Part shown: piece by piece, positions 1 through 64,000 of the stretch
How the letters are laid out: the number at the start of each line of letters is the position of its first letter
Position numbering within the stretch: the stretch's first letter is position 1
Virus record (IMG/VR): IMGVR_UViG_2721755344_000002
Coordinates: 50,308 to 114,307 of that record
Strand: one strand, 5' to 3'
Length of the DNA: 64,000 nt
From: a virus
Taxonomy: Duplodnaviria; Caudoviricetes
Position numbers and translations under genes: made by a program
Notes under the pieces: generated by a model
Seen by the model: the letters and a program-made list of their open reading frames with translations, nothing else
Databases searched by the model: none
Told to the model about the DNA's origin: nothing

Positions 1-1487
1 TGGGTCGTTTTAGAACGCTCTGACGATAATTCGTGATATCCCAAATCAAGGGATACTCCTATTCTTCCTAACTTTCTAGCAGTTTTCATTGTAGTTCCGC
101 TTCCCCCAAATGGATCAAGCACCAATCCTGGCTTCCAGGGGATATTTATGTCAAAATCTGAACAACCACACTTTTCGCAAATTATTTTACCAGAAACCAT
201 TCCAGACAATGGGGGCAACGTATCTTCCCCTGATGAAATTTTTTTATCCGAATTAGAAAGATATATAATATTCCCGCAACGAATACAAGTCAGTTCTCTA
301 CATCCGCAATCCGATAATCCTTTATCAACCCGTTTAGTTTCTCTAGATGCCCACACTCTTTCTTTTTCATCCAAAGTCATATCTTCTGAAATTTCGAGCC
401 AGTCGCTTTTGTCATATTCTATCACTCGAGCTCGAGGTTGTCCGCAAGCTTTACAAATGAACTCTGGGCAACCAGCTTTAATTATTTCTTCGCACAACTT
501 CTCTGGAAAGCAAGCGTAATGGGCTTCTCTATATGGTTTAGTTGGAATCTTCCATATACATCTTTTAATTCTGCCTTCTGGATTAGGACGCATATTTCTA
601 GCCCTATACCAACTTTGGCCGGTCCCCTCATCCCAAGTACTTACTCCTTTCGGTATGAGAGTTTCTCCACCCCACCTATCCATAGACTTTTCGTATTTCT
701 CTAGAGGCTGGTCAAACCAATAATTTTTTGATTTTACGAGGAAAAAGATGTATTCAAAATCAACAGAAAATCTATCTCGAGCACTATTTGGAATACCGTT
801 AGGCTTCTGCCAAATAATTGTATTCCTTAATCTCCACCCCTTGTCTATCATTTTAGTAACTAATCTAAACGGAATACCGCATAAAGACTTATCTTGAATT
901 TGAGTCTTTGGTTGATCAAGTCTAAATTTTTCTGACTTCCCAAACTTATTACTTCTAAACGATGAGTTGCAAACTCCTTCTTTTAAACTTCCGGAAACGG
1001 TAGAATAAGTATCTCCAATATTTAAAAAGAATATACCATCGTCCCGCATTACTCTCCATACTTCATCAAATATCTGAATTAAATGCTCAATATATAAATC
1101 AAACGTAGGCTCAAGTCCTAACTGCCCTTTCCATGCACCACACTTCTTACAGAAAAAGCCTGAATCCCATATTGTGTCTCCCGCACTTCCAATATCTTTA
1201 GTAACACCCAATACTGTCATACTACTCGAGCTCACACCATGAGAAGGCTTCTTACCTAAAAATTTTATCTGCTCTCCCCAATCATGCTCGCAATTCGGGT
1301 CGTCATCCCAAATCTGGTCGGGAATATCATATTTTCGGAGGAACCAATAAGGAGGGGACGTAAAGACGCAACTTATTGTTTTGTCTTTTAGAGGAATAAA
1401 CCTCGAGTTGCCTTTTATATTAAAAGTCCTTACCGACTCTTTTAGAGATTTCTTACACTTTTCAAGTCCTAGCAGATCACTAACCAT
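1..1487 (-). CDS. DNA amino-methyltransferase (N4-C/N6-A, beta class), 3' end outside window
   Basis: Not in the ORF track because there is no stop in the window. Manual translation from ATG 1487 gives FTSPPYW (motif IV), FCKKCGAWKGQLGLEPT and in-frame LDPFGGSGTT (motif I) near 90-120. Confidence 0.9.
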   Translation of the reverse strand, partial: MVSDLLGLEKCKKSLKESVRTFNIKGNSRFIPLKDKTISCVFTSPPYWFLRKYDIPDQIWDDDPNCEHDWGEQIKFLGKKPSHGVSSSSMTVLGVTKDIGSAGDTIWDSGFFCKKCGAWKGQLGLEPTFDLYIEHLIQIFDEVWRVMRDDGIFFLNIGDTYSTVSGSLKEGVCNSSFRSNKFGKSEKFRLDQPKTQIQDKSLCGIPFRLVTKMIDKGWRLRNTIIWQKPNGIPNSARDRFSVDFEYIFFLVKSKNYWFDQPLEKYEKSMDRWGGETLIPKGVSTWDEGTGQSWYRARNMRPNPEGRIKRCIWKIPTKPYREAHYACFPEKLCEEIIKAGCPEFICKACGQPRARVIEYDKSDWLEISEDMTLDEKERVWASRETKRVDKGLSDCGCRELTCIRCGNIIYLSNSDKKISSGEDTLPPLSGMVSGKIICEKCGCSDFDINIPWKPGLVLDPFGGSGTTMKTARKLGRIGVSLDLGYHELSSERSKTT

Positions 1488-1629
1488 CTCGTTTAGCTCG
1501 TTGATACTTTCCACGCCTACCAGTATCAATTATTACTCCAGTCTTTTCATATACTTTGTATTCCCTTTCCCTACTCAAATCCTTTCCGTAAATTTCTTTT
1601 CTCAGTTTCTTTGCTTTTTTAGCATTCAT
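1480..1629 (-). CDS. small basic hypothetical protein (49 aa)
   Basis: GGAGG RBS, MNAKKAKKLRKEIYGK..., stop overlaps MTase start. Confidence 0.55.
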   Translation of the reverse strand: MNAKKAKKLRKEIYGKDLSREREYKVYEKTGVIIDTGRRGKYQRAKRDG

Positions 1630-1766
1630 TATTCCTCCACTCGCAATCCTACTGGGTGACCTGCTGCAGCTAAAACAGAATTATTATTTAAATTTTAATA
1701 ACTTAAATTAAACCAAGTGCCAAAATGTAAATTTTTAAACCTATTCCATAATAATTAAGAATAGTT

Positions 1767-1837
1767 AGCCCGTAGGAGGAATCGAACCCCCTTCTGATGG
1801 GTACAAACCATCAGCTCTGCCATTGAGCTACACGGGC
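1767..1837 (-). tRNA. tRNA-Thr(TGT), CCA not encoded
   Basis: GCCCGTG acceptor, GCTC/GAGC D-arm, GATGG-TTTGTAC-CCATC anticodon arm, GGGGG-TTCGATT-CCTCC T-arm. Confidence 0.9.
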
Positions 1838-2062
1838 AACTCTTCTACAAATTTTAACTTTCATAGTGCTCGTATTGAATCATAAAGCCTCCTTAAGTTA
1901 TTTTGTCCATATTATTTTTTAAAAATTCTTGGTTTTCATTTTCCTTAACCCAAAAAATCTTATTTAATATTTCGCTAATTTGTTCATCTGATATCTCAAT
2001 TTCTCTTTCTCTCCAACCAAATTGTTCATGTTCTTTAAACCTAATCCTCATAAAGCCTCCTT

Positions 2063-2269
2063 TTACGAGGGTGCCATCTTATCAACTTTTACCTTGTTAA
2101 ACATCTTCATTGCGTCCACCCATCCATCGAAAATCAAGAAATATCCGCAAATTGAGCACAGCGACCCCTGCAGCATATAGAAATCTGTAGAATATTCCTT
2201 GTACACCATAGACTTACCGCAACGTGGGCAAATAAAAGTATCCTTAGCTTTATTCAACGTTATCTCCAA
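2063..2269 (-). CDS. zinc-ribbon hypothetical protein
   Basis: CPRC...CSIC. Confidence 0.6.
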   Translation of the reverse strand: MEITLNKAKDTFICPRCGKSMVYKEYSTDFYMLQGSLCSICGYFLIFDGWVDAMKMFNKVKVDKMAPS

Positions 2270-2558
2270 AAGTAGAACTCTTGACTTCCCGTATTTGAAT
2301 CATTCTTTTCTTACCTTCTCCTCCTGGCACAGACCCTTTTTCAGCAAACTCCGACAAGTCAATACAAACTTCCAACAACTTCTTAATTACCTGAATATTC
2401 TGTTCTGCATTTTTTAGACTAATCTTATGATTAGTCGTATTAAGTTTAAACTCAAGTACTAACAATTCTCCATTTAAAACAGTAGCCGATATATTAGTCA
2501 TCGGGCCTGCATTAGACCAACTAAGATATTCATACACTTTTTTTTCTACTTTTACCAT
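2250..2558 (-). CDS. hypothetical protein with KKRMIQI tail motif
   Basis: ORF with AGGAG RBS. Confidence 0.65.
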   Translation of the reverse strand: MVKVEKKVYEYLSWSNAGPMTNISATVLNGELLVLEFKLNTTNHKISLKNAEQNIQVIKKLLEVCIDLSEFAEKGSVPGGEGKKRMIQIREVKSSTFGDNVE

Positions 2559-2581
2559 AAAAATCTCCTATCATTTAGAGT

Positions 2582-2644
2582 GGGGGAGGCAGTCAGGAGG
2601 AATTTAGCGACTAGCCCCCCTCCCCCTTTTAGAACTTAGTCGCT
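2582..2644 (-). ncRNA. candidate structured leader RNA (pseudoknot or switch)
   Basis: Two overlapping 8-bp helices AGCGACTA/TAGTCGCT and GGGGGAGG/CCTCCCCC in an intergenic GC-rich patch. Confidence 0.4.
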
Positions 2645-2657
2645 TGAGGGCTTTTTA

Positions 2658-2682
2658 ATAAAATAACACTATCTTTAAAATT
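2658..2682 (-). promoter_or_regulatory. class II promoter-like motif (TTT-N7-GTGTTA)
   Basis: AATTTTAAAGATAGTGTTATT, one of six similar intergenic motifs. Confidence 0.45.
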
Positions 2683-2968
2683 GTTCGCTATTTATCCTAA
2701 TCATTCTCTTACTCTTACGGTTATTTGCTTTTATATTAGAATTAAAAGGAGATATAAAATTAAGTACATTCTTCCAACACTTTTTGTGAACATAATAGTA
2801 AATAAGCCCCTCTGAAATATCTTCTGAAATATCTAATCTGTACTCTGGCTCGAACGATGGCGATCCACGATAATACAACTGCTTCTGGCAGACAAAACAA
2901 GTACCAGGTCTCATTGACATCACCTCCAGACTTAAAAATCTTTGCCATCTGTGCAATTTAGAATCCAT
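2675..2968 (-). CDS. hypothetical protein with KRMIRI tail motif
   Basis: CFVC...HKKC, ends KSKRMIRINSEQF; true start may be downstream. Confidence 0.65.
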   Translation of the reverse strand: MDSKLHRWQRFLSLEVMSMRPGTCFVCQKQLYYRGSPSFEPEYRLDISEDISEGLIYYYVHKKCWKNVLNFISPFNSNIKANNRKSKRMIRINSEQF

Positions 2969-3099
2969 ACCAATCTATCCCAGGAAGTCCGTCCACTATT
3001 GCCTTTAACAATTTTTCATCTTCAGTAGGTTCTGGAGGAGGTTGTAAATCCTTTGTCAATAGCGGTTCTGAATTAAATTCAAAGCAAAATGGTTTTGGA

Positions 3100-3297
3100 T
3101 CATTCCTTCTTTTTTTCAGCCATCTCTTTCTCCGCATCTAATTCCTCCACCCTATCTACGTGAAAATATTTAATAAGATCATCCAAAAATTTATTTTTCC
3201 ATTTCCAACAAATAGGAGCAGTTTTTGTAATCATCCCGTCGTCATCTACTTTCACACAAAATGTAGATTTAGGACTTGATAACCAATATGTTTTCAT
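3100..3297 (-). CDS. hypothetical phage protein
   Basis: ATGA-coupled to upstream gene. Confidence 0.65.
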   Translation of the reverse strand: MKTYWLSSPKSTFCVKVDDDGMITKTAPICWKWKNKFLDDLIKYFHVDRVEELDAEKEMAEKKKE

Positions 3298-3554
3298 TCA
3301 TCCCCATCCCTTAACCTTAGCATCCTCCATTTTGAAGTTCTTTCAACCTTGTTAGTATTTCTAACATCCAATTCAATAGGATCATTTTTTCCTATTATTT
3401 CTATCAAACCCTGAATGTTTCCTTCCGTAAATACAATTTCGGCAGTAGCAAAACTTCTGCATGCAAGAAATTCCTTATTCCGTTCTCCAAAAGAAGAAAC
3501 ATCAAGTGATTCTCTATCAATATTTACAGATTTTATATAACCTTTAACTTTCAT
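3294..3554 (-). CDS. hypothetical protein with RMLRL tail motif
   Basis: ends KWRMLRLRDGDE. Confidence 0.65.
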   Translation of the reverse strand: MKVKGYIKSVNIDRESLDVSSFGERNKEFLACRSFATAEIVFTEGNIQGLIEIIGKNDPIELDVRNTNKVERTSKWRMLRLRDGDE

Positions 3555-3724
3555 TTTAAATCACCCAATTCTTTCTCCATCTGCACCGCACCAATCGCAT
3601 TTTTTAGAAACTTTGTCGACTGCTTCCCATTCATGGTGGCACTTCGTACAATGGAATATATAAACTTTCCATTCTTTACAAAACTTCAATGCTAATTGCC
3701 TAAATCTATTATCTTTAATTTTGT

Positions 3725-3844
3725 TCATCTTAAACGAATCATCCTCTTTGGTTTAGGAACATCTCCATTTTTAATATGAAATCGCTTATGAGCCATCTTA
3801 TAACATTTCGGTACTTTCTTCCCGCACAATTCACATTTTTTCAT
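3725..3844 (-). CDS. 39-aa zinc-finger microprotein with KRMIRL tail
   Basis: Manual translation MKKCELCGKKVPKCYKMAHKRFHIKNGDVPKPKRMIRLR*. Confidence 0.6.
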   Translation of the reverse strand: MKKCELCGKKVPKCYKMAHKRFHIKNGDVPKPKRMIRLR

Positions 3845-4001
3845 TTGCTCTATCCTCTCTAAGTCTTATCATGCGATACTTTTTAGGTCTAAAAATTAAT
3901 CCTAAATTTTCGCCAAATTTTCTTACTACGGAACTATCCTCCTTTTCGAGAGTTGAAAAATTATGCCATTTCCCATCCTGTCCTAGATATTCTATTTTCA
4001 T
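3831..4001 (-). CDS. 56-aa hypothetical protein with RMIRL tail
   Basis: Manual translation MKIEYLGQDGKWH...RPKKYRMIRLREDRANEKM*. Confidence 0.55.
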   Translation of the reverse strand: MKIEYLGQDGKWHNFSTLEKEDSSVVRKFGENLGLIFRPKKYRMIRLREDRANEKM

Positions 4002-4091
4002 TACGCAATCTCGTACTTCTGTTACCTTGGCCTGTTATTGAAAATCAAAATATTTTTTACTTTACAAATTTTGCGCAAACCTATATCCACT

Positions 4092-4379
4092 TTACATTAC
4101 GTCTTTCGCATTCCTATTCGATTCAATCGAATCTGTTATACAAGCTATTTCCAAATCTTTGGAACCAACTACACAGTCAAATCCGCACTCGCAACTTATA
4201 GTCAGTCCGCTGGCTTCAATACACCACCTGCTTTTCTCCAAGTCTATTTCCCAAATCTTTTTGCATTTTGGGCACTCTAAAGTCCAACGGTAGATTGTTC
4301 TCCCAGACTTACTTCTAAATATTTTAAATTTCTTCTCTTTCATTATTTTTTGGGAAAAGTAACTTTTTGATTGCTTCAA
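4092..4379 (-). CDS. zinc-ribbon hypothetical protein
   Basis: CPKC...CECG. Confidence 0.55.
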   Translation of the reverse strand: MKQSKSYFSQKIMKEKKFKIFRSKSGRTIYRWTLECPKCKKIWEIDLEKSRWCIEASGLTISCECGFDCVVGSKDLEIACITDSIESNRNAKDVM

Positions 4380-4713
4380 AACGTTCCTTTCCAGTAAGAA
4401 CTCTAATTTCCTTGGCGAGTGGTACTAACAACGGCTTACCTTCCTTATTTTTTGAAAAAAGCTGATCAACTGCTTCTTTGGCTTCTCTTAAATGTGTTCC
4501 GAACAACGGCTCTGGATCATCCAAACAACGGCGTACCTCGATAGATTTTATTATTTTTTCTAATAACTCTTCAAGTTGCGGAATTTCATCTATTGAAATA
4601 TTGAATTTCTTGGTAGTAAACGCATCAATAAACTTACCGTTCTCGTTCAGTTTATCTCTACCGTTAACAAATATCGTTACTTCATCGCCAGAAATATCGT
4701 ATTCAAATCTCAA
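4324..4713 (-). CDS. hypothetical protein
   Basis: coupled ORF in minus-strand operon. Confidence 0.6.
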   Translation of the reverse strand: MRFEYDISGDEVTIFVNGRDKLNENGKFIDAFTTKKFNISIDEIPQLEELLEKIIKSIEVRRCLDDPEPLFGTHLREAKEAVDQLFSKNKEGKPLLVPLAKEIRVLTGKERFEAIKKLLFPKNNEREEI

Positions 4714-5297
4714 TAGTTAAACTCCTTCAAAGGAGTTCCAGACTCTCTTGCCCAAATTAGAGCATCAAGTTCGGCTACTCCCATATCCTGTTCTTTGGCT
4801 TTAATTCTAAACTCCTCTTCCAATCTTAAATAATCTCTTATAGTCATACGGAATTTGTCGTATTTCAAATATCTTAAAATATGAACATCCAGTATAGCCA
4901 GGTCTCGAGCACCCATATTTCTCAAAAAGTGACTAGCTGCCTTCATTCCCAATCCGCCTACTTGCCTTACTAATATCCCTCTTTTAGATTCCCAATCTAT
5001 TTCACTCTTAATTAACTGACATATAGCAGGAAATACATATCGCATATCTTTTAGATATCTTGCTTTCCTTTTCCAAAATCTTAAAGTCTTAATCATCTCC
5101 TCTATTTTTTTAACCGAAAAATTTGCAAAATAAAAATCATTTTCTTTTAATTTATCAACTATTTCAGTAACTTTTTTAAACTTGCATCCTGGAACAAGAA
5201 TACAAAATACCAAATCATAAAATATATCCACATCGGATTTATTCTGAAATCTAAATCTCTCGGACAGTAAATTATTTATTAAATTAGTTTTAGTCAT
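4710..5297 (-). CDS. ogg: 8-oxoguanine DNA glycosylase/AP lyase (archaeal/thermophile OGG2-type, HhH-GPD)
   Basis: LVFCIL, GLGMKAASHFLRNMG (HhH with catalytic Lys), AILDVHILR (catalytic Asp), ELDALIW. Confidence 0.88.
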   Translation of the reverse strand: MTKTNLINNLLSERFRFQNKSDVDIFYDLVFCILVPGCKFKKVTEIVDKLKENDFYFANFSVKKIEEMIKTLRFWKRKARYLKDMRYVFPAICQLIKSEIDWESKRGILVRQVGGLGMKAASHFLRNMGARDLAILDVHILRYLKYDKFRMTIRDYLRLEEEFRIKAKEQDMGVAELDALIWARESGTPLKEFNY

Positions 5298-5523
5298 CGT
5301 TTTCGGTTCTTACAACTTTCAGCCTTTCCTTATTGTGTTTAGTTCCCTGAAAATCAAAGTACTCCATAACTTCCCAAAGTAATTCTTCGTGTTCTTTCAA
5401 ATCATCATTCTCGTCTTCTTCAATCACTATTGAAAAAGGCTCTCCGCCTCTCTCCAAAACATAACCGTTTCTAGCCCTATTAATTTTTAACCACAAATCA
5501 TTCGCCATTATTTCCCCTTTCAT
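5290..5523 (-). CDS. hypothetical phage protein
   Basis: overlapping ORF in operon. Confidence 0.65.
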   Translation of the reverse strand: MKGEIMANDLWLKINRARNGYVLERGGEPFSIVIEEDENDDLKEHEELLWEVMEYFDFQGTKHNKERLKVVRTENDD

Positions 5524-5546
5524 ACGAAAAATTATTTAAAAAGGGT

Positions 5547-5909
5547 TTATAAAGTAGGAAAATACCTACAATTCCAATATTTCTTAGCCTGTTCTTCTGA
5601 AGTGAAACCCATATCAAATCGTGGGGGCATAGTAACACAATCATTCTTACACGATATCTTATACAACTTACTTCCAGGAATAATCCAAATAAATGCCTCG
5701 CTTCCGCAAAACGGACAACCCATTAAATCTTTGCTTTCTCCAAGTTTTGGGTTTTTATCCATAAGGCTCCCTAATTCATTAGTAGTCCTCATTTTGCTTG
5801 TAAATAGGAGAATCCTAGTTAAATAATAGCACACCCAAAATATCATTAGTAGTACTATTACACCACCTATAATGTATCCCTCTATTGTCATTTTGTCCTT
5901 TACCTCCAA
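5547..5909 (-). CDS. Lar (restriction alleviation)-like zinc-finger protein with N-terminal TM segment
   Basis: CPFCGSEA...C..C...AKKYWN pattern. Confidence 0.55.
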   Translation of the reverse strand: MEVKDKMTIEGYIIGGVIVLLMIFWVCYYLTRILLFTSKMRTTNELGSLMDKNPKLGESKDLMGCPFCGSEAFIWIIPGSKLYKISCKNDCVTMPPRFDMGFTSEEQAKKYWNCRYFPTL

Positions 5910-6334
5910 GTTCTGTGTTTTTCAGCTATCCACTCCCTCCCATCATACTCCTCGATCTCCCAATCAACATCATCCGGGATTTCTACTACGGTAAGTTCTG
6001 CATGGGCACCATTTGCTTTCTTCTTTAAAGTCTCAACAGCTTGAATTAAATATGGATCGTCTCTTTTATAACCGTCACCTTCTCCCGCATAGCCATATCC
6101 ATGAAATGTGGGATCATCTTTATACTTTACATCAATCTCTAACCATTTTCTATATTCCTCTGGACAGTCATCAGGCCATTCCCCATTCTTCTTATAATAA
6201 TTAAACCATCTTTTTTTCATCTTCCATTCTTGGACTTCATCCTTAGCCTGTTTACTTCCTAAATCAGCCATCAATTCTGCGCACTTCCTACTAATTGAGA
6301 ATCCACCATAACAACTATTAATAACAATATTCAT
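5900..6334 (-). CDS. conserved hypothetical phage protein
   Basis: INSCYGGFSIS...IEEYDGREWIAEKHRTW pattern common in phages. Confidence 0.75.
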   Translation of the reverse strand: MNIVINSCYGGFSISRKCAELMADLGSKQAKDEVQEWKMKKRWFNYYKKNGEWPDDCPEEYRKWLEIDVKYKDDPTFHGYGYAGEGDGYKRDDPYLIQAVETLKKKANGAHAELTVVEIPDDVDWEIEEYDGREWIAEKHRTWR

Positions 6335-6627
6335 TATACCCTCCGTTTTTTTTCAGTAGAAAAATTACATTCAGAGTTTGAACATTTAAAGGTGCTCCAG
6401 CACTTAATATGCGACTTCTCTGTTATTGAGTCTCCGCATTGCATCGCATTAATTGCTTGCTCTCTTGTTTTGAAACCATTAATCGCATTACGTTCTACCA
6501 ATAGTAAATCATCTCCGCATTGAGGGCACACTCGATTTTCTAAACACCTTTGATAATCTCTTCGGAAAACATCTTTCTTGTGACACCTATCGAGTGCTTT
6601 ATCGCAAATCTTAAATTCTTCGGACAT
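6334..6627 (-). CDS. zinc-ribbon hypothetical protein
   Basis: CPQC...CSNSEC, GGGAG RBS. Confidence 0.65.
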   Translation of the reverse strand: MSEEFKICDKALDRCHKKDVFRRDYQRCLENRVCPQCGDDLLLVERNAINGFKTREQAINAMQCGDSITEKSHIKCWSTFKCSNSECNFSTEKKRRV

Positions 6628-6646
6628 TTTATCTCCCTCTAAAATT

Positions 6647-6743
6647 TGGTGGGGAATTACTGGCTCGCCCAGTAGAGTAGCACCACATGTGCCGTCAGTC
6701 CAGACCTTCCATTACGAACACGGTAGACGCTTGCTCCATCCCC
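6647..6743 (-). ncRNA. tRNA-like ncRNA ending in ACCA
   Basis: 5' GGGGAT pairs with 3' ATTCCCC-A-CCA; 5-bp stem/7-nt loop immediately 5' of the acceptor strand; no canonical D or anticodon arm. Confidence 0.5.
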
Positions 6744-6748
6744 ATTCT

Positions 6749-6937
6749 TTAAACATCCCCATAAGCACCTGATTTTGGATTAATTACTGGGTCAACTTCC
6801 AATATTAAAGTTCCAACATTTCCGCAATGCAAACAATATTGTTTTCGCAAGCCAGCAACGTTCCCAATCAGCAATTCGTATTCTTTTTTACAATTCTTGC
6901 ACTTTACTTTCCACAAGTTTTTTATATTTGCATCCAT
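6749..6937 (-). CDS. zinc-ribbon hypothetical protein
   Basis: CKNC...CLHC. Confidence 0.6.
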   Translation of the reverse strand: MDANIKNLWKVKCKNCKKEYELLIGNVAGLRKQYCLHCGNVGTLILEVDPVINPKSGAYGDV

Positions 6938-7052
6938 TATCCGTCTCCTGTTGAATCCTGGAATCTTGGAATGAAAACCTTATACTTCTTAATAACTCTC
7001 TCGGCTTTCTTAGGTTGTTTCTTTTTACCAGCTTTATTCCGTTTATCTTTTT

Positions 7053-7355
7053 TCATTTTCCTTCTTCCGCTTTGCGCTTTGCTATCTTCTCACGCCATTC
7101 AATTTCAAGTACTTCACTATCCAACTCATATTTAGTTTGCAAAAGACTTAGTTGTCTTAAATAAGGTTCTCCAATCCTTAAACAATCTTTGCAATAGATA
7201 ACAGCATGGTCCCCTTCCCAGCGATGAAGAATTTGACAGCCCCCGCATAAGTCTTTATGGCACATACAGCACTTTCTCAAACTTGATATCTGTTTTCCAC
7301 AATCATCGCAAATATATCTATTCACCATACTTGTTACTTCTTCTTGTTTTATCAT
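7053..7355 (-). CDS. Cys-rich zinc-finger protein
   Basis: four CxxC pairs. Confidence 0.65.
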   Translation of the reverse strand: MIKQEEVTSMVNRYICDDCGKQISSLRKCCMCHKDLCGGCQILHRWEGDHAVIYCKDCLRIGEPYLRQLSLLQTKYELDSEVLEIEWREKIAKRKAEEGK

Positions 7356-7356
7356 C

Positions 7357-7539
7357 TTAACTCTTCTTTCCGTACAAAGCTTTTCTGACCCAAGCGTCTG
7401 TCATCTTTATACCAAACTGAGAACGCCACATAAAAGATATGTCGCTTACTGTCACATTATTAAACTTAGCTTTTGTTAATTGACAAGTAGAAGTCATCCA
7501 ATCTCTTAAATTTGATTTTATTTCATCCCTACTTTTCAT
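7357..7539 (-). CDS. hypothetical protein
   Basis: coupled ORF. Confidence 0.55.
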   Translation of the reverse strand: MKSRDEIKSNLRDWMTSTCQLTKAKFNNVTVSDISFMWRSQFGIKMTDAWVRKALYGKKS

Positions 7540-7943
7540 TAGTTCTTCTTTCTCTCTTCATAAATTCTTTTCTTGCTCTCCAACCCCTGTAAGATATCTA
7601 TGATGTCTTTCTTAATCTCGTCCTTTAAGTCTCGTCCCGTTACCACAGCTTTCTTAATGTTGTTCTCTGTTATGTTTTGAACAACTATCATACCAATAAG
7701 GGTATTCTTACTTGGAGTAATAATAGATAGAACAAGAAATATTACAAACAACCATTTGATATACCTAAATCTCCGGTGAACGTTCATTAAATCTTTGTCA
7801 TTATCTTTGGCACCGAAAAGACCAACTAAGAAAACTATACCAGCGCCAGCACCAAATATAAAAGCCAAAAGACTAACTATAATACCCAAGTTCTCAGAAA
7901 ACCCCAATAGATAAATTAACCAAGGACTAATTATCGGTTCCAT
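7539..7943 (-). CDS. membrane protein
   Basis: IISPWLIY start, two TM helices, TPSKNTLIGM pattern; AGGAGG RBS. Confidence 0.75.
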   Translation of the reverse strand: MEPIISPWLIYLLGFSENLGIIVSLLAFIFGAGAGIVFLVGLFGAKDNDKDLMNVHRRFRYIKWLFVIFLVLSIITPSKNTLIGMIVVQNITENNIKKAVVTGRDLKDEIKKDIIDILQGLESKKRIYEERKKN

Positions 7944-8004
7944 ATATTCCTCCTATATTCTTTCTTTCCAATCATACACCTTCGCCCAACGACGAATAAC
8001 ATCT

Positions 8005-8241
8005 TTACTGGCTCCCGCCTCCTTGGGCAACAAAGAAACTGGGACCCCTTCTAACTTCACACAAATGAACTACTTGTTGAGCAATCTCATCAATCTCAAG
8101 AACAAAAAATTTCCTCCAGCAGCAGCCACATCCATCAGTCTCGTTTTTTGGAACAGCCGGAAAAGTTTTATTAATTGAGATTACATCAGTATCTTGATGC
8201 CCCTGTAAACTATAATGCTTCATCAGTAAATAAACTTTCAC
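8005..8241 (-). CDS. hypothetical protein
   Basis: GAGGAG RBS, GTG start. Confidence 0.55.
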   Translation of the reverse strand: MKVYLLMKHYSLQGHQDTDVISINKTFPAVPKNETDGCGCCWRKFFVLEIDEIAQQVVHLCEVRRGPSFFVAQGGGSQ

Positions 8242-8563
8242 CTGCTAACTCCTCCCAAAAAAAATCGACTATCTCTCCTATCCTACTATGACAATGACAA
8301 CCACATCCTTCTGATTCATCTGCAGTTAAACAACAAGCACAATCAAAACTTAGACTGTCTTCTCCCATTTGTCCATCGTAGCAAAATATCCATCTATGAG
8401 TAGATCGTGGAGAAGACTTATTCTTCTTATCAAACTCATCCCCTAGCCACTCATTAAACTTCTTCCTTAACTCCACTTTCCTATTATAAACAGACTTCGG
8501 AATAATAACTTTATCCATATACTCCTCGCTTCTTAAACAGCTTAAAACATTTAAAATCTTCAC
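8210..8563 (-). CDS. Cys/His-rich hypothetical protein
   Basis: CACC...GCGCHCH; likely start at MDKV. Confidence 0.6.
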   Translation of the reverse strand: MKILNVLSCLRSEEYMDKVIIPKSVYNRKVELRKKFNEWLGDEFDKKNKSSPRSTHRWIFCYDGQMGEDSLSFDCACCLTADESEGCGCHCHSRIGEIVDFFWEELAGESLFTDEAL

Positions 8564-8717
8564 ACCAGTTGCCCGGATCTTTTTTTACTTTAAACAACTT
8601 ACAAAATCCGTTATCAAGATATTCTCCATCAAAACCCGGATTAAAATTATAATGTCCACAAAAATCGCAGCAAGCATTACAAAACTCGCTACACTTTTCC
8701 ACTTTAGTTCTCCTCAT
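8511..8717 (-). CDS. Cys-rich hypothetical protein
   Basis: CSEFCNACCDFC. Confidence 0.6.
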   Translation of the reverse strand: MRRTKVEKCSEFCNACCDFCGHYNFNPGFDGEYLDNGFCKLFKVKKDPGNWCEDFKCFKLFKKRGVYG

Positions 8718-8729
8718 GTTTTGTTACAA

Positions 8730-8945
8730 CTACTTTTTCCATTCAATTATTCCATAAATAGCCAAGCAGAAATAGATAGTAAACAGTACCCCCTGCCAGA
8801 ACGCTCCTATCCAATAATCGTATACCGCCCAGCTGCCGTTTGTAAAAAACCAAACAAAGAAACAACTTCTCTTCTTCTTAATATTCAACACCACACCAAC
8901 CAAACTAAAAATCGTAAGTATGAAGGTAAAGGTACTTAATCCCAA
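8730..8945 (-). CDS. short PnuC-like membrane protein
   Basis: 3 TM helices, W..TN..W...LF..YF.LAIYG...W pattern of phage PnuC-like proteins. Confidence 0.6.
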   Translation of the reverse strand: MGLSTFTFILTIFSLVGVVLNIKKKRSCFFVWFFTNGSWAVYDYWIGAFWQGVLFTIYFCLAIYGIIEWKK

Positions 8946-9003
8946 TTATTTCACCTCCGATTTAACGTAACTGCTCAAGACACTTGGCGACCATTTTCGC
9001 TTA

Positions 9004-9222
9004 TTACAGTAAGGACATTTCATAAAGTTTCCTCAGTAAGAACATTTCATAAAGTTTCCTCTCTAAAGCCTGAATATTATCTTTGAGTAAAATATTCTCC
9101 CTAACCAAACTAGCAGGATCACTATTGGTTTCAAGCTCATAAATGTAATTTCGGACTGGCTTCGGTAAGGCATTTATATTTTTAGATGTTGGCTTCCATC
9201 TTCTTCCAGGATTCTGTTTCAT
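9004..9222 (-). CDS. hypothetical phage protein
   Basis: NINALPKPVRNYIYELETNSDPA; C-terminal 27-bp tandem duplication. Confidence 0.65.
   Translation of the reverse strand: MKQNPGRRWKPTSKNINALPKPVRNYIYELETNSDPASLVRENILLKDNIQALERKLYEMFLLRKLYEMSLL
9007..9060. repeat. 27-bp tandem duplication (2 copies, 1 mismatch)
   Basis: cagtaaggacatttcataaagtttcct / cagtaagaacatttcataaagtttcct. Confidence 0.9.
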
Positions 9223-9226
9223 ATAT

Positions 9227-9253
9227 ATTAAATAACACTATTATTTAGAATTT
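9227..9253 (-). promoter_or_regulatory. class II promoter-like motif
   Basis: AATTCTAAATAATAGTGTTATT, ATG 10 nt downstream without an SD. Confidence 0.4.
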
Positions 9254-9260
9254 TCGCATT

Positions 9261-11831
9261 TTAAACGAACTCGAAAGTGAACTCTCCGCCTGTACTGGCT
9301 ATAAGAGCTATTGCATTTGCTAAAACTATATCGTCAGGTGATTTAGAACCGCCTGTTTTCATCTTAGCTAAATAGGAAAATCTTTTGGCCTGTTCAATAA
9401 ATCTCTTACTTTGAATTACCATCTCATCCATTCTAATAGCTTTGTCAAGCAAGTCGATCATTTGGGGTCTTGATAAATTCGATGTCAACCAACCCATCTT
9501 TCTATCAGGTCCCACATAAATATTAGGATAAGCTGGATAGGCTACCGCTCCCCTTCTTACTATTCCATTTGCCAAATTCAGAATTACAGCGTGACCGTGA
9601 TTGTTTCTTTCCACAGCAAGTACCGCATTATTATATGCCTTACCAAGCCTCCATAATTTCTCACTAAATATATCAGGGGTCCACCTTCCCACCAATAAAC
9701 CTACCTGTTCTATAGGAAGAGGAAAAGTCCTTAATACCATAGCTGCTGAATAATCTGAGTGCGGATCTCCTTCTGCAACATCTGCTCCCACCACATATTT
9801 AGCCCCAGGTTGAGCCATTCTGTAAACATACATATCTCCGCCTAGCCATATCTCTGCTGGAAACTGCTCTACTAAATTCTTATCTATTTGATTTAACTTA
9901 ATATTATCAAATACTGGAGTTCCTGACTTTAGAAAGACTTCTTCATCGTCGTCCTCGGGGTATTCCTGAACAAACTTAGCCCCCATCCTGAACTTCTTTT
10001 CCCTCCGCCAAGCTAACTGTTCAACAGTTAATCCAAACCTTTCTATTAATGCGACCTCTTCTTCATCCAAACTCGTAAGTATCTCTGACTTTTGCTCTTC
10101 TGTCAAATCGGTAATTTTATATTCTGAGTGCTTGTGCCACACAAAGTAGTGCCCAAAATACTCGTTTTTAACCCTTCGTTTGGGCCTGAATGGGTTTTTA
10201 GCTCCCATGTAATAGTCATAGAAGGGTCCGCCCTCCCCTCGTGCCGTAGACTCTAAAACCACGTGCCCAGTCCGAGGAACCGATTCCAATAAACCTATCA
10301 AAAAATCCTCCGTAAAGCTGGGAGAGCTCACTTCTGATAAATGAAGGTTATTAATAGTCCTGCCACGCCCAAAGTCCCTAGTTTCTGCCGAGCCAATAGT
10401 TAGAGTTGAATTTATCTTATCAAAATAAAGCTCTAATCTATTCGAGTACTTAACATGAGGCTGAAACACAGGAGCTGGTAATGGTTGACCCGCTATTGAA
10501 TCAAACATAAACTTTGAATTATGAATAATCCCGGAAACAGTTCTGTATTGATTATTAGGCTGATTCAATTTATCGTATAATTGCCCTTTATAGTAAATGC
10601 TTTCTATTTTTTTAATCTTTTGATAAATATAATCGTTGGTTTCAATAAAAGAAACCTTCCTACATTTTCTATCTAATTTTGAGTATTTTGCAAAAGTAGA
10701 ACCAAACATAGTAAGACTATATAGAGGCTTTTTCCTATTATCTTTACTTTTACGAATACTTGACCAACCATAGCCAAGAGCACATATTATATCACGTAAT
10801 TGATACGCTAACTGCGGTCTGCTACTTCCATAACTATTAGCTTTTCTATTTTTTAGGTTATGCCCATCACCGTCTATTAGCCCTCTCACAAGCCCTGTAC
10901 AAAAATCTTTATTTGCATCAAAAATCCAATCTGGAATATACTTCTCATTACCATCAGAGTCTACATAAAAAGTTTCTCGAAAAAATCTACGCCAAACTTC
11001 GCTAAGAAGTTCTACTCTTAAAACATTATTTTTTACTTTTAATTTTACTTTACCTCTTATTTTTACTTCGCAAGTTTCAAAAAATCTTTTGATTCTTTCG
11101 CCGAATAGCTGCTCTTTTTTATTTAAAGTAAAAATAATATTAGAACCTCTATTCTTATCTTTTTCTACATAACCTTCCGCAAGTAATATTCCAACTACCC
11201 AACCAAACTCTTCGTTTAAATCTATTTTAGCTTCATTTACCCCGTTATAAAGAAGTTTACGACACATAAGTTCTGTATTAATGAAAATACTCTTTAATTT
11301 TCCTGTAATATTCTTCTTATCAAAAGCAATTCTATCCGATAAAGTTATGTAGCGAGCTTGCTTCCACCCCTTCTCTGTAAGAATTTTATGATCGGGGGTA
11401 ACTATAATCGGATGATTTGGATTATTTCGCACCTGAATAGAAATCAAATCTCCATCCCATCGAATAGTAGAAGTACCTGATTCGCTAATTTTCTTAGGAA
11501 AACCGTTTGCTTCCAAAGTTTCAACATCTGGATGCACACAACGCTCAAATAATGCACTCGAGTCTTTCTGTGTATGGCAAACAATAATTGAAACAGTATT
11601 TGGAACAAATAATGTATCGTGGAGGAACAAACCAAGGATCAAGGTTGAGAACCCGAGCTGCCTCGGTTTCAAGATCACGTCCCTACGTGTTCTATTATCA
11701 TAATATTGATTTTGAGCTTCGTTGAATATAAAAGGAACTACATTTCTATCTTTATCTGTAATAGAAACTAAGCTTTCGATAAAAAACTTCGGGTCTATTA
11801 AAGCACGGTCTCTAAGACTTAAATTTGTCAC
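9261..11831 (-). CDS. terL: terminase large subunit containing an intein
   Basis: ILKPRQLGFST (Walker A), LHLSEVS (Walker B), ESTARG coupling motif, VVGADVAEG and AVERNNHG nuclease motifs, DDIVLA. Confidence 0.93.
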   Translation of the reverse strand: MTNLSLRDRALIDPKFFIESLVSITDKDRNVVPFIFNEAQNQYYDNRTRRDVILKPRQLGFSTLILGLFLHDTLFVPNTVSIIVCHTQKDSSALFERCVHPDVETLEANGFPKKISESGTSTIRWDGDLISIQVRNNPNHPIIVTPDHKILTEKGWKQARYITLSDRIAFDKKNITGKLKSIFINTELMCRKLLYNGVNEAKIDLNEEFGWVVGILLAEGYVEKDKNRGSNIIFTLNKKEQLFGERIKRFFETCEVKIRGKVKLKVKNNVLRVELLSEVWRRFFRETFYVDSDGNEKYIPDWIFDANKDFCTGLVRGLIDGDGHNLKNRKANSYGSSRPQLAYQLRDIICALGYGWSSIRKSKDNRKKPLYSLTMFGSTFAKYSKLDRKCRKVSFIETNDYIYQKIKKIESIYYKGQLYDKLNQPNNQYRTVSGIIHNSKFMFDSIAGQPLPAPVFQPHVKYSNRLELYFDKINSTLTIGSAETRDFGRGRTINNLHLSEVSSPSFTEDFLIGLLESVPRTGHVVLESTARGEGGPFYDYYMGAKNPFRPKRRVKNEYFGHYFVWHKHSEYKITDLTEEQKSEILTSLDEEEVALIERFGLTVEQLAWRREKKFRMGAKFVQEYPEDDDEEVFLKSGTPVFDNIKLNQIDKNLVEQFPAEIWLGGDMYVYRMAQPGAKYVVGADVAEGDPHSDYSAAMVLRTFPLPIEQVGLLVGRWTPDIFSEKLWRLGKAYNNAVLAVERNNHGHAVILNLANGIVRRGAVAYPAYPNIYVGPDRKMGWLTSNLSRPQMIDLLDKAIRMDEMVIQSKRFIEQAKRFSYLAKMKTGGSKSPDDIVLANAIALIASTGGEFTFEFV
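10518..11540 (-). mobile_element. intein (341 aa) with LAGLIDADG homing endonuclease
   Basis: Starts C(98)VHPD, VTPDHKIL block B, GILLAEG and GLIDGDG LAGLIDADG motifs, ends IIHN followed by Ser. Confidence 0.92.
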
Positions 11832-11938
11832 ATATGTCCTTTTTAATTTTTACATTTTTCATCTCCTTCATACAATCATTTGACATTCGGTAATTGAAAA
11901 GGGCATAATTTACCCTATTGGAATACAAAATGTAAATC

Positions 11939-12289
11939 TTATGCCTTTTCTAGATCTCGGCCCGCCTGGTCACCGAGAACAATGTTGCTTTCTTGAGCAA
12001 CCATTTCTTGAGCAGGTTCCCTTGTTTCTTTTGTTTTATATGCTGAAGTTGTCCCTGTACCAACCAAACTAAAAAACATTATAAGTGCAGGAATCAACTG
12101 AAGCAGGATTATAATAGCCCCAAGAATTAAGAATATCCAAAGAGCCGTCCCGCCTTCTGAAAGGTCCCTCATCCTTAATCCCGACTTCGCTCCTGGATAG
12201 GTAGAAAACCAGAAGAATACAAAAGTCGCCACTGTTAAGATTAAAGACCATCTCCTCATTTTCTCACACGTGCTTGTTTTTACTCTCAT
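11939..12289 (-). CDS. membrane protein
   Basis: two hydrophobic segments, LWIFL..GAIIILLQLIPA. Confidence 0.7.
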   Translation of the reverse strand: MRVKTSTCEKMRRWSLILTVATFVFFWFSTYPGAKSGLRMRDLSEGGTALWIFLILGAIIILLQLIPALIMFFSLVGTGTTSAYKTKETREPAQEMVAQESNIVLGDQAGRDLEKA

Positions 12290-12342
12290 TTTAGTTACCT
12301 CCTTATTTATTCATTTAAGTATTTTGTCCAACTTATTCAAAG

Positions 12343-12457
12343 ACCGACGGGAGGGACTCGAACCCTCACGATCCCCTGCAAATCTTGGGTGAATTTATCG
12401 GTTTTACCAGCAGTTGATCTATCCCATCATTTAGCGTCTACATTTCGCCACCGTCGG
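12343..12457 (-). ncRNA. tRNA-like RNA / atypical tRNA with expanded central region
   Basis: Acceptor CCGACGG/CCGTCGG, Leu-type D-arm TGGCGAAATGTAGACGC, perfect T-arm GAGGG-TTCGAGT-CCCTC; ~65 nt between D and T arms with no 7-nt anticodon loop. Confidence 0.7.
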
Positions 12458-12707
12458 TCTCCGATTTATTTTTTTTCTTAAGCCTCTTGTCTAATCTATC
12501 CAAATCCACAACAGGCAAATTAAGAGCTTGCCTCATATATTCTAAATCGTTTTTCAATCCTTTCAATGTATCACCCCAAGGCCCACAAGCATCAACAGTC
12601 CACGCTGTAACTACTTTGCTGTTTTTCCCCAAATAATAACATTCATGGATTGTAAAATACGATTCACCTTCAATCAGGCGTTTGCAAACTCTATAGTTCC
12701 AACTCAT
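12438..12707 (-). CDS. conserved hypothetical phage protein
   Basis: MSWNYRV...IHECYY pattern. Confidence 0.75.
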   Translation of the reverse strand: MSWNYRVCKRLIEGESYFTIHECYYLGKNSKVVTAWTVDACGPWGDTLKGLKNDLEYMRQALNLPVVDLDRLDKRLKKKNKSETDGGEM

Positions 12708-13049
12708 CTAGCTACCAATATAGACCTGGCATCCATTCTGCGGGACTGGCACAAAGTACAGAATGACACCATTAATACGCCAAGTTATGTAGGCGTTACG
12801 TCCATCCTTGTATAGGAAAACATATCCTGTTGGCATATCTATATTATCAGGTGAAGTCAAAAGCCTAATAGCTATACCATCTAGTGTGCCACCAATATAG
12901 ATCACAATAATCTTATAAGCTCCCTGGTTAAAACTGAATACCTGCTGTCCAGCTACAAACTCACCATACAAACTACCAGGAGGAGCAGCTGCCGATATAT
13001 TAGGTAATAGCAACGCCCCTAATAATAACAACACAAGTAATTTTTTCAT
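12708..13049 (-). CDS. secreted hypothetical protein
   Basis: Sec signal peptide MKKLLVLLLLGALLLPNISAA. Confidence 0.7.
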   Translation of the reverse strand: MKKLLVLLLLGALLLPNISAAAPPGSLYGEFVAGQQVFSFNQGAYKIIVIYIGGTLDGIAIRLLTSPDNIDMPTGYVFLYKDGRNAYITWRINGVILYFVPVPQNGCQVYIGS

Positions 13050-13405
13050 TGATTCTGCACCCCCAAGTTCTTAGGACCAATAGGCGGTGTAGCATCAAGA
13101 TTGTAAGCATAGTTAGCCGGATCGCTATCCAAGCTCTCATTATTGTTAGTGTCCACAGCAGTCAGCACGAAGGACAATATTCCCGAACTGCCATCGGGAA
13201 CCGTCACTGTAAAGAGATAGAAAGTTGTTGGATGCGGAATAGTACCAATCAAGCTACGGGTTCCATCACTCCTATACAACCTATACTCCTTCATATCTGG
13301 TTCTGTATTAGCTGTCCAAGTTGCCTTAAGGTTTAGTGTCGCCGCTCCTGCTGTACTGGCTATAAACAATAGCCCCAAAATAAAACAGAAAATCCCTTTT
13401 TTCAT
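13046..13405 (-). CDS. secreted fibronectin type III-like domain protein
   Basis: Start refined to MKKGIF; signal peptide, W.AN.EPD...YRLYR, LTAVD...NES. Confidence 0.7.
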   Translation of the reverse strand: MKKGIFCFILGLLFIASTAGAATLNLKATWTANTEPDMKEYRLYRSDGTRSLIGTIPHPTTFYLFTVTVPDGSSGILSFVLTAVDTNNNESLDSDPANYAYNLDATPPIGPKNLGVQNQ

Positions 13406-13430
13406 GCTACTCCTTTCTATTAATACAATT

Positions 13431-13625
13431 CTACCTAACCTGGCATCCCCATACAGGATAATGATAATAGGAATACGGATAGGAATACGGATAAGGTTGA
13501 ACCACAACTGGAGGAGGAACTACTACCACCCCTCCGTGCCTATGATGCCGAGCACTTGTTTGGGTTGCTAAACTTGGCAAAATAATTAATGCTGCAAAAA
13601 CCAACAGTATAATAATTTTCTTCAT
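13431..13625 (-). CDS. small secreted Pro/Tyr-rich protein
   Basis: signal peptide, VVVPPPVVVQPYPYSYPY. Confidence 0.65.
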   Translation of the reverse strand: MKKIIILLVFAALIILPSLATQTSARHHRHGGVVVVPPPVVVQPYPYSYPYSYYHYPVWGCQVR

Positions 13626-13952
13626 AACTTTCCTCCTTTTTTAGTTGTTTGTTTTCTGTCATCCACAATCTTAATTCCTCGCTCTTCTGCCATTTTCACT
13701 ACGGCATCCACCATCTGATCTATGCTCATTTCCTTACCAAATACGAATCTGGTCTTCCCCTTCAATTTCTTCTTCATACTATCCTCCTATTTTTTTTCTT
13801 CGTTTCTCAATACTTCCTTTAAATATTTCTTTAAAATTTCTTCATCCTCACAAATCTCGTCTAATGTTCTTGTATCATAAGAGCAACCATTTAACAAGCT
13901 ATAATATTCACATTCGCAACATTTACATTCGCAAACCATTCAGAACTCCTAT

Positions 13953-14441
13953 CTAACCTCCCACACCTATTTCTGTCTTTGCTCGAACATCCCAAATTGC
14001 TTCCTCGCCTGTAGCTTTCGCTATTGACATAGCTCTAGTTTGATCCCTATCATTAAACGAAACATCTAAAAAAATCTTTCCTTCAGCACTTATCCAACCA
14101 CCATAAAATCTTTCATCCTTCTCCCTAACAAACGCCCGCTGTTTTTTAAACCAATTATAAATATCAGACCTACTTGAACCACTTTGAATTATTTCCCCAT
14201 GCCCCTTAATACCAACCATAAAACCAGTTCTGGGAACGTGTTTACCCCAGGGCCTCCAACTAAAACCTTCCTTCTTCTTCTCCAACTTCGTCATTAACTT
14301 CCCAATATCGCCCCTTGTTAGTCGCTGTTGAGTGTAAGCATTTACCATCTTTCCCCGCCTCATATAGCTCCTAATATTCACAGTAGCTTTTTGCAAGGAA
14401 TCCCATTCCTTATCTATTGTAGTAACAAAAAACCTAGTCAT
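13953..14441 (-). CDS. hypothetical phage protein, possibly head-packaged
   Basis: LQKA followed by VNIRSYMRRGKMVNAY; C-terminal GGW....IFLDVS...EEAIWDV domain. Confidence 0.7.
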   Translation of the reverse strand: MTRFFVTTIDKEWDSLQKATVNIRSYMRRGKMVNAYTQQRLTRGDIGKLMTKLEKKKEGFSWRPWGKHVPRTGFMVGIKGHGEIIQSGSSRSDIYNWFKKQRAFVREKDERFYGGWISAEGKIFLDVSFNDRDQTRAMSIAKATGEEAIWDVRAKTEIGVGG

Positions 14442-14575
14442 CTTATCCTCTTCCCCTTTTACATATTTTTATTATCCGATAAATTTGTTTCTCAACCCAA
14501 TCTTTTGGACCCGTAACCTCTGCTTCTACATCTCCAATTTTTATTCTTATACTATAAATTTGCATAGCAACCTCA

Positions 14576-14836
14576 TTACTCTTCCGTAAACGAAGCTTCC
14601 ACATCCCACTCTATAACTGGCTTACTACCAACTACAATAATCCGATGCCAATGAGGGTAAGATAACTTTAGCCCGCAACCCATCAACTCTGGTTCTTCGC
14701 ACGGTTGACTAACTGCGTTACAAAATATAACCCCTCCTTCCCAACCTGCAATTCCGTCCCTTACAGGTGGACAATGTTCTCTTTTTACAAAGACTCCGCC
14801 AGAGGCAAAATGATCATTCGGTGGTTCGGGTTTCAT
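14576..14836 (-). CDS. hypothetical protein
   Basis: AGGAG RBS. Confidence 0.55.
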   Translation of the reverse strand: MKPEPPNDHFASGGVFVKREHCPPVRDGIAGWEGGVIFCNAVSQPCEEPELMGCGLKLSYPHWHRIIVVGSKPVIEWDVEASFTEE

Positions 14837-14847
14837 CTTTTTCTCCT

Positions 14848-15276
14848 TTATATTTTAGTTTTAACTTCTAAGCCATCCCAACCAGTAATTCTAGTATTCT
14901 CAGGTTTAGTTATTGACAACCTTTTCAGTATCTTCCCCTCTTTAGAAAGAAGTATAGCCATACCTCTCATCTGAACAACCCGAACCTTGACCCCCTCTCT
15001 GTCATAGCAAAAGCCGGTCATTACCAAAATCCCGGTAATAACAATATTACTATCAGTGGTTTTCATACCTTTGTAAAATTCAAAATTTATAACAAAATGG
15101 TCAAGTGTATATCCCCAGTCTTTTCTGACTCCATCTTCCCAATCATGGATAACTTCACTAGTCTTCGAGATATCTTTATAGTACTTTTGTACAGTATCCA
15201 CATAACTGTCGTACTCACCTGCAAAACAAATAGTAGCTAAAAAAATTGAAAGTATGATCAAACTCTTTCTTAACAT
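14848..15276 (-). CDS. secreted hypothetical protein
   Basis: signal peptide MLRKSLIILSIFLATICFA. Confidence 0.7.
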   Translation of the reverse strand: MLRKSLIILSIFLATICFAGEYDSYVDTVQKYYKDISKTSEVIHDWEDGVRKDWGYTLDHFVINFEFYKGMKTTDSNIVITGILVMTGFCYDREGVKVRVVQMRGMAILLSKEGKILKRLSITKPENTRITGWDGLEVKTKI

Positions 15277-15442
15277 CTAGTCTCCTTCTGAGAAATCCAT
15301 GTCTAAAATTGCCTTGCAATGGCAACAAACTTTTTTCCATTTACCATTTTCCCACGCTGTGCCTAACTCTATTCGATAAACGCTATGGTCACAAGCTGTT
15401 CCCGATACCCTATTTGCGGGTGGATTTATGTAATAAATAAAT

Positions 15443-15868
15443 TTAGTCATTACTCCTTTTCTCCTCTGAGACTATCGTCCACTTAATACTCTGATTATCA
15501 ATATTGGCTGGAGCATAGTCTGTTCTCCACCAATTAGCCTCATTAAACTTTAATAACCTCCCTATCCTATCCGTTAATTTAGGATCGGTAGTCCTCTTTA
15601 CTATTCCGTAATACGAAAAACTATCATGTCTAGAGTTCTCGCAATCTATTATTGCAACCAGATGAAAATGAGTCTTGTCCCATCCGCTACTCAATACTAC
15701 CTCATCCCCAATTTTAAACTTAGGGAATTTCACTTTTTTATCTTTGCGGGCTTTCTTATATCTCATTTCTTCTTCGAGTTTAGCTTTCTTGCGAACATCT
15801 CTAAACTTATCATACTCCCAATCCTTTTTGATTCCTAAAGTTTTATCTGTTTTAGGTGCTGTTTGCAT
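15443..15868 (-). CDS. hypothetical protein (SH3-like KFKIGDEV)
   Basis: AGGAG RBS. Confidence 0.65.
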   Translation of the reverse strand: MQTAPKTDKTLGIKKDWEYDKFRDVRKKAKLEEEMRYKKARKDKKVKFPKFKIGDEVVLSSGWDKTHFHLVAIIDCENSRHDSFSYYGIVKRTTDPKLTDRIGRLLKFNEANWWRTDYAPANIDNQSIKWTIVSEEKRSND

Positions 15869-16185
15869 TTTCTCTCCTTACGGACAATAGGCTTTTCTTC
15901 ACTTTCACTATTATCATAAAAACTATTAACAGCAATAATGTTGGGAATACTAACTGCATTTCTCGAATTAAGTATATCGTGCAAGTCCAGCTCTCCGCCC
16001 CATTTATCTCTTATACTATTAAACACTCTCGCAAGTTTTCCCTTCAAAATAACTACGACCCCTTCGTAACCTACATACACTCCATCGGGAATATCTACGT
16101 TATCCCCAACTCTGAAAGATTTCAACTCGCAATTCCCCAACTTCAACTGAACGCATTCTCTTCCGTAACAATTATAGACTCCCAT
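15835..16185 (-). CDS. hypothetical phage protein
   Basis: coupled ORF. Confidence 0.65.
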   Translation of the reverse strand: MGVYNCYGRECVQLKLGNCELKSFRVGDNVDIPDGVYVGYEGVVVILKGKLARVFNSIRDKWGGELDLHDILNSRNAVSIPNIIAVNSFYDNSESEEKPIVRKERKCKQHLKQIKL

Positions 16186-16727
16186 TATTTTACCTTTATC
16201 CTCTCTGCTGTAACTGAACTCCTAATAGACTCCTTTTGCTTCACTTCAACTATTCCGGATAGGTAATCCTTCTTAGACACTTCTGGAAATCCTCTCTTCT
16301 TTGCTACCCAATAACTCAGACCTGAGTATCCGTAAGTCTGGAACAATCTTACTACTTCTGGAATATCTTTCTTATTTACCGGCTCGCAATCAGCTCCATA
16401 ATAGAAAGTATCATTCATATTCAACATAAACGTACCTTTGTGAATCCATCCTGCCCCCGAGGATAATAGAAAAATAAAATCATCGCTCACCATAGTCTTA
16501 TCTATCCGAGCAATGAGTTTGGCTAGCTTCATTACAGCGTCATTCCAACCGTCCTGACGTGGCGTTCTTTTAGTTTCTTTACCTTTACAGTCGATAGTAG
16601 CTTTCGGATAAATTCCTAAACTATACGAAACTTCCTTGATAAACAATAGACCTAACTTCTTCCCAACACTTTTGTTGTTGCACATTTTGCATATTATACT
16701 CTCGTCTTTTTTCATACATACCCCCAC
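16185..16727 (-). CDS. hypothetical phage protein
   Basis: NMNDTFYYGADCE pattern. Confidence 0.7.
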   Translation of the reverse strand: MGVCMKKDESIICKMCNNKSVGKKLGLLFIKEVSYSLGIYPKATIDCKGKETKRTPRQDGWNDAVMKLAKLIARIDKTMVSDDFIFLLSSGAGWIHKGTFMLNMNDTFYYGADCEPVNKKDIPEVVRLFQTYGYSGLSYWVAKKRGFPEVSKKDYLSGIVEVKQKESIRSSVTAERIKVK

Positions 16728-16837
16728 TAAATTATATAAACTCGCACTTTACGAATCTCGCAATAGCCACAAAGTAATATTCATACCTATGATAATTCCA
16801 GCACAAAATATAATAAAAGCAACAATAACTTCCATTC

Positions 16838-17137
16838 TCAACCTGCATTGAAACTTGCACAAATAATTTGACCAATCTTTATGTGATCTTCTGCAGTTCC
16901 AATTAGTTCAACTTTAACATCTTTTATATTATTTACCCAACAATCATTATGTTTTTCTTTCTCTTCGTGGTCTGCACATTGAAACCACCACGCTCCATCG
17001 TGCCATAAACGAAATCCAGATGGATCAATCTTTACAGCCTCTTTTTCTGACTCTGCGCAAACGACAGCTCCCGAGTATGTATCATAGTCGCTAGCCTCTT
17101 GCGAAATTTTATATAGCATTTTCTTTACTTTTTTCAT
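16838..17137 (-). CDS. conserved hypothetical phage protein
   Basis: YDTYSGAVVCAESE...ICASFNAG. Confidence 0.75.
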   Translation of the reverse strand: MKKVKKMLYKISQEASDYDTYSGAVVCAESEKEAVKIDPSGFRLWHDGAWWFQCADHEEKEKHNDCWVNNIKDVKVELIGTAEDHIKIGQIICASFNAG

Positions 17138-17243
17138 TCTTCTTATTTAATACAGTACGACCCAATCGTATTTAGTATCATTGCCACAATGAGGACACCA
17201 ACGGAAATCCTTATCTATCTTCTGACCACACAATCCACATACT

Positions 17244-17465
17244 TTATTTTGCTTTTTCTTCATTTTGATCCTCTATGAACTTCTCATTTAATTTATCTAT
17301 GACTTTCTGTAATTCATAAGAATCACCGTAAAGCCAAACATTACCAATATCTTTCTTGTCCCACAAAATTTTTACTGCTGTCCCATATTGGTTAACTCCT
17401 CTTATTTGAAATGAGTGATCAAACACTATTTTAATCATTTTCTGCCCTTCCTCGGAAATAGTCAT
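17244..17465 (-). CDS. hypothetical protein
   Basis: coupled ORF. Confidence 0.55.
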   Translation of the reverse strand: MTISEEGQKMIKIVFDHSFQIRGVNQYGTAVKILWDKKDIGNVWLYGDSYELQKVIDKLNEKFIEDQNEEKAK

Positions 17466-17935
17466 TATTCCCTACTCATAAATAAATTAACAGCCTTATC
17501 AAACATATTCTTATCTACAAAGAATAAAAATCCGTTGTCGAGCTCTAGCCATCCCTTAATTTTATCATACTCCATCAAAGCTGGCTCTCTCAATCTTAAT
17601 TTATTTCTTGCTATTTGATTTATCCTTCGCTTTACATCCTCTTCATCTTCTTCTCCGCAAATATAATAAACTTGCTTGCCATTAAATACTGAATACTGAA
17701 TATTCATCTCGCCTGCAATTAAATATGGATTCTTGGAAATTTGCTCCAATGCTTCGGGAACAGCTCCCCACTCAAACTCCGCACTACCCATATAGTCAAA
17801 GCTCCAAATTTTTACTAGCTTCTGCATTAGCTCCTCGACTATACCGCCGTTCGGTAATCCTCCACCAAAACTAAACGGATTAGCGGTTTCTAAAGGAGAT
17901 ATAAGTCTTTGAAGTAGATAAGTTTTTTCCATCAT
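17465..17935 (-). CDS. conserved hypothetical phage protein
   Basis: FDYMGSAEFEWGAVP. Confidence 0.75.
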   Translation of the reverse strand: MMEKTYLLQRLISPLETANPFSFGGGLPNGGIVEELMQKLVKIWSFDYMGSAEFEWGAVPEALEQISKNPYLIAGEMNIQYSVFNGKQVYYICGEEDEEDVKRRINQIARNKLRLREPALMEYDKIKGWLELDNGFLFFVDKNMFDKAVNLFMSRE

Positions 17936-17967
17936 AATTTTTCCTCCTAAAAAATTTGTTATCTCTT

Positions 17968-18147
17968 TTATTCGTCATTTAGCCTAATCATTCTAAAATG
18001 CCGTTTTTTTTCGATTCTTTTAGAAAATCTTTCCAATTCTTCTAAATTATTTTTTAGAGAATATGGGGAAAAGTTTTTTGTAAGAAGTACTGACTCTAAA
18101 CAAATTACGCAACGACAATTTTGATGGCTTGGAATACAATCATCCAT
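17968..18147 (-). CDS. 59-aa protein with HxNCRC motif and RMIRL tail
   Basis: Manual translation MDDCIPSHQNCRCVICLE...KKRHFRMIRLNDE*. Confidence 0.55.
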   Translation of the reverse strand: MDDCIPSHQNCRCVICLESVLLTKNFSPYSLKNNLEELERFSKRIEKKRHFRMIRLNDE

Positions 18148-18157
18148 TATCTCAATC

Positions 18158-18364
18158 CTATTGATTCATTGGTTTAGGGTATCTGTGAGAGAAATTTTCT
18201 CCCAATACCCAATATAACGCCCACAATCTTTGCTCTGCTTCTACTTGCAATAATGCCCTCGGCGCATTTGTCCAAATATCTGCACAACCACCTTCGTAGA
18301 GGACATGGTGATAATTATCTTTAAGCTCATCTATTTTTCCCCTAATTTCTTTTTCTGTTTTCAT
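18158..18364 (-). CDS. hypothetical phage protein
   Basis: MKTEKEIR...NAPRALLQ; GGAGG RBS. Confidence 0.65.
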   Translation of the reverse strand: MKTEKEIRGKIDELKDNYHHVLYEGGCADIWTNAPRALLQVEAEQRLWALYWVLGENFSHRYPKPMNQ

Positions 18365-18603
18365 ATTTCCTCCAATCTACAACCAGTTAGTTTCTCTGAC
18401 AAGGAACATAAACAAGGTGCCATCTTGCAAACAGCACAACTCATTTTAACCTCCTCTTCTTGTTTCCTCTTCACGGATTCCCAACAATATACCCACACTA
18501 ATAGAATTCAGTACGAGAAAAACCCACCATCTCCAATCGGACATCCCCGTCTGATAAAGAACACTTAGTAAAGTTGCTACGAAGCAGCCATATGCCAAAT
18601 TTT

Positions 18604-19272
18604 TCATAGTCTTATTAACCTCTTTCTCACTCTTAAATTTTCTATCGTCTCATCTTTATAAAACGAAGGAAGTCCACAATTATATAATTTGTTAAATTTC
18701 TCACAATGCCATAAATCGTAAAATTCTTTGCTCCACTTTCCTAACCATGATATGTATTTGCCTACTCTAAAAACATTGCCAGCAAATTTAGTATTACCTC
18801 CAAATTCAGCATAAATCCATCTCATCCCGTCCCAAATCCTAAATCTAGGTTTAAATCCATTTTTAGGAAATGCACGCAAAAAGAAATCATTTCTTTTTTC
18901 AGTACACTTTACATATCTTGGATCCACTCCAGGTATTGTTTCCATTATCGAAATACATTGAGATCCAGTTCCAACAAACTCACTCAATACCCAAAAACGA
19001 AAAGGAGAGCTTTCTATAATCATATATCCCATATTCCTAAAAGAAAGCTCTGTGGTAGTCTGAAGCATGTCCTCCGTACTATCGCAATCCAGTCCTAAAA
19101 GAAAATAGGGTTCATTTCGCCTTGCAAAAATAAAAGTAGAAACAAATCCTCTATAGGTTGCTCCAGTACTTTCGTCTAAAAATTGAGTAATATCTACCTC
19201 AAAACGACGGGCGTCTTCACCGTATTCCTTGACTTGAGATTCAGGACTAATTGGTTCTAAATAATATCTCAT
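18604..19272 (-). CDS. hypothetical protein with KRLIRL C-terminus
   Basis: 222-aa ORF; LDCD and IPGVDPRY motifs. Confidence 0.75.
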   Translation of the reverse strand: MRYYLEPISPESQVKEYGEDARRFEVDITQFLDESTGATYRGFVSTFIFARRNEPYFLLGLDCDSTEDMLQTTTELSFRNMGYMIIESSPFRFWVLSEFVGTGSQCISIMETIPGVDPRYVKCTEKRNDFFLRAFPKNGFKPRFRIWDGMRWIYAEFGGNTKFAGNVFRVGKYISWLGKWSKEFYDLWHCEKFNKLYNCGLPSFYKDETIENLRVRKRLIRL

Positions 19273-19273
19273 C

Positions 19274-19495
19274 TCACATTTTTAAATTTTCTGGTTTTCT
19301 TTGATCTCGAGACGGAATGCACTTTCCGCAAAAAGCATCACAAACGTCATCCCCTCTATACCAGCTATACTGAGTTTTCTTTACAAATACTGAGTCATCC
19401 CCACCAAAAAGCTTTCCGCAAATAACACAAGTTTTATGATCTGGAACTTGCTCTCTTTTAAATTTTCTCCAAACCACTCGGGGATATTTTTTCAT
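19274..19495 (-). CDS. zinc-finger hypothetical protein
   Basis: CVIC...CGKC. Confidence 0.6.
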   Translation of the reverse strand: MKKYPRVVWRKFKREQVPDHKTCVICGKLFGGDDSVFVKKTQYSWYRGDDVCDAFCGKCIPSRDQRKPENLKM

Positions 19496-19703
19496 GGTTT
19501 AGACTTTCTCTTCCTTAACATAACCGCAATGACGGCAAACGTATTCCTTACCTTTCGTCTTTGTTTTCCACCTTGGCATTATTTTTTTATCCCCAAACAT
19601 GTTCCTAATAACAGATTTACATTTTGGACAAATTGGTTTTTCTTTTTTTCTCATTTTTTTACCTTCCTACTCTTCTGTCCCTTGTGGTTTTTTTACTCCG
19701 CTG

Positions 19704-19889
19704 TCACTCCAAACGTAAATAACATTTAGAACAATAACCATCAGATAAACAACCACTGCTATTTATAAAAGATTTTGATTTGCTTATCTGCCCGCATAAA
19801 GGACATTTAAATTCTAGAAAACCTGATCCCGCTTTATCTTCGCTTCCTTGAGTATTCCACTTATAGACTTGCTGAGTTATACCGCTCAT
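19704..19889 (-). CDS. zinc-ribbon hypothetical protein
   Basis: CPLC...CSKC, AGGAGG RBS. Confidence 0.6.
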   Translation of the reverse strand: MSGITQQVYKWNTQGSEDKAGSGFLEFKCPLCGQISKSKSFINSSGCLSDGYCSKCYLRLE

Positions 19890-19899
19890 CTTTTCCTCC

Positions 19900-20124
19900 T
19901 TATTTTACCTGTTTGTGAGTCCATCTATCCCATCTTGTCTTACAGTCAGGGCATTCCCAATAAGACACACCATCATACCCACCTTGAATCTCAATTCCTA
20001 TCAACCTCGAATAGTGAGTAGCTCCGCTTGGATAGTGTTCCTTGTATTCTTTTGGTATTTTCTTGCCTCTCCAATCTACTTTGCAGACCGGACAATGTCT
20101 TTTATCGGAAATGGTTTCTTTCAT
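19900..20124 (-). CDS. conserved phage zinc-ribbon protein
   Basis: CPVC...SRLIGIE...YDGVSYWECPDC. Confidence 0.7.
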   Translation of the reverse strand: MKETISDKRHCPVCKVDWRGKKIPKEYKEHYPSGATHYSRLIGIEIQGGYDGVSYWECPDCKTRWDRWTHKQVK

Positions 20125-20125
20125 T

Positions 20126-20392
20126 CTAATCCCCCAAACTATTAAAGAACAAATCCAGTTTTCTATCCTCGAGTTCTGTTTCCAACTCTATTAGTTTCCT
20201 TTTCAACTCTGCATTTTCCGATTCCAACTCCTTAATCCGTGCCTCCAACCTGTCACACTCGGAGAGGAGAAATTCTATTGCGGGAAGCAGTCGAGATGGA
20301 CTACCACCAATTTTAGTATGAACGTGATCCAACACTTTACCTATCTCCAACATTTTCTCAATCTCTCCCCTATCCATTTTCTCCTCCTCCAT
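20126..20392 (-). CDS. coiled-coil hypothetical protein
   Basis: heptad-rich C-terminus. Confidence 0.6.
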   Translation of the reverse strand: MEEEKMDRGEIEKMLEIGKVLDHVHTKIGGSPSRLLPAIEFLLSECDRLEARIKELESENAELKRKLIELETELEDRKLDLFFNSLGD

Positions 20393-20417
20393 TTGTGTAG
20401 AAGAATTTTCACGCCTT

Positions 20418-20717
20418 TCATAATAACATCAGATGGTAACAAGTTAGTAATATATAAACACTCAAAACAATCATTGTAGCTACCCTCACGGACCTAAATC
20501 TCTTCCAATAAAAAGCGACCAGTATTCCACCAATCAATCCTATAAAAATTTTAGGAACTGTCCACCAACCCCCTATTTCTTCCATGAGAAAGCGCATAAG
20601 GGGGTTCATTTCGCTACCATACCCTCCTAGATCTACCCAATGCTGAGTAAATAAACAATCAATAAGGTTTAGTACGAATAAAAGCAACCCTAAAATAAGT
20701 CCTATATGTTTCTTCAT
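20418..20717 (-). CDS. DUF5658-like membrane protein
   Basis: LNLIDCLFT...EMNPLM...K pattern, 3 TM helices. Confidence 0.7.
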   Translation of the reverse strand: MKKHIGLILGLLLFVLNLIDCLFTQHWVDLGGYGSEMNPLMRFLMEEIGGWWTVPKIFIGLIGGILVAFYWKRFRSVRVATMIVLSVYILLTCYHLMLL

Positions 20718-20737
20718 AATTCTCCATCCTTACTACT

Positions 20738-20766
20738 ACTATAACATATTCTTAAATAAAAGTCAA
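20738..20766 (-). promoter_or_regulatory. sigma70-type promoter
   Basis: TTGACT-17-(TGn)TATAGT. Confidence 0.65.
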
Positions 20767-21638
20767 GTCATTTCATTGCTATTTAAAATTTCAATTACTT
20801 TATTAATTTCTTCTACTTGCTCCACTTGCTCCACCTGCGGAAACTCTTCTAATAATATTGGTATTTGCGTATCCCTTTTAGGAACTGTAATCTTTTTAGA
20901 GTAGGCAAATACATATCTCACATAAGCCCTGCTACGATTATAAGCTAATATAGCAGATTTCTTTGATGAATCCCATCCATGTATTTTGAGATAATTAGCA
21001 CAAGAAGCCAGAGCGTCGGGAATGGAAAACAAATCTATAACTCCATCCTTATCCCAATCTACCGCCCACCGTAAATAACTCGACGGCAAAAACTGAACCA
21101 ATCCAAAGGCTCCGCATGTCGAACCCTTATATTCAAATGGGTCTATGTTGTTTCTATTACAAATTAAAAACCAAGATGTAAGTTCCTTCTCAAACAGTTT
21201 TCTTCTTTTATTATGAACGACCCAAGTTAAAATAGAATTAACTACTTCCAGCTCCCCTAAATAATTTCCAAAATTAGTTTCAGTACGAGTAATTGATACT
21301 ATTATTTCTTTTGGAACACCGTATTCCATTTCAATATCATCAAGTAATTTTTCATTCTCTGCTATAAACTGCTTGCCTCTTTCAATAGAATCATCTGTAA
21401 AAGAAACTGGTTTGTTATTTGTCTTTATTTTCTTCTTTTTAAAAATATGAGGATATAATTTAATTCTCTTATCCGAGAGTAATTCGTGAGCATTTTCTAC
21501 TCCCGACATTTTTAAATTCTGAACAATCCTCTTCTTTGTCTTGGGATATCTCTTCAGATCATTTCCCAACAACTGATCAGGAGTTGCAAAACATATCAAT
21601 ATCAAAAATAATATATAAACTATGCGAATCATAATCAT
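20763..21638 (-). CDS. lytic murein transglycosylase, MltB/SLT_2 family, with N-terminal signal/anchor
   Basis: YGVPKEII..I..TETNFG (catalytic Glu), GS.CGAFGLVQFLPSSY, AVDWDKDGVIDL, YNRS. Confidence 0.88.
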   Translation of the reverse strand: MIMIRIVYILFLILICFATPDQLLGNDLKRYPKTKKRIVQNLKMSGVENAHELLSDKRIKLYPHIFKKKKIKTNNKPVSFTDDSIERGKQFIAENEKLLDDIEMEYGVPKEIIVSITRTETNFGNYLGELEVVNSILTWVVHNKRRKLFEKELTSWFLICNRNNIDPFEYKGSTCGAFGLVQFLPSSYLRWAVDWDKDGVIDLFSIPDALASCANYLKIHGWDSSKKSAILAYNRSRAYVRYVFAYSKKITVPKRDTQIPILLEEFPQVEQVEQVEEINKVIEILNSNEMT

Positions 21639-21847
21639 CCAGTAGTAAAGGGAAATTCCAACAATTTCCTATCGAAGTAGACAACCCCCAACAAAGTGTA
21701 TCTGCGCTCCTTACACACAGGACAGAATATTCCGTTGTCTCCAGGAGGCGTATTCTGCGTCCACCTAAAAACCGTCCCGCACTTGGGGCACTCGGCGTCC
21801 GTGTAGAGAACCCCGTCGATTTCCACACCGTTCGGACACTCCATCAT
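21635..21847 (-). CDS. zinc-ribbon hypothetical protein
   Basis: CPKC...CPVC. Confidence 0.6.
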   Translation of the reverse strand: MMECPNGVEIDGVLYTDAECPKCGTVFRWTQNTPPGDNGIFCPVCKERRYTLLGVVYFDRKLLEFPFTTG

Positions 21848-22125
21848 TTTAGAGTCCTTTTAGCTAAATTGTACGCATCAACGATACACCAAATCCATAT
21901 CGGGATGCCTATTAATATCCAAACTGTTAAATAAACTGCTATAAGAAAACCAAACCCTCTTCCAACTTTCTCGCAATACATCTGACCAGCACCTGGTATA
22001 ACAAGACTTAGAAGAGCAGAAATGCCAGGACTCTTTTCCGTCAATAAACTGTCACAATATCTGCATTTAATAGCTTCGTCGTGAATTTCTTCTGAGCAAT
22101 ATTTACATTTTTTCATATTGAGCAC
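21844..22125 (-). CDS. zinc-ribbon plus TM2-like membrane protein
   Basis: KKCKYCSEEI...CRYC then KSPGISALLS..IPGAGQMY. Confidence 0.75.
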   Translation of the reverse strand: MLNMKKCKYCSEEIHDEAIKCRYCDSLLTEKSPGISALLSLVIPGAGQMYCEKVGRGFGFLIAVYLTVWILIGIPIWIWCIVDAYNLAKRTLK

Positions 22126-22529
22126 CTTATAAAAGTATTTAGTTTGATCGCATTGTTAAGAAATCTTTTAAGCCTCTTATATTTTTTCAAGTAATATCTC
22201 CGTTCTTCATCACTACAATTCATAGCAATCCCTATCTGGAAGCTTTCTTCTCTTTCTTTGAGCATTTTAAGTAGTATCTTTACTTTAGCTGGGCTCATTA
22301 ACTGGCTTCCCCTACGCATTAGTTTTGGGAAATCATTCCAGTAAGATAAACCAAATTTCCACAAAAGATTTCCATCATTATAACTATCTCTAAAATATCC
22401 TGTTGCGGGATACATCTTACTCCAATAGTATTCCCATTTCCGTCTCCCAGGTTTAGCTTTATCTAATTCTTTTCGCCAGCGTTTTGTAGTTTCGTTTGTA
22501 ATCTTTTCAATATAAAGATCAGCCCCCAT
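22113..22529 (-). CDS. conserved hypothetical phage protein
   Basis: MGADLYI...GYFRDSYN. Confidence 0.7.
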   Translation of the reverse strand: MGADLYIEKITNETTKRWRKELDKAKPGRRKWEYYWSKMYPATGYFRDSYNDGNLLWKFGLSYWNDFPKLMRRGSQLMSPAKVKILLKMLKEREESFQIGIAMNCSDEERRYYLKKYKRLKRFLNNAIKLNTFIRCSI

Positions 22530-22782
22530 TTTTAACTTCCTCCTCTTTCAAAATTATTTCTTCTATTTTAAAATATTTACCGCTTTTATCAGCAACTTTC
22601 CACCATTCTTCAATTCTTGAATCATCTCCGTAAATAGTTATAAATGCGGTAACTTTAAAAAATCCAACAGATATATTGGTTCTAAGACTTAATATTCCAA
22701 ATCTCTCTTCTAAATCATCTACCAGCATCGAAACATAAATAAACTTTTTGCCAATTCCAGATGTTACTTTAAACCTTCTCAT
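22519..22782 (-). CDS. hypothetical protein
   Basis: GGAGG RBS. Confidence 0.6.
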   Translation of the reverse strand: MRRFKVTSGIGKKFIYVSMLVDDLEERFGILSLRTNISVGFFKVTAFITIYGDDSRIEEWWKVADKSGKYFKIEEIILKEEEVKNGG

Positions 22783-22929
22783 AAATTTCCTCCAAAATTT
22801 CTATTCAACTTTAAATCCTTCCAAACATTTAAAACAGTACCACCACGTTGAATTAGGACCATACCCATAAAGTTCCAAGGTTTCAGTATTACATTTTGGA
22901 CATTTCATCTTTCCCCTCCCTTCGAGACT

Positions 22930-23142
22930 CTACTTCCACATTAATCTATAAGCTTCCTCTCCGTTCTTTGCACAAGAAGTACATATAAACGAATCAAATT
23001 CGTATGCACATCCTAAATGCCACATTCTACAATATTTATATAGCTTCTTACACACTTCACACTTTGTCCACAAAAGTTTGGGGAACCAAGTAAGTTTTAG
23101 GATTTTAATATCTTCTTTAACTTTCATCTCATTTCCCTCCAA
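22930..23142 (-). CDS. zinc-finger hypothetical protein
   Basis: CEVC...CTSC. Confidence 0.6.
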   Translation of the reverse strand: MEGNEMKVKEDIKILKLTWFPKLLWTKCEVCKKLYKYCRMWHLGCAYEFDSFICTSCAKNGEEAYRLMWK

Positions 23143-23149
23143 ATTTTAT

Positions 23150-23860
23150 TTAAACACCCTCCAAGGCGCACCAGGAATTTATAATACCATAATCTGCTTT
23201 AAAATCATTTACAGTTTTTCCATCCCTAAAAATGAAAGTGCCATTTTTCTCTCGAGGGGATAAATCTGTAGCCCAATTCTTCCCTATACTGTGTAACATT
23301 TCGTGCTGTTCTTCCCTGCCTTTGTTCATTAACTCTTTGTGAGAAAAAAATGCCTGACAATACATTGAAAGACTATTCCGTTCCCAATCTTGACATCTCC
23401 ACAAGAAATAATTAGCTATTTCCTCTTTAGGAATATTAAAAGCTCTAGCATCAAAAACAGATACTTTTCCTTCCAACCCCGTCATACCTAACTCCCAAAA
23501 ATCATTGAAATAGGCAGTCATCGTTGATGCCGAAACACTCACAATTTTATTTAAATTATAGTTAAACCAGGCTTCCGTCTCCAACTTATCATAGTCGGTT
23601 AATAAGAAAGATGCTTCATCGGACTGAACATACCCGAGTTTGAAACCTTGCATTTCTTCAGCAGTTTTTTCAGTAGCATACAACATAGAGTTCATAAAAT
23701 GCGGAAAAAAGGGAGCCTCTAAATGCTTTTTCATCTTTGATGTTAGAGTATGAAATGCCTTACCATCTACCCTAATAATAACAGGCGTTCTTCTAGTAAG
23801 ATAAATTCTATAGCTATCTTCGTAATTACGCTTTATTCTGTCCCCTAATTCGTTTTCCAT
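23150..23860 (-). CDS. tRNA(His) guanylyltransferase Thg1-like protein (3'-5' polymerase)
   Basis: IIRVDGKAFHT, YVQSDEASF, FDARAF, NYFLWRCQDWERNS, FFSHKEL. Confidence 0.93.
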   Translation of the reverse strand: MENELGDRIKRNYEDSYRIYLTRRTPVIIRVDGKAFHTLTSKMKKHLEAPFFPHFMNSMLYATEKTAEEMQGFKLGYVQSDEASFLLTDYDKLETEAWFNYNLNKIVSVSASTMTAYFNDFWELGMTGLEGKVSVFDARAFNIPKEEIANYFLWRCQDWERNSLSMYCQAFFSHKELMNKGREEQHEMLHSIGKNWATDLSPREKNGTFIFRDGKTVNDFKADYGIINSWCALEGV

Positions 23861-23999
23861 TTTTCTTCTAATACAGCACTCTCGCAGACTTTACATTTTC
23901 CGTTTTTATAAACTCTAAAATAAGAATCTATCCAAAGAGCACCCTTACAAATTCGGCACAATCCAATATATTTTAAATCTCTTAAAACAAATAATGAAA

Positions 24000-24239
24000 T
24001 CACTTTCTCTGCCATCCTATCTTTTTACTAATTCTAACGTGTTCTTCGTTACCAACTTCATTCCTTTTTTCATCTATTTTTTTAGCATAATACTGACCAA
24101 TCTCACCAGTAAAAAATGGGTCTCCGATTTCAGCAAATCTCCACTTTCTCAAAAGTTCCTCGTAAGAGGCACTATCAATCCACTCTTTCTGTTTAAATTT
24201 ACTAAAAAATCCTTTGTCCAAATCCTCAAGACTCTTCAT
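24000..24239 (-). CDS. conserved hypothetical phage protein
   Basis: WID.ASYEELLRKWRFA..GDP.F.G...SKKIGW. Confidence 0.7.
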   Translation of the reverse strand: MKSLEDLDKGFFSKFKQKEWIDSASYEELLRKWRFAEIGDPFFTGEIGQYYAKKIDEKRNEVGNEEHVRISKKIGWQRK

Positions 24240-24823
24240 TTTTGCAATCTTATCATTCTTCTAAATTTAATGTATTTTGGAAAGACACACTTTATTTCTT
24301 CGACAGTAGCTAATCTAAATCTCTCTTTCCACCACCCTCCAGGCGGATATTTAAAATATACATACTCCGTTTTATCATTGCCCACCGGACGCCTAACTTC
24401 ATCAACAATATAAATTTCACCTTGTCTCAATCTCACAGAGTCGGGCGGAGCATCAATACAAATAACTCTGTCTCCAGATTTAAATTTATCCATCTCTGCT
24501 CCTTCTTCTTCATCTCCTATAAAAGAAGTCTGCCAGGCATTATTAGTACCAACAAATTGATTATACCATTGTTCTCTCAGACTCAAAGACTGAAGATCTC
24601 CCTGATTTATATTTACGTCACCTATCACACAAATAGTTTCTTCAGGCCGAGGCCATAAATGAATTTCGTGCTCAAAATACGCCTCAGAACAAATAAGACA
24701 CTTACCCAAATGTTCTCTTCTTCCAGATAAGGTTGCCACTGTAGTTACACAATTTTTACACATTCTTCTACCGCATTTGGGACATATTAAATCTCCAGCA
24801 CAACATTCAATATGTTCGATCAT
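24236..24823 (-). CDS. Cys-rich plus SH3-like hypothetical protein with RRMIRL tail
   Basis: N-terminal CxxC pairs, KFKSGDRVIC, ends FRRMIRLQK. Confidence 0.7.
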   Translation of the reverse strand: MIEHIECCAGDLICPKCGRRMCKNCVTTVATLSGRREHLGKCLICSEAYFEHEIHLWPRPEETICVIGDVNINQGDLQSLSLREQWYNQFVGTNNAWQTSFIGDEEEGAEMDKFKSGDRVICIDAPPDSVRLRQGEIYIVDEVRRPVGNDKTEYVYFKYPPGGWWKERFRLATVEEIKCVFPKYIKFRRMIRLQK

Positions 24824-24840
24824 AGCTTACCTAAAAAATA

Positions 24841-24916
24841 TTTAGCAGGGAATTTTACGATAAGAAGACTAACGAACAGCGCCCTTTCCTTAATCGCCCT
24901 TATCAACCCTGCTAAA
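24841..24916 (-). other. long intergenic hairpin
   Basis: TTTAGCAGGG/CCCTGCTAAA outer and GATAAG/CTTATC inner stems. Confidence 0.55.
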
Positions 24917-24917
24917 A

Positions 24918-25127
24918 CTAATTGTACCCTCTGACTTTTGTCCACTCACCAATATCTAGCTTCTTGCGAAACGAGTTGATGAGCTTTATTATCTCATCGT
25001 TTGTGTAGTAAGCTAACTCTTCAAAAGTACACTTGACTACTTCCTTTATCTGAGCTATATTGACTTCTACTTTCTTGCCTTCTTTTTCGGAAATACTCTT
25101 AACCAAACTATTTTGATTGATAGCCAT
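24918..25127 (-). CDS. truncated HU-like DNA-binding protein
   Basis: N..LVKSISEKEG....I.QIKEVV...FEEL matches HU helices 1-2; beta-arm motifs absent. Confidence 0.55.
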   Translation of the reverse strand: MAINQNSLVKSISEKEGKKVEVNIAQIKEVVKCTFEELAYYTNDEIIKLINSFRKKLDIGEWTKVRGYN

Positions 25128-25306
25128 TCTAAATCACCTCCCTTCTCTTAGTATAAACAACCCAGCAGTCGGTCCATAGCGGACATTTAGGAGCGCCCGT
25201 TGTAGTAAAACAATGGTCCTTCACATATTCATTATCAACATTTTCGTCGGCAAAAAATTCGCAATCAATATCTATTTCTCTACCATCTGTTCGTCTTATA
25301 ATCATT

Positions 25307-25699
25307 TTATATCGAGCTCAATTCCATTCTTCTTAGAAATCTTCCGTCTTTCCATCTCATATGCTCCTTTACTAAAAGTAGTCCAAAATAACTTTGTTTC
25401 TCATTCCTATCGTAAAAAACAAAACAAGTGCTATCGTTACTATTTAAAACTACCCTACCAGGACATGAATTCATACCTTCGCATTCATAAAACCCAGGGC
25501 AAGGAATAAAATTACGGACTTCAAATCTGTCCCCGCTAAAAACCTCTTTCCTAGAGCTGATAGGTAAATAGTTAATATTAACATAGCTAATATGATAGAA
25601 AGTACCAAATTTTATCCAAGCTGACTTGCCGCTATGAATTTTAACTTCATAAACACCTGGAGGAAAAAGGAAGCGATTAATCTTTTGAGGAAGTTTCAT
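25307..25699 (-). CDS. hypothetical protein
   Basis: overlapping ORF in operon. Confidence 0.6.
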   Translation of the reverse strand: MKLPQKINRFLFPPGVYEVKIHSGKSAWIKFGTFYHISYVNINYLPISSRKEVFSGDRFEVRNFIPCPGFYECEGMNSCPGRVVLNSNDSTCFVFYDRNEKQSYFGLLLVKEHMRWKDGRFLRRMELSSI

Positions 25700-26483
25700 T
25701 AAAATTATCCTCTAAAATGCGCATCAACAATTCCTCTGCTCTATTGTAATCAGGCTTGTCTTTCAGCGTACTATGAATATATGCTTGTTCAGCCAATCCA
25801 AATAGCTTCTCAGCTTCTCTTTTCACCTGTTCCAGAGTCCACTCCCCATTTTTTATAGAAATGAGTTGTGGAGCATCCTCACGCTCTACATACAAAACAC
25901 CCTCAGTAAGAAACTCTATCCCCATCTTTAGAAGACGAATCAAATGTGCTCCATTTTTACAATCAAACCCGAACTTCTCTACAAGTTTTTTTCTCTTCTC
26001 CCCCATATAACCTTCAAATTTAAAATGTGTCATTCTTTTAAACTGTCCATACGCATATCCGCTAAAAGAATGATAGGCATGCTTGCTCACAAATATATCA
26101 CGGTTATCAATAAGCAACTGCCCGTATTTATTCCTACTTAAATAATACTTCTCTGGTAGCCACAACATCATCATAACATTGGGGTTACATTTAAGAAGAA
26201 GCCCAACAAACTTCCTTAACTCGTATAGAATAATATCCCACTCCTGAACCTGTCTTTCATAAACTTCCCTTTTCCCAAATCCTAAATAATGATTCTTAGG
26301 CGCAATAAAGATACCCATAACATCTTTGTCATCCGTGCTGTTTGGCTTATTAGAAGGAAGATAAGTACCGTGCGCTATTGACCCTCTATATCCAGATAAA
26401 ACTATATTCAACGGATTGTTGTTTCCATCCGTAAATAATTCTTTAGTCTTCTCGTCTGACAAACCTTTTAAGTTCATTATCAT
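25677..26483 (-). CDS. DNA polymerase beta-superfamily nucleotidyltransferase (phage YcgL/RlaP-like)
   Basis: YRGSIAHG...STDDKDVMGIF, NPNV, GYAYGQ, K.GAHLIRLL. Confidence 0.85.
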   Translation of the reverse strand: MIMNLKGLSDEKTKELFTDGNNNPLNIVLSGYRGSIAHGTYLPSNKPNSTDDKDVMGIFIAPKNHYLGFGKREVYERQVQEWDIILYELRKFVGLLLKCNPNVMMMLWLPEKYYLSRNKYGQLLIDNRDIFVSKHAYHSFSGYAYGQFKRMTHFKFEGYMGEKRKKLVEKFGFDCKNGAHLIRLLKMGIEFLTEGVLYVEREDAPQLISIKNGEWTLEQVKREAEKLFGLAEQAYIHSTLKDKPDYNRAEELLMRILEDNFNETSSKD

Positions 26484-26725
26484 AACCTAAACAAACGATA
26501 CGATTTCTTCTCTAAACAACCTCTTCCATCGGGATCATTTTTCTTATCCAAAGCCGTAGCAAGTTCTGACATTAGAATATGAGCATTGTTATTGTGCTTC
26601 AAATACTCCTGAAAAATCTCTCCACGATCTCCGGTTGAAATACCAGAAAATAAAGCAAAAAACAATTCCCACATCCCGTTGATTTCTTTACTCAAAGCGA
26701 ATAAAAGCTCGTGCTTCTCTTCCAT
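26480..26725 (-). CDS. hypothetical protein with RLFRL C-terminus
   Basis: coupled ORF. Confidence 0.6.
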   Translation of the reverse strand: MEEKHELLFALSKEINGMWELFFALFSGISTGDRGEIFQEYLKHNNNAHILMSELATALDKKNDPDGRGCLEKKSYRLFRL

Positions 26726-26877
26726 TACTTTGCCTCATAATGAGTATGATACAAATAATACTGGCACGTCTTATTCTCTTGATGATATGAATAGGGATAA
26801 GGAGCTTTAGGTAGAACTGTTAAATTACTGCATCCAACTATCCCCGCTAAAACCAATCCAATCAATAGCCATCTCAT
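26725..26877 (-). CDS. small lipoprotein
   Basis: Start refined to MRWLLIGLVLAGIVG-C lipobox. Confidence 0.6.
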   Translation of the reverse strand: MRWLLIGLVLAGIVGCSNLTVLPKAPYPYSYHQENKTCQYYLYHTHYEAK

Positions 26878-27125
26878 TTTTCCCTCCGAGTGTCCCGCAA
26901 AACTTCCCTTACTAAGTATCCGAGCGTTGCAACACCAACTACCCCCAACAAAATTAGTACAACCCACCATCCGATATCAGAACCATCATAATCCGGAGTA
27001 GATCGAAGGAAAGATGGAATCCAGTTAGAAGGAATATAACCCTTTTCCAATATTTCCTTTACAGCATCAGGATGTGGATTAGGACCAAGAATTGTCTCTA
27101 TTAATTCTATTATTTCTTCATTCAT
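26874..27125 (-). CDS. membrane protein, probably leaderless
   Basis: Start refined to MNEEII, 7 nt after a -10 box; C-terminal TM helix. Confidence 0.6.
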   Translation of the reverse strand: MNEEIIELIETILGPNPHPDAVKEILEKGYIPSNWIPSFLRSTPDYDGSDIGWWVVLILLGVVGVATLGYLVREVLRDTRREK

Positions 27126-27132
27126 ATAATAT

Positions 27133-27161
27133 ATTATACCAAATTCAAAATATAATGTCAA
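27133..27161 (-). promoter_or_regulatory. sigma70-type promoter
   Basis: TTGACA-17-(TGG)TATAAT. Confidence 0.8.
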
Positions 27162-27249
27162 CCCAGAAAATGATTGGTGCAGATATGAGGCATTTATCTC
27201 ATACGGCTGGAGACCTCCGCTAGCACCCGCTATACTGCACCATTCTAAC

Positions 27250-28101
27250 TTATTTTCGATGCTCTCGTTGTCCACCCTGACGTCCGCCTTGATGAATCGC
27301 TCCGCCCTGTCGAGTTGTACCCTGACGTCCACCTTGATGAATTGCTCCGCCCTGACGAGTTCCACCCTGACGTCCACCTTGAATTGCTCCACCCTGTCGA
27401 GTTGTACCCTGTCGAGTACCTTGACGAATTGTACCCTGTCGAGTTGTACCCTGTCGAGTTGTACCCTGTCGAGTACCTTGACGAATTGTACCCTGTCGAG
27501 TTGTACCCTGTCGAGTACCTTGATGAATTGCTCCACCTTGAGGAGTTCGAGTTCTACCATCTCCTCTTAAACCGGGGCGGTGGTCAAAATGTCTGCCTCT
27601 AGTACCCCAGTTACGATGGTCTCTCCAATGCCCTCTATCGTGCCAGCCTCTCCAGTTTCTATGAAAATCACGATAATGAATCCTATGATAATCCCACCTA
27701 TGACCACCCCACATATGGTTACGGTAATTATCTCTCCAATGTGGATGAATAGTTACATACCAAGTTGGGATACCACTATAAAAGATCCAGCCAGAATCGT
27801 AAGCTCTGGAACGATACCATCTGCCATTCCAAAGTCTAAACCACCATCCGCCATAAAAATAGATGTCTTCCTGAATTTCAGGAACAACATACACTTCCGT
27901 TTCGGGTAACACTATAACTTCAGGAGGTTCAACAAATACGATCGGAGGAGGAAGTTCTACAACCACTTGAGGTGGCGGAGGAACTTCTATCGTAATACGA
28001 GGCGGAGGGGGCACTACCACCCTCACCTTCTGCGCAAAAGCTGGACTGATTACCAAGCTTAGCACTACTAATACTGAAAACACAAAAGCTAATTTCTTCA
28101 T
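27250..28101 (-). CDS. secreted Pro-rich/Trp-rich protein with G-x-x-R-Q repeat tail
   Basis: signal peptide, PPPP runs, YFYGGWWFR..GRWYRS, low-complexity GTTRQ/GAIHQ tail. Confidence 0.8.
   Translation of the reverse strand: MKKLAFVFSVLVVLSLVISPAFAQKVRVVVPPPPRITIEVPPPPQVVVELPPPIVFVEPPEVIVLPETEVYVVPEIQEDIYFYGGWWFRLWNGRWYRSRAYDSGWIFYSGIPTWYVTIHPHWRDNYRNHMWGGHRWDYHRIHYRDFHRNWRGWHDRGHWRDHRNWGTRGRHFDHRPGLRGDGRTRTPQGGAIHQGTRQGTTRQGTIRQGTRQGTTRQGTTRQGTIRQGTRQGTTRQGGAIQGGRQGGTRQGGAIHQGGRQGTTRQGGAIHQGGRQGGQREHRK
27271..27545. repeat. coding tandem repeat (12-15 bp units, accctgtcgagt core)
   Basis: Encodes GTRQ/GTTRQ/GTIRQ/GAIHQ units in the 27250-28101 protein. Confidence 0.9.
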
Positions 28102-28474
28102 TCTTTTTTGTCCTTTCTTTTTAGTTTATCTTAAAACAACTTATTACACCCCCTTTCATTATTTATTTGATTCCGTTTACCTCCTTTCTCTACCATCTAC
28201 CCTGATATGGAGAGTCAATGAAATACTGTTTAATCATCATCACTATTCCAAATATTAGGTAGGCTAAAATTAGTGCCATTGGAATGTAATTCCTCTCTAC
28301 TTTAATAAAATTTCCACGACGGGGAATCCCGATTCTCCACCCCGCTCAGGCCCCCCATGACTCCCACTAAATATGTCATGTTATGGGATTTAATATCCAG
28401 CAAAGGATAGCTATCTATTGGCCCGTGCGATTTTATTGATCGTCTCGTACACCACGTGGTACTTTTTTAAAATA

Positions 28475-28551
28475 TGCGGTCTCTCCCGCCGTCACTGGTT
28501 GTTCTGTTCTTACCGGCATTTCCGCCGAACGTCCAGTCGTTGCGGTGCGGT
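28475..28551 (-). ncRNA. candidate structured RNA downstream of OmpA gene
   Basis: ACTGG/CCAGT enclosing CGGC-GGAAAT-GCCG, then GCGG-GAGAGA-CCGC. Confidence 0.4.
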
Positions 28552-29238
28552 CTATTCAATCTGAAACTCTACTCTTCGATTCTGTTTACGTCCTTCTTCA
28601 GTCTTGTTATCGCAACAAGGTTTAGATTCACCATAACCCTTAACCTTCAATCTGTCTGATTGAATACTGAATTTATCCTGCAAGTACTTGGATGCACTAT
28701 TAGCTCTCTTTTCAGAAATAATCTTATTAGTCGCATCCGGCCCCTTACTATCTGTATGCCCGCCAACCTCTACTTTGATACTTGGGTTTTCTTTCAAAAC
28801 CACACCATTTTTATCCAACGTCTTAGCTGCGTTAGGTGTAATATTTGATTTATTACTATCAAAATAGATCGGTTCAAGAATTGGTTTAGACTTCTTAACC
28901 ACTGGAGGCACAGGAGGTACTCGAGGAACTACCGGAGGAACAACCTTCGGAACAACCTTCGGAGGAACTACCACCCGAGGAGGAACAACGGCAACTGGTG
29001 TGGATTTAGGATGCTTATCTACAAAACTTGACCCTATACAAGTTGTATGCCAACCATCCAACTCTTCTTTGTCTACATACACTACATACTCGCCCTGTAT
29101 CATAACAGGAAAACCAGAAGGCTGGTTTAACGAAGATGGAATATAGTATGTAATTATTGGAAAGTTATTGGCAAGACCTACCCCGGAAAAGACGAAAACA
29201 AAAGCTAAAGCTAAAACTAAAGCTAACATTTTTTTCAT
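28552..29238 (-). CDS. OmpA-like peptidoglycan-binding domain protein
   Basis: signal peptide, Pro-rich linker, IYFD, VGGHTDS, N..ISEKRA, GYGESKP, NRRVEF. Confidence 0.92.
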   Translation of the reverse strand: MKKMLALVLALAFVFVFSGVGLANNFPIITYYIPSSLNQPSGFPVMIQGEYVVYVDKEELDGWHTTCIGSSFVDKHPKSTPVAVVPPRVVVPPKVVPKVVPPVVPRVPPVPPVVKKSKPILEPIYFDSNKSNITPNAAKTLDKNGVVLKENPSIKVEVGGHTDSKGPDATNKIISEKRANSASKYLQDKFSIQSDRLKVKGYGESKPCCDNKTEEGRKQNRRVEFQIE

Positions 29239-29251
29239 AAACTACCTCCAT

Positions 29252-29283
29252 AAAAAAGGGGTGGGGCGAAAACCCCACCCCTT
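29252..29283 (-). terminator. rho-independent terminator
   Basis: GGGGTGGGG-ttttcg-CCCCACCCC followed by TTTTTT. Confidence 0.85.
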
Positions 29284-29306
29284 AAAATACTATTTAAATT
29301 CTTTGA

Positions 29307-30182
29307 TTATTGAATTTCAAAGAACTTAATAATATAAGTCGGGTCGGCTGTACTTCTTGTGTATCCAGGAAGAATCGCACCAGTAGCTCCGTATCCTAAT
29401 GGATTTGTTCCGCCACCAATTCCTGATAAAGAAGCTGAACCACCACCACCAACTCCGGCACCCATAGCACTATCTTTATACTGGACAAGGTAGCGAACTT
29501 TTGCAAGATTGAAATCTTTGCTACCATACTTGTCGACGATACCCTTGAAAGCATCCAGCAAATCTTCTTCGATGTCTTCCAATCGGACTCTATCAAAGAT
29601 AGAACCGCTGACTACTTTTAAAACTCGTTTAACTTTCTCGCCCTTATAAGGAAGAGCAGGAATGTCAAACAAAACTACCTGAGCCGTTACGTCACCAACT
29701 CGCCCTCCCTGAATAAGAGGAATTGGCATAGGAATAACCTGAGGAGCACCCAAAAACTGCTTTGTGTCCTCAATAATTTGGGTATTACTCATACTCTGAG
29801 ACTGAGACTGGGATTGAGTCTGACTTTGTTTCTGTCCCTGTTTCTGTCCCTGAATATTCCCAATAGCCATATTTGTATTGACATTGGTGTTTCTGTTATC
29901 ATTGTTATTCAAATTGGCATTGGTATTGATATTAGTATTCGTATTTTTGTTGCTGTTGTTATTGGTATTAGTAATATCGCCAACACCACCATCACCGTCA
30001 ATACCAGTACCTACAAATATGTCACTCACATGCCCTGCTGGGTTGCTTGCATAATATACCACGTTGCTTCCATTCCCAGCAGTGTAAAATCCAGGCCCCT
30101 GCCAGTCGGTGATCTCTGCAAATGCTGGAACTGCCACCGCCATAGTCGCTACTAAAACTAACGCTAACAAATACTTTTTCAT
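29307..30182 (-). CDS. secreted Asn/Gln-rich protein
   Basis: Start refined to MKKYLL (GGAGG RBS); signal peptide; NTN and QSQ repeats. Confidence 0.75.
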   Translation of the reverse strand: MKKYLLALVLVATMAVAVPAFAEITDWQGPGFYTAGNGSNVVYYASNPAGHVSDIFVGTGIDGDGGVGDITNTNNNSNKNTNTNINTNANLNNNDNRNTNVNTNMAIGNIQGQKQGQKQSQTQSQSQSQSMSNTQIIEDTKQFLGAPQVIPMPIPLIQGGRVGDVTAQVVLFDIPALPYKGEKVKRVLKVVSGSIFDRVRLEDIEEDLLDAFKGIVDKYGSKDFNLAKVRYLVQYKDSAMGAGVGGGGSASLSGIGGGTNPLGYGATGAILPGYTRSTADPTYIIKFFEIQ

Positions 30183-30389
30183 AATTTCCAATCCTCCATT
30201 TTTATTTTGGTTAAATTGTTTAGGCACTATTGCCATACATCTCTTCATTATTTCACTTTTCACTTATCAATAAAATTAATCAATCGCTTCGCACCACCTC
30301 CTTTTCTTCACAGTAGCCCTACGAGGTTATTCGGGTTAATGCAGTCCATCTGCTACTAATTTTGAATGACAATTTCATCTTACCTAAAT

Positions 30390-30418
30390 ATAATAACATA
30401 AAAAAATCTGTTTGTCAA
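30390..30418 (-). promoter_or_regulatory. sigma70-type promoter
   Basis: TTGACA-17-(TGT)TATTAT. Confidence 0.7.
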
Positions 30419-30447
30419 GTCATTTATAAACTACTCCACTAAATTCT

Positions 30448-30849
30448 TTACCAGGTAGAAACTTTATCAACTTTTAATTGCCTCAGCATTAACATTACAT
30501 CTCCGTCTTTATCGGGCTCGAGCCATATTTTTTCGCCCTCCACATTATCCAAGTTCTTATATCTTTTAATAGCCATAAAAGAAATTTCTCCAATTTCTCC
30601 ATCCTTAAAAATTTCTCCAATTTCCCCATTACCGTTGACCTTAACCCCTCTATGAAAGTGAAAGTATCCAATTATCCTTCCGTCCACTTCAATATAAACA
30701 TGTTCCACCTCCGCAACTTTCCGATCTAGGTTTATCCCAAATCTAACATAAGGTCTGCCTATACTAAATCCTTTCTTTTTTATAAAAGGTTTAACAATAG
30801 GAATTTCTGGATAACCTTCCAGTCTGATTCTGCGTTTAGGCTTTGTCAA
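30448..30849 (-). CDS. hypothetical protein with N-terminal KRRIRL motif
   Basis: MTKPKRRIRLE. Confidence 0.6.
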   Translation of the reverse strand: MTKPKRRIRLEGYPEIPIVKPFIKKKGFSIGRPYVRFGINLDRKVAEVEHVYIEVDGRIIGYFHFHRGVKVNGNGEIGEIFKDGEIGEISFMAIKRYKNLDNVEGEKIWLEPDKDGDVMLMLRQLKVDKVSTW

Positions 30850-31336
30850 TTCTTATTAACCTCTTCTTCTTGTAGTCTCTTTTAAGAATTGGTTTGGGTC
30901 CATCCAAAACAATATATTTACCAATCACATCTCGAAAATCTTTCAGTGATTCTTTAATTTCTTTTTTGAGCTCGCCAAAAGTCCATTTCTTACCTGATGC
31001 TCTACTGGAGGATCCATAATGAGCATAATCCCCAGCATGCCCATAGTCCCACCCATAAAAAAACCAGCCCGATGGCAAATAAACATCATCTCCACCTCCA
31101 GCAAAAGTCAATCCTCCGTGACAATGAAAAGGATTAAAAATATCGTCCTCATAACTTTTATTAGCTAAGGAATGATCTAAAGGAATACCTATATAACAAC
31201 ACCAAGCCATTGGTCCCCGCATTATTATTGAACGAAATGAACCAAAAGCTTCGATGTCGGTAACGTCATAGACAATCGTCCCCATTTCTAACTTACCCAA
31301 ATCCCAAAAATCTTCACTCACGTTAAATCTTTTCAT
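30836..31336 (-). CDS. conserved hypothetical phage protein with KRLIRI tail
   Basis: CHGGLTF, GWDYGHAGD. Confidence 0.75.
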   Translation of the reverse strand: MKRFNVSEDFWDLGKLEMGTIVYDVTDIEAFGSFRSIIMRGPMAWCCYIGIPLDHSLANKSYEDDIFNPFHCHGGLTFAGGGDDVYLPSGWFFYGWDYGHAGDYAHYGSSSRASGKKWTFGELKKEIKESLKDFRDVIGKYIVLDGPKPILKRDYKKKRLIRIDKA

Positions 31337-31518
31337 AGTCTTTCGGCAACATCCTCTATTCTTTCGCCTTCAGCTCTTGGATGAGCAGATAAATACAGAA
31401 CACAAGACGAGCAAACGAAATCTTTATCATAACTAACCACTTGTTGGTCTTTCTTAGACGGTGGTTTCTTACACAGCAGACATAATCCTTCGATATTTTC
31501 CGACTTTTTTCTTTTCAT
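31333..31518 (-). CDS. zinc-finger hypothetical protein
   Basis: CLLC...CSSC. Confidence 0.6.
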   Translation of the reverse strand: MKRKKSENIEGLCLLCKKPPSKKDQQVVSYDKDFVCSSCVLYLSAHPRAEGERIEDVAERL

Positions 31519-31534
31519 TAATCGCTCCTTCCAG

Positions 31535-31756
31535 TCAATAGATTAAGCCACCTCGCACTTTTTCAATTTCTCTTTCGTGCAAAATCAATTCAATATCTCT
31601 CTCATAATTCCTTAAATAATTAACCCGATCTTCAGCTCCCCTTAGCGCTCTTCCGATTCGATCAAGCCTTTTTCTCAGAGTAGGTGTTCCTGCCTTTCTT
31701 AGTACTTTCATTCTTTGCTGAGGATTCATTTTTACCTCCTTAAATATGCAAATCAC
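31535..31756 (-). CDS. basic hypothetical protein
   Basis: likely start MNPQQ after AGGAGG. Confidence 0.6.
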   Translation of the reverse strand: MICIFKEVKMNPQQRMKVLRKAGTPTLRKRLDRIGRALRGAEDRVNYLRNYERDIELILHEREIEKVRGGLIY

Positions 31757-32507
31757 ATCCTACTGCTAAATGCCCTTTATACTTATTATAGATAAAGAGC
31801 GCCATTTCTTTCCAATCCTTCCCATCTTTTTCATCAGACACTAATGCCCACCATCCCATCTTCCCCTTTTCGTGCCATTTTCCATCTGGAGTGACGATTG
31901 CAAAAGGAATAATCTGATTTTCAAATAAAAAATCTGTAATATCACAGTTGTTGGACACTTCTTCGTGGTCATTCGCAAAATTGAAGCCTCCGTCTGAGCT
32001 CGGGCGGCTTTCATTTTTAATGTCTCCGTCCCATCTTCCTCCCACTCTCCAATAATCCCATTTCGAGTCCGGATTGTACTCGGTTCTTACTATTCCTGTC
32101 CCTTTACAGTCGCTACAATCTGGAATTGGAGACTTCTTCAAAGTTGCTAGCAATTCACGCTCTAGCTTATCTCTATCATCCAAAACTTCTCTTTGCCACA
32201 ATCTGCGACGCTCTTCTTCCAACTCATTGTCAAATTCGCCAGGAAGGTGCGACTCTACTGAATGAAACTCTGGATGCGCTTCTCTAAATCGCTCTCGAGC
32301 AGAATCAAAAGTCCCGAACTCTTTATTTAGCTGTTCTTGAATGTCTTTCACAATTTCAGATCGAATACAATAACACTCCTGCTCGTAAGAAGGAACTTGA
32401 AGTGACTCGTCAAATGGAGCTAGTAACTTTTCAACAGAAGAATATAATTTTGAATTTGGAGTCTCTTTTGGCAATATGATAACAGTAAAAAAGTGTGACA
32501 ATTTCAT
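31740..32507 (-). CDS. conserved hypothetical phage protein
   Basis: YNPDSKWDYWRVGGRW, FAIVTPDGKWHEKG, ends DLHI. Confidence 0.8.
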   Translation of the reverse strand: MKLSHFFTVIILPKETPNSKLYSSVEKLLAPFDESLQVPSYEQECYCIRSEIVKDIQEQLNKEFGTFDSARERFREAHPEFHSVESHLPGEFDNELEEERRRLWQREVLDDRDKLERELLATLKKSPIPDCSDCKGTGIVRTEYNPDSKWDYWRVGGRWDGDIKNESRPSSDGGFNFANDHEEVSNNCDITDFLFENQIIPFAIVTPDGKWHEKGKMGWWALVSDEKDGKDWKEMALFIYNKYKGHLAVGCDLHI

Positions 32508-32530
32508 CCTCCATTCATTACATATAATAT

Positions 32531-32559
32531 ATTATACCAAATAAAAATCATCTTGTCAA
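32531..32559 (-). promoter_or_regulatory. sigma70-type promoter
   Basis: TTGACA-17-(TGG)TATAAT. Confidence 0.8.
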
Positions 32560-32670
32560 GTTCTTTTGCATTCAAAAACAAAAAGTCCAGCATATTTCAT
32601 CCGGAGTTTGAAATTTAACTCCCTGCGATGATGTTTGTGCAATCCAAAGATATACTATCATCATTTTCTT

Positions 32671-33597
32671 CTACTCCTTTCTCATACAAATAATATCTTC
32701 CCAATCTATCTTTGGAGCCCCTTGCTTCTCTACCAATCTTCTAAAAAAGCTCTTTCGCTGTTTAACCTTATCCTCCCCAATCCATATAGATTGAGCTACT
32801 CCTACCATCGTAGCTAGATGCCTGCATACTAAAATAAAACCAATATCTTCACACAAAGCAAGCCACGTATCGCTAAATGGTACTCGTTGCCCTTTTCTAA
32901 CATAATCTTTAGTATTCCAAATAGCATACCCTCCAGGCTTGAGCAGTTCGTAACACTGCTCTAATATAACCCTTGCACCACTCCAAAAAGCATCGCCTTT
33001 CTCGTTGCCTAAATTTTTACTTGAAGCTTCCGCATATTGAAAGTTTGTAACCTTTTTGCCTGCAAGCTTATCTCTACCCACAATTCCGTAATCTCCGTGC
33101 CCGCTTGCAGACGACTCATATGGAGGGCTACTTATGCATATATCTATTTTCCCGCTCACATATTTTTTCAACTCCATAGAATTACCAGCCATAAGAACAG
33201 CTAAGTTTTTCTTCCACTCCAACATCCCTTCCCACAATAAAATATTTTGCTTACCTATATTTGCAAAATTCTCCTCGAGCTCAATCCCTACCCAAAACAC
33301 ATCCTGAATCATCGCATCCAAACCTCCAAGAGCAATACCTCCAAACGGATCTATTACCCTTGAATTTCTTGCTAACCACCCGTTTTCTATTGCGTGAGCG
33401 TAGATCCTCTGTATCACTCCCCTAGCAAATTTAGCAGGGTGATCGTCAACAATAAGACCCCTCCAATTTTGATTAAAACATTCTTCCCATTTATCGGGAT
33501 AACTGCTCTCTACCAAAACGTCTCCCTTTGTTGCTAATCCAAAGCAAATGAGTTCCGTCGGATCGTCTCGTTCGACTCCTGAAAGTCGTGATATCAA
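32671..33597 (-). CDS. DNA amino-methyltransferase (motif I before motif IV)
   Basis: HPAKF, VIDPFGGI, GIELE, ISSPPY, LKPGG. Confidence 0.85.
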   Translation of the reverse strand: MISRLSGVERDDPTELICFGLATKGDVLVESSYPDKWEECFNQNWRGLIVDDHPAKFARGVIQRIYAHAIENGWLARNSRVIDPFGGIALGGLDAMIQDVFWVGIELEENFANIGKQNILLWEGMLEWKKNLAVLMAGNSMELKKYVSGKIDICISSPPYESSASGHGDYGIVGRDKLAGKKVTNFQYAEASSKNLGNEKGDAFWSGARVILEQCYELLKPGGYAIWNTKDYVRKGQRVPFSDTWLALCEDIGFILVCRHLATMVGVAQSIWIGEDKVKQRKSFFRRLVEKQGAPKIDWEDIICMRKE

Positions 33598-33772
33598 TTT
33601 CCCTTAGTCCTCGATCATAAGCCAGTAAAAGCCTCCCAGCGAGTTTGACAATCTGGTTGCCCTCTAATTTAAAACCTACGGTCTCCTGATTAAATAAGAT
33701 ACTATCAGCTCTGGGGTAAACTTTAGTACATCTCAAGTCTCTGTTCAATTCTTTTCTGGATTCCTTTGTCAT
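33491..33772 (-). CDS. hypothetical protein
   Basis: AGGAGG RBS. Confidence 0.6.
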   Translation of the reverse strand: MTKESRKELNRDLRCTKVYPRADSILFNQETVGFKLEGNQIVKLAGRLLLAYDRGLREIDITTFRSRTRRSDGTHLLWISNKGRRFGREQLSR

Positions 33773-34005
33773 AACATCCTCCTTAATTTAATAATAAATA
33801 TCACTTCACGATTAGTTCACGCTTACACCAACGACATTTAAATCGAGTTACATATTCGTCTAAACCAGCCCCCCGAATCGTTATTCGGCAATATGGGCAA
33901 GTATAAATACTATTTGTTGTTTCTAATTTTTCAAACCTAATCTTAATTTTATTAGACTTTCTCATAATTTCTTATAGCTAATCATACGAAGCGCCGATCC
34001 GGCCG

Positions 34006-34188
34006 TTAATAGTCAACAATCCAATCCTGTTTGTGAAATTTAAGGGCTACCGCCTTTAATTCTTGTAACTCCTTATCCGACAGGCTTATTGTGTATGTTC
34101 TGATGATTTGTCCATTCTCAACACCAGACCACGGGTAGCGAGGATTAAAACCATTCTCGATCCTTTTTACGAGCTCACTTAATTTCAT
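34006..34188 (-). CDS. hypothetical protein flanked by 16-bp direct repeats
   Basis: GGAG RBS. Confidence 0.55.
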   Translation of the reverse strand: MKLSELVKRIENGFNPRYPWSGVENGQIIRTYTISLSDKELQELKAVALKFHKQDWIVDY

Positions 34189-34246
34189 GTTTACGCTCCA
34201 TTTTGGATGATAGGCATGAATTCTATACTATATATTAGACTTTCTC

Positions 34247-34275
34247 ATTATACCAAATAAAAACTATCTTGTCAA
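34247..34275 (-). promoter_or_regulatory. sigma70-type promoter
   Basis: TTGACA-17-(TGG)TATAAT. Confidence 0.8.
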
Positions 34276-34276
34276 G

Positions 34277-34720
34277 TCACTTTTGTTCCAACAAACTTAG
34301 AACTCCAGCAGCAGAATAATTGATTACATCCAACAGCTCATTTATAATATCGTTAACTGGATACTTCTCTTTATCCATCTTCATAGCCTGTTCTAATTTT
34401 TTTCCCGATTGGAATAACGGGCCCCCAATACCAAAAACCTTAGTCCCTCTTACTATCCATTGTTCCTCAAATGATTCTCCGTGCGAATGATGTTGATGTC
34501 CTTTTCCAACAGCTGCTCTCTCATAAGCGAGTCCTAGTATATCTACTAATTTTTGATATTTTGGGTCTATCTTTTCAAAAGCCACTTTATACTCCTTTTC
34601 TCGGTTTCCGAAACATGCAACCGCAAGCCGCAAATCTATCCCATCTAATATTCTTACCGATATGCCCCCTTCCGTAACAACTTGAACAATTCTTCGCTGG
34701 AAGACGGTCGATAGGAACAA
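34277..34720 (-). CDS. conserved hypothetical phage protein
   Basis: AYERAA.GKG..HH..GESFEEQ...ELLDVINY; true start probably downstream (GTG). Confidence 0.65.
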   Translation of the reverse strand: MFLSTVFQRRIVQVVTEGGISVRILDGIDLRLAVACFGNREKEYKVAFEKIDPKYQKLVDILGLAYERAAVGKGHQHHSHGESFEEQWIVRGTKVFGIGGPLFQSGKKLEQAMKMDKEKYPVNDIINELLDVINYSAAGVLSLLEQK

Positions 34721-34892
34721 ATCCTCCTTTACTCATATCTGTATCAAAATCTTCTTTGGTGTCATAAGATTTTATTTCACCATTTAAAGAATTAAAAGTC
34801 CATTTCTTTTCCGTTGTTACATTACTAACAACTTCTTTCAATTCCTCTTCTTTTTCTGGCGTTAAATTATTAAGTGGATTAGGCACTACCAT
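34587..34892 (-). CDS. zinc-finger hypothetical protein
   Basis: CSSCYGRG...CGC. Confidence 0.65.
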   Translation of the reverse strand: MVVPNPLNNLTPEKEEELKEVVSNVTTEKKWTFNSLNGEIKSYDTKEDFDTDMSKGGFVPIDRLPAKNCSSCYGRGHIGKNIRWDRFAACGCMFRKPRKGV

Positions 34893-35347
34893 AATTTTCC
34901 CTCCTTAACCAGAGTGGGAATATGATATATTCCTGGCTCAATTAATTCCATTTGAATAACATAATCTATCCCCGCATTAATAATCAATCTTGCACAATTA
35001 TTGCACGGAAAATCTCCCATCCCAACATTATATTTTGTCCCGTTAAACCGTCTGTTGTGCGAGTTAATGTACATCGTAGCTCCCAAACACCCTTCCCTAC
35101 CGCCTGCCTGGACAATAGCATTAACTTCCGCATGGACCGCGTTGCACTTCTCATAACCAACTCCGGGCGGATCGTCTTCTCTTTTACATGGGTTACAATG
35201 AGGAACTCCTCTCGCAGGCCCGTTGTACCCTACACCAATAATCATATCATTCTTTACTATCACAGCTCCAAAATGACTCCGCAAACAACTTGAAGCCCTT
35301 GAAGCTTCTTTAGCCAAATTTAGATAATATTCAGTTTTATTTTTCAT
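34886..35347 (-). CDS. dCMP deaminase
   Basis: GAVIV, GYNG, VHAEVNAI, PCNNCARLIINAGI. Confidence 0.93.
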   Translation of the reverse strand: MKNKTEYYLNLAKEASRASSCLRSHFGAVIVKNDMIIGVGYNGPARGVPHCNPCKREDDPPGVGYEKCNAVHAEVNAIVQAGGREGCLGATMYINSHNRRFNGTKYNVGMGDFPCNNCARLIINAGIDYVIQMELIEPGIYHIPTLVKEGKLW

Positions 35348-35567
35348 CCTTCATCCTCTCTACGTCAACGGAACCTCCAGCAAAATCTAATGAATCAAAA
35401 ATAAATTCTTTCAGCCACTTTTCCTCGACTTCTTCTGATTCAAATTCTTGGTCTACCCATAAATCAACAATAAATTTCATAACGAGCTCATTCTGCTGTA
35501 TGCTCTCATATTCCAAGATTCGACCGCTGCGGATTTGGGATACCACCTCATAGTCATTATTCCGCAT
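35337..35567 (-). CDS. acidic hypothetical protein
   Basis: likely start MKFIV. Confidence 0.5.
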   Translation of the reverse strand: MRNNDYEVVSQIRSGRILEYESIQQNELVMKFIVDLWVDQEFESEEVEEKWLKEFIFDSLDFAGGSVDVERMKDEK

Positions 35568-35689
35568 CTTCGATTAGAGCATCGAACTTGATACAAAGTA
35601 TCTTTTTTTCCTGTTACCAACTTCGGATGAGATACATTTAGTTTAGCAACCGATCCGCAAAATGGACAGAACATTAAATTAAGCTTCAT
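35477..35689 (-). CDS. Lar (restriction alleviation)-like protein
   Basis: L..CPFCGS.A...C....C...AVESWN.R. Confidence 0.7.
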   Translation of the reverse strand: MKLNLMFCPFCGSVAKLNVSHPKLVTGKKDTLYQVRCSNRRCGIMTMRWYPKSAAVESWNMRAYSRMSSL

Positions 35690-36134
35690 TACTTACCTCT
35701 AACCTAAATAAACGTTTATGTTGTTCTCCTCTTTTTAGAGGAATATAAGGATTTAATTCTTTCATCCACTTTCTAGGCATCCTTCGCACAGTAGCCAATA
35801 TTTTTTTCTCGGCATCTTTTTGAACAAAGATTTTCCATTGGGGTTTATAAGCAAACGAAGACATAGACTTACGTTCCTCAAAATAAATCGTCTCTGTTAA
35901 ATTATAAGTTTTTATTAAAGTTCGGTGTGATTTCCTCCACCAAAAAGTTGTATGCACTAAAAGAGGTTCTTTCAACTCTTTGATGTATTTCTCTACATCT
36001 ATCCATCCTCCCTTAACTACAAAAGGATCTCCTTTTGGCGTATAACAAAAGGCAATAGTAAAAGGACTCATAGGTTGATTTGAACCCCACAAATTAGGAG
36101 TAGGTTGATAGGCAAAAACAATCTCTTTAAGCAT
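35679..36134 (-). CDS. hypothetical protein with KRLFRL tail
   Basis: 151-aa ORF. Confidence 0.7.
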   Translation of the reverse strand: MLKEIVFAYQPTPNLWGSNQPMSPFTIAFCYTPKGDPFVVKGGWIDVEKYIKELKEPLLVHTTFWWRKSHRTLIKTYNLTETIYFEERKSMSSFAYKPQWKIFVQKDAEKKILATVRRMPRKWMKELNPYIPLKRGEQHKRLFRLEVSNEA

Positions 36135-36348
36135 CCAAAGTCCTCATATTCTTAATCCATTTAGTAGGAATACAAAGAACTCCACTTACTTCGAGTTCAT
36201 CTCTTCCCCCATCTTTTTGATAAAAGTCCCTACATAATACAATTTGATCTTCCGTCTGAGATAAAAGTCTCCCCACACTCCTTACCGTACTATCATCATA
36301 CGAACAAGCATCCAACCATTCAACCTCGACAACAAGTGTCTTTTCCAT
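36127..36348 (-). CDS. conserved hypothetical phage protein
   Basis: VEVEWLDA...SVG.L...IP..WI. Confidence 0.7.
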   Translation of the reverse strand: MEKTLVVEVEWLDACSYDDSTVRSVGRLLSQTEDQIVLCRDFYQKDGGRDELEVSGVLCIPTKWIKNMRTLDA

Positions 36349-36532
36349 AAATTAATACTGCAGGTGAGAGAAAGGAAAATTTATGCGCTTCTAATTGTAA
36401 GTTATCACTTTCTCCCGGAAAGACTTTTGCTTTACGCACTATAAAGCTGGTAAAGTAGTGTTTGCCAGCATCACACTTCCTTCTTTTACCCGCATATCCT
36501 TTTATTTTATTCAGAATCATCTTTCTTTTCAA
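36320..36532 (-). CDS. hypothetical protein
   Basis: overlapping ORF. Confidence 0.45.
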   Translation of the reverse strand: MKRKMILNKIKGYAGKRRKCDAGKHYFTSFIVRKAKVFPGESDNLQLEAHKFSFLSPAVLIYGKDTCCRG

Positions 36533-37082
36533 TTAACGGAGGCTCTAAACCTCGGTCTCTTCTCTTTTGAAGAATCAAAGCATCAATATCTTGAACAACA
36601 TCTCCACCACCCATATTAAAAAATTGGTTAATATTTGTAGGCTGTAAACCGCCTGCTTTCATATTACCATACATCTTGATTACTCTATCAATGGCTTTAT
36701 CTCTTTGCTCAATATTTGCAGACTCCATATCAAAATCTATTTTAGAAAGAGCTTTGATAAACAAATATCCCAGCATCTTCTCACTCTCAGAAAACCTCTC
36801 GGATATTATTCTGCGAATTTCCTCGTGAACCAATTTGTTAGTCCGAAGAATGTGATAAACTCTCTTGACATTTATTCTTAAATCTCTAGCGATAATGCCA
36901 GGTGGATATCCTCTGGAAGCGTATTCAGCTATCATCTGGTATCTCAAACTCAATACACCTTTTCGACCAAGTTTAATTCTATTACTATGATCCTGCTCCG
37001 CATTTTCAATATCTTGATGTTTATCTTCGTCTATTTCAGCTTCAGCTTCGTCTATTTCAGCTTCGATTACGTCTTCTTCCAT
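36507..37082 (-). CDS. HTH protein, candidate terminase small subunit
   Basis: GYPPGIIARDLRINVKRVYHIL helix-turn-helix followed by helical oligomerisation-like region. Confidence 0.5.
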   Translation of the reverse strand: MEEDVIEAEIDEAEAEIDEDKHQDIENAEQDHSNRIKLGRKGVLSLRYQMIAEYASRGYPPGIIARDLRINVKRVYHILRTNKLVHEEIRRIISERFSESEKMLGYLFIKALSKIDFDMESANIEQRDKAIDRVIKMYGNMKAGGLQPTNINQFFNMGGGDVVQDIDALILQKRRDRGLEPPLIEKKDDSE

Positions 37083-37429
37083 TACATCTCCTTCGCTTTC
37101 TCCAAAATTTTTCTAATATTAAATAAATTATTCTTCCAAACATCAAAATCTAGTCCGTCTCCGAGTTGGGTGAGCAGCCTCCATTCGCTTATGTTAAGCT
37201 CTTTCTCTATCTCTTCTACTATTTGCTCTAATTGTTGAACGGTTAAAAATTTACTATACCTAGAAATCAAATCATCACAAAAGCTTGGCATACCTGATCT
37301 ACGGCCGAAAGAATATCTAATAGTTGACAATAACATAACCCACAAGTCTAATTTACCAACAAGACAAGTCTTGTCAGCCCCGGTCTGAATCGCTATTCTT
37401 CTAGCCTGACTTTTTGATTTAATTGGCAA
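37082..37429 (-). CDS. conserved hypothetical phage protein
   Basis: IRYSFGRRS.MP..C. Confidence 0.65.
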   Translation of the reverse strand: MPIKSKSQARRIAIQTGADKTCLVGKLDLWVMLLSTIRYSFGRRSGMPSFCDDLISRYSKFLTVQQLEQIVEEIEKELNISEWRLLTQLGDGLDFDVWKNNLFNIRKILEKAKEM

Positions 37430-37591
37430 TTCTAATCTTTCAGCCTCCCTCCAATATTTTATAAATATCTTGTCCCAACTCCCATATTTTCTCGTTTAGT
37501 ATCTCTACCTCTTTTTCCAACTCTCTCACCTTTTTCAGTAATACTCTAATATGCCCTCCACTTTCATCTGTTTCGGTTTCGACAGTCATCT

Positions 37592-37873
37592 TTAATCTCC
37601 ATCCGAAATTCTAATCTTTCTTAGATATTTACGAAACCTGCCCTCTCCGAAAAAAATTGTGGGAGATGTTACTTCTCGATATGCAGGAGCACCTAAATTA
37701 TATAAGAATTGAGGATCTGATGTAGCACAAGCTTCACAATAAAAAATAAATCCATTTCTGGTTCCAAATTTAGCAGAAACTTTAAGTCGGTTGGCCCCCA
37801 TAAAAATATAATTATTGCATTTCCTACAATGAGACCTACTAGACTTAGCCTTTTCCCATACAAGATTATTCAT
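37592..37873 (-). CDS. PARP-type zinc-finger-like protein with RKIRI tail
   Basis: EKAKSSRSHCRKC...I..G..R...YCEAC. Confidence 0.6.
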   Translation of the reverse strand: MNNLVWEKAKSSRSHCRKCNNYIFMGANRLKVSAKFGTRNGFIFYCEACATSDPQFLYNLGAPAYREVTSPTIFFGEGRFRKYLRKIRISDGD

Positions 37874-37909
37874 CTGTTCCCCCCGCTCGGTCTTCCCTGT
37901 TTCTAAAAG

Positions 37910-38263
37910 TTATTCTTCATCCTTTAAAAATCCCATATCTCGTTTAATGTCAATAAAAGTTGCCATATCTCTCATCGAATGGATATCAAGTTGCCCTTTC
38001 TTATAATAGCACGTGCAAACTCCCACAGGGTCTAAAGAATCTAATCTCAAACCATATATTTCAGCGCACTTAACAAATTTCTTATCAAACTTTGTCATTA
38101 TTCCTACAAAATGTCCGCAGTCCTTGCACAAACCAAATTCGGCAAAATCGGAGACTTCTCCAGCAGACCTGAAACTAGTTTCCAAATTCTCTGCTTCTGC
38201 AATTATTCTACTGGCTTCCTTATCCTTTTCTTCTCCAAGAAAACTACGCACTTGAACCTCCAT
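37910..38263 (-). CDS. Cys-containing hypothetical protein
   Basis: Start refined to MEVQV downstream of a class II motif. Confidence 0.65.
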   Translation of the reverse strand: MEVQVRSFLGEEKDKEASRIIAEAENLETSFRSAGEVSDFAEFGLCKDCGHFVGIMTKFDKKFVKCAEIYGLRLDSLDPVGVCTCYYKKGQLDIHSMRDMATFIDIKRDMGFLKDEE

Positions 38264-38265
38264 TC

Positions 38266-38289
38266 TTATATAACACCTTCGCAAAATTT
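38266..38289 (-). promoter_or_regulatory. class II promoter-like motif
   Basis: AAATTTTGCGAAGGTGTTATAT, ATG 7 nt after GTGTTA. Confidence 0.5.
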
Positions 38290-38563
38290 ATTCGCAACTT
38301 TCAAACACGTGGAACACCAGATTTCCTCCTGACATCAAAAACGATCCTATGTAATGATATCCCCCAAAATTACCAACATTATTCGGCAATTCTACTCCTG
38401 TAGGAAAAACACTAAAATGCCTAGTTTCTTTCTCTTGGGAGGGGTCAACCAAAAACCAAATTTGAGCTACCTCTTTTTGGTTCCCAACAAATAGCGGAAC
38501 ACCTCCTTTGGGAATTTGCAAGTAACACTCTGGACTTAACGTATATTTCAATATTTTTTTCAT
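38288..38563 (-). CDS. conserved hypothetical phage protein
   Basis: MKKILKY.L...IWFLVDP...TG...YIGSF...LVFHVFE. Confidence 0.75.
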   Translation of the reverse strand: MKKILKYTLSPECYLQIPKGGVPLFVGNQKEVAQIWFLVDPSQEKETRHFSVFPTGVELPNNVGNFGGYHYIGSFLMSGGNLVFHVFESCE

Positions 38564-38793
38564 TGCCCTTCCTCAGCTTGCAACCCGCGGGGATGATATG
38601 GCTTTCCCATTATGGAAAGAGTTTCTCTCCATTGAAACTCGTCCAAACATTTACTTGAACAAACTTTGCAGTTTCTCCCCATCTGGTTGGGTATTTCTAC
38701 AAGCATTTTATGTCCGCAAACATTACAATACAATTCCTGTTTCGACCACATTTCATTCCTTTCTTGGATATGTTCCGATGTAAACAAAAACAT
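38560..38793 (-). CDS. zinc-finger hypothetical protein
   Basis: CNVC...CS.KC. Confidence 0.6.
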   Translation of the reverse strand: MFLFTSEHIQERNEMWSKQELYCNVCGHKMLVEIPNQMGRNCKVCSSKCLDEFQWRETLSIMGKPYHPRGLQAEEGQ

Positions 38794-39191
38794 CTATGGC
38801 TTTTTCGCCACATTTAGTACATTTCACAAATCGGGTCAATCGAATAAGATTCTCCAACTGAGTCAAAATCTCTTCGCCTTCATTCTCAAAATTGTGATCG
38901 CATTCCGCCATCTACTCTAATAATTTCCTGCACATTTTTCTTGCTTCAATCAAAAAAACAGAGTCGTTTTCTGGCTGTTGTAAATATACCCACAATTCTT
39001 TAATACCGCCCCGCAATTTTTTTATAGTGTCTTTATACGTTTCTTTGACTATCTTTCTTTTTGCCATAATCTCCTAAAGTTTTTTTTCCCTTCTTTCTTT
39101 TGGCTTCTTTTTGCTTATCAAGGTGAACTTTCGCAAACTGCTCAGCCCAAAAATCTGCCCTGTCCTTTTTTCTTTTCATATTATTGAGAAT

Positions 39192-39220
39192 AGTATAACA
39201 TAAATAGAAAGGAATGTCAA
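39192..39220 (-). promoter_or_regulatory. sigma70-type promoter
   Basis: TTGACA-17-(TGT)TATACT. Confidence 0.75.
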
Positions 39221-39221
39221 G

Positions 39222-40715
39222 CTAAAGAGTACAAGTTCCATCTTCGCATTTAGTAGAGACTAAAACCCCGTCAATAGATTTATCTCTAAAAACGGTTATC
39301 CCCTTTGCTCCCATTTTCCATGCTTGAAGATAAATATTCCTAATATCTTCCACACCAATATCATAAGGAACATTTACTGTTTTACTAACTCCAGCATCTA
39401 CAAATTTTTGAAATTCAGCTTGAATCTTGATATGCCACTCGGGGCTTACTTGGTGGGCGGTCCTGCAAAACTCGGATTTGTAAATATCTCTTGTTTCTTT
39501 AATTATTCCAACTGTTATATGTCTTTCAAAACTGGTATCAAATACGGGCTCAATCCCGGAAGAGCAATCAGCAAGTATGCTCAAACTGCCTGTAGGAGCG
39601 ATGGACCTTTTATAAAAAGAATCCCCTCCAACTTCATCAGAAGCTTCTACATAAGGTTTAGCTAATTTACGTATAAACTCAAGACAATCTTCAGAGTCAT
39701 ATTTTATACCCAACATAATCAGAGTATCTGCGAATCCCATTATCCCAACCCCAAACGGAGACAACTCTTGCATTACTCTTCCGATTTGAGGAATAGGATA
39801 ATAATTAATAAGATTAACATTTAATAATGCCCTACTTCCAATCTTAACAACATCAAAAAATCTAGCAAAATCAAAATTATCCCCATCAACAAATTTACTA
39901 ATATTTATACTTCCAAGAGTACAGGCTCCCCAATCTGGGAGGGGGACTTCTCCACACGGATTTGTTGCCGTAATTTTTATCTCTGGAAATCTCCTATTAT
40001 CTTTATTAATTCTGTCATAAAAAAGAAGTCCAGGATCCCCACTAACCCATGCTCCCAAAGTAATTAAATCAAATATATCTTTGGATTTCAAACTCCCATA
40101 TTTTTTTCCTTCGTGGATCAAATCTACATATACCCCGCCATTTTCGAGAGAAGACATAAATTCATCTGTTACAAGTACAGAAAGATTGAAATTGGTAAGA
40201 GTTCTTGTAAGTTTTGACCTACAAAAATCAAGTATATCAGGATGATTATAGTTAAGAACACTCATAGCGGCTCCTCTCCTAAATCCACCCTGTTTAACAA
40301 TTTCTGTCACCCTGTCAAAAAGATTCATAAAGGAAGTAGAGCCACTACTAGTTCCCCCCGAAGATAGAGGCGCATCTTTTGGTCTTAAAGCACTAAAATT
40401 GAACCCGCAACCTCCCCCTCTCTGAAATATTACAGCCATATTTCTAATAGCATCAAAGATACTGTGAATTGAATCTTCAATAGGCAATACAAAACAAGCA
40501 CTTAATAAACCCTTTTTTCTTCCAGCATTTCTAATGGTAGGACTGTTCGGAAAAAATATTCCATCCGAAAATAGTTCCAGTAATTTATTCTCAAATTTAT
40601 CATCTTTTATACTAATAGCTTTTGCTACTCTCTTTAAAACCCCTTCCGATGACTCCGCCTTATCTTTGTGCGCGTACCTATTTTGTATCAACAATGAAGC
40701 ATTACTACTTAACAT
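39222..40715 (-). CDS. nrdJ: class II (adenosylcobalamin-dependent) ribonucleotide reductase, compact
   Basis: PNSPTIRNAG, SACFVL, QGGFRRGA, TNPCGE, CTLGSIN, IAPTGSLS, SKTVN, C-terminal CEDGTC; no beta subunit gene adjacent. Confidence 0.92.
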   Translation of the reverse strand: MLSSNASLLIQNRYAHKDKAESSEGVLKRVAKAISIKDDKFENKLLELFSDGIFFPNSPTIRNAGRKKGLLSACFVLPIEDSIHSIFDAIRNMAVIFQRGGGCGFNFSALRPKDAPLSSGGTSSGSTSFMNLFDRVTEIVKQGGFRRGAAMSVLNYNHPDILDFCRSKLTRTLTNFNLSVLVTDEFMSSLENGGVYVDLIHEGKKYGSLKSKDIFDLITLGAWVSGDPGLLFYDRINKDNRRFPEIKITATNPCGEVPLPDWGACTLGSINISKFVDGDNFDFARFFDVVKIGSRALLNVNLINYYPIPQIGRVMQELSPFGVGIMGFADTLIMLGIKYDSEDCLEFIRKLAKPYVEASDEVGGDSFYKRSIAPTGSLSILADCSSGIEPVFDTSFERHITVGIIKETRDIYKSEFCRTAHQVSPEWHIKIQAEFQKFVDAGVSKTVNVPYDIGVEDIRNIYLQAWKMGAKGITVFRDKSIDGVLVSTKCEDGTCTL

Positions 40716-40743
40716 ATTTCTCCTTTGCGGGTAAAACCCTATA

Positions 40744-41022
40744 TTAAGATAGATTGAATTTTCTTGTTCTTTTGTGAATTAAACTACCTGGATATGGTAA
40801 CTTATGCTGGGAATACCACGCTTCAGAGAGGCTAATAAAGTTATTTTCATTCTCAATAGCTTGTAAAAAAATTTTTTGGAGTTCTTCGTATGCTCTCGTT
40901 CCGTAAACTCGTGAACCGCAGTCCTCGTCTTTACAAGTAAAATTAGAAGTATAAAGTTCCTTACCACAAACAAAACAATGAGTTAGACCACTTTTCTTTC
41001 CATTAATTCTTATCATTATCAT
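40744..41022 (-). CDS. zinc-finger hypothetical protein
   Basis: CFVC...C...C. Confidence 0.6.
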   Translation of the reverse strand: MIMIRINGKKSGLTHCFVCGKELYTSNFTCKDEDCGSRVYGTRAYEELQKIFLQAIENENNFISLSEAWYSQHKLPYPGSLIHKRTRKFNLS

Positions 41023-41079
41023 ACATTGACCATCTACCTATTCATTTATATAAGTCGCTATTTTTCGCTAAAAAATATA

Positions 41080-41309
41080 TTGGGATGCAGGTGGATTTTA
41101 TAAAGCTGAACGTAACAACAAAAGAACTATCCATTACAGTTCTACAACGGAGTGCGACTAGACTTGCGAGGTTACAGCAACGACAACAAAGGCTCAGCCG
41201 GAATCGAGACTCCCCAAAAATAGTCGCCGCCAACATAGTACAGCTCCAGATATTTCTATCTCCACTTTTCCGATGTCTAAGCAAAGCTAACAACATCGTA
41301 GCATCCCAA
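41080..41309 (-). ncRNA. novel ~230-nt multibranched ncRNA candidate
   Basis: At least seven mutually nested helices closed by TTGGGATGC/GCATCCCAA, followed by a U-tract. Confidence 0.7.
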
Positions 41310-41316
41310 ATTTTTG

Positions 41317-41601
41317 CTAAAGCGGTTTTAAAATATCTTTTGCATCAGCTTCAAAAACGATTTCTGTTTTGGCATTGCTCTCCTTAATAGCCGAACCTGC
41401 CATGAACAGGAAATTCTCGTATTCGCTAATGCGCTTGTCAATCTCTTTTGGGTCGTACTGGGGACTGGTTTCTTTTACGAAGTCTCCAGAAATCCTATCC
41501 GACCATCTTTCCCTAATAGATTGATCTTTTTGGAGACCCTTATACCTTCCTATCCTCTCCCGAACTACCTTCATCATCTCCAATAACTGATTTACTGTCA
41601 T
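41317..41601 (-). CDS. DIP1984/DUF6847-like coiled-coil protein
   Basis: Start refined to MTVNQLL (GGAGGTGA RBS); helix-loop-helix, P.YD..EID..I and AIKESNAKTEI C-terminal pattern. Confidence 0.55.
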   Translation of the reverse strand: MTVNQLLEMMKVVRERIGRYKGLQKDQSIRERWSDRISGDFVKETSPQYDPKEIDKRISEYENFLFMAGSAIKESNAKTEIVFEADAKDILKPL

Positions 41602-41758
41602 CCGAATCACCTCCAATCTTTTTAAAGCATTCTTTGCAGAGCAAAGTTGGAAATATAACATTTCTAACTCTAATTTCCTTAACCTCTGACATACGATTCA
41701 GTTTATTACATTCAGAACACCTAAAAAATTCAATTATGTCTTCTTCGATATAACCCAT
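41540..41758 (-). CDS. zinc-finger hypothetical protein
   Basis: CSEC...CKEC. Confidence 0.6.
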   Translation of the reverse strand: MGYIEEDIIEFFRCSECNKLNRMSEVKEIRVRNVIFPTLLCKECFKKIGGDSDDSKSVIGDDEGSSGEDRKV

Positions 41759-42034
41759 TCAAACCTCTTTCTCTCCAAGAATCAATCCTTTAGCCCTCAT
41801 CTCATCATATTGTTTAATCTGAAGTTTGACTTGCTCCAATTCTAGTTCGGAAATAATTCTCCTATCAATCAATAGCGATCGCAAAGCAATAAACTCTCTT
41901 TGGATAGTCCCCATTTTATCCATCAAATCGTTCAGGATAACTACAAGCTGGTCTATATTTTGCTTGTTCTGCGTCTCAGCTATTAATAGTCTTTCCTGCC
42001 TCGACCTCTTCATACTTCTTGCATCAGCTCTCAT
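41759..42034 (-). CDS. coiled-coil hypothetical protein
   Basis: ATGA-coupled. Confidence 0.65.
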   Translation of the reverse strand: MRADARSMKRSRQERLLIAETQNKQNIDQLVVILNDLMDKMGTIQREFIALRSLLIDRRIISELELEQVKLQIKQYDEMRAKGLILGEKEV

Positions 42035-42510
42035 ATGTATCTCTCTCCTGCGTCTAATTGACCGACTCCCTCGAGTTCACATAAAAATTCATGTATCTTT
42101 TCTTCCAAAAATTCTTTCGTAACGTCTTCCTTATCTTTATAATGAAGAGCAAGATACTTCAGATCTTCCGCTCTGTTGTTTACCATATAATTATGAAGTG
42201 CTATAAAAGATTTATGGGCAGAATCCCTGTAAAATTTATGATGGCCCGGACAGGTGGCGCAGCCATTTTGCGGAGCATATCTAAGAACTTTGTTAGTCCA
42301 ATAATTTTCAACATGGTGAGCATTTAAATAACCATCTGAACATGGAGTACCTAAGAATTTACCTATCTCGCAAATATTACCTGCTCTCTTCCTAACTACT
42401 TTTGACCAAAGTTCTGAGCATCTCTTTCTAAGTCGTTTTAACTCTTTAGCTTTATAAGTCTTAGTATCTTTATTTACGACTTTCTTTTTCTTCTTTTTCT
42501 TCACTACCAT
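42031..42510 (-). CDS. HNH/NinG-like endonuclease
   Basis: LWSKVVR...CE..G...LNAHH...LRY...NG..TC..HH. Confidence 0.75.
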   Translation of the reverse strand: MVVKKKKKKKVVNKDTKTYKAKELKRLRKRCSELWSKVVRKRAGNICEIGKFLGTPCSDGYLNAHHVENYWTNKVLRYAPQNGCATCPGHHKFYRDSAHKSFIALHNYMVNNRAEDLKYLALHYKDKEDVTKEFLEEKIHEFLCELEGVGQLDAGERYI

Positions 42511-42534
42511 TATATTAACACCTTTGCAAAAATT
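42511..42534 (-). promoter_or_regulatory. class II promoter-like motif
   Basis: AATTTTTGCAAAGGTGTTAATAT, ATG 5 nt after GTGTTA. Confidence 0.5.
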
Positions 42535-43297
42535 ACTCGTGAATAATCTCGTCCAATATTGCCTTCATTTTAGGAGTAGAATTATCAAGAATATAAGCTT
42601 TCAATTTTTCTTTTAATTCGGTTCTCTTTCGGTAAAATACGCCTATTCCCAAACCGGATTTCTTCTGTAACTTAGTCCAGTCTCCTATCTTCCCATACAC
42701 AAATGTATAAGCTATATCCCTTTCTAGTTGGTCAGTAAAAGAATAATTCTCAAACAACGTCCTTACATCCCCAAAAAACTCTTCCCTCTCAAAATCATTA
42801 TCTTTAAACGCTTCCGTCTGCGAGGCAAAATCATCAGATGTTCGGAGTCTTGCTTCTAACTTCCAATCTCGCTGACGATGATACAAGTGCAATCGAATCT
42901 TGTTTAAAATTTCCTGATTGAGAATATCTCCTAAAAAGGTAATAAATTTAGTTCGGCGTCTTCTATCCCATATATCTACTGCTTTAACAAAGATGAAAAA
43001 ACTTTCTTGAAATAGTTTTTGGCAAAGTTCTGGATCTCGACGTAAAATTGTAGACTTTTTTTCTCTAATAAACTGATGAACTCTACCGTGAACCAAACCC
43101 CTTACTTGATCCCAAAGAATATTTCTCAGGGGAGTCAAATGAGTCCGTTGATATAAATCGCATAGGTCGTCATACCAACTTGTGTCTCTCTTATCCTTGT
43201 GCAATAAAAACTCATTTTTTCCACGTCTAATAATTACATTTTCGTGTTTAGCCCGACGCTCTATTATCGGAATAAAAAGACTTTTAGCCCTTCGCAT
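42533..43297 (-). CDS. phage sigma70-like transcription factor
   Basis: Region 2-like LFQESFFIFVKAVDIWD...KFITFL; C-terminal HTH. Confidence 0.65.
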   Translation of the reverse strand: MRRAKSLFIPIIERRAKHENVIIRRGKNEFLLHKDKRDTSWYDDLCDLYQRTHLTPLRNILWDQVRGLVHGRVHQFIREKKSTILRRDPELCQKLFQESFFIFVKAVDIWDRRRRTKFITFLGDILNQEILNKIRLHLYHRQRDWKLEARLRTSDDFASQTEAFKDNDFEREEFFGDVRTLFENYSFTDQLERDIAYTFVYGKIGDWTKLQKKSGLGIGVFYRKRTELKEKLKAYILDNSTPKMKAILDEIIHE

Positions 43298-43347
43298 TCC
43301 ATGCCTTTATCCTCTTAAAAACGGGCTTAAATAAGATTATCCAATTA

Positions 43348-44061
43348 TTATTTCATCTTTTTATCCATCTCATACTTAACATATTTGGGTTCGACACCTT
43401 TCATAATCTTTTTATTCATCTCTTTTTCAATTTTAGTTATTTCTTTAACATATTTTGGCTGAATACCCCCGCCAGGACCTGCGTTGTATGCGCTTAAAGT
43501 AAGTTTCCACACTTCTGTTTCATTTGTGGGATGCTTAACTTTATACGTGTCATACAAATCCTTCAAGATATGAGTAGCCACTTTAATATTTACAAGAGGA
43601 TCCCAAGCAGCTTGAGTTGACACACCCAATCTCAACTTCTTGGCATAATCTTCAAATGTAGCTGGCATAATCTGCATAATACCCATAGCACCCTTACTGG
43701 ATTTAGCATTAGGAGCAAACTCACTTTCCCCTTTCATAACTGCCAATACCAAACCTGGAGGCAAATTCAGGTGCTTACATTGCTCCACAATCGCCTGTGC
43801 AATATCCATACCCTGCCCTAAAGAAATACCTTTGTTCCTTAAAACATCATAAATAGTACTCTTCAATTTGAAAGTCTCTAAAACCAGGGATTGATCGTTT
43901 ACCAAAAAAACATCATACGATACTTTCTTAGTTAAAAGAGTCGTCCCTAGTAAAACAACCAAAAGTAAATAAAAACAGTTGGTTAGAATCCATCTTAATC
44001 GCCATTTCTTCTTCAAACTATCATATGTTTTTTTCCATACAACACCCGTAGACTCATTCAT
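43348..44061 (-). CDS. SLT-family lytic transglycosylase with N-terminal TM anchor
   Basis: LAVMKGESEF, GAMGIMQIMPAT, NI, LSAYNAGP. Confidence 0.9.
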   Translation of the reverse strand: MNESTGVVWKKTYDSLKKKWRLRWILTNCFYLLLVVLLGTTLLTKKVSYDVFLVNDQSLVLETFKLKSTIYDVLRNKGISLGQGMDIAQAIVEQCKHLNLPPGLVLAVMKGESEFAPNAKSSKGAMGIMQIMPATFEDYAKKLRLGVSTQAAWDPLVNIKVATHILKDLYDTYKVKHPTNETEVWKLTLSAYNAGPGGGIQPKYVKEITKIEKEMNKKIMKGVEPKYVKYEMDKKMK

Positions 44062-44107
44062 AATAGTTCTCCTTTTAACTCTTATTAGTTATATAATCTA
44101 CGAGTAT

Positions 44108-44136
44108 ATCTTACCATATTTAGAGTAGTTTGTCAA
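44108..44136 (-). promoter_or_regulatory. sigma70-type promoter
   Basis: TTGACA-17-(TGG)TAAGAT. Confidence 0.7.
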
Positions 44137-44435
44137 GTCCTTTCTCCCTGTCGGGCAAGACTCTTTAAATTTCTCAATGTTTCAGAAAACCTCAATGGAT
44201 CAACCGTAGCCTCCCTATTCAGAAATGCCATAATATCTTTCTCTAAACTTTCTGTATCTTCAAAGCAAAACCAAGACTTCTCCCTATCTTTTCTTATCTT
44301 CTTAATTTTATAATCTCGACAAGCTAGATAAGAAACAAGTGCAATATCTGATAATTCTTTCTCTTTAGCCACGTTACCCTCCGTCATATATTCTGGTTTC
44401 ATCGTTTTCCTTTCGAGTCTGAATTCTATTCTCAA
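44133..44435 (-). CDS. DUF5659-like small protein
   Basis: SDIALVSYL...WFCFED...VDPLRFSETLRNLK. Confidence 0.6.
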   Translation of the reverse strand: MRIEFRLERKTMKPEYMTEGNVAKEKELSDIALVSYLACRDYKIKKIRKDREKSWFCFEDTESLEKDIMAFLNREATVDPLRFSETLRNLKSLARQGERT

Positions 44436-46272
44436 ATTTTGACTTAAAATAGTCCAAATGAGTTAAAACAAAAATGCTTTCCCTTTTAGGAAGCTGTAAT
44501 TCCATATTTAACTGTTCTCCGTAAATCATGGATTTCAAAACCTGTATTACACGATCGCAAATCTCTTCATCAAGTCGTTCAAAAACCTCATCGAGAACAA
44601 GAATAGAAAATCGTTTAGACGACCGGCTACTTGCAAGATCGCCCAGAACAAACATCACAATTACATCAATAACTCTCTTTTCACCTCCCGAGTTACCGTC
44701 ATAAACCTCGGCACCGATTTTATTGAAAGCCATAACATCAAATTTTTCTGCTAAATCCCCCTTCTTCAACTTAGTTTGAGCCGAAAACTTAATATCAAAT
44801 TTATTATCAAACAAAGAAGAATAAGTGGAAGCCCAGCCATTCATTTGAGGAATCATAGATTCTATTATTAAAGATTTAACACCCGCATTGGAAAAACCGG
44901 AAACCCAAAAAGCATAATATTTAATTTCCTCTTGCAGACAAGATAATTTTTCTTCTTCCTCGCTTTTTTCCAAAATAAAATTTGCTAAATCTTCTCTTAT
45001 TTTATCTGCATTATGCGGATTCTCTGCCAAACTTAATCTAGTAATTTCATTTTCCAACGCCTGTCTCGTAGTAGAAATGCGAACATTCTCAATTTTAGCT
45101 AAATTAAATCTCTTTTCTAAATCATTCTTTACCTTTATTAATTCGTCAGCTTGCGTAAGTAATTTTACCAACTCTTCTTTCCTATTAAACATATCGAAAT
45201 ACTGTTTGTTCAAATCCTTCAACTTTTCTTCTAACTGATTCTTTTCCTCTATAAGTTTGGATTTCTCATTTTCTAAGTGATCTTTGTGCGTTTCAGCAAA
45301 TTCTTCTTTTATTTCTTGTCCGCAACTCGAGCAAGTCGTCCCTATTTTATCCTTTATACTATAAATGCTATCAGTCAGAAGTTCTATATCCGCTTTCTTA
45401 TAAGTTATCTTCCCCTCCTGCTGCCCTTTTTCCAAATTTAAACGTAATAAATCGTCCTGTATAGTAGTTAAGTCATCGGGTATTTGTTCGTTGATTTCAG
45501 AAATCTTTTTATCCAAAATTGAAATTTCATCTTCTATTTGTTGGGTATCTAATACTTTAAGACTACCTAATTCTTCTCTTAGTTTTTGAATATTCTCTTC
45601 TCTGAAGAATTCAAAATCTTTAAATTTCTTTTCTTGTTCTACTATCTCATCCTCCTTCATCTGGATTCGTGTATTTTTAGTACCAATAGCAACCTCTATC
45701 TTAATTTGTTCCTTCTCCAAGTCAGATAAATCTTTTTTAGCAGCATCCCAGGCTTCTGGTATCCAAGTAATGCCGAGTAACCTATCCACCACTTTCTTCT
45801 GCTCCGAATCTGTTAATCCAGAAAAATACTTAGCCATACTTTGACCAAAAACTACACTGTTGGTAAAAGCCGTAAAGTCCATATCAAGATACTTTACTAT
45901 CAAATCTCTTGTATGATCATTCGTGGAACCCAACCTTGGCTTGCCATTTATTTTAAAAAATACATTATCTTTATACTTACTGTGCTTACGATAACTGTCT
46001 ATCTCTATCAAATCATCGTCCGAACTAATCATTTTCAATCCCACATATGAGTTTCTACCGAAAAACCTGTTTACTACATCGTCTTTAGACACTCCTCTTG
46101 TGGTTTTACCATAGATACCATAGCAAAGAGCGTCTACAAAACAAGCACTCTTTCCACTACCGTTAAGTCCTTCAACAAGAACCAAACCTCGATTCCCAAG
46201 ATTAAGAGTAGTCTTAGATTTAACAGATAGGAAATTCTCCATCTCCAAACTAATTATTCTTATGGTATCCAT
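44374..46272 (-). CDS. SbcC/Rad50/gp46-like recombination ATPase
   Basis: GLNGSGKS, coiled coil with CSSC zinc hook, SGGEKR signature, LVLDEVF, LTH. Confidence 0.93.
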   Translation of the reverse strand: MDTIRIISLEMENFLSVKSKTTLNLGNRGLVLVEGLNGSGKSACFVDALCYGIYGKTTRGVSKDDVVNRFFGRNSYVGLKMISSDDDLIEIDSYRKHSKYKDNVFFKINGKPRLGSTNDHTRDLIVKYLDMDFTAFTNSVVFGQSMAKYFSGLTDSEQKKVVDRLLGITWIPEAWDAAKKDLSDLEKEQIKIEVAIGTKNTRIQMKEDEIVEQEKKFKDFEFFREENIQKLREELGSLKVLDTQQIEDEISILDKKISEINEQIPDDLTTIQDDLLRLNLEKGQQEGKITYKKADIELLTDSIYSIKDKIGTTCSSCGQEIKEEFAETHKDHLENEKSKLIEEKNQLEEKLKDLNKQYFDMFNRKEELVKLLTQADELIKVKNDLEKRFNLAKIENVRISTTRQALENEITRLSLAENPHNADKIREDLANFILEKSEEEEKLSCLQEEIKYYAFWVSGFSNAGVKSLIIESMIPQMNGWASTYSSLFDNKFDIKFSAQTKLKKGDLAEKFDVMAFNKIGAEVYDGNSGGEKRVIDVIVMFVLGDLASSRSSKRFSILVLDEVFERLDEEICDRVIQVLKSMIYGEQLNMELQLPKRESIFVLTHLDYFKSKFENRIQTRKENDETRIYDGG

Positions 46273-46955
46273 TCATCATCTTCCGTATCCGACCCACTAT
46301 CCCTCCGTTCCTGAGAAGCCTCACTCGGCGTCCTTACCCTGGAAATGGCGGCAATGCTGATATCATCTTCCGTATCCCCACGATATCCATCGGAGCCAGA
46401 TGAGCCACGATATCCATCGTAACCAGATGACCCTCTTGAAGAGGGAATTGTTACATCTTGGGGTGAAACTGATTCTCTTTCCCGAACATAGTTTCTAAGA
46501 TCACTAAGTATATCAGAAACCCGACCAGGATGTCCTGCGTTTCCTATTTCTTCCGCGGGCGCGGGTCTGATTAATCTTTTCTTTCTCCTAAGTACTTCTG
46601 CTAAATCAATATAATCCCCAAAAAATTTATCGGATAGAGCCATCAAAGTCTTATCCGAACTGTGGCGCTTCCTAATACACTCATACATATCTTTTAAATC
46701 ATCTGGACTGAGAAATTCAAAAATCTCCAAGAGAACATAAGGAGGTCTTATCACATCTATAAAAACCCTCTCGCAAATTTCGACTATTTGGTCCACATAT
46801 TCAATATCAAACTCCCAAATCTTTTTCTCCTTATCAAAAAAGCGGGGATAATTTTTGATAAGCTGATTAAAGTTTGAATTGTAAGGAGCTGAAAGCATCA
46901 ACTTCTTCTTATCAGGATCAATCCAAATTTTAGCGCACGGTTTAGGCAATGCCAT
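46260..46955 (-). CDS. hypothetical protein, N-terminal HARP-like domain and disordered acidic tail
   Basis: PYN..F...IK....FD...KIW pattern; KKRLIRP before the tail. Confidence 0.65.
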   Translation of the reverse strand: MALPKPCAKIWIDPDKKKLMLSAPYNSNFNQLIKNYPRFFDKEKKIWEFDIEYVDQIVEICERVFIDVIRPPYVLLEIFEFLSPDDLKDMYECIRKRHSSDKTLMALSDKFFGDYIDLAEVLRRKKRLIRPAPAEEIGNAGHPGRVSDILSDLRNYVRERESVSPQDVTIPSSRGSSGYDGYRGSSGSDGYRGDTEDDISIAAISRVRTPSEASQERRDSGSDTEDDEWIP

Positions 46956-46962
46956 TTCATCC

Positions 46963-47343
46963 TCATTTACTTTTTACAGACGCTTTTCTTAGGTTGTTAA
47001 TAGGGATATTGGGAGATTTTACCAATTTCCAACCGGATTTAATTGATGGTAAATCATTACTAAATTGATATTTTAATCCCAAATAATCTAAAATCATATA
47101 TAACAATTCCCTAGTTGAGGGTCTTGACTCAGACGGGAGCACGTAGGATACGTCACCCCATAAAAGATCCTTCTTTAAAGTAGAAATATCTATTCCTATT
47201 CTAGCAATCTTTTCCTCTAAATCTTGTATTCGCTTCTTTTTATTAAACATATTCTCTATCCTTTCTACAACGAAGTCGCAATTAATGCCACAAGTTGACC
47301 AAGAATAATTGCCCACAATCCTCCCTTTTCTAATGTATCCCAT
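46963..47343 (-). CDS. hypothetical protein
   Basis: likely start MFNKKK. Confidence 0.55.
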   Translation of the reverse strand: MGYIRKGRIVGNYSWSTCGINCDFVVERIENMFNKKKRIQDLEEKIARIGIDISTLKKDLLWGDVSYVLPSESRPSTRELLYMILDYLGLKYQFSNDLPSIKSGWKLVKSPNIPINNLRKASVKSK

Positions 47344-47804
47344 CTTTTATCAGACAAGCGTTTATTTTCGGTGTCCATCCAAAATTGCTTGTATAACTCT
47401 TTAGCTAGCTCTTCGTCAATAACTAATTGAACATGAGCATTATTAAGGTCTATTTGGATATTTACTAACCTTACCAACGCTGGAACTACTTCTTTATAAT
47501 ATGAAATACGCAACACAATCTTATCGTGTTCCTTAGCTGTATAACATATCAGCTCTCCCTCTTCCTTCGGAACCACCTTATAAAAATTCCCAGGTAGATT
47601 CACTCCATCCGCCTTTGCTAAAAAGATAGCTTTGGGAGGTTCTGTTCCAGCAAACGGGTCCGATGGTAGCTCGTAATGCTTCTGCTTCTGTAAAGATCGC
47701 TCCATAGTAACCTTTGGAGGTTCGTAAGTCATGTGAGCACAACCAACACAAAAAACTAACAAAAGAATCAACATAATAATTTTTTTCATAATTCCTCCTA
47801 CCAA
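47265..47804 (-). CDS. lipoprotein with C-terminal hydrophobic helix (spanin-like)
   Basis: MKKII...CVG-C lipobox; ends GLWAIILGQLVALIATSL. Confidence 0.55.
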   Translation of the reverse strand: MVGGIMKKIIMLILLLVFCVGCAHMTYEPPKVTMERSLQKQKHYELPSDPFAGTEPPKAIFLAKADGVNLPGNFYKVVPKEEGELICYTAKEHDKIVLRISYYKEVVPALVRLVNIQIDLNNAHVQLVIDEELAKELYKQFWMDTENKRLSDKRWDTLEKGGLWAIILGQLVALIATSL

Positions 47805-48178
47805 ACTTTGTCAAGATCGTCTTTACTTCGTCCTGCGTCCCCTGGCTCGGGTTTGTCTGGCTTTTCCTTTAGTTTATCCACTTTCTCCTTGTATTTCTCT
47901 GTTATCGAAATAATTTCATTCTCAACTTCTTCTCGCTCTTTCTCCAATTCCCGAATTTTTCTTAAATCTTCCTGAGTCTTATTCTCTCTCGCATTAACTT
48001 CGGCTAATTTATCATCTATATCTCTTATCTTCCTATTTTTCCCTTTTGACGAAATAATAACCATAATAATTCCAATAATGACCAGAATCAACCATCCTAT
48101 CTTTTTAGTCCAAAACCAAATCTTCTTCAAAATAGCCCATATCCCACCTGTAGCTGGAGTTGTAATTGTATCTGCCAT
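47798..48178 (-). CDS. type II membrane coiled-coil protein (i-spanin-like)
   Basis: N-terminal TM then charged heptads. Confidence 0.5.
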   Translation of the reverse strand: MADTITTPATGGIWAILKKIWFWTKKIGWLILVIIGIIMVIISSKGKNRKIRDIDDKLAEVNARENKTQEDLRKIRELEKEREEVENEIISITEKYKEKVDKLKEKPDKPEPGDAGRSKDDLDKVW

Positions 48179-48187
48179 ATTTTCCTC

Positions 48188-49216
48188 CTATTCTGCTCTA
48201 GCAGAAATATCCAAACCTATTTTAAGAAGTTTCTCTCTGTCTAATTTGGGTTTGGAAAAAATAATAAATCTCTCTAATTGTTGCTTTTTAGACATAGCAA
48301 TAGCTATATCAGTCCTCGTAATAGTTTCGATAGTATCTTTTTTATCTACCCGAATATGCTTGTAAGCAGAAACTAAAGCATCTTTATCCAAATCTTTTTG
48401 CCCTATCACCCACAAAAAATCAATATCCTTTCTGTATTCCTGCGGAACAACTAATTCTTTGCCTTCCTCAATCTCGATTTTAAAAAACTTCGGAGCTTGA
48501 GTTTCAATATGAACCAAATTGAGCGTCTCCGTATCGAAAAGAAGGTATCCTTTTTTATCATTTCTTTCTCCAAAATCTCTTTGTAACGGACTCCCCACTA
48601 TAACAAAATTACTAAGCATCTCTTGGTGTTTATGATAATGCCCATTAAAAACATAGTCAAAACATTCAGGGTGAAAAGCATCTAAAGAAAATTCCTCCCT
48701 TAACATTATATCTCTTGGACCAACCTTAGCACCTGACACACCTTGATGAGTGAATAAAAACCTTTTTCTTCCACTAAGCAAGGGTAGAACCTCTTCTAAT
48801 TTGGAAGCAAAATTATATCTTGTATAAGGAATAAATACAAGGTCAATATCTTCATACCTTTGCAAACACGGTTTATCCACAACTAAAACATTATCAATTT
48901 CTTTGAAAGGCTCTAACAAATGCGATGTTTCCGTTCTATCCACCCAGTCGTGGTTTCCAACTATTAAAATAACAACTGCCTTTCTTGCTATTCTAGCAAT
49001 CTTATCATAGACTGCAAGAAACACAGTTTTGTTTATCTTCTCGGAAAGAGTTTCAAACAAATCTCCATTGTGGATCATAATATCTGCATTGCGACTGGAT
49101 ATTTCATCCATCACGTTTAATTGGTCTGCGAACCTGCTATTCAAACCGTTGGGCAATATCTCTGAAAACTCCCTCCAGTCATTATATTGATGATCGCTCC
49201 AAATTAAAAAGTTCAC
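48188..49216 (-). CDS. SbcD/Mre11/gp47-like metallophosphoesterase nuclease
   Basis: SDHQ, NGDLF, VGNHD, THQ, GHYH, GSP.Q.DFGE. Confidence 0.92.
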   Translation of the reverse strand: MNFLIWSDHQYNDWREFSEILPNGLNSRFADQLNVMDEISSRNADIMIHNGDLFETLSEKINKTVFLAVYDKIARIARKAVVILIVGNHDWVDRTETSHLLEPFKEIDNVLVVDKPCLQRYEDIDLVFIPYTRYNFASKLEEVLPLLSGRKRFLFTHQGVSGAKVGPRDIMLREEFSLDAFHPECFDYVFNGHYHKHQEMLSNFVIVGSPLQRDFGERNDKKGYLLFDTETLNLVHIETQAPKFFKIEIEEGKELVVPQEYRKDIDFLWVIGQKDLDKDALVSAYKHIRVDKKDTIETITRTDIAIAMSKKQQLERFIIFSKPKLDREKLLKIGLDISARAE

Positions 49217-50208
49217 TCCGCTACCTCTTGATCTTCTTCGTCTTTCTTCTTCTCCAAAATTTTGAATCCTTCGGAAGTAATACTTAAATCAATATACGTA
49301 GGCAAAAGAATTTGATTTCCGTCGTCGTCGAATAATGTCTTTGCGTAATGATTCTTATTCGTAAACCAACGGACTTTAGCCCCAGCCCTTACTTTTATTT
49401 TATTCCGCGTAACATCAACCCACCCAAGTCTTCTGGATTGGAGTATTAAGGTAGAAAAGAAATTCAAAGCTTTTCCGCCTGCGTTAGTCTGTCCCACAGA
49501 CCCAATATTTGCATAAGTATAATTGACTATCAGAATAGCCACATTCTTCTGGAGTTTGGCAATCATTTTATTGATTCCCATTCGATTTGTCTTTGCACTT
49601 CCACCTGGTTTCTGCGAATCCTTAGTCATATCAATAGCTGAGTCACGCTGAGAAATAGTATTTCCATAAGAATCAAATACTAATAGAAGTTTCTCGTTAG
49701 GATAATCTTTAAAGAATTGATCCCAACATTTAAAAGCTCCATCATAGGCTTCTTCTGCAACACTTGTTGCTATTGACATAACTCCATCTGGGTCAATCCC
49801 TTTAGTTATAAGATCCGTCCTTCCTGTTTTCTTTTCGGTTTCCACATAGATAATACCAAATCCCTGTTGCTGTGCTCGCAACATAGCTTCCAAAGCTAAC
49901 GAGGTCTTGCCTGTATCAGCATCGCCAGCAATCTGCACTATTTTTCCGAACTCAATCCCTGGAACCCCAAAATATTCTTTCCACCAGTCCGGCATTACTA
50001 TAAAATCTCTTAAATCTTTACTAGCTGGTGATAAAGTAGAACCTAATCCAAATTGTTTAGCTCTTCCGTCTTTATCGTCTTTCTCCATAGATTTTTTTAT
50101 CTTGTCTATAGTAGAAGAAAAATCAAATTTACTATTTTTAGGTTCCATATCCACACTAGCCATACCAGTTGACGTAGATGCGGAAGAGTCAATTTGTTTT
50201 TTTACCAT
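49213..50208 (-). CDS. RecA/UvsX-like recombinase
   Basis: GKIVQIAGDADTGKT, YVETE, LVFDS, GGKALNFFS. Confidence 0.9.
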   Translation of the reverse strand: MVKKQIDSSASTSTGMASVDMEPKNSKFDFSSTIDKIKKSMEKDDKDGRAKQFGLGSTLSPASKDLRDFIVMPDWWKEYFGVPGIEFGKIVQIAGDADTGKTSLALEAMLRAQQQGFGIIYVETEKKTGRTDLITKGIDPDGVMSIATSVAEEAYDGAFKCWDQFFKDYPNEKLLLVFDSYGNTISQRDSAIDMTKDSQKPGGSAKTNRMGINKMIAKLQKNVAILIVNYTYANIGSVGQTNAGGKALNFFSTLILQSRRLGWVDVTRNKIKVRAGAKVRWFTNKNHYAKTLFDDDGNQILLPTYIDLSITSEGFKILEKKKDEEDQEVAE

Positions 50209-50597
50209 TATCTGTCCTCCCTAGAGAATCCACGGTACATTATATGTGCATTCTCAAATATCTTAATATGTCCTTTTACCCACTCTCGCAAAGCATCTAA
50301 TTCTTCAAACGATTCTCTAATAGAAGCGTACTCCTCATCGGTAGCAATATTAATCTTCCTCTCCGTAATATTTTTTCCGGCAACTCGATTAATCTTATTT
50401 GCGAATGTGGCATCCTTTAAAGAAGAACGCTTCGCTAATTCTCCGTCGATCTGTCTGAGATACTCGATCAACACAGCCTCAACTACCAAAAAATTAGCAG
50501 CTCTTTCCTTCGATTCTGCTAACCCTTCAGACGTAACTGTTATAAGCTCGAGTTGCTTATTTACTTCATCAAAAACCTCATCGAAGCAGTCTATCAT
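50208..50597 (-). CDS. UvsY-like recombination mediator
   Basis: helical ~130 aa, ITE...I..DEEY, located between SSB and recombinase. Confidence 0.5.
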   Translation of the reverse strand: MIDCFDEVFDEVNKQLELITVTSEGLAESKERAANFLVVEAVLIEYLRQIDGELAKRSSLKDATFANKINRVAGKNITERKINIATDEEYASIRESFEELDALREWVKGHIKIFENAHIMYRGFSREDR

Positions 50598-51406
50598 TTC
50601 TTAGCTCTGTCTGCTCTTAGTTTATTTAATAGAGCGTTTACATCCTTTTCTTGACCTATTGCTTTAGGTTCTGCTTTAGGTTTAGTTTCTGGTTTAGGTT
50701 CTGGTTTAGGTTCTGGTTTAGGTTTCCCTTGCTGAAGCTTTCCAAGGTCTTCTTCTGATGGAAGTTCTCCATACTCAAGAATATACTCAATTTCCTCAAC
50801 CGACTTAGTTTTTACTAATGTATCTAAATCAACTAATTGCTCAAGCCATTCAATATCTGCAATTTGCGAACGGTCTGGATCTGGTTGGACGGAATATTCA
50901 TTCCAGCCTTTCTTAGATTCTTTAGCTTCGGTAAAAATAATATCCAGGTTTCTGCCGGTTTCTGGATGGCTTATGTCCCCCCATTTATCCGCATTACCAA
51001 TAAACCTCATCAGATCTCCCAGTACAGTAATGCCAGACTGCCAAACCTGAACCCCCTTGGATACCTCGTTCATATCCACAATATTATACAAAACTTTGGT
51101 TTGCTTTCTTATCAGTTTAGCAAACTCTGTGTCCTCTTTAACTTTGGTTCTGTAAAGAAAATTGATTTTCTCGCATACAGGACACCTACTATATCCTTCT
51201 TCTTCCAAACAAGTGACCCACAGCTCTTGATTCTTCCCAAGCTTCCAATGCTGGGCTGTCTTGCGAAAGAAATCGACTGACAAATCCAAAGTCCAACTCG
51301 GGAGAATACGAATAGTATTTGGCCCTGGCTTTGGATTCCAAAAATCCTTTCTTCCTTTCTTACTGCGAATTTCTGATAAAATCCTGTTAGCTCTTTCTGC
51401 ATCCAT
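50594..51406 (-). CDS. gp32-like single-stranded DNA-binding protein
   Basis: GPNTIRILP, HW, CPVC, DISHPETGR, Y.V; KPEP linker. Confidence 0.8.
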   Translation of the reverse strand: MDAERANRILSEIRSKKGRKDFWNPKPGPNTIRILPSWTLDLSVDFFRKTAQHWKLGKNQELWVTCLEEEGYSRCPVCEKINFLYRTKVKEDTEFAKLIRKQTKVLYNIVDMNEVSKGVQVWQSGITVLGDLMRFIGNADKWGDISHPETGRNLDIIFTEAKESKKGWNEYSVQPDPDRSQIADIEWLEQLVDLDTLVKTKSVEEIEYILEYGELPSEEDLGKLQQGKPKPEPKPEPKPETKPKAEPKAIGQEKDVNALLNKLRADRAKK

Positions 51407-51432
51407 AAAAAATCCTCCTTTTTAGTTTAATG

Positions 51433-51942
51433 TTAATTTTCTTCAGTAGTTGCTTCCTCTCCACTACGAGGTCTAATCCTTCGTCGCCGTACTGGAGTCT
51501 GGGATACAATAAGTTTATCCGGTGGGTGTTCGATAAGAGCTCCCAACTCTATTCGCTTGCTTTCGTGACGCTGTAAAATTTCTGGAAATTCTTCAATAGG
51601 ATGATCAAGAATAATCCATTTCTGAGCACCTGTATTTGTTATAAGTACCCCGCAGTGGCATAATTCGTGATCTACCAAAATTTCTTTCTGGGGAGAAGAT
51701 AATCTATCCCACTCAGGTTTAGCAATAATAATAATAAAGTCCTCTCGCTCTGCCGAAAGAAATTTATCTATCTCCGACCTCTTGGACGCCTTTCCTAAAA
51801 TTACTCTCTGCGAAGTAGTCTTCCAAGCTCTATCTCTGAAAAGATAAGCAAGTCTCGCATTGCCATCCACTAAATGACGGTGAAATCTAGGAAGTAAATT
51901 TCTTGCAATATCCGCTACTTCTGGAGCTCGTTCAAATTCCAT
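51433..51942 (-). CDS. phage putative metallopeptidase
   Basis: DFIIII...W..L...LVDHELCH, HPIEEF. Confidence 0.8.
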   Translation of the reverse strand: MEFERAPEVADIARNLLPRFHRHLVDGNARLAYLFRDRAWKTTSQRVILGKASKRSEIDKFLSAEREDFIIIIAKPEWDRLSSPQKEILVDHELCHCGVLITNTGAQKWIILDHPIEEFPEILQRHESKRIELGALIEHPPDKLIVSQTPVRRRRIRPRSGEEATTEEN

Positions 51943-51968
51943 ATACCCTCCTTTTTATTTTCATACTT

Positions 51969-51993
51969 ATATAATAACACTATTTCTAAAATT
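51969..51993 (-). promoter_or_regulatory. class II promoter-like motif
   Basis: AATTTTAGAAATAGTGTTATTA. Confidence 0.5.
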
Positions 51994-54549
51994 CTATCCT
52001 TTCGCTTCAGCGAGATTATTTCCTGCATGAACGTCTACTTTCAACGGAATACCAATCATCCAGGGGTATTGAAAACTTTCCATAATATTTTTAGTCAGTA
52101 TCATTCCAATTTCCACTTCTTCGGGGGGAGTATCAAATGCAAGAGCATCATGTATTGTTAAAATAGGATGCATTATCAATTCCTCTTTTACCAATCTTTT
52201 TTCCATCTCAACCAAAGCCATCACACAAATATCTGATGCAGTTCCTTGAATTGGACTATTTATCGCTCTACGTTCGTTCTTATTTCTGTCAGGGCCACCC
52301 TTAATAATAATTCTCCTACCAAATAAAGTTTCAACATATCCTTTTGTCCTCCAATCTTGTATCGTCTTATTCATATATTCTTTAACACCATCGAATATAT
52401 TTAAGTACTCGTCTATAAAAGTACTAGCTCTTCTAGTATCCAATTCACGATGAATACCACTTCCAGTATACCATCCTAATTGTTCAGCCAGTCCTATCTC
52501 CGTCATTCCGTAAACAATTCCGAAATTAACACTCTTAGATTCATCTCTCATTCTTTTTACTTGAGGATCCTTAGCTTCGTAACGACTAAGAGCCGTCTCA
52601 TAAGAAAGACCATTTATAGTAGCTGCAGTAGCTAAATGGATATCCCTATTTTGCATAAATGCCTCAATCATTTTTCTATCTCTACTCGCGGCCGCCAATA
52701 CGCGTAATTCAATTTGCGAATAATCCCCAAGTATTATTTTTCCGCCCTCGTAAGAACTAATAAAAAGTCTCAAAATTTCTGAACCTTCTCTAACAGGAAT
52801 ATTTTGAAGATTGGGATTCTCCATAGACAATCTACCTGTCAACGTAATATCCTGCCGAATATTTCCGTGAATCTTACCATCATATTTTATATGGCCTTTA
52901 TCGTAATAAGGAGAGATATATGTATTGAGTTTCTTAATCAATCCCTTCCATTCCAGCAAATCTTTAATAAAAGGATGCTGGTGCTTCATCTCTAATTCTT
53001 TAAGAACCTTTTTATCAACTGCGTACCCTAAAGTAGTTTTTCTTTCAGGTTTGGTAAAATTGAATTTACTAAAAAGAATGGTATTTAAATCTTTATTAGA
53101 TGCTAAAACTTTATCAAACGTTTTGCCCCAGTTTTCGTCAACTTCTTTATATCCTCGCAACCGCTCAAATACATTAGCAATCCCGGATTCTAAATTTTTC
53201 TTCAAATCCTCTAAATAATCCATATCTACTTTAACACCCTGAACTTCCATATTTTTAAAAACAGGAATAGGTGCCAAAACATTTTTACGATAATAATCTA
53301 ATTGGTTACTCTTTGCTAATTCCTCTTCAAAAATCTCTGCTAACTCTAGGTTATTAATACAATCATCCATATTCATATCCGCTAATTCTTTAAGCGGAAT
53401 ATCTCCAAATTGTCGGCCATCTCGCAAAATAACTTTGTAAGAATCTGAGTTTAGATAATCAATGCTCATTCTTTCCAAAGAATGCGATGTTTTTCCCTCG
53501 AGTAAAGGATGGGCCGGAAGAGTATCAAAATCTACCGAATCAATATTAAATCCAAAATGAACTTTCAAACATTTCAAATCCCATTTAAGATTCTGTCCTC
53601 TAGGTGATAAATCCTCTTTCTCAAAAAACTCATGAAGAACAGAAAAAGTTTCTTCAAAATTCAAAGAACTTTCTTTATGCTCCAATGGAATAGAAAAAGC
53701 TTTTATAGCTCCATCTTCTAATCTTGTAGCAAATCCAATTAAAGTAATTTTAAAATCCGTAGCCCAAGGGTCTAAAGCTTTTCGTTCCTTAATCTTACCT
53801 GGAGCATCGGTTTCTATGTCTAATACAAACTTCCTCTCAGCTATCGTATCCAAAGCATCTAATACTTTTTCTTTGGTATTGCAAAGAACTTTCTCTACTC
53901 CAACTTTTTCATCCTTTATTCCGTAAAGAATTTTATAGGCACGATTCATATCTTGCCTAAATAACTTATACTCTTTGTGATCCTGTTTCAATCGAATTAC
54001 ATAAGCTGGATGGTGAGCAACAAAAAAAGTTCGACCCATCTTCTTAAAGAGCATACCTCTATACTTGGATATCATAGATTTGTTGAGAAAATATTTTAGA
54101 GGCTGTTCCCCAAGAAGAATTATTAAGGATGGATTTTTCTCTGCAATTTCTCTTTGAATAAAACTACCGCAAATTTTCATCTCCTCATTAGTAGGAGCCC
54201 TATTCTTTCCTTTATCATCTACCAATCTACAATGAACAACGTTGCTGAAGTAACAATCACTCTCTCCAAAACCGCATTCGGATAAAATCTTACGCAAAAA
54301 CCTACCACTCTTCCCCACAAAGGGACGTCCTTCAATAGCTTCCTCCTCCCCAGGACACATCCCAATAAACATAGCCCTACCAGGAAATCCTTCTCCTGGG
54401 ACTATCTTATCCCTACCTATAATACGGCACTTTTCGCAAGGAATTTCAGTAAGAAGCTGGTCGTTTTCCCGTAAACGAATTTTTCTTTTAGGCTTGCTGA
54501 CTCTCAGTTCTTCCTGAGTTACTATCCACTCCTGTTGAATCACTATCAC
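51994..54549 (-). CDS. family A DNA polymerase with N-terminal family-4 uracil-DNA glycosylase-like domain and 3'-5' exonuclease
   Basis: GMCPG.EE...GRPFVGKSG, NVVHCR, HHPAYV (UDG); DIET, NLKWD (exo); TGRLS..NPNLQNIP, DYSQIELR, KSVNFGIVYG, QGTASD, IHDAL (PolA). Confidence 0.95.
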   Translation of the reverse strand: MIVIQQEWIVTQEELRVSKPKRKIRLRENDQLLTEIPCEKCRIIGRDKIVPGEGFPGRAMFIGMCPGEEEAIEGRPFVGKSGRFLRKILSECGFGESDCYFSNVVHCRLVDDKGKNRAPTNEEMKICGSFIQREIAEKNPSLIILLGEQPLKYFLNKSMISKYRGMLFKKMGRTFFVAHHPAYVIRLKQDHKEYKLFRQDMNRAYKILYGIKDEKVGVEKVLCNTKEKVLDALDTIAERKFVLDIETDAPGKIKERKALDPWATDFKITLIGFATRLEDGAIKAFSIPLEHKESSLNFEETFSVLHEFFEKEDLSPRGQNLKWDLKCLKVHFGFNIDSVDFDTLPAHPLLEGKTSHSLERMSIDYLNSDSYKVILRDGRQFGDIPLKELADMNMDDCINNLELAEIFEEELAKSNQLDYYRKNVLAPIPVFKNMEVQGVKVDMDYLEDLKKNLESGIANVFERLRGYKEVDENWGKTFDKVLASNKDLNTILFSKFNFTKPERKTTLGYAVDKKVLKELEMKHQHPFIKDLLEWKGLIKKLNTYISPYYDKGHIKYDGKIHGNIRQDITLTGRLSMENPNLQNIPVREGSEILRLFISSYEGGKIILGDYSQIELRVLAAASRDRKMIEAFMQNRDIHLATAATINGLSYETALSRYEAKDPQVKRMRDESKSVNFGIVYGMTEIGLAEQLGWYTGSGIHRELDTRRASTFIDEYLNIFDGVKEYMNKTIQDWRTKGYVETLFGRRIIIKGGPDRNKNERRAINSPIQGTASDICVMALVEMEKRLVKEELIMHPILTIHDALAFDTPPEEVEIGMILTKNIMESFQYPWMIGIPLKVDVHAGNNLAEAKG

Positions 54550-55651
54550 TCCTAATAGTTGCTAAATGATTTGCAATTCTTTCTATTATTTCAGCGCCAT
54601 CTTCCACAGCAAGAGGCTTCAAAATACTTTCTAAACCGGTATTGTTGCTGAAATAAACAAAGTCGCTAGTATTGCTAGTAAAAAAGAAATCGCTTGCCCG
54701 CTCTACTTCCTCTTTAAAGAAATTAAGATCAACAGACACAAATCCTGCTTGGTCTCCAGGTGTAATATTAGAAGTAGCTTTTAATACCTCAATAGCTTCC
54801 ACACCACTTGGAGCATATGCGTAAAGAACAATTTCATCCAGAAGAGCTACAACATTCATTCTATTCATATACAACTCTGCATAAATAGCAATACGTTCCG
54901 TAGCAGCATTTAATAACTCTCGATCTACGGAAACAATAACCGACTCATCTTTCTTTGATAACTTATCATCAAAGAAATTTTTTCCCATAGGAAAAGTAAT
55001 TTTATTAGCCACTCCGAATATCACATAATTCTCAAACCAAAACCACAATTTGTTATCCGACAAATAATAAGCCAAAGGTTTATCCTCGATTAAATGTTCG
55101 AGTAATTTAGCAGGTATAAATAAATCTTTTTCTAATTTGAAATTGGGAGTAAATCGGCTTAATTTAATATTATCCGATGCATAGAATTTCTCCCCATCGT
55201 AATAAATTCCCTTCAACGATTCCTTAGCTTTGTCGTCTTTAGGCACACTAAAAAGTAGCTGATTCAAAGAATCAGAGAATCCTTCTGGAATAGGCTTTTT
55301 CATATCGTCCTCAGGCACATCAATAATAATTGTATACTCGTTAGGCGGATTAGGAAGTTTAGCTTTAAATCTTCTGGATTTAAAAAGAACTTCATCCTTC
55401 TTTTTAATTAAGTTTACCGTAGAGTCCTCAACTTTATACAACGATCTTGAAAAAGTTTCAGCCGGAAGAATAAACTCTTCTGAAATTGATATAGGGTTAC
55501 GATACTTGATTCCGATATAACCGTTAAATGCCGTAATAAAACCGTCACGAATGGCAAGATAGCCGAACTCAGGAATTATTCCGGTTGTAGATGAAAAACG
55601 TGCGCATTTGCCAATTACATCTTTCAATTCTGAAGCCTTAAACTCAATCAT
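54488..55651 (-). CDS. DNA sliding clamp (DnaN/beta-like)
   Basis: 387 aa, three-domain size, L.GIYYDG..FYASD..KLS motif of DnaN domain II, adjacent to polymerase. Confidence 0.75.
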   Translation of the reverse strand: MIEFKASELKDVIGKCARFSSTTGIIPEFGYLAIRDGFITAFNGYIGIKYRNPISISEEFILPAETFSRSLYKVEDSTVNLIKKKDEVLFKSRRFKAKLPNPPNEYTIIIDVPEDDMKKPIPEGFSDSLNQLLFSVPKDDKAKESLKGIYYDGEKFYASDNIKLSRFTPNFKLEKDLFIPAKLLEHLIEDKPLAYYLSDNKLWFWFENYVIFGVANKITFPMGKNFFDDKLSKKDESVIVSVDRELLNAATERIAIYAELYMNRMNVVALLDEIVLYAYAPSGVEAIEVLKATSNITPGDQAGFVSVDLNFFKEEVERASDFFFTSNTSDFVYFSNNTGLESILKPLAVEDGAEIIERIANHLATIRSDSDSTGVDSNSGRTESQQA

Positions 55652-55808
55652 TTTGTATCCTCCTTTTTATTTTAGTTGGTTGATCATTAGTGGGCCTTGG
55701 AAAGTCAGGTCGACTAGATTGGATTATAGGTTGGGTTATTTCAATCGCAGATAGACGCATCCTGAATAATCTCGCTCAATTAGCATTTTCATCAGGAGTC
55801 ATCTCATA

Positions 55809-56168
55809 TCATAAAGAATCGTAAGCTTGTTGGAACTTATTATAAAAATCAAACATCTTCTCGGTTTCTGGCGCTCTTAATGTGCGACAAGAAAAAAAGA
55901 TAGGTTTTCCGTTCACGGCCATCGGTCCTGCTTTATCATAATATTCATATATAAAATTGATTTCTTTTTCCATTTTCGCAAGGTCTTTTTTTTCCATTAA
56001 TAAAAGAACTGGAAAAGATAAAGTAATATCTTTGGGATTAGACAAGTGCCTATCACAAAAGATTTTATTACAAAACAAATCTTTCGCAATTTGTTTTAAA
56101 TCACTATCCGACATCATTTTACGCTTTGCCCTCTTCTTCTCACCTTTCATCTCACACCTCCGGCCCAC
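55809..56168 (-). CDS. conserved hypothetical phage protein
   Basis: IYEYYDKAGP.AVNG.P.FFSC. Confidence 0.7.
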   Translation of the reverse strand: MGRRCEMKGEKKRAKRKMMSDSDLKQIAKDLFCNKIFCDRHLSNPKDITLSFPVLLLMEKKDLAKMEKEINFIYEYYDKAGPMAVNGKPIFFSCRTLRAPETEKMFDFYNKFQQAYDSL

Positions 56169-56373
56169 AATAACATTAAAAATCCTGCTAGAGCAATAAG
56201 TATGGTTACAATTAAATTATTTAAGGGTGTATCTTTCATCACGTCCTCCTATCCCTAACATACTCCTAGCCCGTTCCTCCTTACTAAGTTTCATCCAGTC
56301 GAAGTAGTCCAGATTGCACCCCATAGAACAAAACTTCTTGGCTCCCTCTTTGTAGTTGGCGCAAAGAGGATAC

Positions 56374-56736
56374 TTACATGGAATTTTCAATCCTAATTAG
56401 CCTCCTATGATGAAAATATTTACCTTCATAAAGCAACGGTTTATCTCGCTTCAATATTCTGTATTCTCTAACTCTAAAATCGGCCTTTTTCCAATTATAT
56501 AACCCATTTGAATTTTGGGGATTTAAATAAGTGGCTATTTTTCTCTTCAAGAGATGAGCTTTAAAATAATTTGTATCGACATAAGAATATCCGTGAAGAA
56601 AATCACATACATCCCAAGTTCCGTCGTGAAATCTGGCTTCCACTACCCACAATCTTTTTCTATTTCTATCTTTTAAACGGTTTATTCTGAGCATGATAAT
56701 ATTTATACCGGGGTGCGGTATTATTGCACGGATCAT
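56374..56736 (-). CDS. hypothetical protein with RRLIRI tail
   Basis: ends HHRRLIRIENSM. Confidence 0.65.
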   Translation of the reverse strand: MIRAIIPHPGINIIMLRINRLKDRNRKRLWVVEARFHDGTWDVCDFLHGYSYVDTNYFKAHLLKRKIATYLNPQNSNGLYNWKKADFRVREYRILKRDKPLLYEGKYFHHRRLIRIENSM

Positions 56737-56745
56737 CCAATAAGT

Positions 56746-57075
56746 TTAAGCCTCATAATTCCCGTTTACTACTTCGTAAGTAGCCCAGCTTCTTGCAATA
56801 TACAAGCTATCCACCTTATTCAGTTTCCCTAGCTCATTCTTGAAATTTCCATAGTCAATATCCAAAACCATTTGGGCTATAACTTCTGCCACTTTAGCTT
56901 TCCGAATCTCAGCCCTATATTCGTAATCCGTTCCAGCATCCTTCTCTACTTTCCCAGCTAAGTCCCCGAAAATCCTTTCAATATGCCCATTAAACCTGCT
57001 CCTGACAATAAGCATATCAGGCTTATCATTGTGCTCCACTATGCTCAAAAATCCATCCCTCGTAAATAGCCACAT
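56746..57075 (-). CDS. conserved hypothetical phage protein
   Basis: MWLFTRDGFLSIV, DYEYRA, IDYGNFK. Confidence 0.8.
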   Translation of the reverse strand: MWLFTRDGFLSIVEHNDKPDMLIVRSRFNGHIERIFGDLAGKVEKDAGTDYEYRAEIRKAKVAEVIAQMVLDIDYGNFKNELGKLNKVDSLYIARSWATYEVVNGNYEA

Positions 57076-57202
57076 AATCTACTCTCCTTTTACAATATCC
57101 AGGACAAAACAATTAGGATAAAAGCAGTTGGCAAAACAGCTATGATTATCCCCCAAACTACATCACTGACAGTATCCCTGATATTTCTCATTTTGTAAAT
57201 AC

Positions 57203-57231
57203 ATTATATCACAAATTAAAGAGTTTGTCAA
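57203..57231 (-). promoter_or_regulatory. sigma70-type promoter
   Basis: TTGACA-17-(TGA)TATAAT. Confidence 0.8.
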
Positions 57232-57393
57232 GAAGAAATTTCAAACTCTTCTCTGTATCCGCAATTCATACAAATCCATGCTATAGGAGGACCTGTATGA
57301 CCAAATCCATCGTGTTCAATCCACCCAAAAAGATACTGCATCCCGCCTTCGCACTTAGAACAAGGTTTTCTTGCATTTAAAGGACTTTCTATA

Positions 57394-57684
57394 TCAGACT
57401 TCATGTTCCAAATCCTCCTTGTAGCAACTTATCCTGCGTTTATATTCTTTATTAACATATTCTACAGGCTTGGTTTCTACAGGCTTGGTTTCTACAGGCT
57501 TGGTTTCTACAGGCTTGGTTTCTTCCACGCTTCTTCTTTCATCAGACAATTCAAATGTTAAATTCACTGGAGGATTGCCACTAATACGTTCATATCTATT
57601 ACATAATTCTGGCCTAGTCCGCTGTAACCATAAAGAAACAGCGTGCAATAGTTCGCTAGCACTTAATTGTATTATCTCTTTCAT
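57394..57684 (-). CDS. hypothetical protein with ETKPV repeats
   Basis: 4x 15-bp coding repeat. Confidence 0.6.
   Translation of the reverse strand: MKEIIQLSASELLHAVSLWLQRTRPELCNRYERISGNPPVNLTFELSDERRSVEETKPVETKPVETKPVETKPVEYVNKEYKRRISCYKEDLEHEV
57461..57520. repeat. 15-bp tandem repeat x4
   Basis: tctacaggcttggtt repeated four times. Confidence 0.9.
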
Positions 57685-57727
57685 ATTGGATAAACCGCCT
57701 TACTCCACCATTCAGTTACACAATAGC

Positions 57728-58717
57728 TCATATTATTTTACTACGCTGATAGGCCATCAACGCAAATGGAGTAATCCAACCGGATAATCTGGCTAAAAAA
57801 GAATTAAACTGCCTCTTGTTAAAGTATTTCTCAATTTCATCCTGATCAAATGTTACATTTTGTTCTGTAAATTCTCTCAAAATTTCATCCTTCAAATCTT
57901 GAACAAAATATCCTGCTTTCATCAAGGCGTAATTACGAGTAAGAATACCCCAGGTTTCTCTTTTGGAAATTTCTTCCCTTTGGGATTTATTTAAATCTTC
58001 TAAAATCTCTGGCATCAAATTATGTCCGTCACCGGGGGCAAACCATCTCTCAAAGTCTCCATATTTCAAAACCAACTTAGCACTCGTCTTAGGTCCAAAT
58101 CCCCGCAAACCTGGAATATTATCACTTGTATCTCCCAAAACAGACTTAAAGGAAAGAAATAAATTTGGGGGCACCCCAAATAACTCTTGAAAATTATCCT
58201 TAGTGACCAAAATATCCTTCGGCGGATAATAAACCAATGCTCCAATATCCACTAACTGTAACAAGTCCCTATCAGAGGACACTACTAACACATCTTGTAG
58301 CTCTTCGCATAACAAACCAATTATGTCATCCGCTTCCACTCCCCGCATCTTCGCTTGCTTGACACCAAAATAAGGGAGAACGTCCTGCAACTCTATTATC
58401 TGGCTACCAATATCCGCAAATAGACTCTTTTCAAGAGGGTTCTTTTTTCGAGCTATTTCTCGCAATGATTTGTATTCTGGAAAGACTGCTTCTTTTATTT
58501 TTGAGCCTTCCCAATCCCAACACACACAAATGTCCGACGGCTTATGCTTATCTAACTGGTGTCGTATCATATTCAGCATAGCAAACAAAACGGTGGTATC
58601 ATTCCCCTCGATGGAGGACAACGAAAACCCGCTTACTAGCCCAGCACGATAAGCAAAATTCGTCCCGTCAATAATCATAATTTTTATATCATTTTTAAAA
58701 AGATTTTCTTGAATCAT
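57728..58717 (-). CDS. 5'-3' exonuclease/flap endonuclease (Pol I N-terminal/T4 RNase H family)
   Basis: IIDG.N..YR, WD, YKS.R, EADDIIG, SSDRDLLQL, GDTSDNIPG..GFGPKT. Confidence 0.93.
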   Translation of the reverse strand: MIQENLFKNDIKIMIIDGTNFAYRAGLVSGFSLSSIEGNDTTVLFAMLNMIRHQLDKHKPSDICVCWDWEGSKIKEAVFPEYKSLREIARKKNPLEKSLFADIGSQIIELQDVLPYFGVKQAKMRGVEADDIIGLLCEELQDVLVVSSDRDLLQLVDIGALVYYPPKDILVTKDNFQELFGVPPNLFLSFKSVLGDTSDNIPGLRGFGPKTSAKLVLKYGDFERWFAPGDGHNLMPEILEDLNKSQREEISKRETWGILTRNYALMKAGYFVQDLKDEILREFTEQNVTFDQDEIEKYFNKRQFNSFLARLSGWITPFALMAYQRSKII

Positions 58718-58806
58718 TTAATCCAACTGTCGCCTCATTTCCAGCAGTATGTTCGCTACCAAAACTAAAACTACGATTAGAATTACTATGATTACTGTTG
58801 TCATAG

Positions 58807-59439
58807 TTAGTCTATTTGCTTAGCTACACCACTCGCTTCTTTTCTACACTTTCTGCAAAGATATCTCTTATTCAATTCTTCCAAACTTCCATAATATCTC
58901 AGACGATTATTAAAGGTTGACTCATAAGCGCTCACCTTTCTCCCGCATTTGCTACAGGAGCAATATAGTGTCTTACTATGCCCTTCGATAACCGACTTTC
59001 TCCGAGGTCTTTTCTCCTGAACTTCTGGTTTTGTTTCTACAACAGTCTCTTTTGGTTCTGTAGCAGTCTCTAAAGAAGTCTCTTTTGTTTCTGTTTCTGT
59101 TTCTGTGGCAATTTGTTCTGTAATTTCTTGCATCTCTTCTGTCACCTCCTCGTGAACTTCAATTTTTTCATTACTTTTTACCCCAGCAGTAGCATCCGAC
59201 AAAAAGCGGCATGCTTCACTACAAACTACCCATAAAGGTTCTCGCCTAAACTCACCTGTATCAAAATCTTTAAACTCCGCAATAACCACACATTGACGGC
59301 ACTCTGGATGCCCTTCAAGATATGCTCGAGCAAAACAATCATGCTTTTGATTTATCTGTTCCGTAAGCATGTCGTTTACTTCCTTATCTGCACTAACTAG
59401 CATAATAGATTCTTTAACTGCGATTAAATCCTTTTCCAT
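58807..59439 (-). CDS. hypothetical protein with two Cys clusters and acidic linker
   Basis: CF...ECRQC; CSKC...CRKC. Confidence 0.7.
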   Translation of the reverse strand: MEKDLIAVKESIMLVSADKEVNDMLTEQINQKHDCFARAYLEGHPECRQCVVIAEFKDFDTGEFRREPLWVVCSEACRFLSDATAGVKSNEKIEVHEEVTEEMQEITEQIATETETETKETSLETATEPKETVVETKPEVQEKRPRRKSVIEGHSKTLYCSCSKCGRKVSAYESTFNNRLRYYGSLEELNKRYLCRKCRKEASGVAKQID

Positions 59440-59602
59440 GCTTCTTTCCTCCAGCTAACTTCATAAATGCCAAAAGCTTTTCGTTTTTGGCTATGCGAGT
59501 CTCTCCAAGAGTTTCCTTCTCTTCACATTTCTCGTAACAAACCATACATATCCTCTGGTCCACTTTACGTTCCTGCCTTTTCTTGCATCTTGCAAATCCC
59601 AT
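59414..59602 (-). CDS. Cys-containing hypothetical protein
   Basis: C...C..C...C. Confidence 0.5.
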   Translation of the reverse strand: MGFARCKKRQERKVDQRICMVCYEKCEEKETLGETRIAKNEKLLAFMKLAGGKKHGKGFNRS

Positions 59603-59822
59603 TACCGCTACCCTTTTGGATTTCCCGCATAACAGGGGAACCCTTTATAAAGTTAATGTTTACTTCCCATCCTTTTCCGCTGATAAATCTCAGAGCATCA
59701 GCTAAACTCTCAAACTCCTGCTTGAACCCTGGCTTTACGACTACACTTTCTCCAGTCATTGTTTCTATCAAAGTGCATTTTTCTTTTCCTGATAGATCGA
59801 TCATCATAACATACCTCCTCAT
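59565..59822 (-). CDS. hypothetical protein
   Basis: downstream of promoter. Confidence 0.6.
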   Translation of the reverse strand: MRRYVMMIDLSGKEKCTLIETMTGESVVVKPGFKQEFESLADALRFISGKGWEVNINFIKGSPVMREIQKGSGNGICKMQEKAGT

Positions 59823-59837
59823 TCATTTAATACATCT

Positions 59838-59866
59838 ATTATAACATACCAAAAACTATTTGTCAA
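59838..59866 (-). promoter_or_regulatory. sigma70-type promoter
   Basis: TTGACA-17-(TGT)TATAAT. Confidence 0.8.
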
Positions 59867-60089
59867 CCCCGTATTTTAGACGTTTCTTAATAATATCAAC
59901 AAACGCCCACTCTATCAGGTAATCCTCCTTAGCCTTTTTATCCATATTATCATTAGCATACTTGATCAATAAATCAGCTGTTTTCCTGTCCATATCTATG
60001 TCCATCTTAGCATATTCCAATTTAGTTATAAGCTCTAGCAACCGTATAGTATTTGCTTTCATACATTTAGTAGTTTTCAAAATTTTCAT
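59856..60089 (-). CDS. hypothetical protein
   Basis: AGGAGGAG RBS. Confidence 0.6.
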   Translation of the reverse strand: MKILKTTKCMKANTIRLLELITKLEYAKMDIDMDRKTADLLIKYANDNMDKKAKEDYLIEWAFVDIIKKRLKYGVDK

Positions 60090-60098
60090 TTTCTCCTC

Positions 60099-60818
60099 CT
60101 AAGGAAATGGAACTACAACGGAACCAAGAGTATGTCCCGAACCTATTTCTGGATGGTTGGTTAATTGAAAGACACTCACACCAATTTTAGTTTGATTGGG
60201 AGGATACCATTCTACTAGCACTTTGACATTCCCATCTTTATCAATCTCTCCACCTTCATAATAACAATATCCGATAAATACTCTAACTCTCGTATTTTTA
60301 TCCTTCATCGCACTTTTATTAACTTTCACAACAAAAGTATTTCCCTGCTTCTTAACACCATAAATAACAGCTTTAGCTTTCGCTTTTGCTTTTACTGGTT
60401 TGATAAGTTGCTTAGGCTCTTCGAGCTTAGGCTTTACATCCGTCATTTTAGGTTCTTCAGGTTTATCTGGAACACAACCAAATTTAGCAAAAATTATTTC
60501 ACGAGCTGATGGGTTATTGGAGGGTTTAGTTGGCAAGTTCCAAGGTTTTAGAACCTCCGCCGATTGCACTACTTTAGACGTAGTTTTGGTAGTCAATGTA
60601 GCAATATCTATAATTTGTTCTTGTATTACCGATTCCACTTTCTTTATAGGATAAATATTAATACCCGCATCTATTGGAAAAACAGAAGCACAACCTATTA
60701 GCAAACAACCGGCAAACCAAACTCCTATCCATTTATTCAACTTTTTGGGCTTCAATTCTCTTAGCCTGCGTTTAATATACCTTTTTTGTTCTTTTGTAAA
60801 GTTCATTTCATCCTCCAA
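60099..60818 (-). CDS. membrane-anchored/lipoprotein-like hypothetical protein
   Basis: basic N-terminus, hydrophobic stretch ending LLIG-C. Confidence 0.65.
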   Translation of the reverse strand: MEDEMNFTKEQKRYIKRRLRELKPKKLNKWIGVWFAGCLLIGCASVFPIDAGINIYPIKKVESVIQEQIIDIATLTTKTTSKVVQSAEVLKPWNLPTKPSNNPSAREIIFAKFGCVPDKPEEPKMTDVKPKLEEPKQLIKPVKAKAKAKAVIYGVKKQGNTFVVKVNKSAMKDKNTRVRVFIGYCYYEGGEIDKDGNVKVLVEWYPPNQTKIGVSVFQLTNHPEIGSGHTLGSVVVPFP

Positions 60819-60882
60819 ATTTAATAGGCGGGTGAATTGGATTCAAGACTTTTAAAAGCCTCTATCCTCATTTCTTTTTCCC

Positions 60883-61674
60883 CTATATTTCACCCGCCTT
60901 ATTCTGTAAAAGTTCGACAACTCTCTTTTTTACATTATTAAGCTTTTGATCATAAGCATCTCTCGAAATATTAACTCCCTGCATCCCCATAAAATCTATC
61001 ATATTTCTTTCGCTTATACGAACCTTATCCCGTCCCCATTTACTACCTGAAGAACTTCCATCCAACTTCCTAATCATCCCAATTTTCATCCTGCGTCTAT
61101 TGTCCAAAATAGCTAAGTCGCATAACTCCTCAGGGGGATTGACAGTTAGAATAAAAATCTGACGTTCAACCACATTCTCTATATTTTCAGCAACATACTC
61201 TATCAACTCCTGATACTCAATCTCCTTAAATCCGCCGTCTGATGGCAGAAATTCATTTTCTATTCTACTAACCCACCATCTACGACGTTTAGCTGAATTT
61301 GCCATTCTGATTATGTTGTTAAATTGTCTGAAAAGGGATGTCCTAAAATATTTAGAAAAAGCAATAGAACGTAGCAGGGGATGAGTGCTCATCATCTTAC
61401 ATCTTTTTGATGTGTCCAAATTTTTAGCCATCCTTATTTCTATTTTCTTAGCTCTACGATAAGCGAAATAACAATTTGGATCATCGTCAGCTTTTTCAAA
61501 AAACTTTTTCAAACAAATTGCTAGACATTTAAAACCCTCTCCCACAAAATAATTATAATCAAAATCACTATTTTGCAACTTCCACGAATAGTTACCCGCC
61601 TTCTTCTTTATAAAACTTACGAAATTCTGAATATCTTTCTCCCCTAATTTTGACAGTTCTATTTCTCTTTCCAT
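60883..61674 (-). CDS. divergent sigma-like/HTH transcription factor
   Basis: Region 2-like YFVGEGFKCLAICLKKF and FSKYFRTSL; C-terminal helix pair. Confidence 0.45.
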   Translation of the reverse strand: MEREIELSKLGEKDIQNFVSFIKKKAGNYSWKLQNSDFDYNYFVGEGFKCLAICLKKFFEKADDDPNCYFAYRRAKKIEIRMAKNLDTSKRCKMMSTHPLLRSIAFSKYFRTSLFRQFNNIIRMANSAKRRRWWVSRIENEFLPSDGGFKEIEYQELIEYVAENIENVVERQIFILTVNPPEELCDLAILDNRRRMKIGMIRKLDGSSSGSKWGRDKVRISERNMIDFMGMQGVNISRDAYDQKLNNVKKRVVELLQNKAGEI

Positions 61675-61677
61675 AAT

Positions 61678-61700
61678 TTAATTAACACCCTCGCAAAATA
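61678..61700 (-). promoter_or_regulatory. class II promoter-like motif
   Basis: ATATTTTGCGAGGGTGTTAATT, ATG 8 nt after GTGTTA. Confidence 0.5.
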
Positions 61701-61717
61701 TCTTCGCAAATTATCCG

Positions 61718-62902
61718 TTAAAATAGGCAGTCGTTAAGAAGATTGAAAACCTTCCTCATATCCTTCCTATCAAAATACGAAGACAAAGCTCTCATTGTTC
61801 CAGCTTTATCTCCCTGTAAATCAAGCTTTAACTCCCCATATAATTGAAAAACTCTCTCCCTAAATTCTATCCTATTCTTAACTTCACCCATCACCTTTAG
61901 TATGAGATCCTTCCTAATTTCAATATTCCTCTCATCAAATTCTTCCAGTAAAAGTTCTTTCACTTTCTCGTAAGTAACTTCATCAGACATTTCGTAAGCA
62001 TTAATAACCGTAGTAGTAATTGCATTTTTCGCCATACCTGAGTTTGCCCAATGAATTGCTTCTATAGACTCAGGTTTCATCTTGTATTGGTGTAGCCTAT
62101 CATTTATGTCGGTCAAATACCAAACAGCTCCTTCCTCCCCTATTATAAATCCATCTTCTGTAAATCTGTTGAGAGCCTCTCTTTCTTTTCGCAATTTCTG
62201 ATACCAAGAGTATAAATCTTCCCCAGACCTAATAGATACGTGAAGTTTTGCCACTGGAATTGCTATTGGAACTCTCAACTTTTCAGGATCAATAATCTTC
62301 GGATTTGCTATATCATTTCTTATCCCAAAAAGAAGTGCTGTATCAAGAGGAACAGTATATTCTATTAAATGTTTATTTCGACTTCCGAAGAGCTCGAATG
62401 AAAGATTTATTCCGCATTCTGCCCACTTCTCTATTTCGTAATAAAGCATCCCATACCTATCAAGCATCTCCCGCCACATTTTTTCCCAATCCCCCCACCT
62501 GCTCTTATTCAAAACTGGAGTAAGACGAGTCTTGTAAGTTATCCACCGCTTTTTCTTTATTGTATATGAATATGCCAAAATATTTGTACCATCTAATTTC
62601 TCGTATACATTGATATGTTTAGTAGATGGAAACTTGAACCTTCCTAACTTATCAAAAGGATACTTCTGTTTAGGAGTACTAATAATTACTTGCTCTGTTA
62701 AGAAATCGTTTATACGGAGTAAAAGCATAGAACCATACAATCTTTCGCTATTGGATATATAACCTTCCAAAGTCCATTCGGGATTAAAGGGGTCCTGTTC
62801 CTTGAAATGAGAAAGACGACTCTCTTCTATCCCCAATATTTGAGATGCTTTATACTTTTGCCCTAAAGAATCAACCATAGTTGGCCTCTTAGTATTTTCC
62901 AA
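61718..62902 (-). CDS. ATP-dependent RNA ligase-like nucleotidyltransferase
   Basis: YEKLDGTN (motif I), FELFG (III), EEGAVW (IV), YKMK (V). Confidence 0.8.
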   Translation of the reverse strand: MENTKRPTMVDSLGQKYKASQILGIEESRLSHFKEQDPFNPEWTLEGYISNSERLYGSMLLLRINDFLTEQVIISTPKQKYPFDKLGRFKFPSTKHINVYEKLDGTNILAYSYTIKKKRWITYKTRLTPVLNKSRWGDWEKMWREMLDRYGMLYYEIEKWAECGINLSFELFGSRNKHLIEYTVPLDTALLFGIRNDIANPKIIDPEKLRVPIAIPVAKLHVSIRSGEDLYSWYQKLRKEREALNRFTEDGFIIGEEGAVWYLTDINDRLHQYKMKPESIEAIHWANSGMAKNAITTTVINAYEMSDEVTYEKVKELLLEEFDERNIEIRKDLILKVMGEVKNRIEFRERVFQLYGELKLDLQGDKAGTMRALSSYFDRKDMRKVFNLLNDCLF

Positions 62903-63194
62903 AAAATTCAGAATTAAAAAGCTCTTCTGCTTTAGGGTCCATCCAATCTTGCAGAGATACGATCAAATCACTCAAAAAAGGTTGGGGCCACCGATGATTC
63001 TTTTCAACCTCTCCAAGGGTCGAAAGAATTTCTTCAGCGCTCATATCCTTTAATCTCTCAGCAATCTTTTCAACATCCATCACTTCCCAAGCCCCTTTAT
63101 CACCATAAGTATATTCTCCAAACTGCTTCAATGCTTGGTCAATCTCTTCCATTATTTCCTTAGAAGTTATCATATATCCTCCTTTTCCTAACAT
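62889..63194 (-). CDS. hypothetical protein
   Basis: AGGAGG RBS before MITSK. Confidence 0.65.
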   Translation of the reverse strand: MLGKGGYMITSKEIMEEIDQALKQFGEYTYGDKGAWEVMDVEKIAERLKDMSAEEILSTLGEVEKNHRWPQPFLSDLIVSLQDWMDPKAEELFNSEFFGKY

Positions 63195-63206
63195 AATTTA
63201 CTCATT

Positions 63207-63281
63207 TGGTCGGGGCGGAGGGATTTGAACCCACGTCGTCACGGTCCCAAGCCGTGAAGTCTACCACTGGCTTACACCCCG
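63207..63281 (-). tRNA. tRNA-Pro(TGG) with encoded CCA
   Basis: CGGGGTG acceptor, CACGG-CTTGGGA-CCGTG anticodon arm, GGTTCAAATCC T-arm, ACCA end. Confidence 0.95.
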
Positions 63282-63283
63282 TA

Positions 63284-63517
63284 TTATTCTGCATCGGGTA
63301 GGAACTGTGATAAATCTTCTATCCCCGATTGAAACCAAGATAATCCCTTGTCAATATTTTGAATACCAGTATCACAACTGTCAACGATGTCTTCTCGAAA
63401 CATTGATAACTCAGAATAAATTTTCCTCAACTTATCCCGTTCAGCTACGATTATTTTTTTGCTTCCTTCAATCCTCTTCATTAGTAATAAAATTTCTTTA
63501 TTTTTCATCTTTTTCAT
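63284..63517 (-). CDS. coiled-coil hypothetical protein
   Basis: GAGAGG RBS. Confidence 0.6.
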   Translation of the reverse strand: MKKMKNKEILLLMKRIEGSKKIIVAERDKLRKIYSELSMFREDIVDSCDTGIQNIDKGLSWFQSGIEDLSQFLPDAE

Positions 63518-63539
63518 CTTTACCTCTCCATCGAATCTT

Positions 63540-63962
63540 TTATTCTTGAGTTTGAGGAAAAATATTCCTTTTCCAAGCCCTCACTTTAGAAAAGGGGGTT
63601 TTGGTAAATTCATTCTTTGCAATTCTGATAATGGAGTCGGAAGAAAAATCAAACTTCCTAAACTTCTTAATACCCCCTAAACTTTCCTCTGGAACAGATT
63701 TCTTCAACCCGTCCACAATAGCATAAAAATGATGCTTTTTGATAGTTCCATCTACTCTAAAACCTGAAACACAATCGTTGGGGTCCATACGAAGAGACAT
63801 ACTTATTTCAGTTCCGTCCATTGTTTTGAAATTAAAAGTCATATTACCATAATTAACATTCGCCGTAACATTGGCGGAGATTGCTTTTCCAAGTTCTTTT
63901 GCCTGATCGAGACGTTTGTTAGCCGCTTCTTCTCTCTTCAACTCCGCTCTCATTTCTACCAC
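63540..63962 (-). CDS. hypothetical protein
   Basis: ORF near window end. Confidence 0.6.
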   Translation of the reverse strand: MVEMRAELKREEAANKRLDQAKELGKAISANVTANVNYGNMTFNFKTMDGTEISMSLRMDPNDCVSGFRVDGTIKKHHFYAIVDGLKKSVPEESLGGIKKFRKFDFSSDSIIRIAKNEFTKTPFSKVRAWKRNIFPQTQE

Positions 63963-64000
63963 TAGTTCCTCTTTAATGCTCTTATAGAGAAAATCAACAA

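What the first reader, a model, noticed from the sequence alone, without database searches (positions are those of the whole stretch)
2289..56410. A shared terminal peptide tag ([KR]-R-[MLRK]-[IF]-R-[LI]) on ~17 otherwise unrelated phage proteins
SEEN: the same short motif recurs near protein ends. C-terminal: 2250-2558 KKRMIQI; 2675-2968 KRMIRI; 3294-3554 WRMLRL; 3725-3844 KRMIRLR*; 3831-4001 KYRMIRL; 17968-18147 FRMIRL; 18604-19272 RKRLIRL*; 24236-24823 RRMIRLQK*; 26480-26725 YRLFRL*; 30836-31336 KKRLIRI; 35679-36134 KRLFRL; 37592-37873 LRKIRI; 51433-51942 RRRIRP; 56374-56736 RRLIRI. N-terminal: 30448-30849 KPKRRIRLE and DNA polymerase 51994-54549 KPKRKIRLRE. Internal, just before a disordered tail: 46260-46955 KKRLIRP. 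Weaker variants: RKFNL (40744), RKFDF (63540), RRMEL (25307), KRRIS (57394). The carriers share no other similarity (zinc fingers, SH3-like, peptidase, polymerase). Codons vary (CGT/AGG/AGA, ATT/ATA), so the constraint looks protein-level, and the motif usually follows a short linker as if appended. INFERENCE: a genome-wide short linear docking motif that addresses cargo to one common receptor, for example a capsid/portal packaging signal, a phage replication-compartment or scaffold hub, the phage clamp, or a protease/chaperone. I know of no named system with this consensus.
Basis: partly seen in the sequence, partly recalled or inferred. Interest (0 to 1): 0.88.

Follow-up and report, generated by a model that had tools for sequence, protein, structure and literature searches.

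The report
Shared basic docking tag on phage proteins
About one in eleven proteins of this uncultured 114-kb phage, including its DNA polymerase and a likely primase, carry the same short arginine-rich peptide at one end; it behaves like an address label, perhaps for the phage's own sliding clamp, though no binding was tested.

Summary
The whole 114,307-base phage genome has 21 strict copies of R-[MLRK]-[ILF]-R-[LIP] in 243 called proteins. Seventeen lie within 16 residues of the C-terminus, against 0.15-0.33 expected from shuffles. Two are N-terminal and two internal.

The constraint is on the protein. Arginine codons vary, nucleotide identity equals that of random synonymous codons, and the distance to the next start codon ranges from 13 to 149 nt.

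Carrier bodies are unrelated apart from one pair. In the one carrier folded, the tag lies in a low-confidence tail after a variable linker. Orthologues in other metagenomic phages keep the tag, more distant homologues lack it, and unrelated small proteins of two related contigs carry it too.

The receptor is not shown. My best guess (about 40%) is the phage's own beta-type sliding clamp. It is encoded directly upstream of the tagged polymerase, the genome also has a clamp loader, and no canonical clamp motif sits at any terminus.

This scan has found analogous shared tags with other sequences in other phages, but not this one. I found no published description.

The parts
56389..56403 (-). [quoted passage not shown]
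54472..54486 (-). N-terminal tag KPK-RKIRL-RE of the UDG-fused family A DNA polymerase (51994-54549; likely start is the second GTG, after AGGAG)
   Evidence: kept in relatives down to about 45% identity, absent at about 30%
51469..51483 (-). tag RRIRP followed by an acidic tail, after the PF18894 domain of the phage metallopeptidase 51433-51942
   Evidence: a basic tail kept in the five closest representatives, clearly motif-like in three, and absent from the more distant ones displayed
46563..46577 (-). internal tag KK-RLIRP of the 231-aa protein 46260-46955, followed by a low-complexity linker and an acidic tip ...DDEWIP
37607..37621 (-). tag RKIRI at the C-terminus of the 93-aa zinc-finger protein 37592-37873
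35700..35714 (-). tag RLFRL near the C-terminus of the 151-aa protein 35679-36134
30848..30862 (-). tag KKK-RLIRI near the C-terminus of the 166-aa protein 30836-31336; its AAGAGG codons may double as the ribosome-binding site of the next gene
30820..30834 (-). N-terminal tag KPK-RRIRL-E of the 133-aa protein 30448-30849 (TTG start)
26483..26497 (-). tag RLFRL at the extreme C-terminus of the 81-aa protein 26480-26725
24245..24259 (-). [quoted passage not shown]
18607..18621 (-). tag RK-RLIRL at the extreme C-terminus of the 222-aa probable AEP primase-polymerase 18604-19272
17980..17994 (-). [quoted passage not shown]
3861..3875 (-). tag KKY-RMIRL-RED near the C-terminus of the 56-aa protein 3831-4001
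3731..3745 (-). tag KPK-RMIRL-R at the C-terminus of the 39-aa zinc-finger-like ORF 3725-3844
3312..3326 (-). tag RMLRL near the C-terminus of the 86-aa protein 3294-3554
2693..2707 (-). tag SK-RMIRI near the C-terminus of the 97-aa protein 2675-2968
2292..2306 (-). [quoted passage not shown]
54488..55651 (-). candidate receptor: phage beta-type sliding clamp (387 aa, pI 4.9), directly upstream of the polymerase and overlapping its start
   Evidence: phrog_947, E 1.2e-23; AF2 model pLDDT 79; Foldseek match to E. coli beta clamp, E 5.6e-21 over 373 columns; pI
50594..51406 (-). gp32-like single-strand DNA-binding protein, a rival candidate receptor
   Evidence: phrog_1192, E 4.7e-26; sequence

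Best explanation
The peptide [basic]2-3 - R - [M/L/K/R] - [I/L/F] - R - [L/I/P], usually followed by acidic residues, is a short linear docking motif. It sits at a protein end or after a variable linker on about 20 otherwise unrelated proteins of this phage, and on proteins of its uncultured relatives.

Shown: it is selected at the protein level, it is terminal, it is portable between unrelated proteins, and it is conserved across a clade.

Inferred: one common partner reads it. The most likely partner is the phage's own beta-type sliding clamp, encoded immediately upstream of the tagged DNA polymerase. On that reading, the clamp is loaded on phage DNA by the phage AAA+ loader. It would then tether the family A polymerase, a likely AEP primase-polymerase, a metallopeptidase, a protein of the Mre11/Rad50 block and many small zinc-finger and ORFan proteins to replicating phage DNA, through a non-canonical basic clamp-binding motif in place of the bacterial Q-L-x-L-F.
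For: Docking motif:
- 17 C-terminal copies against 0.15-0.33 expected, and an unbiased pattern scan recovers the motif.
- Nucleotide identity of the coding stretches is 0.612, against 0.603 +/- 0.016 for random synonymous codons.
- Spacing to the next start codon is 13-149 nt.
- Carrier bodies are unrelated apart from one pair.
- In the 222-aa carrier family the order is conserved core, then a linker variable in length and sequence, then the tag. The tag lies in a low-confidence tail of the AF2 model, with a mean pLDDT of 31 over the last residues.
- Orthologues at 30-47% identity end in RFIRV, RLLRP, RSLRI or KRRVEM-type tails.
- The five closest metallopeptidase representatives keep a basic tail, clearly motif-like in three. 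The more distant representatives I displayed lack it, and only 1 other of the 150 retrieved matches the regex.
- Related contigs L006 and L008 carry 3 and 5 C-terminal copies on proteins that mostly have no homologue here, against 0.003 and 0.03 expected.

Clamp as reader (circumstantial):
- The 387-aa gene upstream of the polymerase is a three-domain beta-clamp homologue.
- A DNA_pol3_delta2 AAA+ loader is present at genome 34403-35362.
- The clamp-then-polymerase gene order holds in relatives.
- The polymerase's N-terminal tag is kept down to about 45% identity and lost, together with the N-terminal extension, at about 30%. In one such contig no clamp homologue was detected.
- No canonical beta-clamp motif sits at any terminus.
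- The tagged set includes replication and repair proteins: the polymerase, a probable AEP primase, and a protein in the Mre11/Rad50 block.
- Positions at N-termini, C-termini and ahead of disordered tails match what is known for clamp-binding motifs (PMC11139829).
- The clamp is acidic, pI 4.9.
Against:
- About 20 clamp clients in a 243-gene phage is far more than in any characterised phage, and most carriers are tiny ORFans with no known link to DNA.
- The motif has none of the features of canonical clamp-binding motifs (no Gln, no LF), and the four-residue basic-hydrophobic-hydrophobic-basic spacing is the APIM truncation (RWLK) that gave no detectable binding to E. coli beta (PMC7261172).
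- The clamp loader carries no copy.
- An integrated element with a 48%-identical clamp shows only degenerate basic termini, and a cultured phage with a distant clamp homologue has none.
- The 10 kb upstream of the clamp in the 77% relative has almost no copies.
- Residue-level mapping of the pocket onto E. coli beta was too uncertain to show a charge reversal.
- Later checks of similar hub claims elsewhere in this scan gave them low odds.
Confidence: 0.4

Rival explanations
1. The tag is a docking motif, but its reader is some other phage or host protein not identified here. Candidates include the gp32-like SSB, the RecA-like or Rad50/Mre11 proteins, a host replisome or RNA polymerase component, or a scaffold of a replication compartment.
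For: All the evidence that it is a conserved, portable terminal motif applies equally to any reader. Most carriers are small early ORFans, which is typical of host-takeover proteins. Nothing ties the tag physically to the clamp. Similar tags elsewhere in this scan still have unidentified partners.
Against: The polymerase carries a conserved copy, which points to a replication-linked reader. No DnaB-type or SF2 helicase was detected in this record. The SSB has a near-neutral pI and its own different C-terminal motif. There is no positive evidence for any named alternative.
Confidence: 0.3
2. The tag is a degron or tethering signal for an AAA+ protease such as host ClpXP or Lon. It would resemble the basic MuA-type C motif-2 or the basic-hydrophobic tail by which the adaptor SspB docks on the ClpX N-domain, and would time the removal of early proteins.
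For: ClpX C motif-2 is basic plus hydrophobic at a C-terminus (R/H-x-K/R-K-hydrophobic), and phage proteins MuA and lambda O are ClpX N-domain clients (PMC3983244). Most carriers are small early proteins, for which timed turnover is plausible. From memory, the SspB tail ends in ...RPALRVVK, which also has the basic-hydrophobic-hydrophobic-basic pattern.
Against: Copies lie 0-13 residues from the end, usually followed by acidic residues, and also occur at N-termini and internally. This does not suit a signal that needs a free C-terminus. A conserved degron on the replicative polymerase is hard to rationalise. The phage encodes no ClpP, and the host is unknown.
Confidence: 0.08
3. The tag binds nucleic acid directly, as an arginine-rich tail that holds proteins on or slides them along DNA or a phage RNA, rather than binding a protein pocket.
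For: The motif and its upstream flank are strongly basic, with a net charge of +46 over the six residues ahead of the 21 sites. Several carriers have zinc-finger-like bodies, and the polymerase and the likely primase act on DNA.
Against: What is conserved is a fixed pattern (two Arg three residues apart, with M/L and I/L/F between them and a hydrophobic residue after), not basic composition alone. The trailing residues are mostly acidic (L006 and L008), which would work against DNA binding. In relatives, some variants replace the second Arg with Glu.
Confidence: 0.07
4. The tag is a processing site for the phage metallopeptidase (51433-51942), or another protease, which trims the ends of these proteins.
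For: A PF18894 metallopeptidase lies next to or near the polymerase here and in two relatives. The motifs are in exposed terminal or linker positions.
Against: The peptidase itself carries the tag. Several copies are the very last residues, leaving nothing to remove. There is no evidence on the specificity of this family.
Confidence: 0.05
5. The recurrence is a by-product of DNA signals (ribosome-binding sites or promoters for the next gene) or of K/R/I/L-rich composition.
For: Two copies share AAGAGGTTAATAAGA, and in one case AAGAGG plausibly serves as the next gene's Shine-Dalgarno sequence.
Against: Synonymous codons are used as in the genome at large, and nucleotide identity equals the resampled expectation. 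The distance to the next start varies from 13 to 149 nt. Composition-preserving shuffles give 0.15-0.33 copies against 17 observed. The motif is kept in orthologues with different DNA.
Confidence: 0.02

Closest known systems
Bacterial beta-clamp-binding motif (CBM: Q-aliphatic-x-[L/M]-[F/L] and the hexapeptide form), carried by Pol II, III, IV, V, MutS/L, Hda and others
   Same: A short linear motif, often in a disordered region, placed at N- or C-termini or internally on many unrelated DNA-metabolism proteins and read by one pocket of a ring clamp (PMC11139829). Here the polymerase carries the tag and a true beta-clamp homologue is encoded next to it.
   Different: The sequence is unrelated: no Gln and no Leu-Phe anchor, but two fixed arginines. 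The E. coli pocket is positively charged and its ligands have acidic flanks (PMC11139829), whereas this tag is basic. Binding to the phage clamp is not shown.
APIM, the PCNA-interacting motif [K/R]-[F/Y/W]-[L/I/V/A]-[L/I/V/A]-[K/R] (consensus from memory; RWLVK and RFSLK tested in PMC7261172)
   Same: Hydrophobic residues bracketed by two basic residues. APIM peptides bind both PCNA and the bacterial beta clamp pocket (PMC7261172, PMC11139829).
   Different: APIM has three residues, including an aromatic one, between the basic residues; this tag has two aliphatic ones. The four-residue truncation RWLK gave no detectable binding to E. coli beta (PMC7261172). APIM is eukaryotic and has no required hydrophobic residue after the second basic one.
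C-terminal clamp-binding peptides of T4/RB69 gp43, gp33 and gp55 on the gp45 clamp
   Same: A phage-encoded clamp used as a hub by the polymerase and by small non-replicative proteins through a shared terminal peptide (PMC2988020, PMC7892883).
   Different: Those peptides are acidic-hydrophobic and C-terminal, and gp45 is a trimeric PCNA-like clamp with a handful of known clients. Here the clamp is beta-like, the polymerase is family A with an N-terminal tag, and there are about 20 carriers.
PolA + polIII-beta homologue + gamma-like loader replicases of phages Ma-LMM01 and RSL1 (PMC3201878)
   Same: The same rare combination of a family A polymerase, a beta-clamp homologue and a single AAA+ loader subunit in a phage genome.
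   Different: That study reported no clamp-binding motif for those phages, they are not close relatives, and our genome is smaller (114 kb, about 87% complete).
ClpX recognition signals: C motif-2 (R/H-x-K/R-K-hydrophobic) and the SspB tail that docks on the ClpX N-domain (PMC3983244)
   Same: Basic plus hydrophobic peptides at protein ends, read by one hub, with phage proteins among the clients.
   Different: This tag is often several residues from the end, is followed by acidic residues, also occurs at N-termini, and has a different fixed pattern.

Membership tests
Short linear (docking) motif | Statistically over-represented on proteins that are otherwise unrelated | tested here: met
   17 terminal copies against 0.15-0.33 expected; unbiased pattern scan; carrier bodies unrelated by blastp apart from one pair
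Short linear (docking) motif | Lies in a flexible or disordered region outside the folded domain | tested here: met
   Tested on one carrier only. In its family a variable linker precedes the tag, and the tail has low model confidence, with a mean pLDDT of 31 over the last residues. In the metallopeptidase and the polymerase the tag lies outside the Pfam domains.
Short linear (docking) motif | Conserved in orthologues while the flanking sequence diverges | tested here: met
Short linear (docking) motif | Binds a defined partner | not testable with these tools
Canonical bacterial beta-clamp-binding motif (Q-aliphatic-x-[L/M]-[F/L]) | Sequence matches the consensus | tested here: not met
   The tag has no Gln and no LF. 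No QLxLF-like motif lies at any terminus of the proteome, and the few QxxLxxF or hexapeptide matches near termini are not on replication proteins.
Clamp-binding motif in the broad sense (any peptide read by a sliding-clamp pocket) | A cognate clamp is present and the replicative polymerase carries the motif | tested here: met
   Beta-clamp homologue, loader, conserved tag on the polymerase
Clamp-binding motif in the broad sense (any peptide read by a sliding-clamp pocket) | The motif physically occupies the clamp pocket | not testable with these tools
The profile alignment to E. coli beta had only 43% probability and did not cover the C-terminal part of the pocket.
APIM | Five-residue pattern: basic, aromatic, aliphatic, aliphatic, basic | tested here: not met
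   Only two residues, without an aromatic one, lie between the arginines. This is the spacing of the RWLK truncation, for which no binding was detected (PMC7261172).
ClpX C motif-2 degron | R/H-x-K/R-K-hydrophobic at the extreme C-terminus | tested here: not met
   The pattern differs, and only 2 of 21 copies end the protein; the others are followed by 1-13 residues or are N-terminal or internal.
DNA polymerase III beta (sliding clamp) superfamily, for window 54488-55651 | Three-domain beta-clamp fold over the full length | tested here: met
   Foldseek E 5.6e-21, 373 aligned columns to 7azf_A, with hundreds of beta-clamp chains as top hits; weak colinear profile hits; phrog_947

The most novel reading that the evidence does not exclude
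A clade of uncultured phages uses a previously undescribed basic peptide (R-hydrophobic-hydrophobic-R-hydrophobic plus an acidic tail) as a general address label. It would recruit some twenty proteins to a divergent phage beta-clamp: a family A polymerase, an AEP primase, a metalloprotease and many small takeover-type proteins. That would make the clamp a tool-belt far larger than in any known phage and would define a new class of clamp-binding motif. Equally novel would be a wholly new reader protein.
Probability: 0.4. Interest if true: 0.75.

Novelty: new variant of a known kind. Interest (0 to 1): 0.62.

Why it matters
Shared terminal peptides are how hub proteins such as sliding clamps organise many clients, but few are known in phages, and none with this sequence. 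If one partner reads this tag, a single pull-down with the peptide would give a first functional handle on about 20 phage proteins that now have no annotation, and on their counterparts in related uncultured phages. If the partner is the phage beta-clamp, the tag defines a new clamp-binding motif class and a first example of how a family A polymerase is coupled to a beta-type clamp in a phage, which was left open in the 2011 survey of viral replicases (PMC3201878). It would also show that a phage can route a large share of its accessory proteome to replicating DNA. The tag is simple enough to use as a search key for the same system in metagenomes.

Tried and rejected
- Close relatives were sought in IMG/VR with the polymerase, a carrier and the clamp alignment; none was found. 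The metagenome scan with the clamp alignment returned only one useful contig, which I already held.
- Several relatives' contigs had no retrievable DNA.
- The region upstream of the polymerase in the 77% relative (L001) and a 45% relative (L002) showed only the polymerase copy and a few degenerate tails. The matching region of our genome is also poor in tags, so this says little.
- Pocket charge-reversal test against E. coli beta: hhalign probability was 43% and the alignment stopped before the C-terminal pocket strand, so I set it aside as inconclusive.
- Outgroup phage R7M, which has a distant clamp homologue and the same clamp-then-polymerase order, has no such tag.
- A tag-like RLLRP upstream of the SSB gene in L010 is probably non-coding sequence read through, so I did not count it.
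- The clamp loader carries no copy.
- The by-product-of-DNA explanation was tested and rejected.
- A hidden paralogue family was tested and rejected, apart from one pair.
- Literature searches for a described proteome-wide phage tag of this kind found nothing.


Full report
**Setting.** The window is the right-hand 64 kb of a 114,307-base IMG/VR virus record, classed as linear and estimated about 87% complete. Every long ORF lies on the minus strand. The window holds the early and replication genes:
- a family A DNA polymerase with an N-terminal UDG-like domain (51994-54549);
- a RecA-like protein, Mre11-like and Rad50-like proteins, ribonucleotide reductase, a 5'-3' exonuclease and a methyltransferase;
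- a gp32-like SSB, a Thg1-like enzyme, and a terminase with an intein;
- many small ORFans.

The nearest cultured phages share only about 28% identity in the polymerase.

Shuffling each protein gives 0.15 terminal matches on average. Shuffling only the last 20 residues gives 0.33. No shuffle out of 2000 exceeded 3. Because that regex was fitted after seeing the data, I also counted every three-residue gapped pattern in tails against bodies. The top patterns are M.RL, RM.R, R.IR, RMI and R..RL, with p from 3e-8 to 3e-6. The flank before the motif is basic (often K-P-K or K-K), and the residues after it lean acidic.

**Is it a by-product of DNA signals?** No. Arginine codons at both fixed positions follow genome-wide usage. 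Mean pairwise nucleotide identity of the 15-nt stretches is 0.612, against 0.603 +/- 0.016 when synonymous codons are redrawn at random. The distance from the motif to the next start codon ranges from 13 to 149 nt. The shared AAGAGGTTAATAAGA concerns only two copies. In one of them, AAGAGG probably also serves as the next gene's ribosome-binding site.

**Are the carriers related?** After removing the tails, only one pair of carriers is similar by blastp: window 3831-4001 and genome 33055-33306. Pfam and PHROGs recognise few of them. The exceptions are the polymerase, a PF18894 phage metallopeptidase and a few weak zinc-finger hits.

I folded the 222-aa carrier (18604-19272) with its homologues. 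The model has a conserved core with an invariant DxD. Its best structural matches are all archaeo-eukaryotic primase, PrimPol or LigD-polymerase domains (Z 3.6-6.8 by VIA-align, weak Foldseek E-values), so it is probably a primase-polymerase. The tag lies after a linker that varies in length and sequence, in a low-confidence tail with a mean pLDDT of 31 over the last residues.

**Conservation beyond this genome.**
- *Polymerase.* The N-terminal copy (KPK-RKIRL-RE) is kept in relatives at 71-77% identity (RKIHL, KKIRK, RRKIRL) and at about 45% (KRLLRP, RMLRP; KRILHP in L002). It is absent, together with the whole N-terminal extension, from homologues at about 30%.
- *222-aa carrier.* Homologues at 30-47% identity end in RFIRV, RLLRP or RSLRI, or in a second flavour KRRVEM / GRRVEF / KRRIEL. 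Two of ten lack it.
- *Metallopeptidase.* The five closest representatives (47-53% identity) keep a basic tail followed by acidic residues. It is clearly motif-like in three (LRRIRA, GRRIRP, LRRIRP) and more degenerate in two. The more distant representatives I displayed lack it, and only one other of the 150 retrieved matches the regex.
- *Related contigs.* This is the most telling result. Two contigs found through the 222-aa carrier's homologues carry the tag on several neighbouring small proteins, most of which have no homologue in our phage. L006 shares five genes with our phage and L008 shares one. L006 has GRMIRLDEEEGEG*, SRMIRLDDEEK*, ARMIRVDD* and an N-terminal MGRMIRIDDEE. L008 has KRMLRPEGEEL*, PRLLRPSLEVQ*, RRWLRFEE*, GRWLRPCMEEE* and KRMLRLSP*. 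The expected counts are 0.003 and 0.03.

So the tag is portable and belongs to a clade. It is not a quirk of one genome.

**Who reads it?** This is inference only. The gene directly upstream of the polymerase, overlapping its start, encodes a 387-aa protein that matches PHROG 947 (DNA polymerase processivity factor). Its AF2 model (pLDDT 79) matches bacterial beta clamps over the full length (Foldseek E 5.6e-21, 373 columns). The genome also encodes a DNA_pol3_delta2-type AAA+ loader. The clamp-then-polymerase order is kept in relatives, and a clamp homologue in an integrated element sits near a loader-like AAA+ gene.

Clamp-binding motifs are the classic example of a terminal peptide shared by a polymerase and many other proteins (PMC11139829). 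No canonical Q-L-x-L-F motif sits at any terminus here. The tagged set includes the polymerase, a probable primase, a protein in the Mre11/Rad50 block and, more weakly, the Mre11-like nuclease. A polymerase homologue without the tag lies on a contig where the clamp profile finds nothing. The clamp is acidic, with pI 4.9. Unlike E. coli beta, its chain continues past the last strand of the clamp fold into an extra helix and an acidic tail. If that strand forms part of the pocket as it does in E. coli, which I did not verify, this could change the pocket's specificity.

**Why my confidence in the clamp is only about 0.4.**
- Twenty clients would be unprecedented for a phage clamp, and most carriers are tiny ORFans.
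- The motif resembles APIM only loosely, and its spacing is that of the truncated form for which no binding to E. coli beta was detected (PMC7261172).
- The loader has no copy.
- A 48%-identical clamp in an integrated element is surrounded only by degenerate basic termini.
- My attempt to map the pocket residues onto E. coli beta was too uncertain to use.
- Earlier notes of this scan describe analogous shared tags in other phages, several also read as clamp-docking tails, and later checks gave specific hub claims low odds.

**Rivals.** An unidentified phage or host reader is nearly as likely as the clamp. A ClpX-type degron or tether is possible but fits the variable distance from the C-terminus, the N-terminal copies and the polymerase copy poorly (PMC3983244). 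Direct nucleic-acid binding is disfavoured by the fixed residue pattern and the acidic trailers. A protease site is disfavoured by the copies that end the protein. A DNA-signal or composition artefact is excluded.

**Novelty.** I found no description of this motif or of a comparable proteome-wide phage tag in the searchable literature. The combination of a family A polymerase, a beta-clamp homologue and a gamma-like loader has been noted in two unrelated phages, without a binding motif (PMC3201878).

Noticed in passing
window 46260-46955 (-): A 231-aa protein between the Mre11-like and Rad50-like genes has a folded N-terminal part, then the tag (KKRLIRP), then a Gly/Ser/Tyr-rich low-complexity linker, and an acidic tip ...DTEDDEWIP*. 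From memory, that tip resembles the C-terminal tips of bacterial SSBs (DDDIPF). It may itself be an adaptor or hub.
   Followed up: partly
window 18604-19272 (-): The 222-aa carrier is probably an archaeo-eukaryotic-type primase-polymerase. It has an invariant DxD, and all 18 best structural matches are AEP, PrimPol or LigD-polymerase domains (Z 3.6-6.8). Neither Pfam nor PHROGs recognises it.
   Followed up: yes
genome 34403-35362 (outside the window, about 15 kb before its start): An AAA+ clamp-loader subunit (DNA_pol3_delta2, 62 bits) lies far from the clamp and polymerase, in the other half of the genome. Only one loader subunit was found.
   Followed up: partly
window 9261-11831 (-): The large terminase subunit is interrupted by an intein with a LAGLIDADG homing endonuclease domain. 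Two polymerase homologues in relatives (P0003, P0012) also carry inteins.
   Followed up: no
window 42533-43297 (-): A 254-aa protein has a weak Sigma70 region 2 match (E 5.7e-4), so it may be a phage sigma factor. It has no tag. A Sigma70_r2 protein is also present on the distant relative's contig L018.
   Followed up: no
L002, L018 and contigs of P0010 (relatives): Relatives carry 7-deazaguanine synthesis genes (QueC, QueD/PTPS, QueE-like radical SAM, GTP cyclohydrolase I) next to the polymerase, as do Queuovirinae phages, which also have a clamp-then-polymerase order. This suggests DNA hypermodification in the clade. I did not look for these genes in our genome.
   Followed up: no
P0121, P0123-P0125; L006 4721-4927, 7969-8703: Relatives have a second tag flavour, [K/G]-R-R-[V/I]-E-[M/F/L/V], in which Glu replaces the second Arg. 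It coexists with RMIRL tags on the same contig (L006), so there may be two readers or one tolerant reader.
   Followed up: partly
window 50594-51406 (-); L002 8187-9218; L010 614-1786: The gp32-like SSBs of this clade share their own conserved C-terminal peptide, [ML]-L-[NS]-K-[LV]-R-x-[DE]-[RK]-x-K...K*, after a Pro/Lys/Glu-rich linker. This looks like a separate docking motif.
   Followed up: no
window 23150-23860 and 25677-26483 (-): A Thg1-like tRNA-His guanylyltransferase (phrog_4717, E 5e-78) and a nucleotidyltransferase (phrog_388; 66% identical to an RlaP-family protein on L006) lie in the tag-rich region. This is an unusual RNA-repair-like pair for a phage.
   Followed up: no
genome 39900-39995 and 40898-41038 (outside the window): Short ORFs translating to ...GRVRFGLVRFGSVRFG... 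are the reading of pentanucleotide-periodic arrays that another first-stage note describes. They are probably not protein-coding and are unrelated to the tag.
   Followed up: no

Follow-up and report, generated by a model that had tools for sequence, protein, structure and literature searches.

We identified a 230-nt structured RNA directly behind the gene of a 94-aa helical-hairpin protein in an uncultivated phage, and found the same gene and RNA together in about 40 diverged phage loci, the RNA always on the strand of the gene and directly downstream of it. Since the two travel together over such distances, they are probably the two halves of an undescribed protein-RNA particle. The evidence supports the RNA as real: it is conserved, it covaries, and its G·U pairing is specific to the strand of the gene. 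That the RNA and the DUF6847-like protein are dedicated partners, transcribed together and bound to each other in a particle, is a reading of the sequence data to which we give a probability of about 0.5.

Genomic setting of the gene and the RNA

The window, that is, the whole stretch of 64,000 nt analysed here, comprises bases 50308-114307 of a 114-kb IMG/VR virus record with an estimated completeness of 87%. All the large genes of the window lie on the minus strand and form a DNA-metabolism block (Table 1). The gene-RNA module is flanked by a 72-aa and a 92-aa zinc-ribbon gene, the latter of which precedes the gene of the ribonucleotide reductase. The first 62 nt of the 94-aa gene (41540-41601, minus strand) are shared with the end of the 72-aa zinc-ribbon gene, which is read in a different frame, and this overlap was also called in relatives. 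The promoter-like element ahead of the next gene occurs once in the window and is kept in the clade's other five loci with a full gap between the genes; it may be a promoter of the phage, equipped with a site for a regulator or sigma factor, that serves the zinc-ribbon and reductase operon.

The reductase itself differs in length among relatives. It is unbroken in the window, it has 835 aa with a LAGLIDADG domain beside the module in L002 (4886-7393) and in one further contig, and in L003 (2991-4480) it is broken into two ORFs 240 nt apart, which suggests an intein or intron that was gained or lost. An 856-aa ORF elsewhere in the window (9261-11831, minus strand) has intein-splicing and LAGLIDADG matches and is apparently a second intein-bearing gene of this phage.

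Table 1. Features of the gene-RNA module and of the surrounding genes, in window positions.
Feature	Position	Strand	Remarks
94-aa helical-hairpin protein gene	41317-41601	-	ATG at 41601, GGAGGTG 6 nt before it; stop TAG 41319-41317
Structured non-coding RNA	41080-41309	-	230 nt, closed by P1
P1, 5' strand TTGGGATGC / UUGGGAUGC	41301-41309	-	9-bp helix, pairs with 41080-41088
P1, 3' strand GCATCCCAA / GCAUCCCAA	41080-41088	-	
P2 hairpin CGAUGU...ACAUCG	41271-41298	-	variable arm
Junction GGAAAAG	41265-41271	-	clade-invariant except the first G, missing in L004
P3, 5' strand GUGGA	41261-41265	-	pairs with UCCAC 41091-41095
P3, 3' strand UCCAC	41091-41095	-	
P4 hairpin GAUA-GAAA-UAUC	41249-41260	-	MFE fold
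P5 helix AGCUG/CAGCU		-	MFE fold
Core domain	41154-41227	-	outer stem GCGACUA/UAGUCGC (P6; Pa in the family)
P8 hairpin AGAACU...AGUUCU	41123-41143	-	word GUUGUAG just before
GU tail word UUUUGUUGUUAC	41112-41123	-	unpaired in the fold
U tract UAUAUUUUUU	41070-41079	-	after P1
Promoter-like element	41046-41071	-	TAGCGA twice, 11 nt apart, then TATAAA (TATAAT in relatives); ahead of the next gene
Ribonucleotide reductase	39222-40715	-	497 aa, unbroken in the window
Sigma-like protein	42533-43297	-	
DNA polymerase A	51994-54549	-	fused to an N-terminal UDG-superfamily (uracil-DNA-glycosylase) domain
RecA-like protein, SbcC/Mre11-like pair (SbcCD), 5'-3' exonuclease, methylase, HNH/NinG-like protein	same window block	-	

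Fold of the RNA in the window

The first-pass annotation, made from the sequence alone, had described an RNA of about 230 nt with nested helices that begins 7 nt after the stop codon of the 94-aa gene. Both its extent (41309-41080, behind the spacer CAAAAAT) and its helices P1, P2, P3, P4, P5, P6 and P8 were recovered here, the helices all in the MFE fold. The outer stem of the core, Pa, encloses UUUUUGG, an inner stem GGGG/CCUC (Pb) and a GU block, UUUGUUGUCGUUGCUGU (41190-41174), and within the GU tail CUUGUUGU is kept across the clade. The U-rich tract that had been placed after the helices is present too. It can pair with the A tract preceding P1 (helix 1 of the clade alignment, 94% paired), and it is possibly the end of the transcript. 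A scan of 39000-44500 gave no terminator-like site, and we ruled out that the element is an intrinsic terminator only, as the U tract is preceded by P1, a long-range helix with 212 nt between its strands, and not by a local hairpin.

The MFE fold of 41320-41060 (minus strand) has an energy of -72.9 kcal/mol (z -2.18; 5 of 200 shuffles were as good). The opposite strand has about the same z-score, so folding energy alone cannot decide the strand. The G+C content of the gap is 0.40-0.44 against 0.33-0.37 nearby, in line with the earlier remark that the gap is GC-richer than the genome. The earlier annotation had also pointed to repeated unpaired words of the GUUG type. Their repetition was clear, with six GUUG in the RNA (41294, 41234, 41187, 41181, 41148 and 41119) against 1.86 expected and six reached in only 4 of 1000 shuffles; their single-strandedness held in part, since several of these words are partly paired in the MFE fold.

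Conservation in the close clade

Among the contigs with homologues of the gene, the gap is complete in five and half present in one. We laid the window fold on a six-sequence MAFFT alignment (the window and five relatives) and found 78% of the cells paired in the whole structure, against 40-46% with slid partners. Covariation was 0.256 against 0.05-0.10 with slid partners, and 23 pairs were changed on both sides, a result that none of 500 shuffles matched. In particular, P1 had 96% of its cells paired with both sides changed in three pairs, and P3 and P8 had 100%, the relatives reading GCGAA/UUUGC in P3 and AGACUUG/CAAGUCU or AGAUUUG/CAAAUCU in P8. P6 and the inner GGGG/CCUC stem were also kept in their cores. 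P4 is found in the window only, with gaps in the five relatives, and P5 is poorly supported (57% paired), possibly through an alignment problem. The P2 arm carries a 45-nt insertion in L003 and L004, and insertions are the usual behaviour of a variable arm. The GGAAAAG junction was found too in RNAs of the L019, L035, L020 and L025 types.

The strand was decided by the mismatches that the helices accept. In the plain MAFFT alignment of the clade, the cells of P1, P3, P8 and the core stems contained 15 G·U and no A·C combinations, and the structure is therefore read on the strand of the gene, as RNA. Together with the pairing and covariation above, this sustains the view of the first-pass annotation that the gap holds a real structured RNA.

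The RNA family beyond the clade

The collected loci came from IMG/VR (3, by protein alignment search), JGI metagenomes (36), a genome collection (1) and a related phage record (1), and their proteins are 32% to 80% identical to that of the window. Each of the 38 distinct loci in which the sequence extends about 220 nt or more past the gene had a non-coding element of 138-266 nt, starting 5-65 nt past the stop codon. The elements have a common plan: a long closing helix, in which the 5' strand is rich in purines and the 3' strand in pyrimidines; a variable hairpin or two; the outer core stem Pa around UGUUG; the inner stem Pb, whose loop consists of an A-rich tract followed by UUGUUGU and GUUGUU; and finally a GU-rich tail with about three words at 7- or 10-nt spacing. 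The next gene's ribosome-binding site follows the RNA within 10-30 nt in most other clades. The folding-energy z-score had a median of -4.9 over the family and was below -2 in 35 of 37 RNAs.

Alignments of distant members by sequence alone left the stems out of register, and RNAalifold predicted no pairs on them; the structure was therefore given by hand and the sequences were realigned with a covariance model. The resulting core model, R1, covers the core and the tail (112 positions, 10 pairs). In 31 loci, including 11 outside the seed, it gave a match directly behind the gene, and it did so too in two loci found later, L057 (54.7 bits) and G006, which brings the non-seed loci to 13. In the R1 alignment 74% of the cells were paired against 51% in shuffles, although this alignment was fitted to the structure, which favours pairing, and the slid controls are equally biased. 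Covariation in the same model-fitted alignment was 0.416 against 0.157 in shuffles (0 of 500) and 0.10-0.21 with slid partners, and both Pa and Pb covary family-wide. R1 gave no match to the window RNA at E <= 1; the window RNA is divergent, and its membership of the family rests on the clade alignment, whose members L002, L009 and L015 are matched by R1.

The full-length family alignment (416 columns, ragged ends) was too long for a model, and we therefore assessed the closing helix by complementarity statistics, in windows set by the stop codon and the end of the R1 match with no helix preselected. The two ends of the same locus had a complementarity of 33.1, against 22.2 +/- 5.0 for ends taken from different loci, with p <= 0.05 in 22 of 30 loci, and the sense strand scored better than its complement in 24 of 30 (Wilcoxon 3e-4). 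Own ends being complementary and cross-locus ends not, the closing helix is kept while its sequence changes. The sequence downstream of homologous genes had been named beforehand as the place to look for covariation, and the structure there is both kept and covarying.

The GU words are a property of the whole family, with 182 GUUG against 56.5 +/- 7.3 expected, about threefold over. The distances between UUG words have maxima at 3, 6-7, 10 and 13 nt (z 10-36), and the spacing of the GU words is mixed (7 and 10 nt), with no single clean period. A subtype of the RNA in L037, L043, L048, L030 and L041 has a stem such as GGCU/AGCC around a long stem, the loop of which holds an A-rich tract and UUUGUUGUU; R1 aligns to it only in part. 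R1 also gave a false match of 32.5 bits in the window (43947-44054, minus strand) inside a gene with an SLT domain, where a hydrophobic segment is encoded by UUG- and GUU-rich codons that resemble the GU words. Models of GU words thus also pick up Leu/Val-rich coding sequence.

Linkage of gene and RNA

In five related whole phage records (536 kb) the protein was found once (G006 2877-3167) and the R1 site once (G006 3232-3343), in the same record, 65 nt apart and on a shared strand. Beyond the close clades the flanking genes are unrelated (55 singleton neighbour proteins), and most of them encode replication, recombination and nucleotide enzymes, among them Prim-Pol, PD-(D/E)XK nuclease and RecA in relatives. 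As the flanking genes vary between clades, the RNA is not the leader of one particular downstream gene. In 14 phage contigs with a related reductase, gene and RNA were both missing up to 3 kb from it. The co-occurrence in the five records, the unrelated flanks and the reductase contigs that lack both make the gene-RNA pair the conserved unit.

Genes for tRNAs lie near the module in 4 of the 38 loci. In a few relatives they stand closely 3' of the RNA (L026 2036-2123, L023 1388-1463, L045 1115-1698), and in L026 a tRNA-Pro starts 11 nt past the end of the closing helix. The sole match among 185,579 species genomes was L057 (3001-3455), in which gene and RNA lie on an 11.9-kb contig of a Methanosarcinales metagenome bin; this is either a misbinned virus contig or a hint of an archaeal host.

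The 94-aa protein and its relatives

Close homologues have 93-94 aa and the N-terminus MTVN, and ten of them were found in metagenomes at about 70% identity. A protein profile search recovered 124 representative clusters in metagenomes, nearly all of 90-100 aa. The AlphaFold2 model of the window protein (pLDDT 74) is a helical hairpin with helices at 3-36 and 51-74. Six residues are invariant or nearly so in the family, namely R16, Y49, D50, D55, K73 and N76. According to the model, R16 should adjoin K73 and N76 across the two helices, and this group and the group Y49-D50...D55 at the loop end are candidate contact sites. The family proteins are not basic, with a median pI of 6.3 and a net charge of 0.

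The first-pass annotation had called the protein DIP1984/DUF6847-like, and this stands at superfamily level. The window protein itself gave no match in Pfam or NCBIfam (E <= 1), a PF20935 search of this phage genome gave none at E <= 1, and at the curated cut-offs the protein falls outside both PF20935 and NF038048. PF20935 was weakly matched by 10 of 56 relatives (best E 2.2e-5) and NF038048 by 12 of 56 (best E 1.6e-5). The ESM Atlas placed the window protein beside DUF6847/DIP1984 clusters, mostly viral (feature score 0.92, 215-216 features in common), and its structure search gave a TM score of 0.63 to a DUF6847 cluster. Given the weak matches of the relatives, the Atlas placement and the missing match of the window protein, we read it as a member of a distant branch of the superfamily, a DUF6847/DIP1984 relative at that level only. 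Like DIP1984/DUF6847 proteins (about 95-140 aa) it is small and all-helical, but the PF20935 model has 141 positions against its 94 aa. Foldseek, which had been suggested for confirming the family, returned generic hairpins and coiled coils only, as did VIA-align, and a PDB sequence search with the protein gave coiled-coil noise only. A literature search on DUF6847/DIP1984 found no described function and no paper mentioning a partner RNA.

Comparison with described RNAs and RNA-binding systems

The exclusion of known RNA classes, proposed in the first-pass annotation, held for Rfam 15: the window and 20 related loci gave tRNAs only at the gathering score, and a permissive scan of 40900-41500 gave noise of 13-14 bits only. 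RAGATH-27 (RF03100) had no match on G000 91330-91623, which corresponds to the gap of the window, and reached 11-14 bits elsewhere in the genome against a gathering score of 76.1. Searches of deposited phages by blastn, and by tblastn with two family members, found no close DNA or protein relative, and IMG/VR gave nothing by single protein, exact word or degenerate RNA pattern. The genome of phage T5 (AY543070) was matched at E <= 1 neither by PF20935 nor by a profile of 56 family sequences, although a more distant subfamily could escape both. No paper or catalogue entry describing the gene-RNA module was found in the literature and catalogues.

Several described systems resemble the module in part. 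The trp leader bound by TRAP and the hut leader bound by HutP in Bacillus carry short words at regular distances on single-stranded RNA. The words here are strongly enriched, with mixed short spacings and some of them paired in the fold, and by analogy they would suggest one protein subunit per word. However, TRAP and HutP are beta-rich rings and the protein here is a helical hairpin; their RNAs are 5' leaders that control the downstream operon, whereas the RNA here lies 3' of the protein's own gene and has a long closing helix; and their word is (G/U)AG, against GUUG and UUGUUG here. A 5' leader of this type with a terminator/antiterminator switch was rejected, given that the RNA is 3' of the gene, that the downstream genes vary and that the clade has a promoter-like element in between. 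Rop (Rom) of ColE1 is similar in design only: it has fewer than 100 aa in two antiparallel helices, is not notably basic and binds structured RNA. It differs in that it binds two trans RNAs in a kissing complex and has no adjacent RNA gene, and the window protein has no sequence relation to it and no Pfam match.

In Ro60 (Rsr)-Y RNA modules, which also occur in phages, the gene of the protein stands beside a folded 100-250-nt RNA whose ends are paired in a long stem. We rejected such a module here: there is no Ro60/TROVE among the neighbours, which are zinc-ribbon, HNH/NinG-like, sigma-like and ribonucleotide-reductase genes, no Y-RNA or YrlA match in Rfam, and no tRNA-like arm in the window RNA. 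GOLLD, ROOL, HEARO and OLE are likewise conserved multi-stem RNAs of phages, mobile elements or metagenomes that came from comparative genomics and whose function is unknown or recently emerging, but the RNA here has no Rfam match, reaches only 140-270 nt, far less than these, and follows directly on a protein gene that stays constant. Finally, type III toxin-antitoxin systems of the ToxIN kind have tandem RNA repeats of 34-45 nt upstream of an endoribonuclease toxin gene. We rejected this class for a module in which the RNA lies downstream of the gene and forms a nested multi-stem fold free of long tandem repeats, and in which the 94-aa protein is a simple helical hairpin; the toxin/antitoxin-like pair that had been suggested earlier is thus unlikely.

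Possible roles of the RNA

A co-transcribed protein-RNA particle is the most economical and, on the sequence data, the most likely reading, and the RNA most likely shares the promoter of the 94-aa gene, on whose strand it lies. We infer co-transcription, binding, oligomeric docking and the particle's role as follows. P1 and the covarying stems would hold the single-stranded GU-rich words (GUUG, UUGUUG) at fixed positions, copies of the helical-hairpin protein would dock on these words to give a stable protein-RNA particle, and this particle would be active in the DNA-metabolism phase of infection. We counted against it that the protein is not basic, that its hairpin fold is generic, that several GU words of the window RNA are partly paired in the MFE fold, that word spacing is mixed, and that the window RNA is divergent.

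A rather unlikely alternative is that the RNA is a cis-acting 3' untranslated element of the messenger of the 94-aa gene, either a stabilising end or an autoregulatory operator, with no separate particle. The distance of 7 nt to the stop codon leaves no room for a promoter, the fixed place and strand of the RNA behind the gene agree with such an element, and in the window clade the U tract and the new promoter-like element behind the RNA would make it the 3' end of the transcript. In most other clades, however, the ribosome-binding site of the next gene follows so closely that the RNA is internal to the transcript there, and a multi-stem element of 140-270 nt with conserved single-stranded words goes far beyond what a protective hairpin needs. 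The known autoregulatory operators, such as those of T4 RegA, gp32 and the ribosomal proteins, sit 5', at the ribosome-binding site, unlike the 3' RNA here.

Slightly more doubtful is an RNA that acts in trans on a host or phage target, for instance by drawing off a host nuclease or RNA-binding protein as a decoy or by base-pairing through its GU words, with the protein as a helper or merely co-expressed. The sponge RNAs CsrB and RsmZ likewise present single-stranded words repeatedly on a folded scaffold, the GU words could pair with CAACAA-like and CAGCAA-like targets, and a non-basic protein fits this account. Strict adjacency to one protein family down to 32% identity, while all the other neighbours change, is nevertheless hard to explain without a direct tie between RNA and protein.

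It is very improbable that the element works as DNA, for example as an origin of replication or some other site of protein binding, in which the inverted repeats and TTGTTG words would serve as such, the latter as iterons. Its place among replication and recombination genes, in the window and in relatives, and the presence of short repeated words with long-range inverted repeats would suit such a site, but the helices accept G·U and not A·C, the closing helix is better on the sense strand, the orientation to the gene is fixed, and the stem sequences change freely with pairing kept, which is not how DNA-binding sites behave. Scarcely credible is a small protein encoded in the gap, be it the 84-aa ORF (minus strand) or the 100-aa ORF (plus strand) that cross it in the window, the 71-aa gene call at that place in L002, or a peptide rich in Leu and Val that the UUG and GUU words would encode: as the first-pass annotation had judged, there is no convincing ORF, for no frame is conserved (3 to 13 stops in each of the six frames in L003 and L004), the sense frame is open over 80% of the length in 7 of 37 RNAs and the antisense likewise in 7, the 84-aa and 100-aa ORFs have no family match, and substitutions preserve base pairs and not codons.

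Implications

The protein-RNA particle may extend well beyond this phage. We consider it possible, with a little less confidence than the partnership itself, that DUF6847-like proteins and their GU-word RNAs form an undescribed class of particles widespread in large phages, in which several protein copies would sit on the spaced words of a closed scaffold. Such a particle would have a nucleic-acid-handling job of its own in infection, for example in counter-defence or in the surveillance and repair of RNA or tRNA.

Few structured RNAs have a protein partner of their own. Examples include RNase P, SRP, tmRNA-SmpB, Ro-Y RNA, CRISPR guides and the omega RNAs of TnpB/IscB, and each one found so far has opened a field. 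A conserved partner RNA is the first concrete clue for a domain of unknown function, and a new RNA family with several dozen diverged members becomes testable. With less than 600 bp in all, the cassette is suited to expression in a laboratory host. The position of the module in the replication and recombination blocks of uncultivated large phages may point to an unrecognised step of nucleic-acid metabolism or host takeover.
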